NCBI GenBank assembly: GCA_038087875.1
Contig: CM075989.1
Coordinates: 1,178,001 to 1,242,000, forward strand
Length of the DNA stretch: 64,000 bases
Reading direction: 5' to 3'
DNA from: Malacoraja senta
Taxonomy: Eukaryota
Shown piece by piece: positions 1 to 64,000 of the stretch. Each line of letters starts with the position of its first letter. Position 1 is the stretch's first letter. Position numbers and translations under genes: made by a program. The notes beneath the pieces were generated by a model. It had not been told where the DNA came from and ran no database searches. It was given only the letters and a program-made list of their open reading frames with translations.

Positions 1-684
1 TGCACAGTTCAGTCTCCCAGAGAACAATACCCTTCAGAGATAAATAATTGGTTGTAAAGTATCTGGGGACAAGCTGAAATCTAGCAAAATTTCTTTTTAA
101 TCTCTTCACCTTGATCCATACCTTTCCTTTGAATCTTCTGCACTGTGACTGCACTACTAATATCACCGGCTAGTGTCCCTGCTTTGAATTTTCCTCACAC
201 CATTCACCTGATTGCTATTCCAGTTTCCGTTCAATCATTCCTACTCCTTTTCTTTGTATTTTCCTTTGCATTTGCATCGCTAGTTGCACATACAATTTAC
301 AACCGTACATTTTGATTGTCGGGATACTATTGGTAAATATATTTATTTTGATTGATCGCAAACCAGTTCACCTGCTGAGTTTGTGGTCAAGTGGGATGCA
401 GAAATATAAAGATCATTGGTATTTCAGCTCTGTTATCAGTTGCCCGAGAGTTCCTTTGCCAAGAAACTCTTGAGATTGTTGTGCAGTTGCACTGTGGTGT
501 TGTGGGAGATGTTAGTGCTCAGATTATAATGGCATGAATTGTATTATAATCTGTAGCAGGTTGTGTTACGAGGTTCAAGGCGCAGCTATAGAAACGTCCA
601 CAGGGGGCCACTGTTGTCCATTAATTGGGTGAAAGGGAAGGTTCAGGGTAAATCTGATGGCCTGTTGTTGACCATATATTTCAG

Positions 685-894
685 AATGGAACAGCAGGCG
701 AGCTGCGGACAGTGGCTACATCCACAGGCTCTTGAAACTATATGAGGACTGGCATCAGCGAGACAACAGCAAACCATTATGTTCCCATCCAGCGGGGCTC
801 TGCTCAAATGCATCAACAACATCACCAGTCTCCGCAAGGGAAGAAATCCTTTCTCGAGGCTGATGGGATGAGCGTCCTGCTCAACACCTCACGG
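685..894 (+). CDS. AGBL1: AGBL1/CCP4-like exon (N-terminal region); reading frame disrupted by three 1-nt indels as assembled
   Basis: Acceptor tttcag|AA, donor cgg|gtaagt. Corrected reading (K)WNSRRAADSGYIHRLLKLYEDWHQRDTANHYVPIQRALLKCINNITSLRKGKKSFLEADGMSVLLNTSR resembles the recalled CCP4/CCP1 segment 'NGRRAV.RGY...DWH.HDTAN...GMEILFSTTQ'. Needs two 1-nt deletions and one 1-nt insertion. Confidence 0.8.
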
Positions 895-999
895 GTAAGT
901 TTTCTCAGCCCCAAGATAACACAAAATGTCCACGGCTTAATCTTTGTCCTTGTACCACATTGTGGGGGAGTTTCAGAAAGTGTAGGTCATCGAGTCATA

Positions 1000-2530
1000 G
1001 CGTGATACAGCATGGAAACAGGCCCTTCAACCCAACGTTTCTATAATGACCAACGTGTCCCATCTGCAGTCGTCCCACCTGCCTGCATATGACCCATATC
1101 CGTCTAAACCCGTCCTATCCATGTACATGTCTAAATGTTTAAATGCACCTCCAGTTTAAATTCCATTTGGAATATTTTGGAGGACCAAGAAACCAAGAAC
1201 CAAGAAACACTGTGATAGTACCTGCCTCATCTACCTCCTCTGACAGCCTGTTACATACACCTAGTGGAATCAAGGAGTATGAGGAGAAGGCAGGCACTGG
1301 TTACTGATTGTGAATGATCAGCCATGAACACAATGAATGGCAGTGCTGGCTCGAAGGGCCAAATGGCTTCCTCCTGCACCTATTTTCTATGTTTCTATGT
1401 TTACCACCCTTTGTGTGAAAAAATCACCCCTCAGTTTCCTATAAATCTTGCCCTTAAACCTATATCCTCTGGTACTTGATTTCCTTTCTCTGAGCAAGAG
1501 ACTCTGAGCTTCTACCCGATCTATTCCTCTCATGATTTTATGCACCTCTATAAGAAGAGCCTTGTCTTCCTGTGCTGCAAGGAAGGTAGTCCCTGAGGCC
1601 CCATGAGGCGCTAGTTAGGCTGCATTTGGAATATTTGTGTGCAATTTTAGGCCACCATATCTGAGGAAGAATGTGTTGGCTCTGGAGAGTCCAGGGGAGG
1701 TTGACAAGAATGATCCCAGGAAAGAGTAAAATTAACCTATGATGAGCATTTGTTGGCACTGGGCTTGTACTCACTGGAGTTTAAGATGAATGAGGGGGGA
1801 CCTCATTGAAACATACAGAATAGTGAAAGGTTATAGAATAGAGTAGATGTGGAGAGGATGTTTCCACTAGTGAGAAAATCTAGGACTAGAAGTCATAGCC
1901 TCAGAATTAAAGGACGTTCTTTAGGAAGGAGATGAGGAGACATTTATTTAGTCAATGTGGTGAATCTGTGGAACTCTTTGCCACAGAAGGCTTTGAAGGC
2001 CAAGTCAGTGGATATATTGAAGGCAGAGATAGATATATTCTTGATTAGTATGGGTGTCTGAGGTTATGGGAAAAAGGCAGGAGAATGGGTTAGGAGGGAG
2101 AGATAGATCAGCCATGATTGAATGGGGGAGTAGACTTGATGGGCCAAATGACCTAATTCCGCTCCTATCACTTATGATCTGGTGATCTTATGATTAACTC
2201 AGGTCCTGGAGTCCTGGCAACATCCTCGTAAATCTTCTCTGCATCGTTTCCAGTTTGACATTTTTCCCTATAATATGGTACCCAAAACTGGACACAGTAC
2301 TCTAAAATGCGGCCTCGCTAATGTCTTATACAACTGCAACATGACCTCCCAACTTCTATACTTAATGTTCTGACTGACAAAGGCCAGTTGCCAATGCCTC
2401 TTTGACCCCCCCCCCCCTATCTACCTGTGATGCCACTTTCAACAAACCATGTACCAGTACTCCTCTGCTCTATAACACTCCCAGAGCCCTACCATTCACT
2501 GTGGTATCTGCCCATATTAGTACCCCCAAA
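1000..2530. mobile_element. Cluster of degraded, interleaved CR1 3' fragments in both orientations
   Basis: Contains CR1 RT C-terminal remnants and the tails ggctcgaagggccaaatggc...tttctatgtttctatg also seen on the longer CR1 copies in the window. Boundaries approximate. Confidence 0.75.
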
Positions 2531-5139
2531 ATTCAACACCTCCCATTTCTCTGTGAGAATCAAAGAAAGGCAGCCACACAGTGGAGAGAGCTTGAAGAGG
2601 TTTTCACAGGTTTAGCTGAAGATTGAAATGGATCATAAAGACTGCCATGTAGGTGTTGGGATGTCCCAACACTGTGTTGGGTGCTGGAGGTGGGCGGTGA
2701 GGGAGGATCAGAGACCTACGATACCCTGAAATACCCCCACAGGGGGATCAGGAGTATGGAATGATGGGGAATGATCTGTGCACACGACCTGTGGGAAGCA
2801 AGGATGAGAAGTAGCAGCAAAAAACAGAAGGCCAGGTGTGAGGGGCGGCAGTCTGGGAGGCAGGAAGGGGTAATGGGCAATTTCTGTCACTATGATTACC
2901 TCAAAATGAACTCAAAGCTATTTTGGAATCAGACCCACAACAGCTAAGCAGTGGCTTGAAACTGAGGAAAGTATGGAGTGTTCCGATCCCACACAACCCT
3001 TTCTTTTTATCCAGAGATGCTGCCTGACCCACTGTTACTCCAGCACTTTGTTCCTTTCTTCAGTGTAAACCAGCATCTGCAGTTCCTTTCTGCATTTGGG
3101 TCCCACAATGTAGGAGGGTGATTCTGTTTTTAAGAAGGAACTGCAAATGCTGGAAAATCGAAGGTAGAAAAAGTGCTGGAAAAACTCAGCGGGTGCAGCA
3201 GCATCTATGGAGCGAAGGAAATAGGCAACGTTTCGGGCCGAAACCCTTCTTCAAACTGAGAACTGAGTTAAGGCGGGTCGATGACAACATTTACAAGATA
3301 GTTGGACGTACATAAATACGAAAGGTTTGTAGGGATATGGGCCAAACGCAGGCAAATGGGACAGATATGGCGTCTTGGTCAGCATGGATGAGTTGGGCTT
3401 AACGGCCTATTTCCGTGCTCTTGTGACTCTTTGAATCTGTGGAAATTAAAGATGGATGGAACTGTTTCCTATCAATCCCGTGGACAAACCTGAACTTGTA
3501 CAAACCTGGTCCAGGGCTGTCGAGTCAGTGTATTTACCTCAATGTGTAACTGCCTATGTCAGAGCTGAACTATTCAGGAGTTTTGCATTGGTATCGGTTT
3601 ATTATTGTTACATGTACAATGAAGACCTTTTGTTTGTGCTATCGGAAAACACTATGCATGAATACAATTTTACTTCGGAGTCACGTGAGTGACTACGTGA
3701 AGAAGGCCGTCAGCATGCATATGCGTCATTACGTCTGACGCATTGCGCAACGACTGGCTGGCAGGCTCCTCCAGCGGTAAGTTTAAACCTGCAGGTAAGT
3801 TTTGAACCTATTTCCAGATTCTGTTTTTTTCTTGCAGGAATCTCTTCTTACTTATCCAGAGTTTTTCCGGCTGGATAATTTCAGGGCGAAGTCCGGAAGG
3901 TCCGCGGGGAAACCGGTTATGGACCGTGGGAGATCCCGGTCCGGACCGCGGGTAGCCGGCGGCCGTCGGGTTCGCTACCCAATTCGCTGACAATGCGGTC
4001 AGCGGCTCCCAGACTGCTGTGGTTCTCCAGAAAGGGGGTAAAGCCAAAAGTAAGTCGGTTTCGCCACCCGAGTCGCTGACAGTGCGGTCAGCGGCTCCCA
4101 GACCGCTGTGGTTCCCCAGAAAGGGGGTAAATCCAAAAATAAGTCAGTTAGGCCTATGGACTCGGAAGAGTCAGGTCAGGAGGGTTCCCCTCCGACAGAC
4201 CTGCATAGGTCCTCGGACGTTTAACCCAGATGGAGCATGGAAAGCGCCCTCGGGCGTTTATCCCACAAATGTGATGCTCCATCCTGATATAGGTCCGTAG
4301 GAGGGGCCATATCAGCGCAGGTATCCTCAGGGGCCTGCGGCAGCACCTGTTTCAGGGCTGCCTATGAATCTCCCTCTCTGTGGTGGGGAGTGCGAGTGGT
4401 CAGTGTCTAACTGACTTCAAATTCGAAAGTATGTCCGTGGAACATACTGGAGCACATGCGTATGGCTTCAAGGGAATTCTCGCAAACGAAGGTGTTGCTG
4501 CCGGAAGAGTTGGTTTCCAGCCATTGGCAGAAAACCCGGAAGGTGCCAGAGTTCCCCTCACGCTACAAGTGCCGGCAGTGAACAGCGCTATCAGGGGTGA
4601 CAATGGAGGGGGCATGAAATCCAGGAAATGAGACCAGCCGTCGAATCTTCTCTTCAGGTAAGACCTATCCAACAGATAAGACCTGGATGAGGAAGCAAAA
4701 GCTGTCGGACTAATCAAGGTACCAACGACGAGCAAAGCTTCATCGTTTCGGCGACGACACACCCCACGCCTCCATCGGCAGTAAGCGGTTCACTGAAGCT
4801 GATGGCAGCTTGAAAGCTGGGCAGAGGTCTTTCAGGCCAAGGCCCAAGCCGGTCTCAGGAAAAATATGGAATCAACGCACCCTACCAGTCCTACTCTCCA
4901 ATCAAGGACGGAAATAGAACCCCATCAGGGGCCTTTGAGCTTACCATAAAACCACCGGTAACCATGGAGGTAGGTGGGTCTGGTTCTTCTGAAACATGGG
5001 GTATGTGGACCATTTACAAGTTGGTAATATTTACATTTGTTTTTTCTACAAATGACAATGATGACATGAGATTCAGATCTGTTTATAAACTAAAATTATA
5101 ACATGTGATTAGTTTATACTGCTCAGTATAAAGGGTTCC

Positions 5140-5450
5140 AAGCAGGCTTGGAATTGGGGCCACAGTTGTTTTTCGAGGAAGGCTCAGTATTATGGCCAGG
5201 ATTGCCTTTCGAGACAAGCTCGGAAATATGGTCAGAGTTGTCTTTTGAGGCAGGCTCAGAATTATGGCCAGAGTTGTCTTTTGAGGCAAGCCCAGTATTA
5301 TGGCCAGGATTGCCTTTCGAGACAGGCTCGGAAATATGGCCTGAGTTGTCTTTCGAGGCAGGCTCAGTATTATGGCCAGGATTGCCTTTCGAGACAGGCT
5401 CGGGAATCTGGCCAGAGTTGTCGTTCGAGGCAGGCACGGAATTATGGCAG
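5140..5450. repeat. 36-bp minisatellite, about 8-9 diverged units, inside the DIRS element
   Basis: Unit close to attatggccagagttgtcttttgaggcaggctcag(a/t), with an alternating variant attatggccaggattgcctttcgagacaggctcgga. Confidence 0.9.
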
Positions 5451-7825
5451 GCATTGCCTGTTCATTGTGAAAGATGGAGGATGTCGGTTCATCATTGATT
5501 TAACTCGCATGTGCAGTATAGACTTTTTCAGAATAGGAAACTTCGTTACTGTCTAACATCTGATTTCCATAGGATCTTTATGGCATGCATCGATCTCAAA
5601 GATACATACTATTCAGTTCAGAAATTTATCTGGATGGGGCAATGATAACAGTTAAAGCGTTGCAAAATGGGCTAACTCCAGCTCCCGGGTTATATACCAA
5701 ATTACTAAAACCGGTGCTTGGACTGCTCAGAGCTCAAAAACACCAGTTATGGCTTAACTGGATGATATTCTAACGCTGTATTTTGTTGAAATCAACTATT
5801 TCAGCCGCAAACTATATTTGAGAAATTGGGGTTCCTCATCCATCCAGTTAAATTTAAGTTGATACCAACTAGAGTTATTTATTACTGGGATTTACCTTTA
5901 ACTATTAATTTGTCTGTGACTCTGCCCTGGGGCAAGAGATTGGAATTAATAGAAGCCTGTATCAACCTTGTTATTATGAAGCAGCCTTCTATTCATCAAG
6001 TGTAATTGCCAATATAGTAGCTGTGTTTCAGCTGTGCAAGTTGGGCCTTTGCATTATCAGAACTTACATAGTGCAAAGTAGTAACCTCTCAAGTGCCATG
6101 TAGGTCATTGTTAACAGACCTATGCTATTACCAGCTGAAGTCACAATGGTGGACAAACAGTATTCAGCATTGCTCCAGTAGTTTTTGGTCAGTAAATCTT
6201 CAGTTATATTACAAACTGATGCTAGTGCTCAAAGATGGAAAATTACGAATGCCATCTCTAGTTACGGAGGCGGATGGGATTTGCATGAGTTACCAATTCT
6301 TCAGTTTATTGGTATCAACTACCTATAGACACTAGGTGCATTCTATGGGTTAAAGGGTTATTGTGCAAATATGCATAATCTGCATGCTCAATTCCAAATT
6401 GATACTTGGAATTGTGGCATAACAGTGGCGAGGAGATACATTCTCGCTACACGGGGGAGGAATGTTCTTTTATGTCTTTCCTCCATTTTGCCTCATCAGT
6501 CGGGTCTTGCATTAAATTCAGCAAGATCCCGCTTCAGGTTTTTTCGTACTGTCTGACTGGCCTATGCAGCCATGGTTCCCGCTTATGTTGGGAATAATAA
6601 TATAACCTTATATGGTTATTCTAAACATAAAACTTTGCCGGTTCAGCCTGTGACTCGGGAAACCAGCCTCTGCATGAAAAATCAATTCATTGACTTGCAG
6701 ACTCTGAGAAGACTGCTCCTGTGGCTCGGGTTGTCAGACCGATCCATGTGGGTGCTCACTGCAGAGTGCAGGGATAGCACCAAAAAAGCAGTACTTTTCC
6801 TCTACAGGAGATGGGAAGCATTTTGTTTAAATGCTAATGTTACATATAATATGGCACGGATAACTGACGTCTTGGAGTTCATTTTCAAATGGGTCTTTGA
6901 CAATAAATTAAGTTATAGTGCCATTAACTGTGCCCAATGTGACATCTCATCATATTTCCTGCAGCCAGCGGGACCCACTCTGTCGGTTCACCCTCTGATA
7001 TCCAGTTTATAAAGGATATCTTTAACACAATTCCATACGGAAGTATGGGATATTGACATTGTGTTAACACTACTTCACCAGGGGGCTCCAGCTACAACCT
7101 TATCTTTGGCCCGGCTCTCATAAGGTAGTTATCCTCATGGCGCTGGTCACAGCGCAACTGGTCCAGTCACTACATAAATTGCGACTGGACAGGATGGTTA
7201 CATCTGCAAATAATATAATATTTTATGTTTATGATTTAGTTAAGCAGAGCAGCCCAGGGGCGTCAGGTCTCAAACTAGTTTCATGGCATACCCCATGGAC
7301 CTTCGGTTATGTGTGGTCACACCTTTACAACAATACGTCAAGGTCAACTAGAGCCTTAGAGGCTCTGATACTAGCAATGTTTGTTAGTTACAAAAAACCT
7401 CATCAGTTCAGACCATCTCTAGGTGGTTAAATGGGGTTTTGGCTTATGCAGGAGTAGATACTAATATTTTCAAATCTAACTCCACCAGGGCTGCTACAAC
7501 ATCAGCAGCAAGGGTTATGTACGTTCCGCTGGACCACATCCTAGCGGCTGCAGGATGGTCTAACGAACGAGCTTTCCAAACATTTTATAATAACCCATTT
7601 CCAGACCAGGGGAATTTCCCAACTTTATTTTAGGTTCTATTTTATAGTTTCCTCCCGGAAGAGAGGGGTTACTATTATTATTATTTGTTCATTAAAAGCA
7701 TCAGCATGTTTTAAATCTATGTCATGTCTGTATGCATTATGAATGTTTCCCTTATCTGTGGTCAACTGATGCAGTTGTGCTTGTGTGGACTCATTTTCAT
7801 GGCATGAAATCACAGAGCTTTGAAA

Positions 7826-7938
7826 TCTTCACGTAGTCACTCACGTGACTCCGAAGTAAAATAGTAAGATTAAATGAGAACTTACCAGTTTGAAGTTTGA
7901 TCTTTATTTTATGAGGAGTTACGATGAGCGATTACGTG
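7826..7938 (+). other. DIRS internal complementary region (ICR)
   Basis: 7826-7861 is the exact reverse complement of 3668-3703. 7861-7938 is the reverse complement of 8085-8162 with two mismatches by eye. Confidence 0.92.
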
Positions 7939-8648
7939 CCCTCCGCTCCCAACCCTCGTATCATAAAGATCACTCGGTAGTTCTAGTTCTCTCAAATCTT
8001 ACTATATTCAGTTCAACAACTGTTATCTGTGATTTGACACCGCTGCTTTAAGGGTTGACACGCATGCGTGCTGACGGCCTTCTTCACGTAATCGCTCATC
8101 GTAAGTCCTCATAAAATAAAGATCAAACTTCAAACTGGTAAGTTCTCGTTTAATCTTACTATCAATCCAGACACGTATACATTTCCAAATGGAATAGAGA
8201 TGTAAAAGAGTGGAGCGACTGTATTGGATGACAGACGATCCTCTCCTGGGAAGAGCCGGCACAGAGCCGCCACGCTCCAGTGCCATCCTGTTATTTGCGC
8301 TGGCTCTTCATCTTTTCATCAGATTGATTTTTTTTGCAAGTTTTCTAGTTGTACAAATAATTAAGAACTCCTGATAGTGGATGTTAACAGCAAGAATGTA
8401 AGCGGCCACAAGACAGAACTTTAGCCTGAATGAAAATGAAAACTTGCTGGAGTTTAGAAGGAAAAAATCCCAAAATGTTTCCAAGTTTAGGCGGCACAAT
8501 GGCGCAGCTGGTAGATCTGCTGCCTCACAATGTCAGAGACCCGGGTTCAATCCTGACTTCAGCTGCAGTCAATGTGGAATGTGTACGTTTCTCTGTGACG
8601 TAGAGCCCACAAATGCCCCATCCAGTTTCCTCAGGGTGCTCTGGTTTC

Positions 8649-8694
<46 letters not shown>

Positions 8695-8923
8695 GTAATA
8701 GTAATAATACTACTACTACTAATAATAATAATAATACTAATACTATTACTACTAATAATAATACTAATAATAGTAATAATGCTACTACTACTACTACTAA
8801 TAATAATAATAATACTAATAATAGTAATGATAATACTACTACTATTAATAATAATAATAATAATAATTCTAATAATAATTTTAATAATAATAATAGTAAT
8901 AATACTACTACTAATAATAATAA
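8649..8923. repeat. Compound (TAA/TAC/TAG)n microsatellite
   Basis: Directly visible trinucleotide run of about 275 bp. Confidence 0.98.
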
Positions 8924-8935
8924 TTCCAAATTTCG

Positions 8936-9270
8936 GGCGGGCACAATGGCGCAGCTGGTAAAGTTGCTGCCTCACAGTGTCAGAGACCCAGGTTTGATTC
9001 TGACTTCAGCAGCTGTCTATGTGGAGTTTGCACATTTTCCCCGTGACCGTGTGGGATTTCCTTTGGGTGCTTTGGTTTCCTCCCACATCTCAAAGACGTG
9101 TGGGTTTGTAGGTTAATTGGCCTCTGTAAATTGCCGCTAGTGTGTAGGGAGTGTATGCCCAAGTGAGTTAACATATAACTAGTGTGATCGGGTGATCAAT
9201 GGTCAGTATGGACTCGGTGGGCTGAAGGTTCTGATTCTGTGTTGTATCTTTCAATCATTCATTCTATCAA
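8936..9270 (+). mobile_element. HE1/V-SINE-like tRNA-derived SINE. Related copies at about 8489-8648, 10301-10610, 12465-12727(-), 21083-21400(-), 22680-22880, 42315-42603(-), 46083-46415, 51712-51960, 54408-54717(-), 55757-55962, 58905-59215, 60080-60420, 63885-64000(-)
   Basis: tRNA-like head (tggcgcagctggta...ggtttgattc), V-domain-like core (tggagtttgcacattttccccgtgacc...ggtttcctcccaca) and CR1-like tail (gggctgaaggttctg...ttgtatct). Confidence 0.85.
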
Positions 9271-9372
9271 GATTCAGTGATGAGATGGGGTCTCTGAGCT
9301 GAGAGATCAACATATTGTAATGAATTGACTTGAGAGTCCCAGGGTCGACTAAACTGTTCCTTCCTTCTCCAG

Positions 9373-9547
9373 GCTTGTGGCTCCAGCCCAGACCTGCACC
9401 CAGTTATCAAGTTAACTACACAAATTATGCGGAAGTGTCATCCAAAACAACACCTGCCTTTGCCCAAGCTGCAAAGCTGCTATTCATTTGTCTCACCAAA
9501 CGCAGCCCACTCCCAGTTGCTGGTGGGTCCCAGCGACACTGTGCAAG
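9373..9547 (+). CDS. AGBL1: AGBL1-like exon
   Basis: ttctccag|GCT...CAAG|gtgaga; 175 nt, phase 0 to 1. ACGSSPDLHPVIKLTTQIMRKCHPKQHLPLPKLQSCYSF... matches the CCP 'IMRKCFP..RLPLP' motif. Confidence 0.85.
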
Positions 9548-10928
9548 GTGAGATCCACAGATTTACTTCAATTTCTGCTGCCTTACTGTGAAAAGGGAAA
9601 TAGAGCTCATTTAAGTTGTCGCTTTACCATGTCAGTTTTCCATCATTGCAGGGAACCTGGGTAGTTGGGCTGGTGATGGTTGGTGCAAATGCTCCAATAT
9701 TAAGGTCATGTCTCTGGTTGGTTTTGAGCAGCAGCTTCATTGGGCAGAGACCCAATCACCTTCTCTCTTGCATGCCATCATTCTGCCAATTTTCAATGAA
9801 CCATCGGATATTAGAGGCTGAAATTGAGGCAATCAAACCTTTTATACAAAATCTCGTAAGTGTAGAATGTGTCTAAGAATGCTTTCACTTGAAAAGCGGA
9901 TGCCCACACAAATGAAATACTGCAGATGATGGAAATCTGAAATTAAACCAATGAGGGAGAGTGAGAGGGAAAGTTGGGGTCGTGAGTGTCAGCAATGATG
10001 ACCAGGGGAAACTTGGCAGATGTGCTTGTGGGCAGGACATCTGCAGTTCCCTCTCAGTCTGATCTTCATGTGGCTCACACACCACTCTCTGCCTTCTGAA
10101 ACAGTCCAGTTAGCTACTGTGACCAAGGGGCAATCAGCTTTGGACAATAAATTGGCATTGAAGAGCGAGATGTCTTCGAGCCATCCACAGTGTACAGGAT
10201 AAAAGGAATAACATTTAGTGGAAGTCCAATAAAGTCCAATTATAGATAGGTAGTGAGTCTCCAATGAGGTAGATGGTAGGTCAGGACCATCAGTCTGCTC
10301 AGTGGCACAGCTGGTGGAGCTGCTGCATCAGAGTGTCAGAGACCCGAATTTAACCCTGACCTCTGGTGCTGTTTGTGTGGAGTCTGCATGTTCTCCCAGT
10401 CACTGCGTGGGTTTCTGCCAGGTGCTCCAGTTTCCTCCCACATCTTAAAGATGTGCAGGCTTGTAGGTTAATTGTCCCTCAATAAATTGCCCCTAGTGGA
10501 AGGACTGGAGGAGAAAGTGAGAATAACATAGAACTAATGTGACCGGGTAATCAATGGTCATTGTAGTCAGTGGGCCAAAGGGCCTGTTTCAATGCCGCAT
10601 CTTTCAACGAACCAAAGAAAGTGGTCACTCTACACTGGAACTGACATGATGTATGAAGATAATAGAAATGGTGCTACATGTCAGGCAGCTCCAACTCTTT
10701 TAAGGCATGGTCCCCTTTACTGGCGTGTTGTGAAGGAATTTGAAGGAATATGATTACACAGAATGACAGGGTTCCCATAAGCACTGGGCACCATGCATTT
10801 GCCCAACACCTCATTATCAGACCAATGATACAATTCCCATAAAGCAAGGCACAGGCCAAGTAACATAAGCATCAACATTGCATGGATTGTCGAGATGGAA
10901 CTGCACTGACAGGTCTGTCTTTGTCCAG

Positions 10929-11011
10929 AGGATGTCGCAGCTGAAGAAAATGAAGACCAGGATGATGATGACGATGTGAATGAGAATGAGGAACCTGGGT
11001 GCAGTGAAGAT
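10929..11011 (+). CDS. AGBL1: AGBL1-like exon (acidic stretch)
   Basis: ttgtccag|AG...GAT|gtaagg; 83 nt, phase 1 to 0, fits both neighbours; EDVAAEENEDQDDDDDVNENEEPGCSED. Confidence 0.8.
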
Positions 11012-11932
11012 GTAAGGAAACATGAACGTTACAAACCCTGCGCCATGTTGAGTCTGGCTGTAGCTGGTATTTCCATTCCGCAAGGTCGCCTCTCTAATTC
11101 CACTCTATAGCTGCAGGGCATTCTGGATGGGGAGGGGGAGGGGGAGGGGGAGCAGTCGGACATTCAGACTGGTGCCTCTTTGTAGGTAGAAGAAGGATGC
11201 CTAGTGGTTCCGCAGAGTGGTGGGAAAGAGAGAAAGACAGTCATTTCTGGATTACTGATGTAAAACAGTGGAATGGGTGATTGGAGTGATGGTGTAGGAA
11301 GGAGGACGTGATTTAGACCCATGAGGAATCCGGGTCATTTTCTGAGGAAGGTGGAAGGCAGTAGCAGAACATGAAGGAATGGGACTAAGAAAGTGGAAGA
11401 GATTATAAACAATTATTTTGGTTTGTTCTTCATATGGAAGTCATTAAATATAACTCAACAACAACAGGAACTCTGTTCTGAAACAACACTATCTATAAAC
11501 TACACTAAACTACACTAAAAAACAGAAACTAGGAGAGCATTGTAGCAAGGGAGAAATGTGACACTTGACATGATACAATGTAGGTGGGTCAGCAATGGCA
11601 AGGACGGCATAAAAAATACATCAAGGAGGACAGATCTGCCAGTACAGTGCCATCACTCATCTCGACAACGGAACACAGATAGGTGCAGAGAATGGGCAAG
11701 ACTTTGGTAGATGGAGTAGGATGTGGGAGAGCTCTCCACTTTGGAAGGAAGTATGATAAAGGAAACTATTATTTAAATGACTGAAGCAGTAAGGTGTGGG
11801 AGAGCTGGGAAGGGGAGGGGAAGGACTTGCTTTCTCCCTCCTTCCCCTTCCCCTCCCAGCTCTCCCACAGCCTACTGTCTCCGCCTCTTCCTTTCTTTTT
11901 CCTGCCCCCCCCCCCTTCCCCCCGACATCAGT

Positions 11933-11960
11933 CTGAAGAAGGGTCTCGACCCGAAACGTC
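11933..11960 (+). ncRNA. Minimal type-I hammerhead ribozyme motif in a Penelope pLTR-like module
   Basis: CTGAAGA-A-GGGT(CTCG)ACCC-GAAA-C-GTC: complete catalytic core and helix II; helix III reduced to palindromic ACGT; helix I weak. Confidence 0.7.
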
Positions 11961-12230
11961 GTCTATTCCTTCACTCCATAGATGCTGCCTCACCCGCTGT
12001 GTTTCTCCAGCTTTTTTGTCTATCTTCGATTTTTACAGCATCTGCAGTTCTTTATTAAACATATTATTTTAATGGTGAGACTCCAAAATGTTGTGGACAA
12101 AACGGATCTGGAATCTTGGCAAAAACATTAGTAAGTAGAACATGAGACCATTAGTAAATATCGCAGGTACACAAAAATGCTGGAGAAACTCAGCGGGTGC
12201 AGCAGCATCTATGGAGCGAAGGAAATAGGT

Positions 12231-12258
12231 AACGTTTCGGGCCGAAACCCTTCTTCAG
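12231..12258 (-). ncRNA. Minimal type-I hammerhead ribozyme motif (UUCG-loop variant)
   Basis: Minus strand reads CTGAAGA-A-GGGT(TTCG)GCCC-GAAA-C-GTT. Confidence 0.7.
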
Positions 12259-13549
12259 ACTGATAGGGGGTGGGGAGAAGAAAGGAAAGAAGGAAAAGGC
12301 GGAGGAGGAGCCCGAGGGCTGGGGGAGGGGAGAAGACAACCAGATGGCTGATGAAGGGGAGGGGACAGCCAGGGCTAGCAGAATTGGGAGAATTCAATGT
12401 TCAGGCCACCAGGATGCAGACTGCCCAAGCGGAATAAATATCGCAGATAGTTTGAAATATCCACCAGGTCCGCGCCGACCAGCGATCCCTACACATTAAC
12501 AATATCCTACACACACTGGGGGCAATTTTTTATATTTACCAAGCCAATGTACCTACATACCTTTACATCTTTGGAATGTGGGAGGAAACCGAAGATCTCG
12601 GAGAAAACCCACGCAGTCACGGGGAGAACGTACAAACTCCGTATAGACAGCACCCATAGTTGGGATCAAACCCAGGTCTCCGGTGCTGCAAGCACTGTAA
12701 GGCTGCAACTCTACCGCTGCGCCACCATTATTGATCTCACTACTGCAAGGGATGTGGGGAATAAAAGTAGGGTAGGTTTGATTCCACCCTACAGAACCCT
12801 GGCGAGTATGTACCCAGGGTACAACATATTGTTTGGACTCTATCATCAGGGATGAACATTAGAGATGGAGCAGAGGAGAATCACAAGATTGTTTCTACCT
12901 ACACCGAGGCACAAGTCTGAACATCCACCTCTTGCTGCTCCCCCTCCCCCTCCATCATGCTCTATAGCCATTGAAGTGGTTAGGCAAATTGGGGTCATAC
13001 TCATTGGAGTTTAGACCAATGAGAAATGATATTATGAGATTGTCAGGGGGAACAACAGGGTTGATACTGAGAGGCCACTTCCCCTCGTGGGGCATCTAGA
13101 ACAAGGTGAACTTTTCAGAATCAAGAGTTACCATTTTAGATGGAGGAGAGACTCACCACAGTGGAGAGGCAAGGCAATGACAATCAGGCAAGAAAACTGA
13201 AATCGATTTATTAAACTAAGACTGATAGGAACCAAATATAATTGAAAATATTTGCCTTCAGATGAGACTTAGAGCCCATAAATGCCACATCCTGTGTGTG
13301 TCATGGCTGGTAGACAGCCCACATCATTGTGTGCAAGTAAGCAGGACGTTCTAGTCTTGATCAAAACCACAGGCATCATCCAACTGTTGGCCTTGGTGGC
13401 ATCTGCCTGTCTCAGTTCTTGTGATGGCCACAGTCACAACCAGAGGGTAATCAATTGGACCAAGCACGTAGTGGTATCGCAGTGTAATGAGGCGCTTAGA
13501 GAGGTGCAGGTATTCAGCTTAATCCTGAAATTATGTCCTCTTACTTAAG

Positions 13550-13666
13550 GAAGATGATCTAGAGACAGATCTATCGAGACTGATGCCCAACCCTGAGCTT
13601 GATAGACCTGCGGAGGAGTTGAGACAATATGAACAACTTTGTCCAGAACTTGTTGGATATTTTCAG
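13550..13666 (+). CDS. AGBL1: AGBL1-like exon
   Basis: ttacttaag|GAA...CAG|gtgagt; 117 nt, phase 0-0. EDDLETDLSRLMPNPELDRPAEELRQYEQLCPELVGYFQ resembles AGBL1 'DDLETDVNKL...LDRPEEELMQYE..C.EL'. Confidence 0.9.
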
Positions 13667-14351
13667 GTGAGTTCTTGGAGCTTTCTGGCATTCAATTGGT
13701 GCTTTAATATTAAATTATATTGTGAAATAAATCTATCTTGATGATCAGAGTTAATAGTGACATGAATGTCTGCAGCTTTAGTCACCCTCCAATGCAATGA
13801 TCAGATAGGAAAGGTTTAGAGGGATATGGGCCAAACGCTGGACAAGTTGGGCTGAAGGACGTGTTGTAAACTCTGCCAATTTTAGCCTTTGTATTAATAC
13901 TTAAACCACACATTGATACTCAGTAAAATGGAGTCTATCTCCGCTCTTTATTGCCTTGCAGTTCACTCCATGATCGCTATTACACACCGTGTTCTTAAAA
14001 AGGATGTGTGCAGAGAATTATGAAAGTGAACATAGTAATATAACAGAACATCACTTCAGAAGTTAATCAGCCCATCATTCTTCCCTCTGCCTGTCTCACC
14101 ACTCACCTCTCCTCTGTACACCAGCTATCTTTGAGTCATAGAGAGTGAAACAGTGTGGAAACAGGCCCTTTGGCCCAACTTGCCCACACCGGCCAACATA
14201 TCCCAGCTACACTAGTCCCACCTACTTGCGCTTGGTCCATATCCCTCCAAACTTGCCCTATCCATGTACCTGTCTAACTGTTGGGATAGTCCCAACCTCA
14301 ACTACCTCCTCTGGCAGCTTCTTCCATACACCCACCACCCTTTGTGTGAAT

Positions 14352-14850
14352 CTCCATCGTAGCCCTGAAATCAGACAGCATCTTGACCTGAAATCAGACA
14401 GTCCAGGTGAGTTTGAGGGCAGGATGGAAGTTAGTGGTGAAGATAATGATATCGATGCGTTCTGCACGGGTGTGGGAGGCAGCCCTAATGCAGTCGTCGG
14501 TGTAGTGGAGAATTTGGGGTATAGTGCCAGTGTGCACTTAGAACAAGGATAGTTTGGTGTAACCAAAAAGGCCGGCATAGCTGGGTCCCGTACTAGTACC
14601 CATGCTGCACCTTTCACATGGACAAAGTGAGAGAAGTTGTTGCAGGTGAGGACAAGTTTCACCAGGCGAAGGAGAGTGTTAGGAGAAGGATCTTGGTTGG
14701 GTCTCTGTTGGTGGAAGAAACAGAGGGCTTGAGACCTTGTTGGCGGGGTGGGGGGTGGAGGTGTAGAGGGACTAGACGTTCATGGTAAAGATGAGTGAAT
14801 GGGGCCCTAGAACCTGAAAGTTATTAAAGTGTTGAAGGGTGTGTGAGGTA
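14352..14850 (-). mobile_element. Penelope-like element RT fragment
   Basis: Minus strand KLVLTCNNFSHFVHVKG... (cf. LVLTLNNFSF...KGVAMG) and LHYTDDCI (cf. RYIDD). Inserted into a CR1 fragment. Confidence 0.7.
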
Positions 14851-16094
14851 GACAGTCGGAACCTGTTCCCCAGTGGAAATGTTAAGGAATAAAGGGCACA
14901 TCTTCAAGGTGGGACGGGCAAAGTTTAAAGAAGATGTGTGTATAGGATTATTACACAGAGAGTTGCCTGGCATGCACTACTGGATTTTAGAAAGGCACGG
15001 TTATGTAGGGAATGTGAAGGCAGATGAGATTAGTTTATCTTGGCATCATGTTTACATTGTAGGATGATGTCCTGTTCCTGTGAAGTACTGCTCTATGTTG
15101 TTTGGGATTTTCTTTTAATTCCTTTTCATTCATCACGCCATTGTATGTAATTGCCTTATGAGATTGCGACTGTTAAACCACACAATTAACATTTCAATGT
15201 TTTACCACAGTGTAGGATTTAATTGGTAATATGCACTATTGCACCAAATCCTGAAGAAGGAGATGTGGTGGAGTGCATGTAGCTGTATATGTGGGCAAGA
15301 AAATAACCCCAATTTAAAGACTGACATTCATTAAACAGAATAATTAGGTTTAATTCAATCGGGAATGTAAAATGTTATAACATTCAACTTTTGCAGTTTG
15401 ATATCTTTTGAATTCCTAGATTATATTCTCATTCATTCACAATTTATGATTAGGGATTTATTACTTTATTGAAATGAATTAAAACTTGTGGAGTTCCATG
15501 CGTGTGTGTGTGTAGGCGTCAGTAGTGTAATCTTGCCTTGTCCCAGAAGGACTGTCCCAGCTTCCTTCAAAGTCTCGACCTGTATAAGACTCAAGGACTC
15601 GAATCATTACCTGTCAGCAGTTGGTTAATTTTACTTGCGCAAGGGGAGATGCGTTTCAAAGGCTGTGATCACTTCACCAACGTTAGTCGGCACAACAGTA
15701 TATTCATACACCAAGACAACTATTGCCGATTGTTAATCATTAGGTCTGCACACAATACTCAAAGACGACAACATTTCCATTGTGGAACAGGTTCTGACTG
15801 TGTAGATGTGATCCACAAAGACGAGGACTTAAGTAGATCAATGTGTTAATCACGTTGTTGAGTTTGCACCAAGCACACACAGGTTGTGTATCCCGTGACA
15901 CATTGTGATAGTTACTACAGGCTTTACTTTTGCACTTTGCCTGTCTTTGTCTTGCCATAAAGTGCTCCCGCATCCTCTTTCTAGAGGGATGTGCGTAAGA
16001 AGCTCAAGCTTCCTATCAGAAACTTACCAGAAAGGTAATGGAGATGATGTGGCTGGGAACTTACAAACTCAACGGGACAGGTATCATTACTGGA

Positions 16095-16685
16095 TAGGAA
16101 TGGGTGACGTTATGGGTCGAGACCCTTCTTCAGACTGAGTCAGGGTAGGGGGAGATACAGAGGTAAGGTGTGAAAACGAGACAAAGGTAATGCAGATCAA
16201 GGAAAATGTAGATTAAATAGTTGTTTGCTAGGAGATGGTAATCAGGTAGGCGTAGGAGGACTAAGCGGAGATGTTCAGCGAAACGATCGCCGAGCCTGCT
16301 CTTGGTCTTGCTGGGACAACGGATAGAAACATAGGTGCAGGAGTAGGCCATTCGGCCCTTTAAGCCAGCACTGCCATTCAATATGATCATGGCTGATCAT
16401 CAAAAATCAGTACAATGTTCCTGTTTTTTTCCCCATATCCCTTGATTCCTTTAGACCTAAGAGATAAATCTAACTCTCTCCTGAAAAACATCCAGTGAAT
16501 TGGCCTCCACTGCCTTCTGTGGCAGAGAATTCCAGAGCAGAGAGAAACAGTAGATGAGGTTGGAGGAGATACAAGTGAACCTCTGCCTCACCTGAAAAGA
16601 CTGTCGGGTTCCTTGGACGGAGTCGAGGGGGGAGGTAAAGAGACAAGTGTTGCATCTTCTGTGGTTGCATGGGAAAGTACCTGGG
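16095..16685 (-). mobile_element. Penelope-like GIY-YIG endonuclease region plus pLTR, split by a CR1 3' tail at about 16325-16535
   Basis: PGTFPCNHRRCNTC...RFTCISSNLIYC and KTKSRLGDRFAEHLR; degenerate hammerhead at about 16106-16134. Confidence 0.8.
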
Positions 16686-17885
16686 AACAAAACTTTAAGG
16701 TGAGAAGGGGAAAGCTTAAAGGAGACATGTGGGTCAAGTTTTTGTACACAGAGGGTGGCGAGTGCCTGGAATGTGTTGCTAGGGGTGTTGATTGAGGCAG
16801 ATACAATAGTAGTATTTAAGAGGTTTTTGTATAGGCATCGGATGTGCAGGGAATGGAGGGGTAGGGATTATGTGCAGGCAGATAATTGGTCTTGGAATCA
16901 TGTTTGGCGCAGATGTTGTGGTCGAAGGGCCTCTGATGCAGTATTGTTCGATATTCTATGTTCTATAATTACAGGAACTTCATCAGCTGGGCAAGTGGGC
17001 TGAGGAATTGAGTTTAATTCAAGTTAATGTCAGATGTTGCATTTTGGGAAAACTAACCAGGGCAGAACCTTCACTGTGAGTAGTGTTGCAGAGCAGAGGG
17101 ATCTAGACGTGTATAGTTGCCTGAATGTGGCATCACAACGGAGAAGAAGATGAAGATGGTTGGTGAAGAAGATTTTTGGCATGTGGGCCTTCATCAGTGG
17201 GAGTACTGAGTGTAGAATTTGGGTTGTTATGTTACAGTTTACAAGCCTTTGATGGAACCATACTTAAAACCATGTCTTCAATTTTGGTCACCCAGCAATA
17301 AGAAAATTACCATTAAGCTGGCGAGAGTGCTGGAAAGATTTATGAAGATGTTGCCAGTACTCAAGGGATTGAGGTACAGGTTTGGGTTGGGTAGGACATC
17401 ATTCGTTAGTGCGCAGGAGACTGTGGAGCAATGCAGAGGTGTATAAAATCCTACAGGTGAATGCAGTTTTTTACCCAGGTAAGGGAATCAAGAACCAAAG
17501 GACATAGGTTGAAGGTGAGAGGAGAAAGATTTAAACTGAACCTGTGGGTTAACTTTGATGTCTTTGTTGCCAGTTTATGGATGATACGAAGATAGGTGGA
17601 GGGGCAGGTATTGTTGAGGAAGGAGGGAGTCTGCAGAAGGACTTGGACAAGTTGGAAGAGTGGCCAAAGAATCTCATAGCGTAGAATACAGCGTAGCAAA
17701 GTGTGCGGTCATGCACTTTGGTAAAAGGAATAAGACAAAGATTATTTTCTAAATAGGGAGAAGATTTAGAAATAAGATTTAGAAATAGGAGGTGCAAAGG
17801 GGCTTGGGATTGCTGATGCAGGATTCCATAAAGTTTAATTTGCAGGTTGAGTCGGTAGCAAGGAAGGCAAATGCACTGTTAGCTT

Positions 17886-19930
17886 CCATCCGTGGATAAC
17901 AAGGGAAATCAGGAATAGTATCAAAGCAAAAGATGATGCGTACAAATTAGCCAGAAAAAGCAGCATACCAAAGGACTGGGAGAAATTCAGAGACCAGCAG
18001 AGGAGGACAAAGGGCTTAATTAGGAAAGGGAAAATAGATTATGAAAGGAAACTGGCAGGGAACATTAAAACTGACTGCAAAAGTTTTTATAGATATGTGA
18101 AGAGAAAGAGATTAGTTAAAACAAATGTAGGTCCCTTGCAGTCAGAAACAGGTGAATTGATCATGGGGAACAAGGATATGGCGGACCAATTGAATAACTA
18201 CTTTGGTTCCGTCTTCACTAAGGAAGACATAAATAATCTGCCGGAAATAGCAGGGGGCCGCGGGTCAAAGGAGATGGAGGAGCTGAGTGAAATCCAGGTT
18301 AGTCGGGAAGTGGTGTTGGGTAAATTGAATGGATTAAAGGCCGATAAATCACCAGGGCCAGATAGGCTGCATCCCAGAGTACTTAAGGAAGTAGCTCCAG
18401 AAATAGTGGATGCATTAGTGATCATTTTTCAAAACTCTTTAGATTCTGGAGTAGTTCCTGAGGATTGGAAGGTAGCAAACGTAACCCCACTTTTTAAGAA
18501 GGGTGGGAGAGAGAAAACGGGGAATTACAGACCAGTTAGTCTAACATCGGTAGTGGGGAAACTGCTAGAGTCAGTTATTAAAGATGGGATAGCAGCACAT
18601 TTGGAAAGTGGTGAAATCATTGGACAAAGTCAGCATGGATTTACGAAAGGTAAATCGTGTCTGACGAATCTTATAGAATTTTTCGAGGATGTAACGAGTA
18701 GAGTGGATAGGGGAGAACCAGTGGATGTGTTGTATCTGGACTTTCAGAAGGCTTTCGACAAGGTACCACATAAGAGATTAGGATACAAACTTAAATCACA
18801 CGGTATTGGGGGTTCAGTATTGATGTGGATAGAGAACTGGCTGGCAAGCAGGAAGCAAAGAGTAGGAGTAAACGGGTCCTTTTCACAATGGCAGGCAGTG
18901 ACTAGTGGGGTACCGCAAGGCTCAATGCTGGGACCCCAGCTATTTACAATTTATATTAATGAACTGGATGAGGGAATTGAAAGCAACATCTCCAAGTTTG
19001 CGGATGACACTAAGCCGGGGGGCAGTGTTAGCTGTGAGGAGGATGCTAGGAGACTGCAAGGTGACTTGGATAGGCTGGGTGAGTGGGCAAATGTTTGGCA
19101 GATGCAGTATAATGTGGATAAATGTGAGGTTATCCACTTTGGTGGCAAAAACGGGAAGGCAGACGATTATCTAAATGGTGGCCGATTAGGAAATGGGGAG
19201 ATGCAGCGAGACCTGGGTGTCATGGTACACCAGTCATTGAAAGTAGGCATGCAGGTGCAGCAGGCAGTGAAGAAAGCGAATGGTATGTTGGCTTTCATAG
19301 CAAGAGGATTTGAGTATAGGAGGAGGGAGGTTCTACTGCAGTTGTACAGGGTCTTGGTGAGACCACACCTGGAGTATTGCGTACAGTTTTGGTCTCCAAA
19401 TCTGAGGAAGGACATTATAGCCATAGAGGGAGTGCAGAGAAGGTTCACCAGACTGACTCCTGGGATGTCAGGACTTTCATATGAAGAAAGACTGGATAGA
19501 CTTGGCTTATACTCGCTAGAATTTAGGAGATTGAGAGGGGATCTTATAGAAACTTACAAAATTCTTATGGGGTTGGACAGGCTCGATGCAGGAAGATTGT
19601 TCCCGATGTTGGGGAAGTCCAGGACAAGGGGTCACAGCTTAAGGATAAGGGGGAAATCCGTTAAGACCGAGATGAGGAAAAACTTTTTCACACAGAGAGT
19701 GGTGAATCTCTGGAACTCTCTGCCACAGAGGGTGTTGAGGCCAGTTCATTGGCTATATTTAAGAGGGAGTTAGATGTGGCCCTTGTGGCTAAAGGGATCA
19801 GGGGGTATGGAGAGAAGGCAGGTACGGGATACTGAGTTGGATGATCAGCCATGATCATATTGAATGGCGGTGCAGGCTCGAAGGGCCGAATGGCCTACTC
19901 CTGCACCTATTTTCTATGTATCTATGTATC
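17886..19930 (+). mobile_element. CR1 LINE, 5'-truncated, with an uninterrupted 558-aa RT ORF (18097-19773)
   Basis: [37 protein letters not shown] and RPHLEYC motifs; (tctatgt)-like tail. Confidence 0.95.
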
Positions 19931-20185
19931 TATTCACAGGAACAGAATATAAAAACAGGGATGTAATGCTGAGGCTCTATAAGGCGCTGGTCAGGCCACA
20001 TTTGGAGTATCGTGAGCAATTTCTGGCACCGTATCTGCTGAAGGAAGTGCTGGCTTTGGAGAGAGTCCAGAGAAGGTTTACCAGAATGATCCCATAGATG
20101 ATCAAGTTAACATATGATCCCAATCACAATAATACTTTATTAGCCGAGTATGTTTTGCAACATATGAGGAATTTCATTTGCCAAG

Positions 20186-20875
20186 TCAAAGGACAAAGGA
20201 CAAAGGACATTTATTGTCATACACCAATTGGTGCAGTGAAATTTGAGTTTCCATTTGCAGCACACCAATAAAAATGAAACACTGTGATGGAAGGTAAAGT
20301 CTTTTCTCTCCCCTGCACCATTTTTCTCCCGATGTTGAAGCCCCAGGCGGGCAATGTTAAGTCCCACGGTCCTTGAGGCCGCGCCGGGTGGTGTACAGCC
20401 TCGCTCCGGGGCCAAAGTCACAAGTTGGAGCCCCGGCGGGCACTGCAATGTCCCGCGGCTTTAACATTAAAGCCGCGCCGGGCGATTTACGGCCCCGCTC
20501 CGGGTCGTTCCAACCCCGCGACTCGGGCTGGAGAAGTTGCGTTGCGGGAGCTCCGGAAAGCGGTCTCTCACCGGGACCCGCGAGCTCCCGATGTCCCAGT
20601 CCACCGGTCGGCAGCTGGAGCCTCCGAGCTCTGGAGTGAGCAGCAACGAGCCACCACCGCTCCCCACGCTCTGAGGAAGGCCAGTCCCACGATGGTGAGT
20701 CCGCAGCTCCGCAGGCTCCATGGCTGGAGCCCCCAGGTCGTTCCGGTTGGAGGCCGCTCCACGGAGCTAGGCCCCAACGACAACGGAGACCCGACAGGGA
20801 AACGGTCGGGTCTCCCGTGCAGAGAAGAGATTTTTTTAAAGTTACCCCCTCCCCCGCCCCCCACATATACACAAT
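20186..20875 (-). mobile_element. CpG-rich unclassified retroposon with a tandem (tcctttg)n tail
   Basis: Minus-strand end ...gtatgacaataaatgtcctttgtcctttgtcctttg; GC/CpG-rich body in otherwise CpG-poor DNA. Confidence 0.5.
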
Positions 20876-22890
20876 TATGACAGTCCCGTCATCCCGGGAA
20901 TTAATCTTGTGAACCATCCTCATAGCATCCTCCTCACAGTTCACACTGCCACCCAACTTTGCGTCATCTGCGAATTTGCTAATGTTACTTTTAATCCCTT
21001 CATGTAAACCATTAATGTATTTTAATCCCTTCATCTAAATCATTAATGTAAGATCCAGTGAATGATTTAATTGGCACCAGTTTAGTTTTGTTTCGAGATA
21101 CAGCATGGAAACAGCCCTTCAACCCACCAAGTCCACGCCAACCAATGCTCACCCATATACCACTAGCCTACACACTACGGATGATTTACAGAAGATAATG
21201 AATCTACAAACATGCATGTCTTTGGAATGTGGGAGGAAACCGGAGCAACCAGAGAAAACCCACACGGTCACTGCTGGTGCAGTTTATACGGAGTTTGAAG
21301 GGAGAGGGTATAAACCCCATACGGCCAGCACCCGTAGTCAGGATCAAACCCAGTCTCTGGCGCTGTAAAGCAGCAACTCCACCGCTGTGCCACTGTGCCA
21401 CCCTGAGGGGCTACATTCTCACTCAGTGGATGTGAAATGAGCTGCCAAAGGAGGTGTTTGGGGCAGTTACTATAACAGCATTTAAGAGACAAGTATCGTG
21501 GAGAGGTACATAGAGTGGAATGGCTTAGAAAGAAATGAGCTAAACACGGGCAAAATGGGTCCAGCTTACATGAGGCATCTTGGTCAGCATTTTGAGCCGA
21601 AAGGCAGTTTCCCTGCTGTATGACTCTATGCTACGACAAAGATATCCTGCAGGGTTCCAGGCATGAGACTAAACCTACGACCTGTGTAAGCGGAGTAGCG
21701 ATTTACTTGCGACAATGAAGCATTAGTGCCTAGATCGAGGCACCAATGTTCTGATGACTGACATCTGCTGGATTTGTCACAAGAGGCACTGAGCATGCCG
21801 TGAGGCAGGAAGCACAAATCAGGGCACAATATAAGAGGATTGTTTGAACGAGATGTAAATTTTACAATCCTTGCAGGGTTGAAATTGTACGGAAGTGAAT
21901 CATTCCGAATTGTCTGTCTTTGTCTTGGGATCACACAACAGTAGCAAGGATTGACCTGCTGAAGTCTGTTGCCAGGAAACTATTCCACTGCCCATTGTCC
22001 TGTTATTTTGTGTTAACATGCAAATTATAATGTTGAGGGAGTGTGTGATGTAGGTACTTTATTTTTAAATTAATGAATAATATAGGAATCTGCTTGAGCA
22101 AAATGTCATTGAGTTGGAAATTAATTAGTCCAATGGGGAGTCTGTGATGAGGATTCTGTCAAATTCATTTAAATAGTTCTCCTGATTAGTTTCACTGTTG
22201 TCTGGAAAAACATTTATTCTTAAATGAAGTGCTTGCCATACTGCTTTATAATGAATCCAAGCAGCATAATTGTGGAGTCCGTTAATCAGAATTAATTAGA
22301 TTAAATGAAATGAAAAAAGGTTGGTGGAATTTTATTGACAATTTCTTATACTAACAACCACAGTAAAACATCGACATTACTGCAACAGATACTTCACAGA
22401 AACTGTCCCTAGTTGGATAAACCAGAATAACGTTTATTTCGTTATTCTGGTAACATATTTAACTGTGAAGCATGAAGGCAGGCTTGGAGAAGTTGTGTGT
22501 CCTCTGGTTCCTTGCACTGTGCACACTCTTAACAGAAGGGAGAATGGAGACAGAACTGAGAGATTTGGATAAATATTTGGAGCAGGGAAATGCACAGCTG
22601 CAGGGAGAAGGCTAACTGATGGAATTGATTTTTTTTTATCCTGAGCAAATTGCTTGGCAAGACAAGGAATGCGTGTCCCAGTGACAGTGGTGCAGCTGGT
22701 AGAGGTGCTGCCTCACCACGCCAGATACGCAGGTTCGATACTTGCCTTAGATACTGCCTGTGAGGAGTTTGCACGTTCTCTCCATGACTATGTTGGTTTC
22801 CTCCGAGTGCTCCAGTTTCCTCTCATCCCAAAGCCATGCGGGTTTGTAGGTTATTTGGCCTCTCTAAATTGCCCCTACTGTGCAATCAGT

Positions 22891-22918
22891 CTGAAGAAGG
22901 GTCTCGACCCGAAACGTC
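22891..22918 (+). ncRNA. Minimal type-I hammerhead ribozyme motif
   Basis: cagt-CTGAAGAAGGGTCTCGACCCGAAACGTC-accc, followed by the same pLTR-like arm (gatgctgcctgtccc...gagttactccagca). Confidence 0.72.
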
Positions 22919-23887
22919 ACCCATTCCTTCTCTACGGAGATGCTGCCTGTCCCACTGAGTTACTCCAGCATTTTGTGTCTATCTTCGGTTTAAACCAGCA
23001 TCTGGAGTTCCTTCCTACGCATAGAACGGGTGATCGGTGATCAGAGTGGACTTGGTTAGTCGAAGGATCTGTGTCAATCAATTCCAGTCTTCTTCCTCCC
23101 ACACAAGGTCCCACACATCCCATGTGATCAAGGTCCCACACATCCCATGTTCTGGCCAGCAATTTACTTGGGAAATTCCAAAATGAATTTGGGAGAGATC
23201 ATGTGGTGGAAGTATAGATATGTGTGAGTATATCATGTTAAGAGCTGAGTGAATGGTGTTGTATGACCTCTGTTACATTGTTGTACCACCCACTGCTGTT
23301 AACTGGTTGAAAACTGCCTTCAATAAAGAATGTTTGCAAGTTGGTCGATCCTGTTATGCTGCCTTTGTGAGCAAGAACACTAAATAGTGTGCCAATACGT
23401 CAGAGGTATTTTCTGGATATAAAGTTTGGATATTGCAGATATTGTTATAACTGTGCAGTCAATCAAACTTCAACAACTTTATCTCGATTCTAAAGAAGTA
23501 ACTAACAAATATTTGGTGAATCTGTGAAATCTGTGGCCCCAGAAGGCTGTGGAGACCGTCAATGGATATTTTTATGGCAGAGATAGATTCTTAATTAGTA
23601 CAGGTGTCAGGGGTGATGGGGAGAAGGCAGGAGAACGGCATTAGGAGGGAAAGATAGATCGGTCATGATTGAATGGCAGAATAGACTTAATGGGCCAAAT
23701 GGCCTAATTCTGCTACGATCACTTATGAGCCCGAATTTTAAAAAAGTGCTGGAGTAACTCAACAGATCAGACAGGATCCCTGGAGACCATGGATAGACAA
23801 CGTTTTGGGTCGGGACCCATCCTCAGATTGATAGTACTAGGTGGGGGGAAATCTAACTAATGTATATTTACATTTTAATCACTGCAG

Positions 23888-24519
23888 GATTCAGACCTGG
23901 ATGACCAAAGTCTCCAAGATGAGGACACACCGTGTTCCATGGTCTTCACACCATCAGGTCCTCTACATCAGGAGGACTCCAGAGTGTGGCACAGAGATGG
24001 TTTTGGGGAAGATTCACCAAAGCCGCACAACCCGTTTAGAAACAGAACTCATCGGACATCTGCATCCACATCCACATCTGGCATTGGGGGAGAAGGTGGA
24101 CCCAACGGATTGCCAAAGAATCATTTCACACATCCAGCTACACCCAGCATCACGAACCATTCAAAGGATAAAATGAACCAAATGCATTTCAACATTCAGA
24201 AGGGTGGTGCGGACCTAATGAGAATAAACCCAGCTTTACACAGCCCGCACGCACACAGTGGTGCTTGTGAGAAACATGGCGGCGCCCTCAATCCAAGTTG
24301 GGCCATTGGTGGAGAGCACGAGTGTCAGAATTCTGTACATAAACTTCTAAAAGTCTGCAAGGAACTAATTCCTTTCCACGACCCATATATTTACACCATC
24401 AAATCCGAGGAAACAAAGTCAGTGGCTAATTATAAAACCTTGGCATTCCCAGATTATTGGGGTCACGTACCACCACACTCCAAAGAGCCGCTGGTGGGTC
24501 GGTGGTGCGGAGGTCAAAG
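23888..24519 (+). CDS. AGBL1: AGBL1-like large exon
   Basis: actgcag|GAT...CAAAG|gtaagt; 632 nt open, phase 0 to 2. Ends IPFHDPYIY...LAFPDYWGHVPPHSKEPLVGRWCGGQR; AFPD.WGH and CG.QR favour CCP4. Confidence 0.92.
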
Positions 24520-24610
24520 GTAAGTCGCTGCTTTTATGAAGTTCTTTATAATGTTTGTTTAATTCTTAAAAAGACAATTTCTACTGTTATTCACTGTAAG
24601 AAGTTCTTAA

Positions 24611-24899
24611 TGTCCCTGTCCCACTTAGGAAACCTGAACGGAGACCTCTGGAGACTTTGCGCCCCACCCAAGGTTTCCGTGCGGTTCCCGGAGGTTTTTG
24701 TCAGTCTCCCTAATGGTCGAAAGTGGTTTCCGCTTCTTCTATGTTCCGGCGATTATTTCAAAAAATTCAAAACCGCCCGCGACTAAAAATAGGTTGCCAT
24801 TTTTAAAATCGGTAATTTTTTAGTCGAAGCCGGTTGCGATGCTAGTTGAAGGTGGTTGCCGGAGGTTGCAGGTAGTAGAAGGTCTACCTGCAACCTCCG
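24611..24899. mobile_element. PIF/Harbinger-like MITE fragment (one TIR)
   Basis: taa|tgtccctgtcccact shares its tip with the complete MITEs at 39803 and 43126; ends at a CR1 tail. Confidence 0.6.
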
Positions 24900-26137
24900 G
24901 TGTGGAAACAGGCCCTTCGGCCCAACTCTCCCACATCGACCAACATGTCCCATCTACACTTGTCCCATTTTCCTGCAATTGGTCCATATCCCTCTGAACC
25001 TGTACTATCCGTGTATCTGTCTAACTGTTTCTTAAACGTTGGGATAGTCCCAGCCTCAACTACCGCAGCTTGTTCCATAGACCAACCAGGTTCCTATGAA
25101 ATCTTTCCCCCTTCTGCTTAAACCTATGTCCTTGATTTCCTAACTCGGGTCAAGAGACTCTGTGGGTCTACTCGATGTATTCCTCTCATGATTTTATATA
25201 CATGTGAATACTTTGTCAGTAGCCGCACACAGAACTGTAGCAATGACGTGTAGCTACCTTTACATGGACAGCACCTTCACTTGAACAGGGACTGACATTA
25301 TTCCTATCCATCGGCTTATCTAGTAGGAAGGAACTGCAGATGCTGGTTTAAACCGAAGATTGACATAAAAAGCTGGAGTAACTCAGCGGGACAGGTAGTA
25401 TCTCTGGAGAGAAGGAATGGGTGATGTTTTGGGTCAAGATCCTTCTGTCCTGCTGAGTTACTCCAGCTTTTTGTGTCCATTATCGGCTTATCTTGTTCTA
25501 TTGAGTGCAGGAGGCAGTGGGAGAGGGAAAGTTGTGAAGAAACACTGAAGTTATGTTATACCTCTCCTGAAGCAGGTGAATGTTTAAACGCATCGGTTTT
25601 GATTAACTAGACGGCTTTGTCCCAGATGGCGTCACACATTTGTGGCATTCTTGCAGCTTTGCACAGCCAGGCAAGTGGAGTTTGTGTTATTACAGTCCTT
25701 GTAGGTGGTGGATAGGCTTTGGCAAGTCTGTAAGTGAGTCTCAGACGTAGAACAGCCAGTCTCTGCTCCATGTTGGTGGCATTGGTGGCCTCCCTAGTTA
25801 TCTGGACAGTGGAGGACTTGGCAATGCATGTATTTAATTAATTACAGTCTGTTTTGCTGGAGATAGTCACAGTCTGCCTCCTGCCATTTATCAGCCCTAC
25901 AACATATGAGACTTGGGTCTTGCTGATAGCGGGCACACTCTATTCTATTGTCTGAAGATTAGCGAATGGACCTGAACTCAGTATTCACTGACCTTACAGT
26001 GGAGGCAAGATTATTGAAGGGCACCTCTAGCTACGTCAATGCAGCTGCCCATATCACATATGTAACAAACTGGGAGGTGAATGTGATTAACCTGCAACAC
26101 CCACAACTTCCTTCTTCCAGTTAAACTTGACTCCAGT

Positions 26138-28385
26138 CCATATAACCATATAACCATATAACCATTACAGCACGGAAACAGGCCATCTCGGCCCTTCTAG
26201 TCCGTGCCGAACATTTTTTTTTCTTCTTTTTTTTTACATTAAAAAAAAAAAAAAAAAATACTTCCCCCTTGTCCCATCTACCTGCACTCAGACCATAACC
26301 CTCCATTCCTTTCCCGTCAATATACCCATCCAATCTATTTTTAAAGGATAAAATCGAACCAGCCTCCACCACTTCCACTGGAAGCTCATTCCACACAGCT
26401 ACCACTCTCTGAGTAAAGAAGTTCCCCCTAATGTTACCCCAAAACTTCTGTCCCTTAATTCTCAAGTCATGTCCCCTTGTTTGAATCTTCCCTACTCTCA
26501 ATGGAAAAAGCTTATCCACGTCAACTCTGTCTAACCCGCTCATAATTTTAAAGTCCTCTATCAAGTCCCCTCTTAACCTTCTACGCTCCAAAGAATAAAG
26601 ACCTAACTTGTTCAACCTTTCTCTGTAACTTAGTTGCTGAAACCCAGGCAACATTCTAGTAAATCTCCTCTGTACTCTCTCTATTTTGTTAACATCCTTC
26701 CTAATTAGACGACCAAAATTGTACTCCATACTCCAGAATTGGCCTCACCAATGCCTTGTGCAATTTTAACATTACATCCCAACTTCTATATTCAATGCTC
26801 TGATTTATAAAGGCCAGCACACCAAAAGCTTTCCTTACCACCCTATCTACATGAGATTCCACCTTCAGGGAACTATGTACAGTTATTTCTAGATCCCTCT
26901 GTTCAACTGCATTCCTCAATTCTCTACCATTTACCATGTACGTCCTATTTTGATTTGTCCTGCCGAGATGTAGTACCTCACATTTATCAGCATTAAACTC
27001 CATCTGCCATCTTTCTGCCCACTCTTCCAAATGACCTAAATCTCCCTATCTTAGTATCATCTGCATACTTACTAATCCAATTTTCCACACCATCATCCAG
27101 ATCATTGATGTACATGACAAACAACAGTGGACCCAACACAGACCCCTGAGGCACCCCACTAGTCACCGGCCTCCAACCTGACAAACAGCCATCCACCATT
27201 ACTCTCTGGCATCTCCCATTCAGCCACTGTTGAATCCATCTTGCTACTCCACCATTAATACCCAACAATTTAATCTTCTTAACCAACCTTCCATGAGGAA
27301 CCTTGTGAAAGGCCTTACTGAAGTCCATATAGACAACATCCACTGCTTTACCCTCATCAATTTCCCTAGTAACCTCTTCGAAAAATTCTAGAAGATTAGT
27401 CAAACATGACCTTCCAGGCACAAATCCATGTTGACTGTTCCTAATCAGACCCTGCTTATCCAGATGCTTATATATATTATCTCTAAGTATCCTTTCCATT
27501 AATTTGCCCACAACTGACGTCAAACTAACAGGTCTATAATTGCTAGGTTTACTCTTAGAACCCTTTTTAAACAATGGAACAACATGCGCAGTACGCCAAT
27601 CCTCCGGCACTATTCCCGTTTCTAATGACATTTGAAATATTTCTGTCATAGCCCCTGCTATTTCTACACTAACTTCCCTCAATGTCCTCGGGAATATCCT
27701 GTCAGGACCTGGAGACTTATCCGTTTTCATATTTTTCAAAAGTGTCTGCACCTCCTCTTCTTTGAATCTCATAGTTTCCATTGCTACTCTGCTTGTTTCC
27801 CTTACCTCACATAATTCCATATCCTTCTCCTTGGTGAATACCGAAGAAAATAAATTGTTCAGTATCTCCCCCATCTCTTTTGGCTCTGCAGATAGCTGTC
27901 CACTCTGACTCTCTAATGGACCAATTTTATTCCTTGTTATCCTTTTGCTATTAATATAGCTGTAGAAACCCTTTGGATTTACTTTCACCTTACTTGCCAA
28001 AGCAACCTCATATCTTCTTTTAGCTTTTCTAATTTATTTCTTAATATTCTTTTTACATTCTTTATACTCCTCAAGCACCTCATTTACTCCATGCTGCCTA
28101 TAATTATTGTAGATCTCTCTCTTTTTCCGAACCAAGTGTCCAATTTCTCTTGATAACCATGGCTCTTTCCAATTTTTACTATTTCCTTTCAACCGAACAG
28201 GGACATAAAGATTCTGTACTCGTAAAATTTCACCCTTAAATGTCCTCCATTTCTCTTCTACATTCTTCCCATAAAACAACATGTCCCAATTCACTCCTTT
28301 TAAATCCTTTCGCATCTCCTCAAAGTTAGCCTTTCTCCAATCAAAATTCTCAACCCTAGGTCCAGTTCTGACCCTCACCATATAT
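26138..28385 (-). mobile_element. CR1 LINE, 5'-truncated; same young subfamily as 32856-35946
   Basis: RT ORFs 26993-28000, 26701-27030 and 26121-26729; (atatggtt)n tail; near-identical by eye to 33686-35946. Confidence 0.95.
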
Positions 28386-29433
28386 TCTGACCCTCTCCTG
28401 ACAGTCTCTGGAGCACATCCACATTGGCCTCTGGTGTTTCAAAGAGTTTGTGCAAAAGTCGTCAAAAGCAACACTGTTGTCATAAACAATTAATTTCATC
28501 TCAGATCTTGTGCGATTAGAACTGCAATACATTGGGACTGACTGGCTTTCTGCATCCATAACCAGCATGTTGGCTATGTAGGCTCCCCCTTTCATTGTCT
28601 GCTGTGAGGCATCAGTTGACTTGCGCTGTTTGGTGATTATCAGAGTTTGCCAGAGTGGAATTCTCTGCTACAGAAGACATTGGAGGCCAATGCACTGGAT
28701 GTTTTCAAGATAGAGTTAGATTTAGGTCTTTGGGCTAAAGGAATCAAGGGATACGGGGAAAAAACAGGACAGGGGAATTATTTTAGATGATCAGTCATGA
28801 TCATATTGAATGGCTTGAAAGGCCGAATGGCCTACTCCTGCACCTATGTTTCTATGTTTCTATGTTTCTTTGACAGCAGTTGCTCTCTTTGCTGATGTGG
28901 AGGTTTTGGAGGTTTTGCAGACGTTTACCAGAATGATGTCTGATCAGTCGGTATTAGCTACTGGGAGAGGTCGGAGAGACTTGGATTGTTTTCTCTGGAA
29001 CAGCGTAGGTTACGTGGAGCCCAGATAGAAGTTTATAAAATTATAGAGGCTCAGATAGGGGACCCAGGCAGAATGTTTTTGCCAGATAGAAAAATCAAAT
29101 ACTGGAGGGCATAGCTTTAAGGTGAATGAGGTAAAGTTTAAAGGAGATGTGTGGGGATGTGTTTTAAACAGAGGGTGGTGAGTGCCTGGATCACGGTGCT
29201 GGAGGTGGTTTGACATTAGTGGCATTTATGGATAGCCATGTGGATATGCAGGGAATGGAGGGATATGGTTTGTGTGCAGGTAGATGAGTGATGGTCTTGG
29301 CATTATATGCGACACAGACATTATGGGCTGAAGGGTCTGATCTTGTTCTGCACTGTTCTGTATTCTATGTTCTATTTCTGTGTTTTTTTAAATTACTGTG
29401 CTTTTGTGACTTTATGCCTAACTTTAATTTCAG

Positions 29434-29511
29434 GGCTAAAATCTTTGAAGATATTCAGCGTTTAGTCAGCTCGGGGGATGTCCTGAACAGGGTCATATTG
29501 GACATTGAAAG
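29434..29511 (+). CDS. AGBL1: AGBL1-like exon
   Basis: atttcag|G...GAAAG|gttggt; 78 nt, phase 2-2; (R)AKIFEDIQRLVSSGDVLNRVILDIE(S). Confidence 0.88.
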
Positions 29512-29756
29512 GTTGGTTGGTCTGTTTACATCCTCTGTCTAATGCTTCACTCTAATCCCAAACTACAGAGAATTGCTTCTCAAATGTACCTGGAGCTGGC
29601 GACCAGAGGCACCTTTAACTACCAGGTGAAAAAAAATGGGCCGATGGATTCCTGGCTAATGAAGAGAGCTGAAATCAAATTCATGGTCCATTTAATGAGA
29701 TTTATTAATATCCTTTGGTCTAATGTCATAAAACACCTTGTGCCCAACATCAAAAA

Positions 29757-30130
29757 GGAATCTAGACATAAAGTGCTGGAGTAACTCCGTGGGTCAGGCA
29801 GCCTCTCTGGAGAAAAGGAATAAGTGAAGATTTGGGCCAGAACCCTAAACTCAAATTGAGGGGAACAGCACTTCATATTTTGCTTGGGCAATTTGCAGCC
29901 CAGCGGAATGAATGTGGATTTCCTTAATTTCAAGTAACTCCTGCATTCCATCCCCTCCCCCCACCCTAGTTGCCCTATCAGTTCCACTGGTCGCATCCTT
30001 ATAAACATCTTGCTATCACATCTTCCCCAGCCAGGAATGGACCATTATGGGCTTCACCCTTCCTGCCACCCCTAATTTAGATCTACCTTTTCCTGCCTCC
30101 CGTTTATTCCCCCCCCCCCCGAATAACCCT
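29757..30130 (+). mobile_element. Penelope-like 3' end (endonuclease C-terminus and UTR) preceded by an inverted pLTR piece
   Basis: EQHFIFCLGNLQPSGMNVDFLNFK*, homologous to 60975-61113 and 53520-53610. Confidence 0.7.
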
Positions 30131-31810
30131 TGTGGTGGGGTGAGCCATTTTGGTATTGAACCATCGTTGGTCGGGCTTGAACTCTCGCATGGACCGGGCG
30201 TGATCTGGGTTGACCAATAATGCATTCAGGGGGGCGGGCTATGGTGGGGATTGGGAATTGGAGTTTTAGTCGGGCGTGCTCACGAGCGACGGGAATGCTA
30301 TGGTGGTTATGGGAGATTTCAACATGCAGGTAGACTGGGAAAATCATGTTGGACCCCAAGAAAGGGAGTTTGTGGAGTGCCTCCAAGATGGACTTTTAGA
30401 GCAGCTTGTACTGGAGCCTACCAGGGAAAAGGCAATTCTGGATTTAGTGTTGTGTAATGAACCGGATTTGATAAGGAAACTCAAGGCTAAGGAGCCATTA
30501 GGAGGCAGTGACCATAATATGATAATGTTTAATCTACAAGTTGAGAGAGAGAAGGGTAAATCAGAAGTGTCAGTATTACAGATGAATAAATGGGACTATG
30601 GAGTCATGAGGGAGGAGCTGGCCAAAGTTGACTGGAAAGATACCCTTGCAGGGACAACAGTGGAACAACAACGGCAGGTATTTCTGGGAATAATACAGAA
30701 GGTGCAGGATCAGTTCATTCCAAAGAGGAAGAAAGATTCCAAGGGGAGTAAGGGGCGACCGTGACTGACAAGGGAAGTCAGGGACAGTATGAAAATAATA
30801 AAGAAGTATAACATAGCAAAGATGAGCGGGAAGCCAGAGGATTGGGAAACTTTTAAAGAGCAACAGAAGATAACTAAAAAAGGAGAAAAGATGAGGTACG
30901 AAGGTAAGCTAGCCAAGAATATAAAGGAGAATAGTAAAAGCTTCTTTAGATATGTGAAGAGGAAAAAATTAGTAAAGACGAATGTAGGTCCCTTGAAGAC
31001 AGAGACAGGTGAATTTATTATAGGGAACAAGGAAATGGCAGACGAGTTGAACAGGTACTTTGGATCTGTCTTTACTGAGGAAGACACAAATAATCTCCCA
31101 GATGTACTAGTGGCCAGAGGACCTAGGGTGACGGAGGAACTGAAGGAAATTCCCATTAGGCAGGAAATGGTGTTGGGTAGACTGATGGGACTGAAGGCTG
31201 ATAAATCCCCAGGGCCTGATGGTCTGCATCCCAGGGTACTTAAGGAAGTGACTCTAGAAATCGTGGATGCATTAGTGATAATTTTCCAATGTTCTTTAGA
31301 CTCACGATCAGCTCGTGTGGATTGGAGGGTAGCTAATATTATCCCACTTTTTAAGAAAATCGGGAGAGAGAAAACAGGGAATTATAGACCAGTTAGCCTG
31401 GCATCAGTGGTGGGGAAGATGCTGCAGTCAATTATAAAAAATGAAATAGCGGCACATTTGGATAGCAGTAACAAGACCAGTCCAAGTCAGCATGGATTTA
31501 CGAAGGGGAAATCATCCTTGACTAATCTTCTGGAATTTTTTGAAGATGTAACTAGGAAAATGGACAAGGAGATCCAGTGGATTTAGTGTACCTGGACTTT
31601 CAGAGAGCATTTGATAAGGTCCCACAGGAGATTAGTGGGCAAAATTAGAGCACATGGTATTGGGGGTAGGGTGCTGACATGGAATAGAAAATTGGTTGGC
31701 AGACAGGAAACAAAGAGTAGGGATTAACGGGTCCCTGTCAGAATGGCAGGCAGTGACTAGTGGGGTACCGCAAGGCTCGGTGCTGGGACCACAGGTATTT
31801 ACAATATACA

Positions 31811-32335
31811 CTAGACTAAGTGGGACCCGTTGGCCCCCACATTTCAATTGCACAGCACTCCAGGCAGGGTGCAGACCCCCACATTTCAATTTCATAGCAT
31901 TTCAGGCAGAGTGCAGGCCACCAAATTGCCAAACAACAGTGCATTGTCATTAAGGGCTAACAAATCATTTATTGCAAGTACATTGCATACAGTTCAGTTG
32001 ATTCACAGCTTAAAATGATAGTCGTGGCCTCTCCCTTGAGATCTTGCACAGTGACTGACTCACGTCCAGGCATCCGGGGTTTATAGTCCTGCCCCCAACA
32101 GGAAGGGGCGTTACCTTCATTACGGTGATTGACAGGCGAGAGGTTCTCAAGGTTTTTTAAACACTCATCATTCTTTTATTTTTTATTGATGGGAAAAATC
32201 CTTGGGGCTTGTGCAGCGACGGAGGTCTGTGAGTAGGATGGCCAAAAATCACAGCCATATATGGTAGCTTTTTTTCTAAAATCAATATACAGCGCAGACA
32301 GGAAGTGGTCAAGATGAGACTTTTAATTATATAGA
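31811..32335 (-). mobile_element. Non-autonomous Helitron (525 bp)
   Basis: Minus strand: A|TCTATATAATTAAAAG...GGGGGCCAACGGGTCCCACTTAGTCTAG|T. 5'-TC, subterminal hairpin, 3'-CTAG, A|T target, no TSD; host CR1 sequence restored on removal. Confidence 0.85.
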
Positions 32336-32855
32336 TTAAGATTTAGATGAAGGGATTAAAAGTAACATTAGCAAATTTGCAGATGACACAAAGCTGGGTG
32401 GCAGTGTGATCTGTGAGGAGGATGCTATGAGGGATGCAGGGTGACTTGGACAGGTTGTGTGAGTGGGCAGATGCATGGCAGATGCAGTTTAATGTGGATA
32501 AATGTGGGGTTATCCACTTTGGTGGCAAGAACGGGAAGGCAGATTATTATCTGATTGTGTCAAGTTAGGAAAAGGGGAAGTACAATAAGATCTGGGGGTC
32601 CTTGTTCATCAGTCACTGAAAGTAAGTATGCGGGTACAGCAGGCAGTGAAGTAAGCGATGGCATGTTGGCCTTCATTGTGTACAGTTTTGGGCTCCAAAT
32701 TTGAGGGACATTCTTGCTATTGAGGGAGTGCAGCGTAGGTTCACAAGGCTAATTCCCGGGATGGCGGTACAGTCATACGTTGATAGAATGGAGCGGCTGG
32801 GCTTGTATACTCTGGAATTTAGGAGGATGAGAGGGCATCTTATTGATACATATAT

Positions 32856-35800
32856 TATGCAAAGGCTACTGGAGAGATTTGCAAAGGCTACTGGGGAGAC
32901 TTTAAACTAGAACGGTTGGGGGGAGGGACTCAAATAGAGAAATATGGTAGAAAATGTGGGAGGCAGGAGGCACTCGGCCCCAAAATGTAGGGGAGAAAGA
33001 AGAAAAAGATAATAAACAGAGAATAAGTGGTGGTGGGTTTCTTAAATGTGTATATTTTAATGCTAGGAGCATTGTAAGAAAGGTGGATGAGCTTAGAGTC
33101 TGGATTGACACCTGGAAGTATGATGTTGTGGCGATCAGTGAAACATGGTTGCAGGAGGGCTGTGATTGGAAACTAAATATTCCAGGATTTCGTTGCTTCA
33201 GGGGTGATAGAATTGGAGGGGCAAGAGGTGGGGGTGTTGCATTGCTTGTCAAGGAAGATATTACAGCAGTGCTTTGGCAGGATAGATTAGAGGGCTCATC
33301 TAGGGAGGCTATTTGGGTGGAGCTGAGAAATGGGAAAGGTGTAGCAACACTTATAGGGGTGTATTATAGACCGCCAAATGGGGAGCGAGAATTGGAAGAG
33401 CAAATATGTAAGGAGATCGCAGATATTAGTAGTAAGCACAAGGTAGTGATTGTGGGAGATTTCAATTTTCCACACATAGACTGGGAAACACATTCTGTAA
33501 AAGGGCTGGATGGTTTGGAGTTTGTAAAATGTGTGCAGGATAGTTTTTTGCAGCAATACATAGAGGTGCCTACTAGAGAAGGGGCAGTGCTGGACCTCCT
33601 GTTAGGAAACGAGACCGGGCAGGTGGCGGAGGTAAGCGTTGGGGAGCACTTCGGGTCCAGTGATCACAATACCATTAGTTTCAATATAATTATGGAGATG
33701 GTCAGAACTGGACCTAGGTTTGAGATTTTTGATTGGAGAAAGGCTAACTTTGAGGAGATGCGAAAGGATTTAAAAGGAGTGAATTGGGACATGTTGTTTT
33801 ATGGGAAGGATGTAGAAGAAAAATGGAGGACATTTAAAGGTGAAATTTTAAGAGTACAGAATCTTTGTACCTGTTCGGTTGAAAGGAAATAGTAAAAATT
33901 GGAAAGAGCCATGGTTTTCAAGGGAAATTAGACACTTGGTTCGGAAAAAGAGAGAGATCTACAATAATTATAGGCAGCATGGAGTAAATGAGGTGCTTGA
34001 GGAGTATAAAGAATGTAAAAAGAATATTAAGAAAGAAATTAGTAAAGCTAAAAGAAGATATGAGGTTGCTTTGGCAAGTAAGGTGAAAGTAAATCCAAAG
34101 GGTTTCTACAGCTATATTAATAGCAAAAGGATAACAAGGAATAAAATTGGTCCATTAGAGAGTCAGAGTGGACAGCTATCTGCAGAGCCAAAAGAGATGG
34201 GGGAGATACTGAACAATGTCTTTTCTTCGGTATTCACCAAGGAGAAGGATATGGAATTATGTGAGGTAAGGGAAACAAGCAGAGTAGCAATGGAAACTGT
34301 GAGATTCAAAGAAGAGGAGGTGCGGACACTTTAGAAAATTATGAAAACGGATAAGTCTCCAGGTCCTGACAGGATATTCCCGAGGACATTGAGGGAAGTT
34401 AGTGTAGAAATAGCAGGGGCTATGACAGAAATATTTCAAATGTCATTAGAAACGGGAATAGTGCCGGAGGATTGGCGCATGTTGTTCCGTTGTTTAAAAA
34501 TGGTTCTAAGAGTAAACCTAGCAATTATAGACCTGTTAGTTTGACGTCAGTGGTGGGCAAATTAATGGAAAGGATACTTAAAGATAATATATATAAGCAT
34601 CTGGATAAGCAGGATCTGATTAGGAATAGTCAACATGGATTTGTGCCTGGAAGGTCATGTTTGACTAATCTTCTAGAATTTTTCGAAGAGGTTACTACGG
34701 AAATTGATGAGGGTAATGCAGTGGATGTTGTCTATATGGACTTCAGTAAGGCCTTTGACAAGCTTCCTCATGGAAGGTTGGTTAAGAAGATTAAATTGTT
34801 GGGTATTAATGGTGGAGTAGCAAGATGGATTCAACAGTGGCTGAATGGGAGATGCCAGAGAGTAATGGTGGATGGCTGTTTGTCAGGTTGGAGGCCGGTG
34901 ACTAGTGGGGTGCCTCAGGGGTCTGTGTTGGGTCCACTGTTGTTTGTCAAGTACATCAATGATCTGGATGATGGTGTGGAAAATTGGATTAGTAAGTATG
35001 CAGATGATACTAAGATAGGTGGTGTGGTGGATAATGAAGTAGATTTTCAAAGTCTACAGAGAGATTTAGGCCATTTGGCAGAGTGCGCTGAAAGATGGCA
35101 GATGAAGTTTAATGCTGATAAATGTGAGGTACTACATCTCGGCAGGACAAATCAAAATAGGACGTACATGGTAAATGGTAGAGAATTGAGGAATGCAGTT
35201 TAACAGAGGGATCTAGGAATAACTGTGCATAGTTCCCTGAAGGTGGAATCTCATGTAGATAGGGTGGTAAAGAAAGCTTTTGGTGTGCTGGCCTTTATAA
35301 ATCAGAGCATTGAATATAGAAGTTGGGATGTAATGTTAAAATTGTACAAGGCATTGGTGAGGCCAATTCTGGAGTATGGAGTACAATTTTGGTCGCCTAA
35401 TTATAGGAAGGATGTCAACAAAATAGAGAGAGTACAGAGGAGATTTACTAGAATGTTGCCTGGGTTTCAGCAACTAAGTTACAGAGAAAGGTTGAACAAG
35501 TTAGGTTTTTATTCTTTGGAGCACAGAAGGTTAAGAGGGGACTTGATAGAGGTCTTTAAAATTATGAGCGGGTTGGACAGACTTGACGTGGATAAGCTTT
35601 TTCCATTGAAAGTAGGGAAGATTCAAACAAGGGGACATGACTTGAGAATTAAGGGACAGAAGTTTAGGGGTAACATTAGGGGGAACTTCTTTACTCAGAG
35701 AGTGGTAGCTGTGTGGAATGAGCTTCCAGTGGAAGTGGTGGAGGCTGGTTCGATTTTATCCTTTAAAAATAGATTGAATGTGTATATGGACAGGAAAGGA

Positions 35801-35946
35801 ATGGAGGGTTATGGTCTGAGTGCAGGTAGATGGGACAAGGGGGAAGTTTTTTTTATTTTTTTAATAAAAAAATAAAAAAAATGTTCGGCACGGACTTGAA
35901 GGGCCGAGATGGCCTGTTTCCGTGCTGTAATGGTTATATGGTTATA
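32856..35946 (+). mobile_element. CR1 LINE with probable ORF1 end and full-length but disrupted ORF2 (APE endonuclease + RT)
   Basis: YFNARS, ISETW, YRPP, GDFN, SDH and YADD motifs; frameshifts near 33866 and 34476, stops at about 34332 and 35201; (atatggtt)n tail. Confidence 0.95.
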
Positions 35947-38900
35947 TGATTATTAAGGGATTGGACATGCTAGAGGCAGGAAACATGTTCCCGATGTTGG
36001 GGGAGTCCAGAATCAAGGGCCACAGTTTAAGAATAACGAGTAGGCCATTTAGAACGGCGATTAGGAAAAACATTTTCACCCAGAGATTTGTGAATCTGTG
36101 GAATTCTCTGTCTCAGAAGGCAGTGGAGGCCAATTCTTTGGATGCTTTCAAGAGAGAGAGTTTTTTAGAGCTCTTAAAGATAGCGGAGTCAGGGGACATG
36201 GGGAGAAGGCAGGAACGGGGTACTGATTGCGGATAATCAGCCATGATCACATTGAATGGCGGTGCTGGCTCGAAGGGCCGAATGGCCTACTCCTGCACCT
36301 ATTGTCTATTGTTTATTGTCTTTTCACACGGTAATAGTTAAATATTAACTTGATGCGTGCGTGAGCGAAGGGGCAGTATCGATTAATTATTAAATGGAGT
36401 GTTAACACAACGGGTGGACCTCTACAGTGGTGACCCCCGATGATCCAAAGCAGATTTTGGATTTTATCATGTTTGCAGCTGACAATTCAGTCCAGCAGAA
36501 CGCAGTGTGGATCAAACTGCCCACTTTCTGGACATCACAGCCCCACGTGTGGTTTGAACAGGCTGAAGCCCAGTTGCACATTCACCAGATCACTACCGAT
36601 GCCTCCAAACACTACTACGTGGTCAGTGGGCTGGACCAGGACACCGCCGGGCGACTAATCGAATACCTTCGCCAGCCACCAGCCGATGGCAAGTACGAGG
36701 ACATCAAAACGCTCCTCTTGAGCACTTTCAGTCTCAGCCGCTGCGACAGGGCAGCCAGACTCCTACACATGGATGGTCTAGGCATCCGCATACCGTCCTT
36801 GCTTATGAATGAAATGCTTGCCTTGATGGACGGACACAATACCTGCCTCCTGTTCGAATAGGTTTTCGTCGAGCTGATGCCTGATGACATTCGCCTGCTC
36901 CTCACGAACGACGATTTCACCGACCCCCGACGGCCAGCTGCCCGTGCGGACGTCGGGTGATGGCGGGTCAAGCTGCCGGTCCCAGCCTCCACCGAAGGCA
37001 CGGCAGTGAGGCCGACCATGAGTGATGCCGGCAAAGGTACGTGGTGCTGTTAACACCAAAGTTGGGGTTCCGAGGCCCGCTGATGCCGACCACCATGAAC
37101 GCATCCGGGAAACACCTCAGCCGGCCGCCATTAGTGACTACTGCAGCCGGCCAGAAGCATTGCCTCCTCTACATCTGGGACCATCATTTGTGGTGGCGTT
37201 TACTCTTGGACATGGGAGCAGAGGTCAGTGTTTTGCCCCCATCGGGGGCTGACACTCATTCTGGAAACAGGGGGCCTTCTCTGGCCATCGCCAATGGCAG
37301 CAACATCAAGACATACGGGGTCCGCATGATCCCATTCACCTTCAACTCCTGTCACTTCAAGTGGCCCTTTACTATCGCCAACATCTCCCAACCGCTGCTG
37401 GACGCCGATTTCCTCCGGGCGCAATCCCGGCTGGTCGACGTGAACGGACAACGTCTCGTCAATTCTGAGACGTTCGAGTTGATCACCTTGCACCACGCTG
37501 AATTGACTGCGCCCCATCTCGGCCCGGTGACCTTCAGATCTTGCCGCATTCCCCGACATCATAACCCCCCAGTTCACAACGGGGTGAAGCACCATGTCCC
37601 CACCACCGGACCGCCACTCGTACCCATACGCAGGCTTCCCCCGACAAGCTAATTTGGGCTGACGTGGCCACGACCGCGTTCGACAACACCAAGGAGGCGC
37701 TGGCAAAGGCAATGATGCTGGTACATCCGTGGGCCAACGCACCAACAGCTCTCATGGTTCACGCATCTGGCACAGCCATGGGCCGAGTGCTGGAACAACT
37801 GATCATTGGAAGCTGGCAGCCCCTCGCCATTTTCAGTCGTCACCTGAGACCCCCCCCACCCCCACCCCCAAGAGGAACTACAGCACTTTCGACCGTTTGC
37901 TCCTCACGCTCTACCTGGCCATCCGGCATTTCCGCTAATTCGAGGGCAGGGATTTCACAGCTTTCACCGACCACAAGCCACTCATGTTTGCCTTTGTCAA
38001 GGTGTCTGTTCCCTGGTCATCCCCTCAGCAGCGTCACCTGACCTACATCTCAGAGTTCACGACTTGCGTGCAGCACATCGCAGGCAAGAACAACTGGGTC
38101 GTAGATGCATTGTCCCAAACTGCCATCAATGCCATCCACACTTTGGCCCCAGGTGTTGACTACAAGACCCTGGCGGCCGCCCAGGAGAGGATGAGCAAAT
38201 GCTCACCGACCGCACCGTCATCTCAGGCCTGTTGTTGGAGGATGTGCGATTCGGGCCCGCTGAAACCACGTTCCTTTGCAGCGTCTCTACCGGGTAGCTA
38301 AGACCCATCATCCCCGCAGCCTGGCGCCACCAGATATTCGACATGGTTCATGGTTTGGCTCACCCTTCCATCCGGGCAATAATGGCACTGGTGGCAGCCA
38401 AGTTCATGTGGCACGCGTTGTGCAAACAGGTCGGCAACTGGGCCAGGGCGTGCATCCCCTGACCTCTGCCCCCATCCAGAGGTGTCACCGTGGATGGCCA
38501 GAAGCCATCCCACTGTCAGATACCTTCACTGTGCCATGTGCACGTGCCCTCACTGCCCACTGGATCGCCCGCTTCTTGTGCCGGTGGACATCTCCTCTGA
38601 CAGAGTTGCACAGTTCACCTCCGAGTTGTGGTCAGCAATGGCCTGGCTGCTTGGCGCTCAGCTGAATCACACTACGGCCTTCCACCCGCAAGCAAACGGC
38701 CTAAAGGAACGTTTTCAAGGCACGGCTCATGGGCCCGGACTGGATGGACGAGTTGCCGTGGTCCTGCTGCGCATACGCACTGCCCCGGAGGAGGACCCAG
38801 CAATTTCCTCAGCCGAGCTGGTGTACGGCGCCCGTTTATGGTCCCGGCGGGACGTGGACATCAGGAACTGCACACGACCATGCTGACGTGCCTCCGGGAG

Positions 38901-39031
38901 AAGGTGGGCATGTCAGCATGGTCCCAACATCCTGCCACGGACTCACCACCACGTACGTCCCATCCCCCCTCCAGGACTGCCAGTACATCTTCCTTCGCCG
39001 TGATTCCCACCGTACGCCACTGCAAAGGCCT

Positions 39032-39380
39032 TAATAATAATAATAATGGATGGGATTTATATAGCGCCTTTCTAATACTCAAGGCGCTTTACATCGCATT
39101 ATTCATTCACTCCTCAGTCACACTCGGTGGTGGTGAGCTACTTCTGTAGCCACAGCTGCCCTGGGGAAGACTGACGGAAGCGTGGCTGCTAATCTGCGCC
39201 TACGGCCCCTCCGACCACCACCAATCACTCACACACATTCACACACATTCACACGCAGGCAAAGGTGGGTGAAGTGTCTTGCCCAAGGACACAACGACAG
39301 TATGCACTCCAAGCGGGATTCGAACCGGCTGCCTTCCGGTTCCCAGCCGAACACTTAGCCCATTGCGCCATCTGTCGCCC
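39032..39380 (-). mobile_element. tRNA-derived CORE-like SINE with L2-type tail, inserted in the Gypsy integrase region
   Basis: A box TGGCGCAATGG, B box GGTTCGAATCC, core gtgtccttgggcaagacactt, tail tgtaaagcgccttgag...aaaggcgctatataaatc...(att)n. Confidence 0.85.
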
Positions 39381-39802
39381 CGCGATGGACCTTTCCAGGG
39401 ACTGCAACAAGGCACCACGACTTTTGTCAATGTGGGCGGCAGGCATGAGTGTCTTTAGCCAGCACACTTGGACATTGACAAACCAGTGCAGGCGGCACAG
39501 CCCCGCTGCAGAGGGCGTCTGCCGTTATGACCGCACCCGCCCTCAACTCTGCCAGCTGCGACCCCGAACACAGGAGACATGTACACGAGATCAGACTGCC
39601 TCACTCGTGAGCCTAACCGCCTCCATTACTCCAGTTCTGAGGGGGGTCATGTGGCGGGCTGAGCCATTTTGGTATCGAACCATCGTTGGTCAGACTCGAA
39701 CTCTCGAGTGGGCCGGGCGTGATCAGGGCCGACCAATCATGCGGTCAGGGGTCAGGCCGTCGTGGGGTTTAGAGAACAAAGGATTTGGCAGTTGGAGTTT
39801 TA

Positions 39803-40711
39803 AAGCCCTGTCCCACTGTGCGAGTTCACCCAAGCGCTCTCCCGAGTTTAAAAAAAAATCTAACCTGTGGTAAGCCCGTAGAATGTACATAGCGGGTACG
39901 TTGGAGCTCGGGGACGTCTCTTAGCGCTAACGGCAGGTACTTGGGAAACGTGGTAACTCATGAAGATTTTTCAACATGTTGAAAAATGTCCACGAGTAAA
40001 ATATACTTGGGATGGAAAAATGTGATACTTTTTAACTGCTAGTTATACCGTAGTAGCTTGTGTGTTTACCGTAGTAGGACATGGGACATGCTTGTAAATG
40101 AGTAAAACAAATGTTCTTCTTTAAGTACTGTTGTTTCTGGGATGGGGTGACTGATTACAAATAACCTACATTCTATATTTTGTCATAATGTGGCTGAAAC
40201 AATGGCATATTTTGTGATATTTATTGAGATAGAAAGATACAACTGAGTTTGGGCAAAATATTACCTTGCAACATTCTGTATGTCTGATAGATATTGTGAA
40301 ATGGAACTCAGAAATTATGGGAGGATTACATAAAACTACAATTCAAAGGTAATGAATATACTGAATATTCTTATTTCCATCATGAACATACAATAGTGAT
40401 ATAGGACACCAGGTCCTACTACGGTAAACTCACGAGCTACTACGGTAAACTCACGAGCTACTGCGGTATAACTAGGAGTTAAAAAGTATCAATTTTTTCC
40501 ATCCCGAGTATATTTTACTCATGGACATTTTTCAACATGTTGAAAAATCTTCACAAGTTACCACGTTTCACGAGTACCTGCCGTTAGCGCTAAGAGACGT
40601 CCCCGAGCTCCGACGTACCCGCTACGTTCATTCTACGTGCTTACCACGAGTTTGATTTTTTTTTAAACTCGGGAGAGCTCTTGGGTGAACTGGCACAGTG
40701 GGACAGGGATT
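39803..40711. mobile_element. PIF/Harbinger-like MITE with TIRs of about 280 bp, inserted in the Gypsy 3' LTR
   Basis: aagccctgtcccactgtgcgagttcacccaag... mirrored by ...cttgggtgaactggcacagtgggacagggatt; TTA/TAA flanks. Confidence 0.88.
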
Positions 40712-40767
40712 TAACTTGTGTGTGCTCACGAGTGATGGCACGGTAATGGTTAAATATTAACTTGATG

Positions 40768-42105
40768 AAAAGAAAGCCCCTTAGAAAAGAAGTTAGAGAA
40801 GGAAGTAAAGTAAGAAAGTAGACCCTAGAAAAGAAAGAAAAAGAAAGTAGGAACAATCGCTCTATTATAACATTATACTCCGCAGAAAGGGGACCACCAA
40901 CCAAGTCTGTTTTTATTGTTTTACCTCCCATTACCAGGTCCTGATACCATTTATTTATTTATTTATTTTTAAAATTACTATTGCACCTCATGCTTGTAAT
41001 AGGTCCAGAAACGTAGACCACGTCTTTTGGAATTGGTCTGCTTTACCTGCTAAGAGGAATCTCATCTCTTCCAGATGTAATGTTTCAAACATATTTGATG
41101 TCCACATTTTTATTGTTGGTGTGGGCGCATTTTTCCAGAATTTAAGTATGAGCTTTTTTCCCATTATTAGCCCGTAATTGAATAAATTCTTCTGATACAC
41201 GTTTAATTCAGGGATACCTTCCGATATTCCAAAAATGATCCATTCTGGTTTTGGTACCAGTTTTATTTTAATTAATTTTGAAAAAATATCAAATATTTCA
41301 TACCAGAATTTTTGGATTTTTGTACAAAAAACAAAAGAATGCGCTATGGTAGCTTCTTGACATAGACATTTATCACAGATTGGTGAAACATTAGGAAAGA
41401 TTTTATTTAATTTAGTTTTTGAATAATATAGTCTACGTAATGTTTTGAATTGGATGAGCGTATGTCGTACATTGATCGAACATTTATGCACCTGTAGTAA
41501 ATGGTTATCCCAGCTCTCTTTTGAAATTTTTATAGCTAATTCTTGTTCCCAGTCTCTTCTAATTCCATCTGTTGTGGGTATTTCTATGTTTAAAATGATA
41601 TTATATAAGTACGATATTAGATTAGCTGATTCCGCCTTTGTCTTCATTGCTTCATCTAGTAAGTCGGGAGGCATATTATGATAGTCTTTTGTGTGTTTTT
41701 TCAGATAATCACGAATTTGTAGATATTTAAAATATTGGTTATTTTTCAAATTATATTTCAGTTGTAGTTGTTGAAATGATAGTAATTTTCCCAATTCGTA
41801 CAGATCTTCGAGCGTTTTGATTCCCATTCTTTCCCATTGTATAAATGATTTGTCTATGATTGAAGGTTTAAACGATGGGTTATTGACTATTGGTATTGAG
41901 AGAGATAGGTTTCTTAATTTTAGATTCTGTTTTATTTGTTTCCATGTTCTAATTGTGCTATATATAATTGGATTTTTATTATAATTTTTATTATTCAAAT
42001 TTATTGGAGAGAGAATAATCGCTCCTATATTACTCGGGGAGCAGTCCCCTTTTTCCATTACAATCCAGTCCACCTGCTGGGCAGCATTGTCCAGCAGCAC
42101 CCAAT
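40768..42105 (-). mobile_element. L1-clade LINE 3' fragment (ORF2 C-terminus with CCHC knuckle, plus 3' UTR)
   Basis: 370-aa open ORF 40988-42100: IQFKTLRRLYYS...CDKC...IAHSFVFC...FW...W...LEE. Confidence 0.88.
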
Positions 42106-42903
42106 ATATTTGGCTGGTGAGTTGTGGCTAAACCTCAAACATGGCCACCAGCAACACTTCACCATTATGAGCCATCGGGCAGCACTGCCCATTCTGTTCA
42201 ATTCAATGATTCAATGATACTTTATTGTCACATATACCTGGGAGCTTGGTTTTGCATACAACCTGCAGCAGACCTCACCTAGGCAGTACACAAGTGTCAT
42301 ACATTTATGTTTAATTTAGTTTAGATATATAGCGCAGAAACAGGCCCTTCGGCCCACCGGGTCTATGCCAACCAGCGATCACCGCACACCAACACTATCC
42401 TACACACTTGGGACAATTTACAATTTTACCAAGCCAATTAACCTGCAAAACTGTTCATGTTTGGAATTGGGAGGAAACCGATGATTCCGGATAAAACCCA
42501 TGCAGGTCACGGAGAGAATGTACAAACTCCGTACAGAATGTCAGGATCAAACTCTGGTCTCTGGCACTGGAAGGCAGCAGCTCCACCGTCTCCGTGCCAC
42601 CCTTTGCCATTTCTGGCGTCAACAACGTGACAAAGCGACGTGTCACTTTGAAAAGCTAAAGATCTGTGTGCAGAACCTGTGCTAGGGGTGAGTGTCCGCT
42701 TGCGTGGACAATACCTCAAACCGCTCATTCATTTTCTCTCAGATAGAATTTGGCCTTAAAATTCAGCTCTAAATATGGGCTTTACAGAGAGCCTTTAAAG
42801 CACACGTTAGGTCCTGCAATGAGATGTGATGGTGGAATCTGTGGATTTCTTAGTTGCTTTCAAGTAACTTTCTTGACAATATTTGCTGTTCTTTTTCTGA
42901 CAG

Positions 42904-42996
42904 CCCTTCATTGGTCGCATCAGGAGATGACTCTTCCCTGAAATTCTTTTCAAACTTTGAGTCAGGAAATCTTCGAAAAGCTATTCAAATTCGCAA
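42904..42996 (+). CDS. AGBL1: AGBL1-like exon (FESGNL motif, CCP N-domain)
   Basis: ctgacag|C...CGCAA|gtaagt; 93 nt, phase 2-2; PSLVASGDDSSLKFFSNFESGNLRKAIQIR(K). Confidence 0.95.
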
Positions 42997-43125
42997 GTAA
43001 GTGTAAAACGGGATATAGTGTACAGTTCAGTCTGATCCGCATTCTGCATGGACTCTTGTGATTATTTTAAAAGAAAGTATGCAGGTGAACACTTGCATTG
43101 GTAAGGGTGAGAAGAGCAAGACTAA

Positions 43126-43381
43126 AGGGCCTGTCCCACTAACGTGTCCTTGGCACGCAAATTACGCGACCTCGTGGTCGCGTTGAGGCGCACGGGCATC
43201 GGGTGGCCGCGCGGGGCCTGGTCCCACTGAGAAGCACGGAGGGGTATGGAGTTGTGCGCGGTAACGCGCGGGGCTCCGAAATTTTTGTAGAGAACTAAAT
43301 CTTCGCGGGATCGTCGCGACTCAACGCGACCGCGAGGTGGCGTAATTTGCGTGCCAAGGACACGTAAGTGGGACAGGCCCT
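43126..43381. mobile_element. PIF/Harbinger-like MITE (256 bp, CpG-rich)
   Basis: TAA|agggcctgtcccact...agtgggacaggccct|TAA; TIRs of about 60 bp; perfect TAA TSD. Confidence 0.92.
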
Positions 43382-44703
43382 TAAGTGTCAAATGCCGGTG
43401 ACTGGGATGAGTGTGGGTGGGTACTTCATGACTGGTGTGGGCATGATGGGCCAAAGGGTCTGTTTCAGTGCTGTTTTCTGATGTTTCTGTGTAATGAAAC
43501 TCCATACGACAATTGTACATGCCCTAATTAAGATCAATTCATTTAACCTAGACCAGGAATGGAAACTGGTATCTTCTGGCTCACCTACTTTGTTACACAT
43601 CGGAGTACAAAATATAATTTACCATCCTCTTGCTCCATCTAAGAATATGAATCATCAGAAGATGTCTATGTATATTCAGATATAGTGCAATCTCAGACCT
43701 TTTGCATCAATTTGTGCCCAGAGTCTCTCAAGCATTAGCAATGTGTCCATGGCCAGGGAATCTACACTAATGATGTTGATCAGGGGCCAGGTTTCTCCTG
43801 CACAATTCGGATATCTCCTTGCTTTTGTATGAGTAAGTTGTGTTGGAAGGAACTGCAGATGCTGGTTTACACCGAAGATAGAGACAAAATGCTGGAGTAA
43901 CTCAGTGGGTCAGGCAGCATCTCTGGAGAAAAAGAATAAGTGACATTTCAGACAGTGTGAAGAAGGGTCTCGACCCAAAATATCACCTATTCCTTTTCTC
44001 CAGAGATGTTGCCCAACCCACTGAGTTACTCCAGCATTTTGTGTCTATCTTCAATTCATGAGTTCCTTTCTGTCCTTCGAGGAGGATGGACAGTGCCTTA
44101 TTTCAGTATCTTATCTGGAAGTATCAGACAGTGCAGTACTCCCACACTCCTCTGGAGGGTCACAGTGCAAGGGGACTTGAACTCACAAGTTTTTAACTCA
44201 AGAGTGCTTCCTTTAGTGACACGGCTGGAATGAAGTCTCATGTAGCCACCATAATGTTATGTGGAAGAATGTTATGACAATCTAACAGTGACTGTGGCGA
44301 CTTTCAAACATGTCACTATTGATCTTTGCTTCATCTTTAAATTAAACATCAGAATTGCAGCCCTTGAGAGCTTTTTCTCCATGCCACTGGAATATGAATG
44401 ACACAGAATACTCAGTCTCTGAAGAACTTCTTTGTTATAACTTATCAGTGGGGAAATTGCTTTTGATTGAAGAGGCTAGACCAAACTCTTATCCCTCCAG
44501 GTTGATTCATAAGAAACAGAGATTTTTGCAATGCAGATGCAGGATCATTGTGCTCATGCCACCAAAATAATTCCACTTCCACCAAACTTTCAGCTCAAAG
44601 AACAAAGTGCTCAAGGAACACAGCGGGTCAGACAGCATCTCTGGAGGGAAAGAACCAATGATATTTTGGGTCAGGGCCTTCTTCAAATAGGTCTAGAAGT
44701 CTG

Positions 44704-45743
44704 TAGGTATGTTACAAAACTTACCTTCAGTGGCGCTGCAGTTCTGTCACTGCCCGTGTGCGCGACTTTGGCGCCTTTGAGAGGGGGGCGGGTTTAAAAT
44801 GCGGTATTTCTCCAGGCTATTCAAATCGATTTTGAACAGGCTGTTTAGAAGCTGAAGAAAAATTGCTTCGACATCGGTTTTATTAAATTTATTTTAAACA
44901 TTGCTGGAGAATTTAATAACTGGAGTAAATTAAAAAGCATCTTCTAAAGCCGTCAACGCCGACAACGGGGACGGATTTCACAAATGGGACAGGTAAAAAA
45001 AGCCGTTTATTTTACATATAAACTTGCTTCTTAGGATGCCTTTAATCAACATTTTACGTTGCGAAAAGGTGATTATCTAAATATACGAACCGGCAGTATT
45101 TTTCCTGCCGATATGGGGTTTAAAATCACCGCAAATGCAACGTTCCAAACCAGCGCGTTCCTCAAAATCCCACTCGCAAGATGATTTAAATGGTCATTAA
45201 TTTACGGGAATTAAACACTAAATTCCTTCCATTTGGCCTATAAATTCATAATGAGATTTAAAAATTATGTTATATTGTGAATTCTTATGTGAATGTTATT
45301 TGGACACTTACGCTATTTAAAAATGTTAATCTTTTCTTAAGAAATTGATAGATGTTTAGATCTAGTAATTGAATTTTGTAATTAGCTACAATTAGGTAAC
45401 TGACTAATTATATGCTTTAATTTCAGGTTATCCAAGTAAGATTGTTTCATATTTGTTTCAGAATGCTTCAATCTATAATAACTGAACATTTCATTCAGTT
45501 CTCTTAATTTTTAAGAAAGTTATGGGCTTTTGACTGTCCTCGATCACAGCTTTTGAGTTAAGTCAGTGGAAAAGCAATAGGGAACAAGATGCTAATTTCC
45601 GAGTATGAAAATGGCCATAACCTTTTTAATACTGAAGATATGAAAGTGAATTAGGTGTCAAATTAAACTTATTTTTATGCTTTATCTGATGGAATAAATG
45701 GCAGACTTGATTTTTAAAATCTCAAAATGTTGTAACATTGCTA
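44704..45743. mobile_element. Non-autonomous DNA-transposon-like insertion with TAG...CTA termini
   Basis: Imperfect TIR taggtatgttacaaaac / atgttgtaacattgcta; splits a PLE fold-back module (44598-44690 and 45745-45872). Confidence 0.6.
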
Positions 45744-46755
45744 AATTCTGAAGAAGGATCCTGACCTGAAACATTATCTGCCTATTTTCCCTCCACAGAC
45801 ACAGCCTGGCCTGCTGAGTTCCTCCAGCACTTTGTTTTTTGCGCAGGTTTTCAGCATCTGTAGTTCCTTGCATCCCTAATTTCTAAATCTCAGTTTGCAG
45901 GGTATAGGATCTCAAATACTTGGGATCTCCTGGTAATGTTCAAAAGTGATCTGAGATCCTGCCTCTTCCATTCCATCAAGCAAGGAATTCCAGATCCCCG
46001 TCATTTTTCTCAATGGATAAATTCCCTTCTAACCTTTCTGCCAATGACCTCCTGCATTATTCCACTTTGGGTTATCTTTTAAGTGGCACAGTGGTGCAGC
46101 TGGTAGAACAGCTGACTTCACAGCGCCAGAAACCCGTCTTTAATTCTGATCTTGGGTGCTGTCTGTGTGGAGTTTGCACTTTCTTTCTGTGACTGTGTGG
46201 GTTTCCTCCGGGTGCTGTGGTTTCCTCCCATATCTCAAAGACATGCAGATTTGTAGATTAATTGCCTTCTGTAAGATTTCCACTGCTGTGTAGGGAGTGG
46301 GATAGCATAGAGCAAAAGTGGGATAACATAGAACTAGTGCGAACGGGTGACAGATGGTCAGCATGGACTTGATGGGCCGAAGGGTCTGTTTCCATGCTGT
46401 ATTATTCAATCAATCAACTTTGTTCTTGTATGCACAAGACATTTGGAAGGTGCCAAGATCAAGACTGAACATGGGAGCCCACTTCTAACTGCCAGCACTG
46501 GATCAAAGACAATTACATTAAGTTTCCAATCATAATGACATTTAAGTTATTTGAATTAGTTTTCAGGAAAAGATAATCCACGGCTAGGTATAATTTGTTC
46601 CAGGTTTTATTATCTGCCATTGTGTTTCTCATAATGATATCAAATTACCAAATGAATCTGTTCCTCGGTTGTTCAGTGTCCGGGTTGGATTTATATTGTT
46701 GAGCAGCAGTATTTTGGCTGTTCTTTAAATGTCATTCTTTCCTATTCCTGTCCAG

Positions 46756-46904
46756 GTATGAATATGATCTGGTAATGAATGCTGACATCAACACAACCCT
46801 TCAGCAGCAGTGGTTCTACTTTGAAATCAGTGGCATGAGAGCTGGCATCTCGTACCGATTCAATATTATTAACTGTGAGAAGACAAATAGCCAGTTCAAC
46901 TACG
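46756..46904 (+). CDS. AGBL1: AGBL1-like exon (WFYF motif)
   Basis: gtccag|G...TACG|gtaagg; 149 nt, phase 2 to 1; [49 protein letters not shown](G). Confidence 0.95.
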
Positions 46905-47059
46905 GTAAGGAGTGTAAGACACAGTGACATTCCAGGCACATTAGAGTAGACAGAATCCACTGTTTCACATGATGAAGGCAATGCTGTTGTGGCTTAAATT
47001 GCCAAACAGCCAAAGTACTACATGATTACAGACCAATGCATTGCAAACCTCCAGCTTCA

Positions 47060-49452
47060 TAGAAACATAGAAACATAGGTGCAGGAGGAGGCCATTCAGC
47101 CCTTCGAGCCAGCCATTCATTGTGATCATGGCTGTTCGTCCCCAATCAATAACCCGTGCCTGCCTTCTCCCCATATCCCTTGATTCCACCAGCCCCTAGA
47201 GCTCTATCCAACTCTCACTTAAATCCATCCCATGATTTGGCCTCCACTGCCCTCTGTGGAAGGGAATTCCACAAATTCACAACTCTCTGGGTGAAAATGT
47301 TTTTTCTCACCTCAGTCTTAAATGACCTCCCCTTTATTCTAAGACAGTGGCCCCTGGTTCTGGACTCACCCAAGATTGGGAACATTTTTCCTGCATCTAG
47401 CTTGTCTAGTCCTTGGTATTGGGGGTAGGGTGTTGACATGGATAGAAAATTGGTTGGCAGACCGGAAGCAAAGAGTAGGAGTGAACGGGTCCTTTTCAGA
47501 ATGGCAGGCAGCGGTGAGTAGAGTGTCGCAAGGCTCGGTGTTGGGGCCGCAACTGTTTACCATATTAATTAATGATTTGGAAGAGGGAATTAGGAGCAAC
47601 ACTAGCAAGTTTGCGGATGACACAAAGCTGGGTGGCAGTGTGAACTGTGAAGAGGATGTTAGGAGGTTGCAAGGTGACCTGGACAGATTGAGTGAGTGGG
47701 CAGATGCGTGGCAAATGCAGCATAATATAGATAAATGTGAGGTTATCCACTTTGGCAGCAAAAACTAGGGGGCAGATTATTATCTCAATGGGGTTAGGTT
47801 AGGTAAGGGTGAGGTACAGCGAGAACTGGGTGTCCTTGTACACCGGTCACTGAAAGTTGGCGTGCAGGTACAGCAGGCTGTGAAGAAAGCTAATGGAATG
47901 TTGGCCTTCATAACAAGAGGATTTCAGTATAGGAGTAAAGAGGTTCTTCTGCAGTTGTATAGGGCTCTGGTGAGACCACATCTGGAGTATTGTATACAGT
48001 TTTGGCCTCCTAATTTGAGGAAGGACATCCTTGTGATTGAGGCAGTGCAGCGTAGGTTCACGAGATTGATCCCTGGGATGGCGGGACTGTCATATGAGGA
48101 AAGATTGAAAAGACTAGGCTTGTATTCACTGGAGTTTAGAAGGATGAGGGGGAATCTTATAGAAACATATAAAATTATAAAAGGACTGGACAAGCTAGAT
48201 GCAGGAAAAATGTTCCCAATGTTGGGCGAGTCCAGAACCAGGGGCCACAGTCTTAGAATAAAGGGGATGTCGTTTAAGACTGAGGTGAGAAAAAAAAAAT
48301 TCACCCAGAAATTTGTGAATTTAAGGAATTCCCTGCCACAGAGGGCAGTGGAGGCCAAATCACTGCATGGATTTAAGAGAGAGTTAGATAGAGCTCTAGG
48401 TGCTAGTGGAGTCAAGGGATATGGGGAGAAGGCAGGCACGGGTTATTGATAGGGGACGATCAGCCAAGATCACAATGAATGGGGGTGCTGGCTCGAAGGG
48501 CCGAATGGCCTCCTACTGCACCTATTTTCTATATTTCTATGTTTCTATGTCCTTTTATAATTTTATATGTTTCGATAAGATCCCCCTCATCCTTCTAAAC
48601 TCTAAACTCCAGTGAATACAAGCCTAGTCTTTTCAATCTTTCCTCATATGACAGTCCCGCCATCCCAGGGATCAAGCTTGTGTACCTATGCTGCACTGCC
48701 TCAATCACAAGGATGTCCTTCCTCAAATTAGGAGACCAAAACTGTACACAATACTCCAGATGTGGTCTTACCTGAGCCCTATACAACTGCAGAAGAACCT
48801 CTCTACTCTAATACTGAAATCCTCTTGTTATGAAGGCCAACATTCCATTAGCTTTCTTCACTGCCTGCTGTACCTGCACGCCAACTTTCAGTGATAGTAC
48901 AAGGACACCCAGGTCTCGCTGTACCTCCCCCTTACCTAACCTAACCCCATTGAGATAATAATCTGCCCCCTTGTTTTTGCCACCAAAGTGGATAACCTCA
49001 CATTTATCTATATTATACTGCATCTGACACGCATCTGCCCACTCACTCAACCTGTCCAGGTCATCCTGCAAACTCCTAGCATCCTCTTCACAGTTCACAC
49101 TGCTACCCAGCTTTGCAAACTTGCTAGTGTTGCTCCTAATTCCCTCTTCCAAATCATTAATATATATGGTAAACAGTTGCGGCCCCAACACCGAGCCTTG
49201 CGGCACTCCACTCGCCACTGCCTGCCATTCTGAAAAGGACCCGTTCACTCCTACTCTTTGCTTCCTGTCTGCCAACATATTTTTTATCCATGTCAATACC
49301 CTACCCCCAATACCATGTGCTCTAATTTTAGTCACCAGTCTCCCATGCGGGACCTTATCAAAGGCTTTCTGAAAGTCTAGATACACCACATCCACTGACT
49401 CCCCTTCATCCATTTTGCTTGTCACATCCTCAAAAAATTCCAGAAGATTAGT
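47060..49452 (-). mobile_element. CR1 LINE (segments 49452-48555 and 47414-47060) interrupted by a same-family copy
   Basis: RT ORF 48808-49425; the sequence continues in register at 47414 through to the (tttctatg)n tail. Confidence 0.9.
47415..48548 (+). mobile_element. CR1 LINE, 5'-truncated, flanked by a GTCCTT duplication
   Basis: RT ORFs 47376-47768 and 47862-48449; GTCCTT at 47409-47414 and 48549-48554. Confidence 0.9.
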
Positions 49453-52400
49453 CTTCAGTAGCTATCTGCCTCTAAGTTTATTGGACGAGTGATCGGAGAC
49501 TGGAGCATGATTCTAGGTCAAATCTCATTGTTTCAACTGAGGAACTTAACATTCAAGCGATTCAACAAATTTGGATAAAATGTCTAGTATCACGATGAGC
49601 ATATGAAACCTTTGGATTGCTGTAAGAAAAAGGGTCTCAACCCAAAACATTACCCAATCCTTCTCTCCAGAGATGCTGCCTGTCCCGCTGAGTTACTCCA
49701 GCTTTTTGTGTCTATTTATAAGAAAATTACATGCATTATTATCGGTTGCACCTCAAATGCAAGAAGAAGAATAAGGTTGCACCTGCAGTTCCCTGTGTCT
49801 CCACTTTACTAACGGCCTCCAGGGCGGGAATCTGTTGTCCTTACCTGGTATAGTGTCCAGATTCACCACTCTTATCTGCCCTCTGAAATGCCTCTGACAT
49901 CCTGCCATATTAGGTTAGGTAATCAAAGATATTGCTGTTTAGGTTACATTGAAGAAGGAGGCATTTTCTTGTGATGGATCTCTGTCCTGAAACATTAACC
50001 GTTTCATTCTCCACAGATGCTGCCTGACCTGCTGTGTGCTTTCTGCACATTCTGTATTTATTGCAGAAGTTCATGTTCATAAGTTCTAGGAGCAGAATCA
50101 GGCCATTCGGCCCATCAAGTCTACTCTGCCATTCAATCATGGCTGATCTATCTTTCCCTCTCAACCCCATTCTTCTGCCTTCTTCCCATAACCCCTAACA
50201 CCCGTACTAATCCAAAACTGTCAATCTCTGCCTTAAAAACATCCATGACTTGGCCTCCACAGCCTTCTGTGGCAATGAATTCCACAGACTCACCACTCTC
50301 TGATTAAAGAAATTCCTCCTCATTTCCTTTCCAAATGTTGTCCTTTTATGGTAAGGCTATGGTCTCTGGTCCACGACTCTCCCACTAAGAGCTGGGCATT
50401 TGGGATATTGGTTCGCTGCTAAGGACTGTGCGATGTGTGTCGAGTATCCTGCTAGCATCTTTCTCTCTTTCCCAACACGATGCAATTCACTGCTTTCACA
50501 CATTTATTCACTTTCATTTTGAAAGCTGCAGTTGAATCTACACCCGCACAGGCAGTAGATCCTGGCCCAGGTCCACATGATGAGACTGACCACTCTGCCT
50601 CATTCACCTGTGCACCTTGCAACCTGTCTCCTGGGGCCTTTTAGCTTGTTGCCAATAGGAACAGTCTTTCCCCTCATTCTGCCTCAACTTGTCTTATTTT
50701 ATCTACTTCTCCCACAGCTGCTTATATAAAGAATACGCCTCCACATTGCATCCCTCATGAGATCACACCTTCCCTACCCAGCAATGGGTTTACGAGGGCA
50801 CCACCCTGCTGAGTCATTTGTCGCTGGCCCTGATTGGTCCTAATCTTTTCTGGCCTCTTAAACCACCCCCCCCTTCCGCCCACCCATCCACCTTCAATCT
50901 GAAGAAGGGCCCCAACCTGAAACGTCACCAGAGATGTTGCCTGACCTGCTGAGTTACTCCAGCACTTTGTATCTATCTTCCACACACTTCCTTGTGCTAT
51001 CCTTCCATGTTAAATGCCAAAGATTGTTTTCTTGCCTGAGGATGCTATGTAAAAACTTTTAGAATCAAGCATTCATGAGAGAGCAGTAAAAAGCTTGGGT
51101 AAGACTGCTATATATTCAGCAGGTCAGGCAACGTCTGTGGAGGGAAGCAGGCAGATGGCATTTCAATGTAATAACAAGGAACTGCAAATGCTGGTTTATA
51201 CCAAAGATAGACATAAAATACCGAAATCACTCTGGGACAGAGAGCATCTGTCGAGAAAATGGATGGGTGATGTTTCTGGTCGGGACCCTTCTTCAGACTG
51301 ATTGTAGAGGGGGCAGGAAAGAAATCTGGGAGAGAAGGGGCGGAACATGAACTGTGCTGCCACTTCTCTTTCTTAATGTTCTTCCTATAGATGATGTTTC
51401 AAGTTGGGATAATGCCTGAGTCTGGAGAAGGGTCTCGACCTGAAATGTCCTCTATCCATTACTCCCCACCGGTGCTGCCCGATCCGCTGACTTTCTCCAG
51501 CAGTTTATTTCTCGTTCAAGATTCCAGCATTTGCAGTCTCTTGTGTTCCTATTAAACCATTGGGCATGTCTTGCAAGGATTGAAAGGGGTTGCTCTAATC
51601 TACTCCAAGCCATTGGTGAAATTGCACTGAAAAGCCGTTGCCTCCTCCAATCTTTCTCCTCAAGTTTTGCACCATAATGATGAACCCTCTGCTCCACCCA
51701 ATCCATACCCGATACGGGTGCTGTCTGTGCGTTTGTACGTTCTCCCTGTGACCTGCATGGGTTTTGTCCGGGTGCTCTAGTTTTCCCCCACAACCCAAAG
51801 ATGCACAGGTTTGTCGGTTAAATAGCTTCTGTAAATTCTAAATATCCCTAGTGTGCAGGATACTGTTAGTGTGTGGGATGATCGCTGGTTGGTGCGGACA
51901 CGTGGGCTGAAGGTCCTGTTTTTTGCATTGTATCTCTAAAGTCTAAAGTCTAAAAGTCTGAATCCATGAGCTAAACTTTTCAGCCCAATGAATTTATAAA
52001 TAATTTGTGATTAACTAGAAGATTAAATGAACATCTCTATATCTGCATGCCCAAGGATTATCTGCTAACCAATATACACTGCAAATGCTGGTTTATACCA
52101 AAGATAGACATAAAATGCTGAAATCACTCAGCGGGTCAGAGAGTATCTGTGGAGAAAATATATCTTGGTTCGCAGCTTTCTTGGACAGATAATCCTTGAC
52201 TAGAATTGGAAGTCGGCAGCTTTATACCCGAGACATTATGTAGTTTGGGTTTAGGGACATGTCGTACACAGTTTATCTTCCCCGAAGCCTTCGTATTGTA
52301 GCTACAGCATAAGACTTTTATATTTTGATTCATGTGTTTGCAAGTATAATGCTTCCTCTGAATACAGTTCAGTATGAATTATTATGATAAATATTTATAC

Positions 52401-55208
52401 ACTGTAACACCAAGACACTTACACACCACAAGCTCCGCATTATAAATAAAACAAGATGCGAATCTGTGTATTGCACTCAGTATGGCTTCTGACCGTTCAT
52501 GCTTTATATTTCACACTGAGGCAGGCGGCATGGCAGTTTCATAATTCAACAGCTTGAGGGGATTTACTGTGAAAGTGAATTTACAGTATTTTCATGTAAT
52601 TCAAATGTTTGGACAATTCCACAGTTTAAATGTTGAACCACATTTAACATCAAATCATAGCACTTATGTTTTTAATGGGTCTCATAGATATTAGTGTTGA
52701 TGACAATTAGTGTCATGCCAACAGCAGCAGGAAATTGAAGATTCTCTGTAAAATAAGGTGGTTTCAGAACGAATATGATTTGAGAACAAGCCAGAGAGAG
52801 TTATCATTAAAAGCATTGACACATGAAGTTGGAATTCTTAATATTGTGCTAACTTTCCTTGAGATATCTGTAGAGGTGTTATCAGTGATTGGGTTGGGTC
52901 CGCGCCAGGTTTTAAAACAAATCGAAAATCTAATCCAACAGCACAAAAATAAGTGCAGGAGAAGGGCCTTCGAGCCTTCGAGCCAGCACCGCCATTCAAT
53001 TTGATCATTGTTGATCATTTAAAATCAGTACCCCATTCCTGCTTTTTCCCCATTTCCCTTGATTCCTTTAGCCCTAAATGCTAAATCGAACTCACCCCTG
53101 AAAACAAGGAACTGCAGATGCTGGAAAAAACACAAAGTGCTGAAGTAACTCAGCGGGTCAGGCAGCATCTCTGTAGAATATGGGTAGGCAACGTTTCTGA
53201 CTGATTGTGATAGGGAGGAGTTGGCTGGACAAGAGTTTGTGTGGTGCAACAGAGCCTGGCAAGTGATAGGTGGATACAGGTGAGCGGGATTGATTAGCAG
53301 ATGGGTGGACAAAGGCCAAGATGAAAAGGAGACAGAAGACTGTGAGATAGGGAGAGATGTGAGTTGTGTGGCCAGAGGAAGGGATGTAGGTGGAAGGAGA
53401 TGGGGGGAAGGGTAAAAGGGGGAAGAGATAATGGGAGAAATTGGTGTGCATCCACATGGGGCACAAAAGAGGGGGGACGAAAAAGGAGTGCAGGGGGTGG
53501 GGGGGGTTATTAGTTAGTCACTATTGCCACAGTAAGGCTACATGCAAACTGGAGGAACAGTACCTCATATTCCACTTGGGTAGCTTACAACCCAGCGTTA
53601 TGAATGTTGAATTGTCCGATCTTTTTTCTCCTCCTTATCTTCCCTGTGAAATTCATGCCTCTTATCTCCTTATTTCACACCCCTTTTTGTCTCAGTTTCT
53701 TCTCTGGCCTTTATCCACCCAACTGCCAATCAACTTCCTCAGCTGTATCCACCTATCACTTGCTAGGCTTTGTCCCGCCCGCACCTCTCCTTCAGCTTTC
53801 TTCCCTTTACTACAATCGGTCTAAAGAAAGGTCCCAGCCTGAAACATCAGCTGTCTATGCTCTCTGGTGATACTACTTGGCCTGTTGATGATTTCACAAA
53901 ATCTGTCAGAGAATGGATCATGCAACTAAAAAAAAATTACTTATCCATGCGCCACATACATTGGTGCCTAAACTCGCATTTGCTGCCTGTCTGTGACTCC
54001 GTAGGGGTGCCTTGCCGACCCATTTTGAAGGGCATTTAAAAAATACAATATTTTTGTGGGTCTGTGGTCACCTGGGCAAGGACAGGACATTTCCTTCTCC
54101 AAATGAAAGCTAGAAAGAACCAAAGTAGGATCCAAACTCATTCTCCAGATAAATTATCCATATATTTGGGAACCAGTCCAAGAGCTTAATTATCATACTA
54201 CTGCACAGGTATTTTGGAGAAAGTTATATAAGTGATTACACTTATGGTTCTAAAAGAATAAACTTTATCTGAGGTAGACAAAAATGCTGGAGAAACTCAG
54301 CGGGCGAGGCAGCATCTATGGAGCGAAGGAAATAGGCGAAGTTTCGGGCCAAGACCCTTCTTCGATGCTGCCTCACCCATCTGCAGTTCCTTCTGAAGCT
54401 TTATCTTGGTTTAGTTCAGTGTAGTTTAGAGATGCAGCATGGAAACAGGCCCTTCGGCCCATCAAGTCCGTACCGAACAGTGATCCCTGCAGACTGACAC
54501 TATCCTACACACACTAGGGACAATTGACTATTTTACCAAAGCCAATTAGCTTACAAACCTCTACGTCTTTGGAATATGGGAGGGAACCAGAGCATCCGAA
54601 GAAAACCCACGTAGGTCACAGGGAAACTCCATACAGACAGCACCCCTAGTCAGGATCAAATCCGGGTCTCTGGCGCTGTGATGCGGCAGCTCTACCGCTG
54701 CTCCACTGTGCCGCCCCTAATGTTACACATTAACATTAATTGAGAAAATAACTATCTTGCTTATATGTATTGAGCGTCAAGTCTTTAAACTTCACCGTTA
54801 ATGCAATGAGTCACAGTGTGGGGTCTGAGACTCGACAGGGACAACAGCGGCATAGAAAGAGAGAAACATGGAAAATAGGTGCAGGAGTAGACCCTTCGAC
54901 CCTTCAAGTCAGCACCGCCATTTAATATGATCATCGCTAATCATCCAAAATCATCCTGCTTTCTCCACATATCCCTTGATTCCGTTAGCCCAAAGAGCTC
55001 TATCTAACTCATCCAAGTAAGTGAAGGAGCTCTGATACCAGGAGCAAGGAGGGTATCTGACCAAGCTCAGAATACGTTGAGTTAACCTTTTGATTAAGTA
55101 AGGATTGTAATCTCTCGGAGAAATATAGAGGAATAAGATTTAATTGTCTCCTGATAGATGGAGTTATGTTGACACAAAAGCATCATTTTCTGTGCCTCCT
55201 TGTTGCAG

Positions 55209-55296
55209 GGATGCAGCCAGTGTTGTATTCAGTCCACGAGGCCTTGTGTGGAAGAGCTCAGTGGGTCCGAGCAGGCACTGATATCTCCTATTACAG
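55209..55296 (+). CDS. AGBL1: AGBL1-like exon
   Basis: gttgcag|GG...TACAG|gtacga; 88 nt, phase 1 to 2; [29 protein letters not shown](R). Confidence 0.95.
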
Positions 55297-55962
55297 GTAC
55301 GATTTCCTCATTTGTTATCTGTTATCATGGTTGGGTTGAGTACAAAAGAACAAAGGAAGCTCTGTGTCGTTATGTGTTGTAGCCAGCCTGCTGAATATTG
55401 GGTGAATGGGATGAGAAAGGATGGTCTGATCTTTATATTGACGTTTATCCCAACTCCACCAGTGGTTTAAGAATGCAATTAAGGAGAAGGGTTTAGTGGT
55501 ATTGAATGTGTGTTGTCACCACAGTGCTCACACCCACATGATCACTCTGTAAACCCTGCCCACTCCAATTATGATCACTGACAACTGTCTACAGAAACGC
55601 TGGCACAGAAACTGATTATTTTAACTTATTGTACTTGCACCAATATGAGACCTAACCATTTACTCCGATTTATTTTGTGACTGGCTTTATTCCATTTCAT
55701 TATTAACAGCATATTTAATGGTCAGTACTGGAGTAACATATTCTTCTCCGAGATGCTGGGCAGCACGGTGGCCCAGTGGTAGAGTTGCTGCCTTACAGCA
55801 CCAGGGACCCGGGTTCCATCCTGACTACGGGTGCTGTCTGTATGGAGTTTGTATGTTCTCCCCGAGACCCGCGTGGCTTTGCTCCGGGTGCTCCAGTTTC
55901 CTCCCACACTCCAAAGACTTACAGGTTTTTGCTGGTTAATTGGCTTTGTAAAAATGGTAAAA

Positions 55963-56433
<471 letters not shown>

Positions 56434-58069
56434 TTAGTGTGCAGGGATCTCTGGTCGACGCGGACTCGGTGGGCTGAAAGGCCTGTTTCCGTGCTGTATC
56501 TCTAAACTAAACTATGCTGAACTGGACTGGATGTCTTTCAGTAACTATTCCTTTACAATCTTGCATCTTCTGTCAGCATGACCTACAGTGACAGAACAAC
56601 AATCTGTGAGGCTATCTATTCTAAGGTTACTGCAGTTTCACAGAATTCCCAATGATTTGCTGAGTCCAGTAGTGGGGTTTTATAACTTTTATTCAAGCAC
56701 AACGGTTATACGGCATCAGAACAAAGCATAAAAATATCTGCAGACCTCAACTAAAAACTGAACTTATCATAGCTAACAAAACAATGGAAATGTAACTAAA
56801 GGACTGAAGAGTGAACATGATGAGAGACAAAAGACACTAGTCTAACACACTGGCCTTTTACAAAACAGAATACAGAAAATCAAGCTTTCCTTCTCTGTAC
56901 AGGGTGATTTGACAACAGCTGTCCAGGGTGAAAGCCGTCAGGGTTAAATTATTCTGCAGCCAGCTGGACCTCTCGGTACTTCACGGAGACACAGCTTTTG
57001 CAGCCGCCTGTCTTATCAGAAACAACCATCCTTGGAGTTCCTTCAAACGTGGCCTATTTCCTTCGCTCCATAGATGCTGCTGCACCCGCTGAGTTTCTCC
57101 AGCATTTTTGTGTACCTTGGATTTTCCAGCATCTGCAGTTCCTTCTTTAACACGTACATCCTTGGAGTCTCACTGGACAGTTACATTTTAATTTGAGTTT
57201 TCCAATGTTTTTCCGGCTAACTTTTTCACACAGAGGGTGATGGGTGTATAGAACAAGCTGTCAGGGGATGTAGTTGAGGCTGGGACTATCCCAATGTTTA
57301 AGAAACAGTTAGATAGGTACATGGATGGCACAGGTTTGGAGAGAAATATCAATTGCAAATTACTTCTGACAATAATCAATGCAGCCATTTAAAAATCATG
57401 GATAAAAAATGGACGCAACTTTGGCCTCATCACACGGGTAAGAATTTATTCTAAACTTTTCCTTTTACTGTTAACTGTTATTTTCTGTCAATTTCTCATT
57501 CTTTTATCGAGCCGGATGTCTTTCCAGTTAGTTTGGGCCTGAAAGAAGATCAAAGGCTTCAAAAAAAAACAACAAAATAACTGCATTGATTTTATCTATG
57601 TGGAGTGTGTGTGTTCTCTCTGTGATCCCATAGATATCCTGTGGTTTCTCTGGTTTCCCAATCACAGGATGGTGGGTTAAATAGCGGCTTTAAAGTTACC
57701 CCCGGTGAAAGCGTTTGATGGGAGACGCAGGGGCGTTTGGCAGTGTTGGTGCAGGATTCCCAAAAGGTTAATTCATAGGTTGAGTCAGTAGTAAGGGGTG
57801 GAGCAGGCACAACGGACTGAGTGGATACAAATATTTAAGAAGTGCAGATGCTGGAAAAATCGAAGGTAGACAAAAAAGCTGGAGAAACTCAGCAGGTGAG
57901 GCTGCATCTATGGAGCGAAGGAATAGGTGACGTTAAACGCTCGCCTACTCGCTCCATAGATGCTGCCTCACCCGCTGAGTTTCTCCAGCTTTTTTGTCTA
58001 CAGTGGATACAAATAGATAACTTTCACATGTTTATTTATCCTTTATAAAGATTACTCTTTTTTAGGATA

Positions 58070-58356
58070 ATTATTACTGTCACATGTACTGCGAACATTA
58101 TTACTGTCACATGTACTGCGAACATTATTACTGTCACATGTACTGCGAACATTATTACTGTCACATGTACTGCGAACATTATTACTGTCACATGTACTGC
58201 GAACATTATTACTGTCACATGTACTGCGAACATTATTACTGTCACATGTACTGCGAACATTATTACTGTCACATGTACTGCGAACATTATTACTGTCACA
58301 TGTACTGCGAACATTATTACTGTCACATGTACTGCGAACATTATTACTGTCACATG
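58070..58356. repeat. Perfect 27-bp tandem repeat, 10.6 copies
   Basis: Unit attattactgtcacatgtactgcgaac. Confidence 0.98.
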
Positions 58357-60481
58357 CATGCCATCCAAACAGATCAGATATACCATACACAGATACAATC
58401 TGTCCAAATGTAAATAAATAGATTACAAAGGGGAAGATCTAGAGGGATAATATAGTTCTCATCATTGTAGTGCCCCAGTTCCTTCAACAAAGGTACACTG
58501 TCCACAATGGGGTAGAGGTGAATTGAACAGTACCCTTGTTTGTGGAAGGACTATTCTGAAGCCTGAGAGGGGAAACTGTTCCTGGTGGTGCACACTTTCA
58601 AACTTCTCTACTTCCTGTCAGACAAGAGTCGGGAGAAGAAGGAATTACCAGGGTGGGCCTAGTCTTGGATTACGTTTTCCTTTTCCGAAAAATGTCTCAC
58701 TTTTTCCTGTACTTTCCTGTACAGGCTAGTTTGCCATCCCATTCATACAGAATAAAAATCTTCAGTGTTTAACCTGCTCCTCCTCTGATGTGTAACTCTA
58801 ACTGCTTCTGGAGTGTTTACCAGTCAGATCATTCTCTCGTGTGAATCGAACGGCCAACAAGTTATTACGCAAGGGAGTGTCACTGGAGCCTTCATCAAAA
58901 GAGCGCAGTGTCACAGCTGGTGGAGCTGCTGCGTCACAGTGCCAGTGTCCTGGGTTTAATCCTGACCTCCAGTGCTGTCTGTGTTGGATTTGCATGTTCT
59001 CCCTGTGACTGTGTGGGTTTTCTCCGGGTGCTCTGGGTTTCCTCCCACATCCCAAAGACGTGTGGGTTTATAGGTTAATTGGCCTCTGCAAATTGCCCCT
59101 AATGGTAAGGAGTGGATGAGATAGTGGGGTAACATAGAACTAGTGTGAACGGGTGGTCGATGGTCGGCGTGGGCCTAGTAGACGAAAGGGCATCTTTCCA
59201 TGAGTATCTTCAATCAATTTAAAACAGAAATGGTTTATTTTACAAAATGTTTTGCTTTCATCCATTTCCAATTTGTTTATTAATCAAAGTTGCTCTCATG
59301 CAGTGAGGTATTAATAGCACTGGCTTTCTGATACCACAAGATTTGAGAGATTTTTCGGTTGACAGTAAATTGTCTCTTTATTGACTGCCAGGTGGTGCTA
59401 TCGGTTTTTGTGTAGCTAACACAGAGTATGTGACATGCACCATATTATGCTTCTGGTTGGTAGTAGTGACTATTTGGAATGTGATTACTGGTGCCCGAGG
59501 GCACTACCTTTGTAAAATTTGAATTTTGCAGTGTGAGTTAAGACCTTTGATTCCCTCCCAACAATGGGAATGACTAATCTGAATTCACTTTGGGAGCGTG
59601 TTAAACTAACACTGGAATACAAATGAGTATTAATAGACCAAATGAAGCATAAAGCCCAGAACCTCTCACACATTGGTAACCTGGAGTTGTTACCATCAGC
59701 TGCGGGTTTCAGTGCGGCTTCTGTATGTCATCAGAATCTGTGCGATCAGACATCAAGATGGATCATTATTCAACAGAGATTAATACTGGGCACCTTCGTA
59801 ATGCATAGACTGCAGGGGGCTGTAACTACAATATAATCTGTGAGTTGGGTAGACGAGTCTATTTAATGGTTGTGCTGTGGACCTGGGACAGGGTGGGTAC
59901 AACACCAGACGCTGACTGCACAATGGGCAGTGGTAATGGATGGACATTATATCTGCATGGGTGGTGATATTACTGGGCTAATAACCTGTTCATTTAAGAT
60001 AACTTATCTCCACTGTGAAAGTGATTTGACGAGCTCAGTGATCCTGGTCCACACACCCCTCACCGTGGAAACGGTACTTCTTAGTTTAGTTTGGTTTAGT
60101 TTAGAGATACAGCACGGAAACTGGCCCCTTTGGCCAACCAGCAAACCCCGTACACTAGCACTATCCTACACACTAGGGTCAATTTTCAATCTTTACCAAG
60201 GCCAATTAACCAAAGTGGGCAGCACAGTAGAGTTGCTACCTTACAGTGCTAGAGACCTAGGTTTGATTCTGACTACGGGTGTTGTTGTACGGAGTTTGTT
60301 CATTCTCCCCGTGACCTGTGTGGGTTTTCTCCGGGTGTTCTGGTTTCATCCCACACTACAAAGATGTACAGGTTTGTACGTTAATTGGCTACTGTAAAAA
60401 TTGAAAATTGTCCCTATAATTTGTGTTACTGTGCTCTGTACAGACAGCACCTGTAAGTCATGATCAAACCTGGGTCTCTGC

Positions 60482-60972
60482 CTTTCAGAACACCTTTGAT
60501 AAGGTCCCACACAGGAGATTAGTGGGCAAAATTGGAGCACATGGTATTGGGAAAAGGGTATTGACAAGGATAAAAAAATTGGTTGGCAGACAGGAAACAA
60601 AGAGTAGGAATTAACGGGTCCCTTTCAGAATGGCAAGTAGTGGCGAGTGGGGACCACAAGGCTCGGTGCTGGGAACGTAGCTATTTACAATATATAATAA
60701 TGATTTAGATGAAGGGATTAAAAATCACATTAGCAAATTTGCAGATGACACAAAGCTGGGTGGCAGTGTGAACTGTGAAGGGGATGTTATCAGGATGCTG
60801 GGTGACTTGGATAGGTTGGGTGAATGGGCAGATGCAGTATAAAGTGGATAAATGTAAGGTTATCCACTTTGGTGGCAAGAAGAAGAAGGCAGATTATAAT
60901 CTGAATAGTGTCAGATTAGGAAAAAGGGAAGTGCAACGAGACCAGGGTGTGCTTGTACGTCAGTCACTGAAA
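60482..60972 (+). mobile_element. CR1 RT fragment
   Basis: FQNTFDKVPH, FADDTKLGG and KCKVIHFG motifs. Confidence 0.9.
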
Positions 60973-60974
60973 AT

Positions 60975-61360
60975 TCCCAATCTGACCTTTCTGTCCTGGG
61001 CCTCCTCCATTGTCAGAGTGAGGCCCAGCGCAAATTGGAGGAGCAGCACCTCATATTTCGCTTGAGTAGCTTACACCCCAGCGGTATGAATGTTGACTTA
61101 TCTAACTTCAAATAGCCTTTGCTTTCCCTCTCTCTCCATCCCCTCCCTCTTCCCAGTTCTCCCACTAGTTTTACTGTCTCCGGCTACATTCTATCTCTGT
61201 GCCGCCCACTCCCCTGACATCAGTCTGAAGAAGGGTCTCGACCCGAAACGTCACCCATACCTTGTCTCCAGATACAGGCATGCTGCCTGTTCCAGTGAGT
61301 TACTCCAGCATTTTGTGTCTACCTTTGATATAAATCAGCATCTGAAGTTCTTTCCTACAC
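60975..61360 (+). mobile_element. Penelope-like element 3' end with pLTR and hammerhead
   Basis: LSVLGLLHCQSEAQRKLEEQHLIFRLSSLHPSGMNVDLSNFK*, then a pyrimidine-rich UTR, the hammerhead and the shared downstream arm. Confidence 0.85.
61225..61252 (+). ncRNA. Minimal type-I hammerhead ribozyme motif in a Penelope pLTR
   Basis: cagt-CTGAAGAAGGGTCTCGACCCGAAACGTC-accc, about 110 nt after the PLE stop codon. Confidence 0.75.
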
Positions 61361-61851
61361 TATTAAATTATATGCCATTCTGACTGTGTATTTTCATGCC
61401 AGCCAGTCACTAAATCCAATGAGTTTCACAACATGCCTTCTTCTTCTTCTTCTTCTTGCGTTTGAGGCAGCAGAAGTTATGTAACGCCCTCCAGGCGCAG
61501 TAGCCAGTCGATGTGCTGTTGTCGAGGGCCGTTGAGTCTCCCACTCCACCAGGGGGGCGGAGGACAGCGCAGTCGAAAATGACGTGCTGCGTTGTTTGCT
61601 GGTCTGTCTACATGCACCTGGCAAGGTAAATGGTTGTGGGATATACATACTGTCCATCAGTAACCTGCAGAGTTGAGATGTGCAGTTGAGCATAGTTCAT
61701 ACAAAATAGATATCATGTGTCAGCCACAGAGGCAAAGCATACCTGCGTGTGAATCATAATCAATGGCTGTACTGTCATGTTATTTGAAACACAGCAGTTT
61801 TGACAAGTGGATCAAATGGTTGTTTTGATGAGTATTATTCTGTTCCCTCAG

Positions 61852-61996
61852 AAATCATTATTTCACTCAAGGAGCAGAGGATAAAGGAGGAAAAGAAACA
61901 GCATTTTACACTTTGACGTTCAACATCACGTTCCCGCATTCAAAGGATGTCTGCTATCTGGCATACCACTACCCGTACACCTACTCAACGCTAATG
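61852..61996 (+). CDS. AGBL1: AGBL1-like exon (YPYTY motif); the catalytic M14 exons lie beyond the window
   Basis: ccctcag|A...ATG|gtatgt; 145 nt, phase 2 to 0; NHYFTQGAEDKGGKETAFYTLTFNITFPHSKDVCYLAYHYPYTYSTLM. Confidence 0.95.
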
Positions 61997-62214
61997 GTAT
62001 GTGGCTTTCTTATAAAACAGCGGGCAGGTATTGCAACATCACTTCAACAAGAATCTGAGGGGTAATTTATTCACACAAAGAGTGATTGGTGTATGGAACA
62101 AGCTGCCACAGGAGGTAGTTGAGGCTAGGACTATCCCCACATTTAAGAAACAGTTAGACAGGCACATGGCTAGGTCAGGTTTGGAGGGATATGGGCCACA
62201 TGCAGACTGGTGGG

Positions 62215-62448
62215 ACTAGTGTAGATGGGACACATTGGCCGGTGTGGGCAAGTTGGGCTAAAGGGCCTGTTTCCACGCTGTATCACTCTGTGACTAGTGT
62301 AGATGGGACACGTTGGCCGGTGTGGGCAAGTTGGGCTGAAGGGCCTGTTTCCACGCTGTATCACTCTGTGACTAGTGTAGATGGGACACGTTGGCCGGTG
62401 TGGGCAAGTTGGGCTGAAGGGCCTGTTTCCACGCTGTATCACTATGAC
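62215..62448 (+). repeat. Three tandem 78-bp copies of a CR1 3' tail
   Basis: Units start at 62215, 62293 and 62371 (actagtgtagatgggacac...ccacgctgtatcac). Confidence 0.95.
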
Positions 62449-64000
62449 TCTGTGACTCTATGGCTGTCTGATTACATCTGCAGAACAAAGAGTAATGGAG
62501 TCACAAGTTCACAAGTTAGAGGAGTAGAATTAGGCTATTCAGCCCATCGAGTCTACTCCGCTATTCAATCATAGCTGAACTCTGCCTTTTAATCCCATTT
62601 TCCTGCCTTCTCCCCATAACCTTTGACACCTGTTCTAATCAAGAATTTATCTATCTCTACATTAAAAAATATCCACCGACTTGATCTCCACAGCCCTCTG
62701 TGGCAATGAGTTCCACAAATTAACTACCCTCTGACTAATGAAGTTCCTCCTCACACCCTTTCTAAAAGAGCGCCCTTTAATTCTGAGGCTATAACCTCTG
62801 GTCCTGGACATTCACTCTATCTGTGCCTTACGTTATTCTGTATTCTGTCCCCCTTCAACCTTCTAAACAGTGAATAGAGGCCCAGTGTTGTCAAACGCTC
62901 ATCATGTGCTCATTCCTGGAATCATTCCTGTACACCTCTGCTGGACCCTCTCCAGAGCCAGCACATCCTTCCTCAGATATGGGGCCCAATTGTGCTCACA
63001 GTAATCCAAATGCACCCGACCAGCACCTTATGGGGCCTCAGCAATACATCTCTGTTTTTGTATTCCAGTCCTCTTGATATAAATGCTAGCATTGAATTTG
63101 CTTTCCTCAATCAGCAAGGAAACAGGCCCTTTGGCCCAACCTGTCCATGCCGTCCAGGATGCACGATCTACGCTTGTCCCACCTGTCCACATTTGGCCCG
63201 TATCTCTCTCAACCTTTCCTATCCATATACTATAGCTGTCGGAATATCTTTAAACAGTCGGCAGATGTAATGAGCAATCTATCCCATTTTAAGATGATCA
63301 TAACAATTATCAAAGCCATCAAAGTAGGAAATATAATTACATTTCTCAGTGGAACATGAAAGATTTGTGCAAAAAGCAGTAATTAATTAACATCCTATAG
63401 AACCTGAGGCTCAGCTGAAACATATTCCACCGTGAATTTCTCCAGCTGATGGTGACACTGATGCCACTACCTTTGCTGTCCTGGCTATCATTAGTAGACC
63501 TTGGCGATGGACATCTGAGATAGAAAGTGGCCATGTTTTATTATTTTGCACTAACTCATGGTTTGTTCCTTAAATACAGTTTATTTGGTCTTGTTAATCA
63601 TTCTTCTCACTTTGTTATGCTCATGAATATCGGGTTATTCGGCAACATGATGGTGGGAGCTGATCACTTCACTACCAATGCATTTTGGTTCCAGAAAAAC
63701 TGCCAACATATTTTTAGGGAAATTGCTGACTTTGATACTGACAGTGGGCTCCTTTGTAGTGTCCTCCTGAATCAGACAGCCCTCCCCCTGAGCATGCCTG
63801 GATCCACAGAGAAGTGATACATCTTCTATGGTCCATTGAGCTGTAGTGTTAACGCTATTTCTCTCTGCACAGATGCTGCCTCATCTTAGTTTAGTTTTGT
63901 TTAGAGATACAGCACAGAAACAGGCCCTTCGTCCCATCGGGTCCACGGCGACCAGCAATCGCCACACATTACACGATCCTACACACACTAGTGACAATTC

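What the first reader, a model, noticed from the sequence alone, without database searches (positions are those of the whole stretch)
3227..61252. Dispersed family of minimal hammerhead ribozyme motifs throughout the introns
Seen: intact cores CTGAAGA-A-[helix II]-GAAACGT(C/T) at 11933(+), 12258(-), 22891(+) and 61225(+). Decayed copies lie near 3254(-), 16134(-), 23827(-), 25445(-), 43956(+), 44685(-), 45748(+), 49621(+), 50899(+), 51297(-), 51422(+), 53821(+) and 54363(-). Helix II varies but stays paired (GGGT-CTCG-ACCC versus GGGT-TTCG-GCCC, a YUCG tetraloop). Established: Penelope-like elements carry minimal type-I hammerheads whose palindromic helix III is thought to work through dimers. 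Inference: this density (about one per 4 kb) implies a very large genome-wide ribozyme-bearing family, and three intact cores are in the AGBL1 sense. Caveat: helix I is only about 2 bp in these copies, so activity is uncertain.
Basis: partly seen in the sequence, partly recalled or inferred. Interest (0 to 1): 0.8.

Follow-up and report, generated by a model that had tools for sequence, protein, structure and literature searches.

The report
Skate Penelope retroelement minimal hammerheads
These motifs are the minimal hammerhead-ribozyme sequence from the end repeat of a young, intact Penelope-like jumping gene, scattered in over 100,000 copies through a skate-like genome; this kind of motif was described in 2014, and the copies in this gene's introns are likely inert debris.

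Summary
The four intact cores and all 13 decayed copies are where stated, and 11 more fragments exist. The motif heads a 95-135 nt repeat, the pseudo-LTR (pLTR) end of a Penelope-like retroelement (PLE). Intact 3.9-4.0 kb elements with an RT + GIY-YIG ORF and one hammerhead in each pLTR lie elsewhere in the genome, about 99% identical. The core pattern has 108,456 matches genome-wide (control 353). Distant PLE relatives keep the core while helices I and II covary, so selection acts on the element. The AGBL1 intron copies decay neutrally, show no strand bias (14+/14-) and have ordinary density. The class is known (Cervera & de la Pena 2014), and this scan noted it before in shark genomes. Cleavage is untested, and predicted folds disfavour the ribozyme unaided. 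One extra result: 16 of 30 young copies begin 0-6 nt upstream of the core, 0 of 32 ORF-long copies do, and few start at the cut site. This fits uncut RNA templates for short copies and tandem or circular ones for long copies.

The parts
11926..12060 (+). pLTR end: intact minimal hammerhead (core 11933-11960, cut after 11960) plus tail; upstream pyrimidine tract also element-derived
12135..12436 (-). young-subfamily 3' end: last ORF codons, pyrimidine tract, intact hammerhead at 12258, tail; 98% identical to the intact element
22885..23019 (+). solo copy, intact core at 22891; element sequence starts a few nt upstream of the core
60973..61360 (+). 5'-truncated element: GIY-YIG C-terminal codons, pyrimidine tract, intact core at 61225, tail
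50894..50982 (+). core intact, helix II weakened, deletion after the cut site
16063..16685 (-). decayed copy (core 16133) with upstream remnants of the Cys linker and GIY-YIG region
3126..3259 (-). decayed young-type copy (C3 to T)
2977..3092 (+). fragment lacking the core's 5' half
23742..23832 (-). decayed copy, 50 nt before the largest AGBL1 exon match
25323..25490 (.). head-to-head pair of truncated copies (25323-25446 minus, 25444-25490 plus)
29752..29846 (-). fragment lacking the core's 5' half
43840..44058 (.). head-to-head inverted pair (43840-43950 minus, 43952-44058 plus)
44602..44687 (-). decayed copy
45747..45870 (+). decayed copy
49622..49717 (+). decayed copy
49976..50047 (+). 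old fragment
51089..51302 (-). decayed copy (51172-51302) and tail fragment (51089-51159)
51417..51542 (+). decayed copy
52075..52158 (-). tail fragment
53105..53199 (-). tail fragment
53546..53888 (+). old copy with GIY-YIG C-terminal remnant and decayed core at 53821
54264..54363 (-). copy truncated inside the core
57045..57153 (+). young-type fragment starting after helix II
57835..58014 (.). head-to-head pair of core-less fragments
681..62020 (+). host gene CCP4/AGBL1; exon matches at 681-918, 9370-9555, 13550-13672, 23882-24520, 29432-29509, 42899-42997, 46748-46906, 55208-55309, 61850-62020

Best explanation
The motifs are the minimal type-I hammerhead sequence in the pseudo-LTR of a young, intact Penelope-like retrotransposon, likely kept by selection on the element to cut its own RNA as a protein-assisted dimer, while the copies in the AGBL1 introns are likely inert insertion debris. 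Shown: element layout, copy number, covariation between families, neutral decay of dispersed copies, two 3' end points, target-site duplications, and a 5' end hot spot at the core. Inferred: two cores 3.9 kb apart in one transcript would pair through the ACGU palindrome to form helix III. The element protein would be needed, because the unaided fold is unfavourable. Reverse transcription would start inside the tail, 65 or about 102 nt after the cut site, and copy across an uncut site. A lone intron copy has no partner core nearby and would rarely cut.
For: 15 of 20 loci picked for long ORFs have the motif on both sides of a 1224-1302-codon frame, 3.9-4.2 kb apart. Pfam finds RVT_1 (E 7e-6) and GIY-YIG (E 1e-3), both under the gathering cut-off, and the top homologues carry RVT_1 with PF26215. 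12 of 13 other full-length copies are >=98.9% identical to L157. All 20 loci found with the window's Cys-linker peptide carry the motif downstream on the ORF strand. 10 of 80 distant-relative loci show the same core (13 hits, reversed control 0), and in 8 it lies 98-216 nt after the ORF match. Helix covariation score is 0.60 against 0.21 shuffled (0/500) and <=0.12 when slid. Between four skate subfamilies 0 of 11 core columns and 13 of 60 tail columns differ. G12, in a CpG, is lost in 24 of 107 copies against 48 of 266 for tail CpGs. 3' ends cluster at +65 and +101-104. The motif fits the published consensus. The anole PLE hammerhead cuts only with protein.
Against: No cleavage data exist for this motif. 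Predicted helix I pairing is 0.0 in 10 of 10 folds and helix II <=0.07 in 9 of 10. A competing helix wins in the consensus fold. The dimer fold (about -13 kcal/mol) is weaker than alternative dimers (-21 to -25). Within skate, helix changes are only one-sided (U-A to U.G), and 0/11 versus 13/60 is not significant alone. Pooled over all copies the non-CpG core is more conserved than the tail (4.6% vs 8.7% mismatch, p 2e-6). I ascribe this to unresolved subfamilies, since within subfamily B it is 4.4% vs 6.0%, but weak selection on copies is not excluded. The 14-row covariation alignment holds related rows, so 0/500 is not a probability. Naiad PLEs spread without canonical hammerheads.
Confidence: 0.85

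Rival explanations
1. The skate motif is a catalytically dead relic. It is kept only because it overlaps other cis signals of the element (promoter or initiator, splice acceptor, protein-binding site).
For: Helix I is only GU/AC and the unaided fold is disfavoured. Copies span the cut site, and only 5 of 264 start near it. Hammerhead mutants did not affect insertion by the anole element in vitro.
Against: The catalytic core, the G10.1-C11.1 pair and the ACGU palindrome are invariant from skate to relatives at about 45-50% protein identity, while both helices covary. 2-bp helix I motifs are in the published set: Culex, Drosophila virilis, Oikopleura.
Confidence: 0.1
2. Some intronic copies were co-opted by the host to cut or regulate AGBL1 pre-mRNA.
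For: Three of four intact cores are in gene sense. Pooled core conservation exceeds the tail's.
Against: Strands are 14+/14-. Window density equals the genome's: 28 in 64 kb against 236 in 600 kb. The intact sense cores are 11 kb and 38 kb apart. Core CpG decay is at the neutral rate. The 12258 copy is 98% identical to the young element, so intactness tracks age.
Confidence: 0.04
3. The short repeat is an independent non-autonomous SINE or retrozyme with its own master copies, not a direct by-product of the autonomous element.
For: 118 of 143 core-covering copies have no shared element sequence upstream. They have fixed ends and target-site duplications. Retrozymes are reported to derive from pLTRs.
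Against: Short and long copies share the same subfamily marks and the same two 3' ends. The repeat is nt 1-130 of the intact unit. No tandem arrays of the short unit appeared in the window's repeat scan.
Confidence: 0.12

Closest known systems
Minimal hammerheads (min-HHR) in pLTRs of metazoan Penelope-like elements (Cervera & de la Pena 2014, PMC4209133)
   Same: CUGANGAH core, extra base before helix II, G10.1-C11.1, no loop 3 with palindromic ACGU, position in both pLTRs, mostly dispersed single copies
   Different: Helices are at the short end (helix II 4 bp, helix I 2 bp GU/AC). The count is far higher (108,456 by a sequence-only pattern; about 52,000-68,000 with pairing, extrapolated) than their 4,000 (coelacanth) and 9,000 (Xenopus), though the descriptors differ. 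No shark or skate was found in the parts read.
PAc, Poseidon PLE of Anolis carolinensis (Frangieh et al. 2024, PMC11167929)
   Same: Hammerhead upstream of two internal RT start sites that bound a 30-40 nt tail; uncut RNA is the template
   Different: Here the first Met is 135 nt after the cut site, not inside the ribozyme. The ORF is 1212 aa with a long Pro-rich insert and a Cys linker.
Neptune clade of EN+ PLEs (as summarised in Craig et al. 2021, PMC8557442)
   Same: RT, then a CX4CX2C linker, then C-terminal GIY-YIG; partial tandems, inverted 5' copies, tail
   Different: Clade not tested by a tree with named references; Nematis elements also have a Zn-finger-like linker.
Non-LTR retrozymes (bioRxiv 10.64898/2026.07.22.740005)
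   Same: PLE-derived hammerhead repeats, reported also in one chondrichthyan
   Different: Those are defined as tandem arrays of short units; these are dispersed solos and inverted pairs.

Membership tests
PLE min-HHR | CUGANGA and GAAA boxes with NUH cut site | tested here: met
PLE min-HHR | Helix II with G10.1-C11.1 and one extra base after A9 | tested here: met
   (G-C in 14 of 14 rows)
PLE min-HHR | Palindromic minimal helix III (15.2-16.2) | tested here: met
   ACGU in all 26 structure-filtered places (the filter required a palindrome)
PLE min-HHR | Short helix I | tested here: met
   2 bp in skate; covaries in relatives; 2-bp cases published
PLE min-HHR | Located in both pLTRs of a PLE | tested here: met
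   15 of 20 long-ORF loci
PLE min-HHR | Self-cleavage as dimer or with protein | not testable with these tools
   only folding energies, which disfavour the unaided fold
EN+ Penelope-like element | Single ORF with RT and C-terminal GIY-YIG | tested here: met
EN+ Penelope-like element | Partial tandems, inverted 5' copies, optional 30-40 nt tail, short TSD | tested here: met
Neptune clade | CX2-5CxxC linker between RT and EN | tested here: met
   CNRKRCNTC in L157; motif definition
Neptune clade | RT phylogeny with named Neptune references | not tested
   no named references were held
Non-LTR retrozyme | Tandem arrays of short hammerhead units | tested here: not met
   window copies are dispersed or inverted pairs; not scanned genome-wide
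Rfam hammerhead families | Covariance-model hit | tested here: not met
   no hammerhead hit at E<=1

The most novel reading that the evidence does not exclude
The copy ends record two RNA templates and give genomic support for the hammerhead circle model. A linear, uncut transcript starting at an initiator (TCAGTC) about 3 nt before the core is copied from its nearby tail and yields hundreds of thousands of 95-135 nt 'ribozyme-only' inserts. Full-length copies, none of which stop there (0 of 32), come from endless templates made when the two pLTR hammerheads cut and the RNA is ligated into a 3.9 kb circle. The ribozyme would then be what lets a single element make more-than-unit-length offspring.
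Probability: 0.2. Interest if true: 0.65.

Novelty: new member of a known kind. Interest (0 to 1): 0.3.

Why it matters
As a class it is known, so it changes little. Two things give it some value. First, scale: an apparently still intact family with about 100,000 intact-core copies and perhaps 480,000 core-covering copies offers far more insertion ends than the published cases. Second, the role of PLE hammerheads is still open (Craig 2021; Frangieh 2024). The sharp 5' hot spot in short copies, its absence in long copies and the lack of ends at the cut site give a concrete test of whether cut-and-circularised RNA makes the full-length copies.

Tried and rejected
Rfam search: only spurious miRNA hits on inverted repeats, no hammerhead.

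An ORF start at the ATG 23 nt after the cut site was suggested by L051 and rejected. In intact copies that ATG opens a 41-codon upstream frame, and the long ORF's first Met is 135 nt after the cut.

A second hammerhead near the ORF start was rejected by inspection, for lack of helix II.

RNA evidence: no RNA holder listed. Contig overlays showed no splice joint into the CAG/T site among the joints printed, with 83 more not shown, and cannot show RNA ends; they count neither for nor against.

Cap-derived extra G before AGT: G is 810 of 1,980 non-C cases (41%), against 27% by base frequency but 33-35% by host xAG/xAGT frequency. Only 1 of 30 inspected cases was a clean duplication + G + AGT; the others were microhomology, filler or inversions. 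Inconclusive.

Spliced-template origin of the hot spot: no shared exon-1 sequence was seen upstream, but a very short exon could be missed.

TCAGT upstream of the core is not kept in the distant relatives.

Lunse et al. 2017 is not held. No structure prediction or protein tree was run.
Full report
Observation. A direct scan finds the four intact cores at 11933(+), 12258(-), 22891(+) and 61225(+), and a fifth intact core with weak stems at 50899(+). The motif is the head of a dispersed repeat of about 130 nt. Rfam has no hammerhead hit at E<=1. The host gene is CCP4/AGBL1 on the + strand, and its best homologue is a skate protein at 89%. The copies lie outside the exon matches; one small exon was not found.

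Copy number. The genome (G000, 1.94 Gb) holds 18,728 exact copies of one 28-mer and 19,101 of the other, controls 0. The pattern CTGANGAN{10,18}GAAACGTH has 108,456 matches against 353 for the reversed pattern. In 60 evenly spaced 10-kb stretches of the large contigs there are 236 HMM hits, 148 covering the core, and 0 in reversed sequence. This extrapolates to roughly 760,000 and 480,000. With pairing required, 21 places in 600 kb have helix II and the palindrome, and 16 also have a 2-bp helix I. The window's density (1 per 2.3 kb) is the genome's (1 per 2.5 kb), and its copies are 14 plus, 14 minus.

Parent element. Upstream of 61225, 53821 and 16134 the frames read as the end of a GIY-YIG domain and a Cys linker. 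Searching the genome with that linker gave 150 scored matches of 37,262 candidates. I extended 20 stretches, picked mostly for long frames. All 20 carry the motif downstream on the ORF strand, and in 18 the printed ORF ends 58-149 nt before it. An N-terminal search then found intact elements. Of 20 stretches picked for long frames or tandem spacing, 15 have the motif on both sides of a 1224-1302-codon frame, and three show three motifs at a 3.9-4.0 kb period. L157 has a 3,918-bp unit and a 1,212-aa protein from the first Met, with RVT_1 and GIY-YIG matches under Pfam's cut-offs and 563 homologues of the same make-up. Twelve of 13 other copies are at least 98.9% identical to it. The CX4CX2C linker points to the Neptune clade; no tree was made.

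Is it a hammerhead under selection? Among 110 long copies, the catalytic G12, which sits in a CpG, is changed in 24 of 107, like tail CpGs (48 of 266). Within subfamily B the non-CpG core differs at 4.4% and the tail at 6.0%. Pooled, the figures are 4.6% and 8.7% (p 2e-6), with the excess mostly in the two mixed groups. Between four subfamilies, 0 of 11 core columns and 13 of 60 tail columns differ. Helix changes inside skate are one-sided only. Distant relatives are more telling. Of 80 metagenome loci encoding related RTs (many contigs end before the ORF does), 10 carry the core, 13 hits in all, with 0 in reversed sequence. I aligned 9 of the 13 hits with 5 skate copies, leaving out two hits with a longer helix III, one with U3 and one near-duplicate. 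Six of 8 pairs change on both sides, with a covariation score of 0.60 against 0.21 shuffled and at most 0.12 slid; the rows are related, so this is not a p-value. Selection therefore acts on master elements, and the scattered copies drift.

Can it cut? This was not tested. Folding gives helix I probability 0.0 in 10 of 10 folds and helix II at most 0.07 in 9 of 10, because the purine-rich core pairs with the pyrimidine-rich stretch after the cut site. The ACGU dimer fold is about -13 kcal/mol against -21 to -25 for alternative dimers. The 45-copy consensus fold is also the competing helix. Published min-HHRs are inactive as monomers and weak as dimers, and the anole one cuts only with its protein. 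A lone intron copy, 11 kb or more from the next intact sense core, would rarely cut.

Copy ends. Of 143 core-covering copies, 25 share element sequence upstream, 78 have unique DNA and 40 have an inverted copy right upstream; a few older long copies may be misfiled as unique. Of 30 young copies, 16 stop 0-6 nt upstream of the core, none at 7-12, and 14 go on 13 nt or more. Their 3' ends cluster at +65 and +101-104, bounding a tail of about 38 nt. Nine of the 16 short ones have 10-21 nt flanking repeats. Genome-wide, adding AGT, CAGT and YATCAGT to the young 28-mer leaves 13,305, 11,325 and 9,068 of 19,101. Contigs from other runs show loose ends at the same place. By contrast, of 33 rows (32 places) where a hammerhead lies just before the ORF start, none stops there; all extend 28 to over 2,600 nt (Fisher p 5e-7). 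The 14 rows without that hammerhead end at scattered points, none at the cut site, and only 5 of 264 HMM hits start near the cut site. So templates were uncut or rejoined, and the stop is set by position and seen only in short copies. Three features coincide at that spot: an initiator-like TCAGTC (motif recalled), a pyrimidine tract with CAG/T like the D. virilis splice acceptor at the 5' end of helix I, and the near-palindrome TCAG-T-CTGA. The extra-G test was inconclusive. Run-off at an RNA 5' end is my preferred reading, at about even odds. The circle model is one way to explain the long copies; tandem read-through and homing into the element's own pLTR are others.

What is known. Cervera & de la Pena 2014 (PMC4209133; parts 1-2 of 4 of the text, a supplement search and part 2 of 3 of supplement file 2; file 1 could not be searched) describe this motif, its dispersed abundance and the circle idea. 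Frangieh 2024 (PMC11167929; main text read) shows internal RT starts, the tail and protein-assisted cutting. I read passages only of Craig 2021 (PMC8557442), a ribozyme review (PMC6765202), Schostak 2008 (PMC2377424) and Arkhipova 2013 (PMC3846280). For the 2026 retrozyme preprint I saw the outline, most of the results and passages; its supplements were not seen and may cover the chondrichthyan case. Lunse 2017 was seen only as cited in the review. Searches for a skate or shark report of this family found none, and one search found no account of the 5' hot spot, but most subscription papers and Repbase were not searched. Earlier notes of this scan report the same class in shark genomes and none in this genome.

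Verdict. The feature is real and correctly read, and is a new member of a known kind. A host function is unlikely. Interest is 0.3, for the scale, the intact young family and the testable end pattern.

Noticed in passing
window 26227-28382 and 33691-35880: Large inverted duplication (95-98% complementary, about 5.3 kb apart) of LINE-type RT fragments
   Followed up: no
window 11771-11892: Strong hairpin formed by an inverted piece of the pLTR's pyrimidine tract; it causes most of the spurious miRNA hits in Rfam
   Followed up: partly
window 8493-8590, 8940-9144, 10296-10498, 22681-22880, 55761-55972, 58902-59104: Another dispersed family, with a tRNA-like head by eye (recalled as resembling elasmobranch HE1-type SINEs; not tested)
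   Followed up: no
window 36400-38900: Broken frames that look like protease, RNase H and integrase pieces of an LTR retrotransposon (by eye)
   Followed up: no
window 5100-5460, 8600-8975, 56130-56300, 58040-58400: Tandem arrays: 36-nt unit, (AAT/AAC)n, (GT)n and 27-nt unit
   Followed up: no
window 9555-13550: No tblastn match for CCP4 residues about 312-336; the exon may be diverged, absent or in an assembly gap
   Followed up: partly
L157:2788-2913: A 41-codon upstream frame begins 23 nt after the cut site and overlaps the main ATG out of frame
   Followed up: partly
G000:C1:703464 and 736943: A variant with the same core but a different helix II region, in two places; possibly another subfamily
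   Followed up: no
L163, L164, L165: Head-to-tail arrays of at least two full units of the young element, natural sources of multimeric RNA
   Followed up: partly
L286-L315: 5' junctions often carry short templated duplications of target or element sequence after an 11-15 nt target duplication
   Followed up: partly
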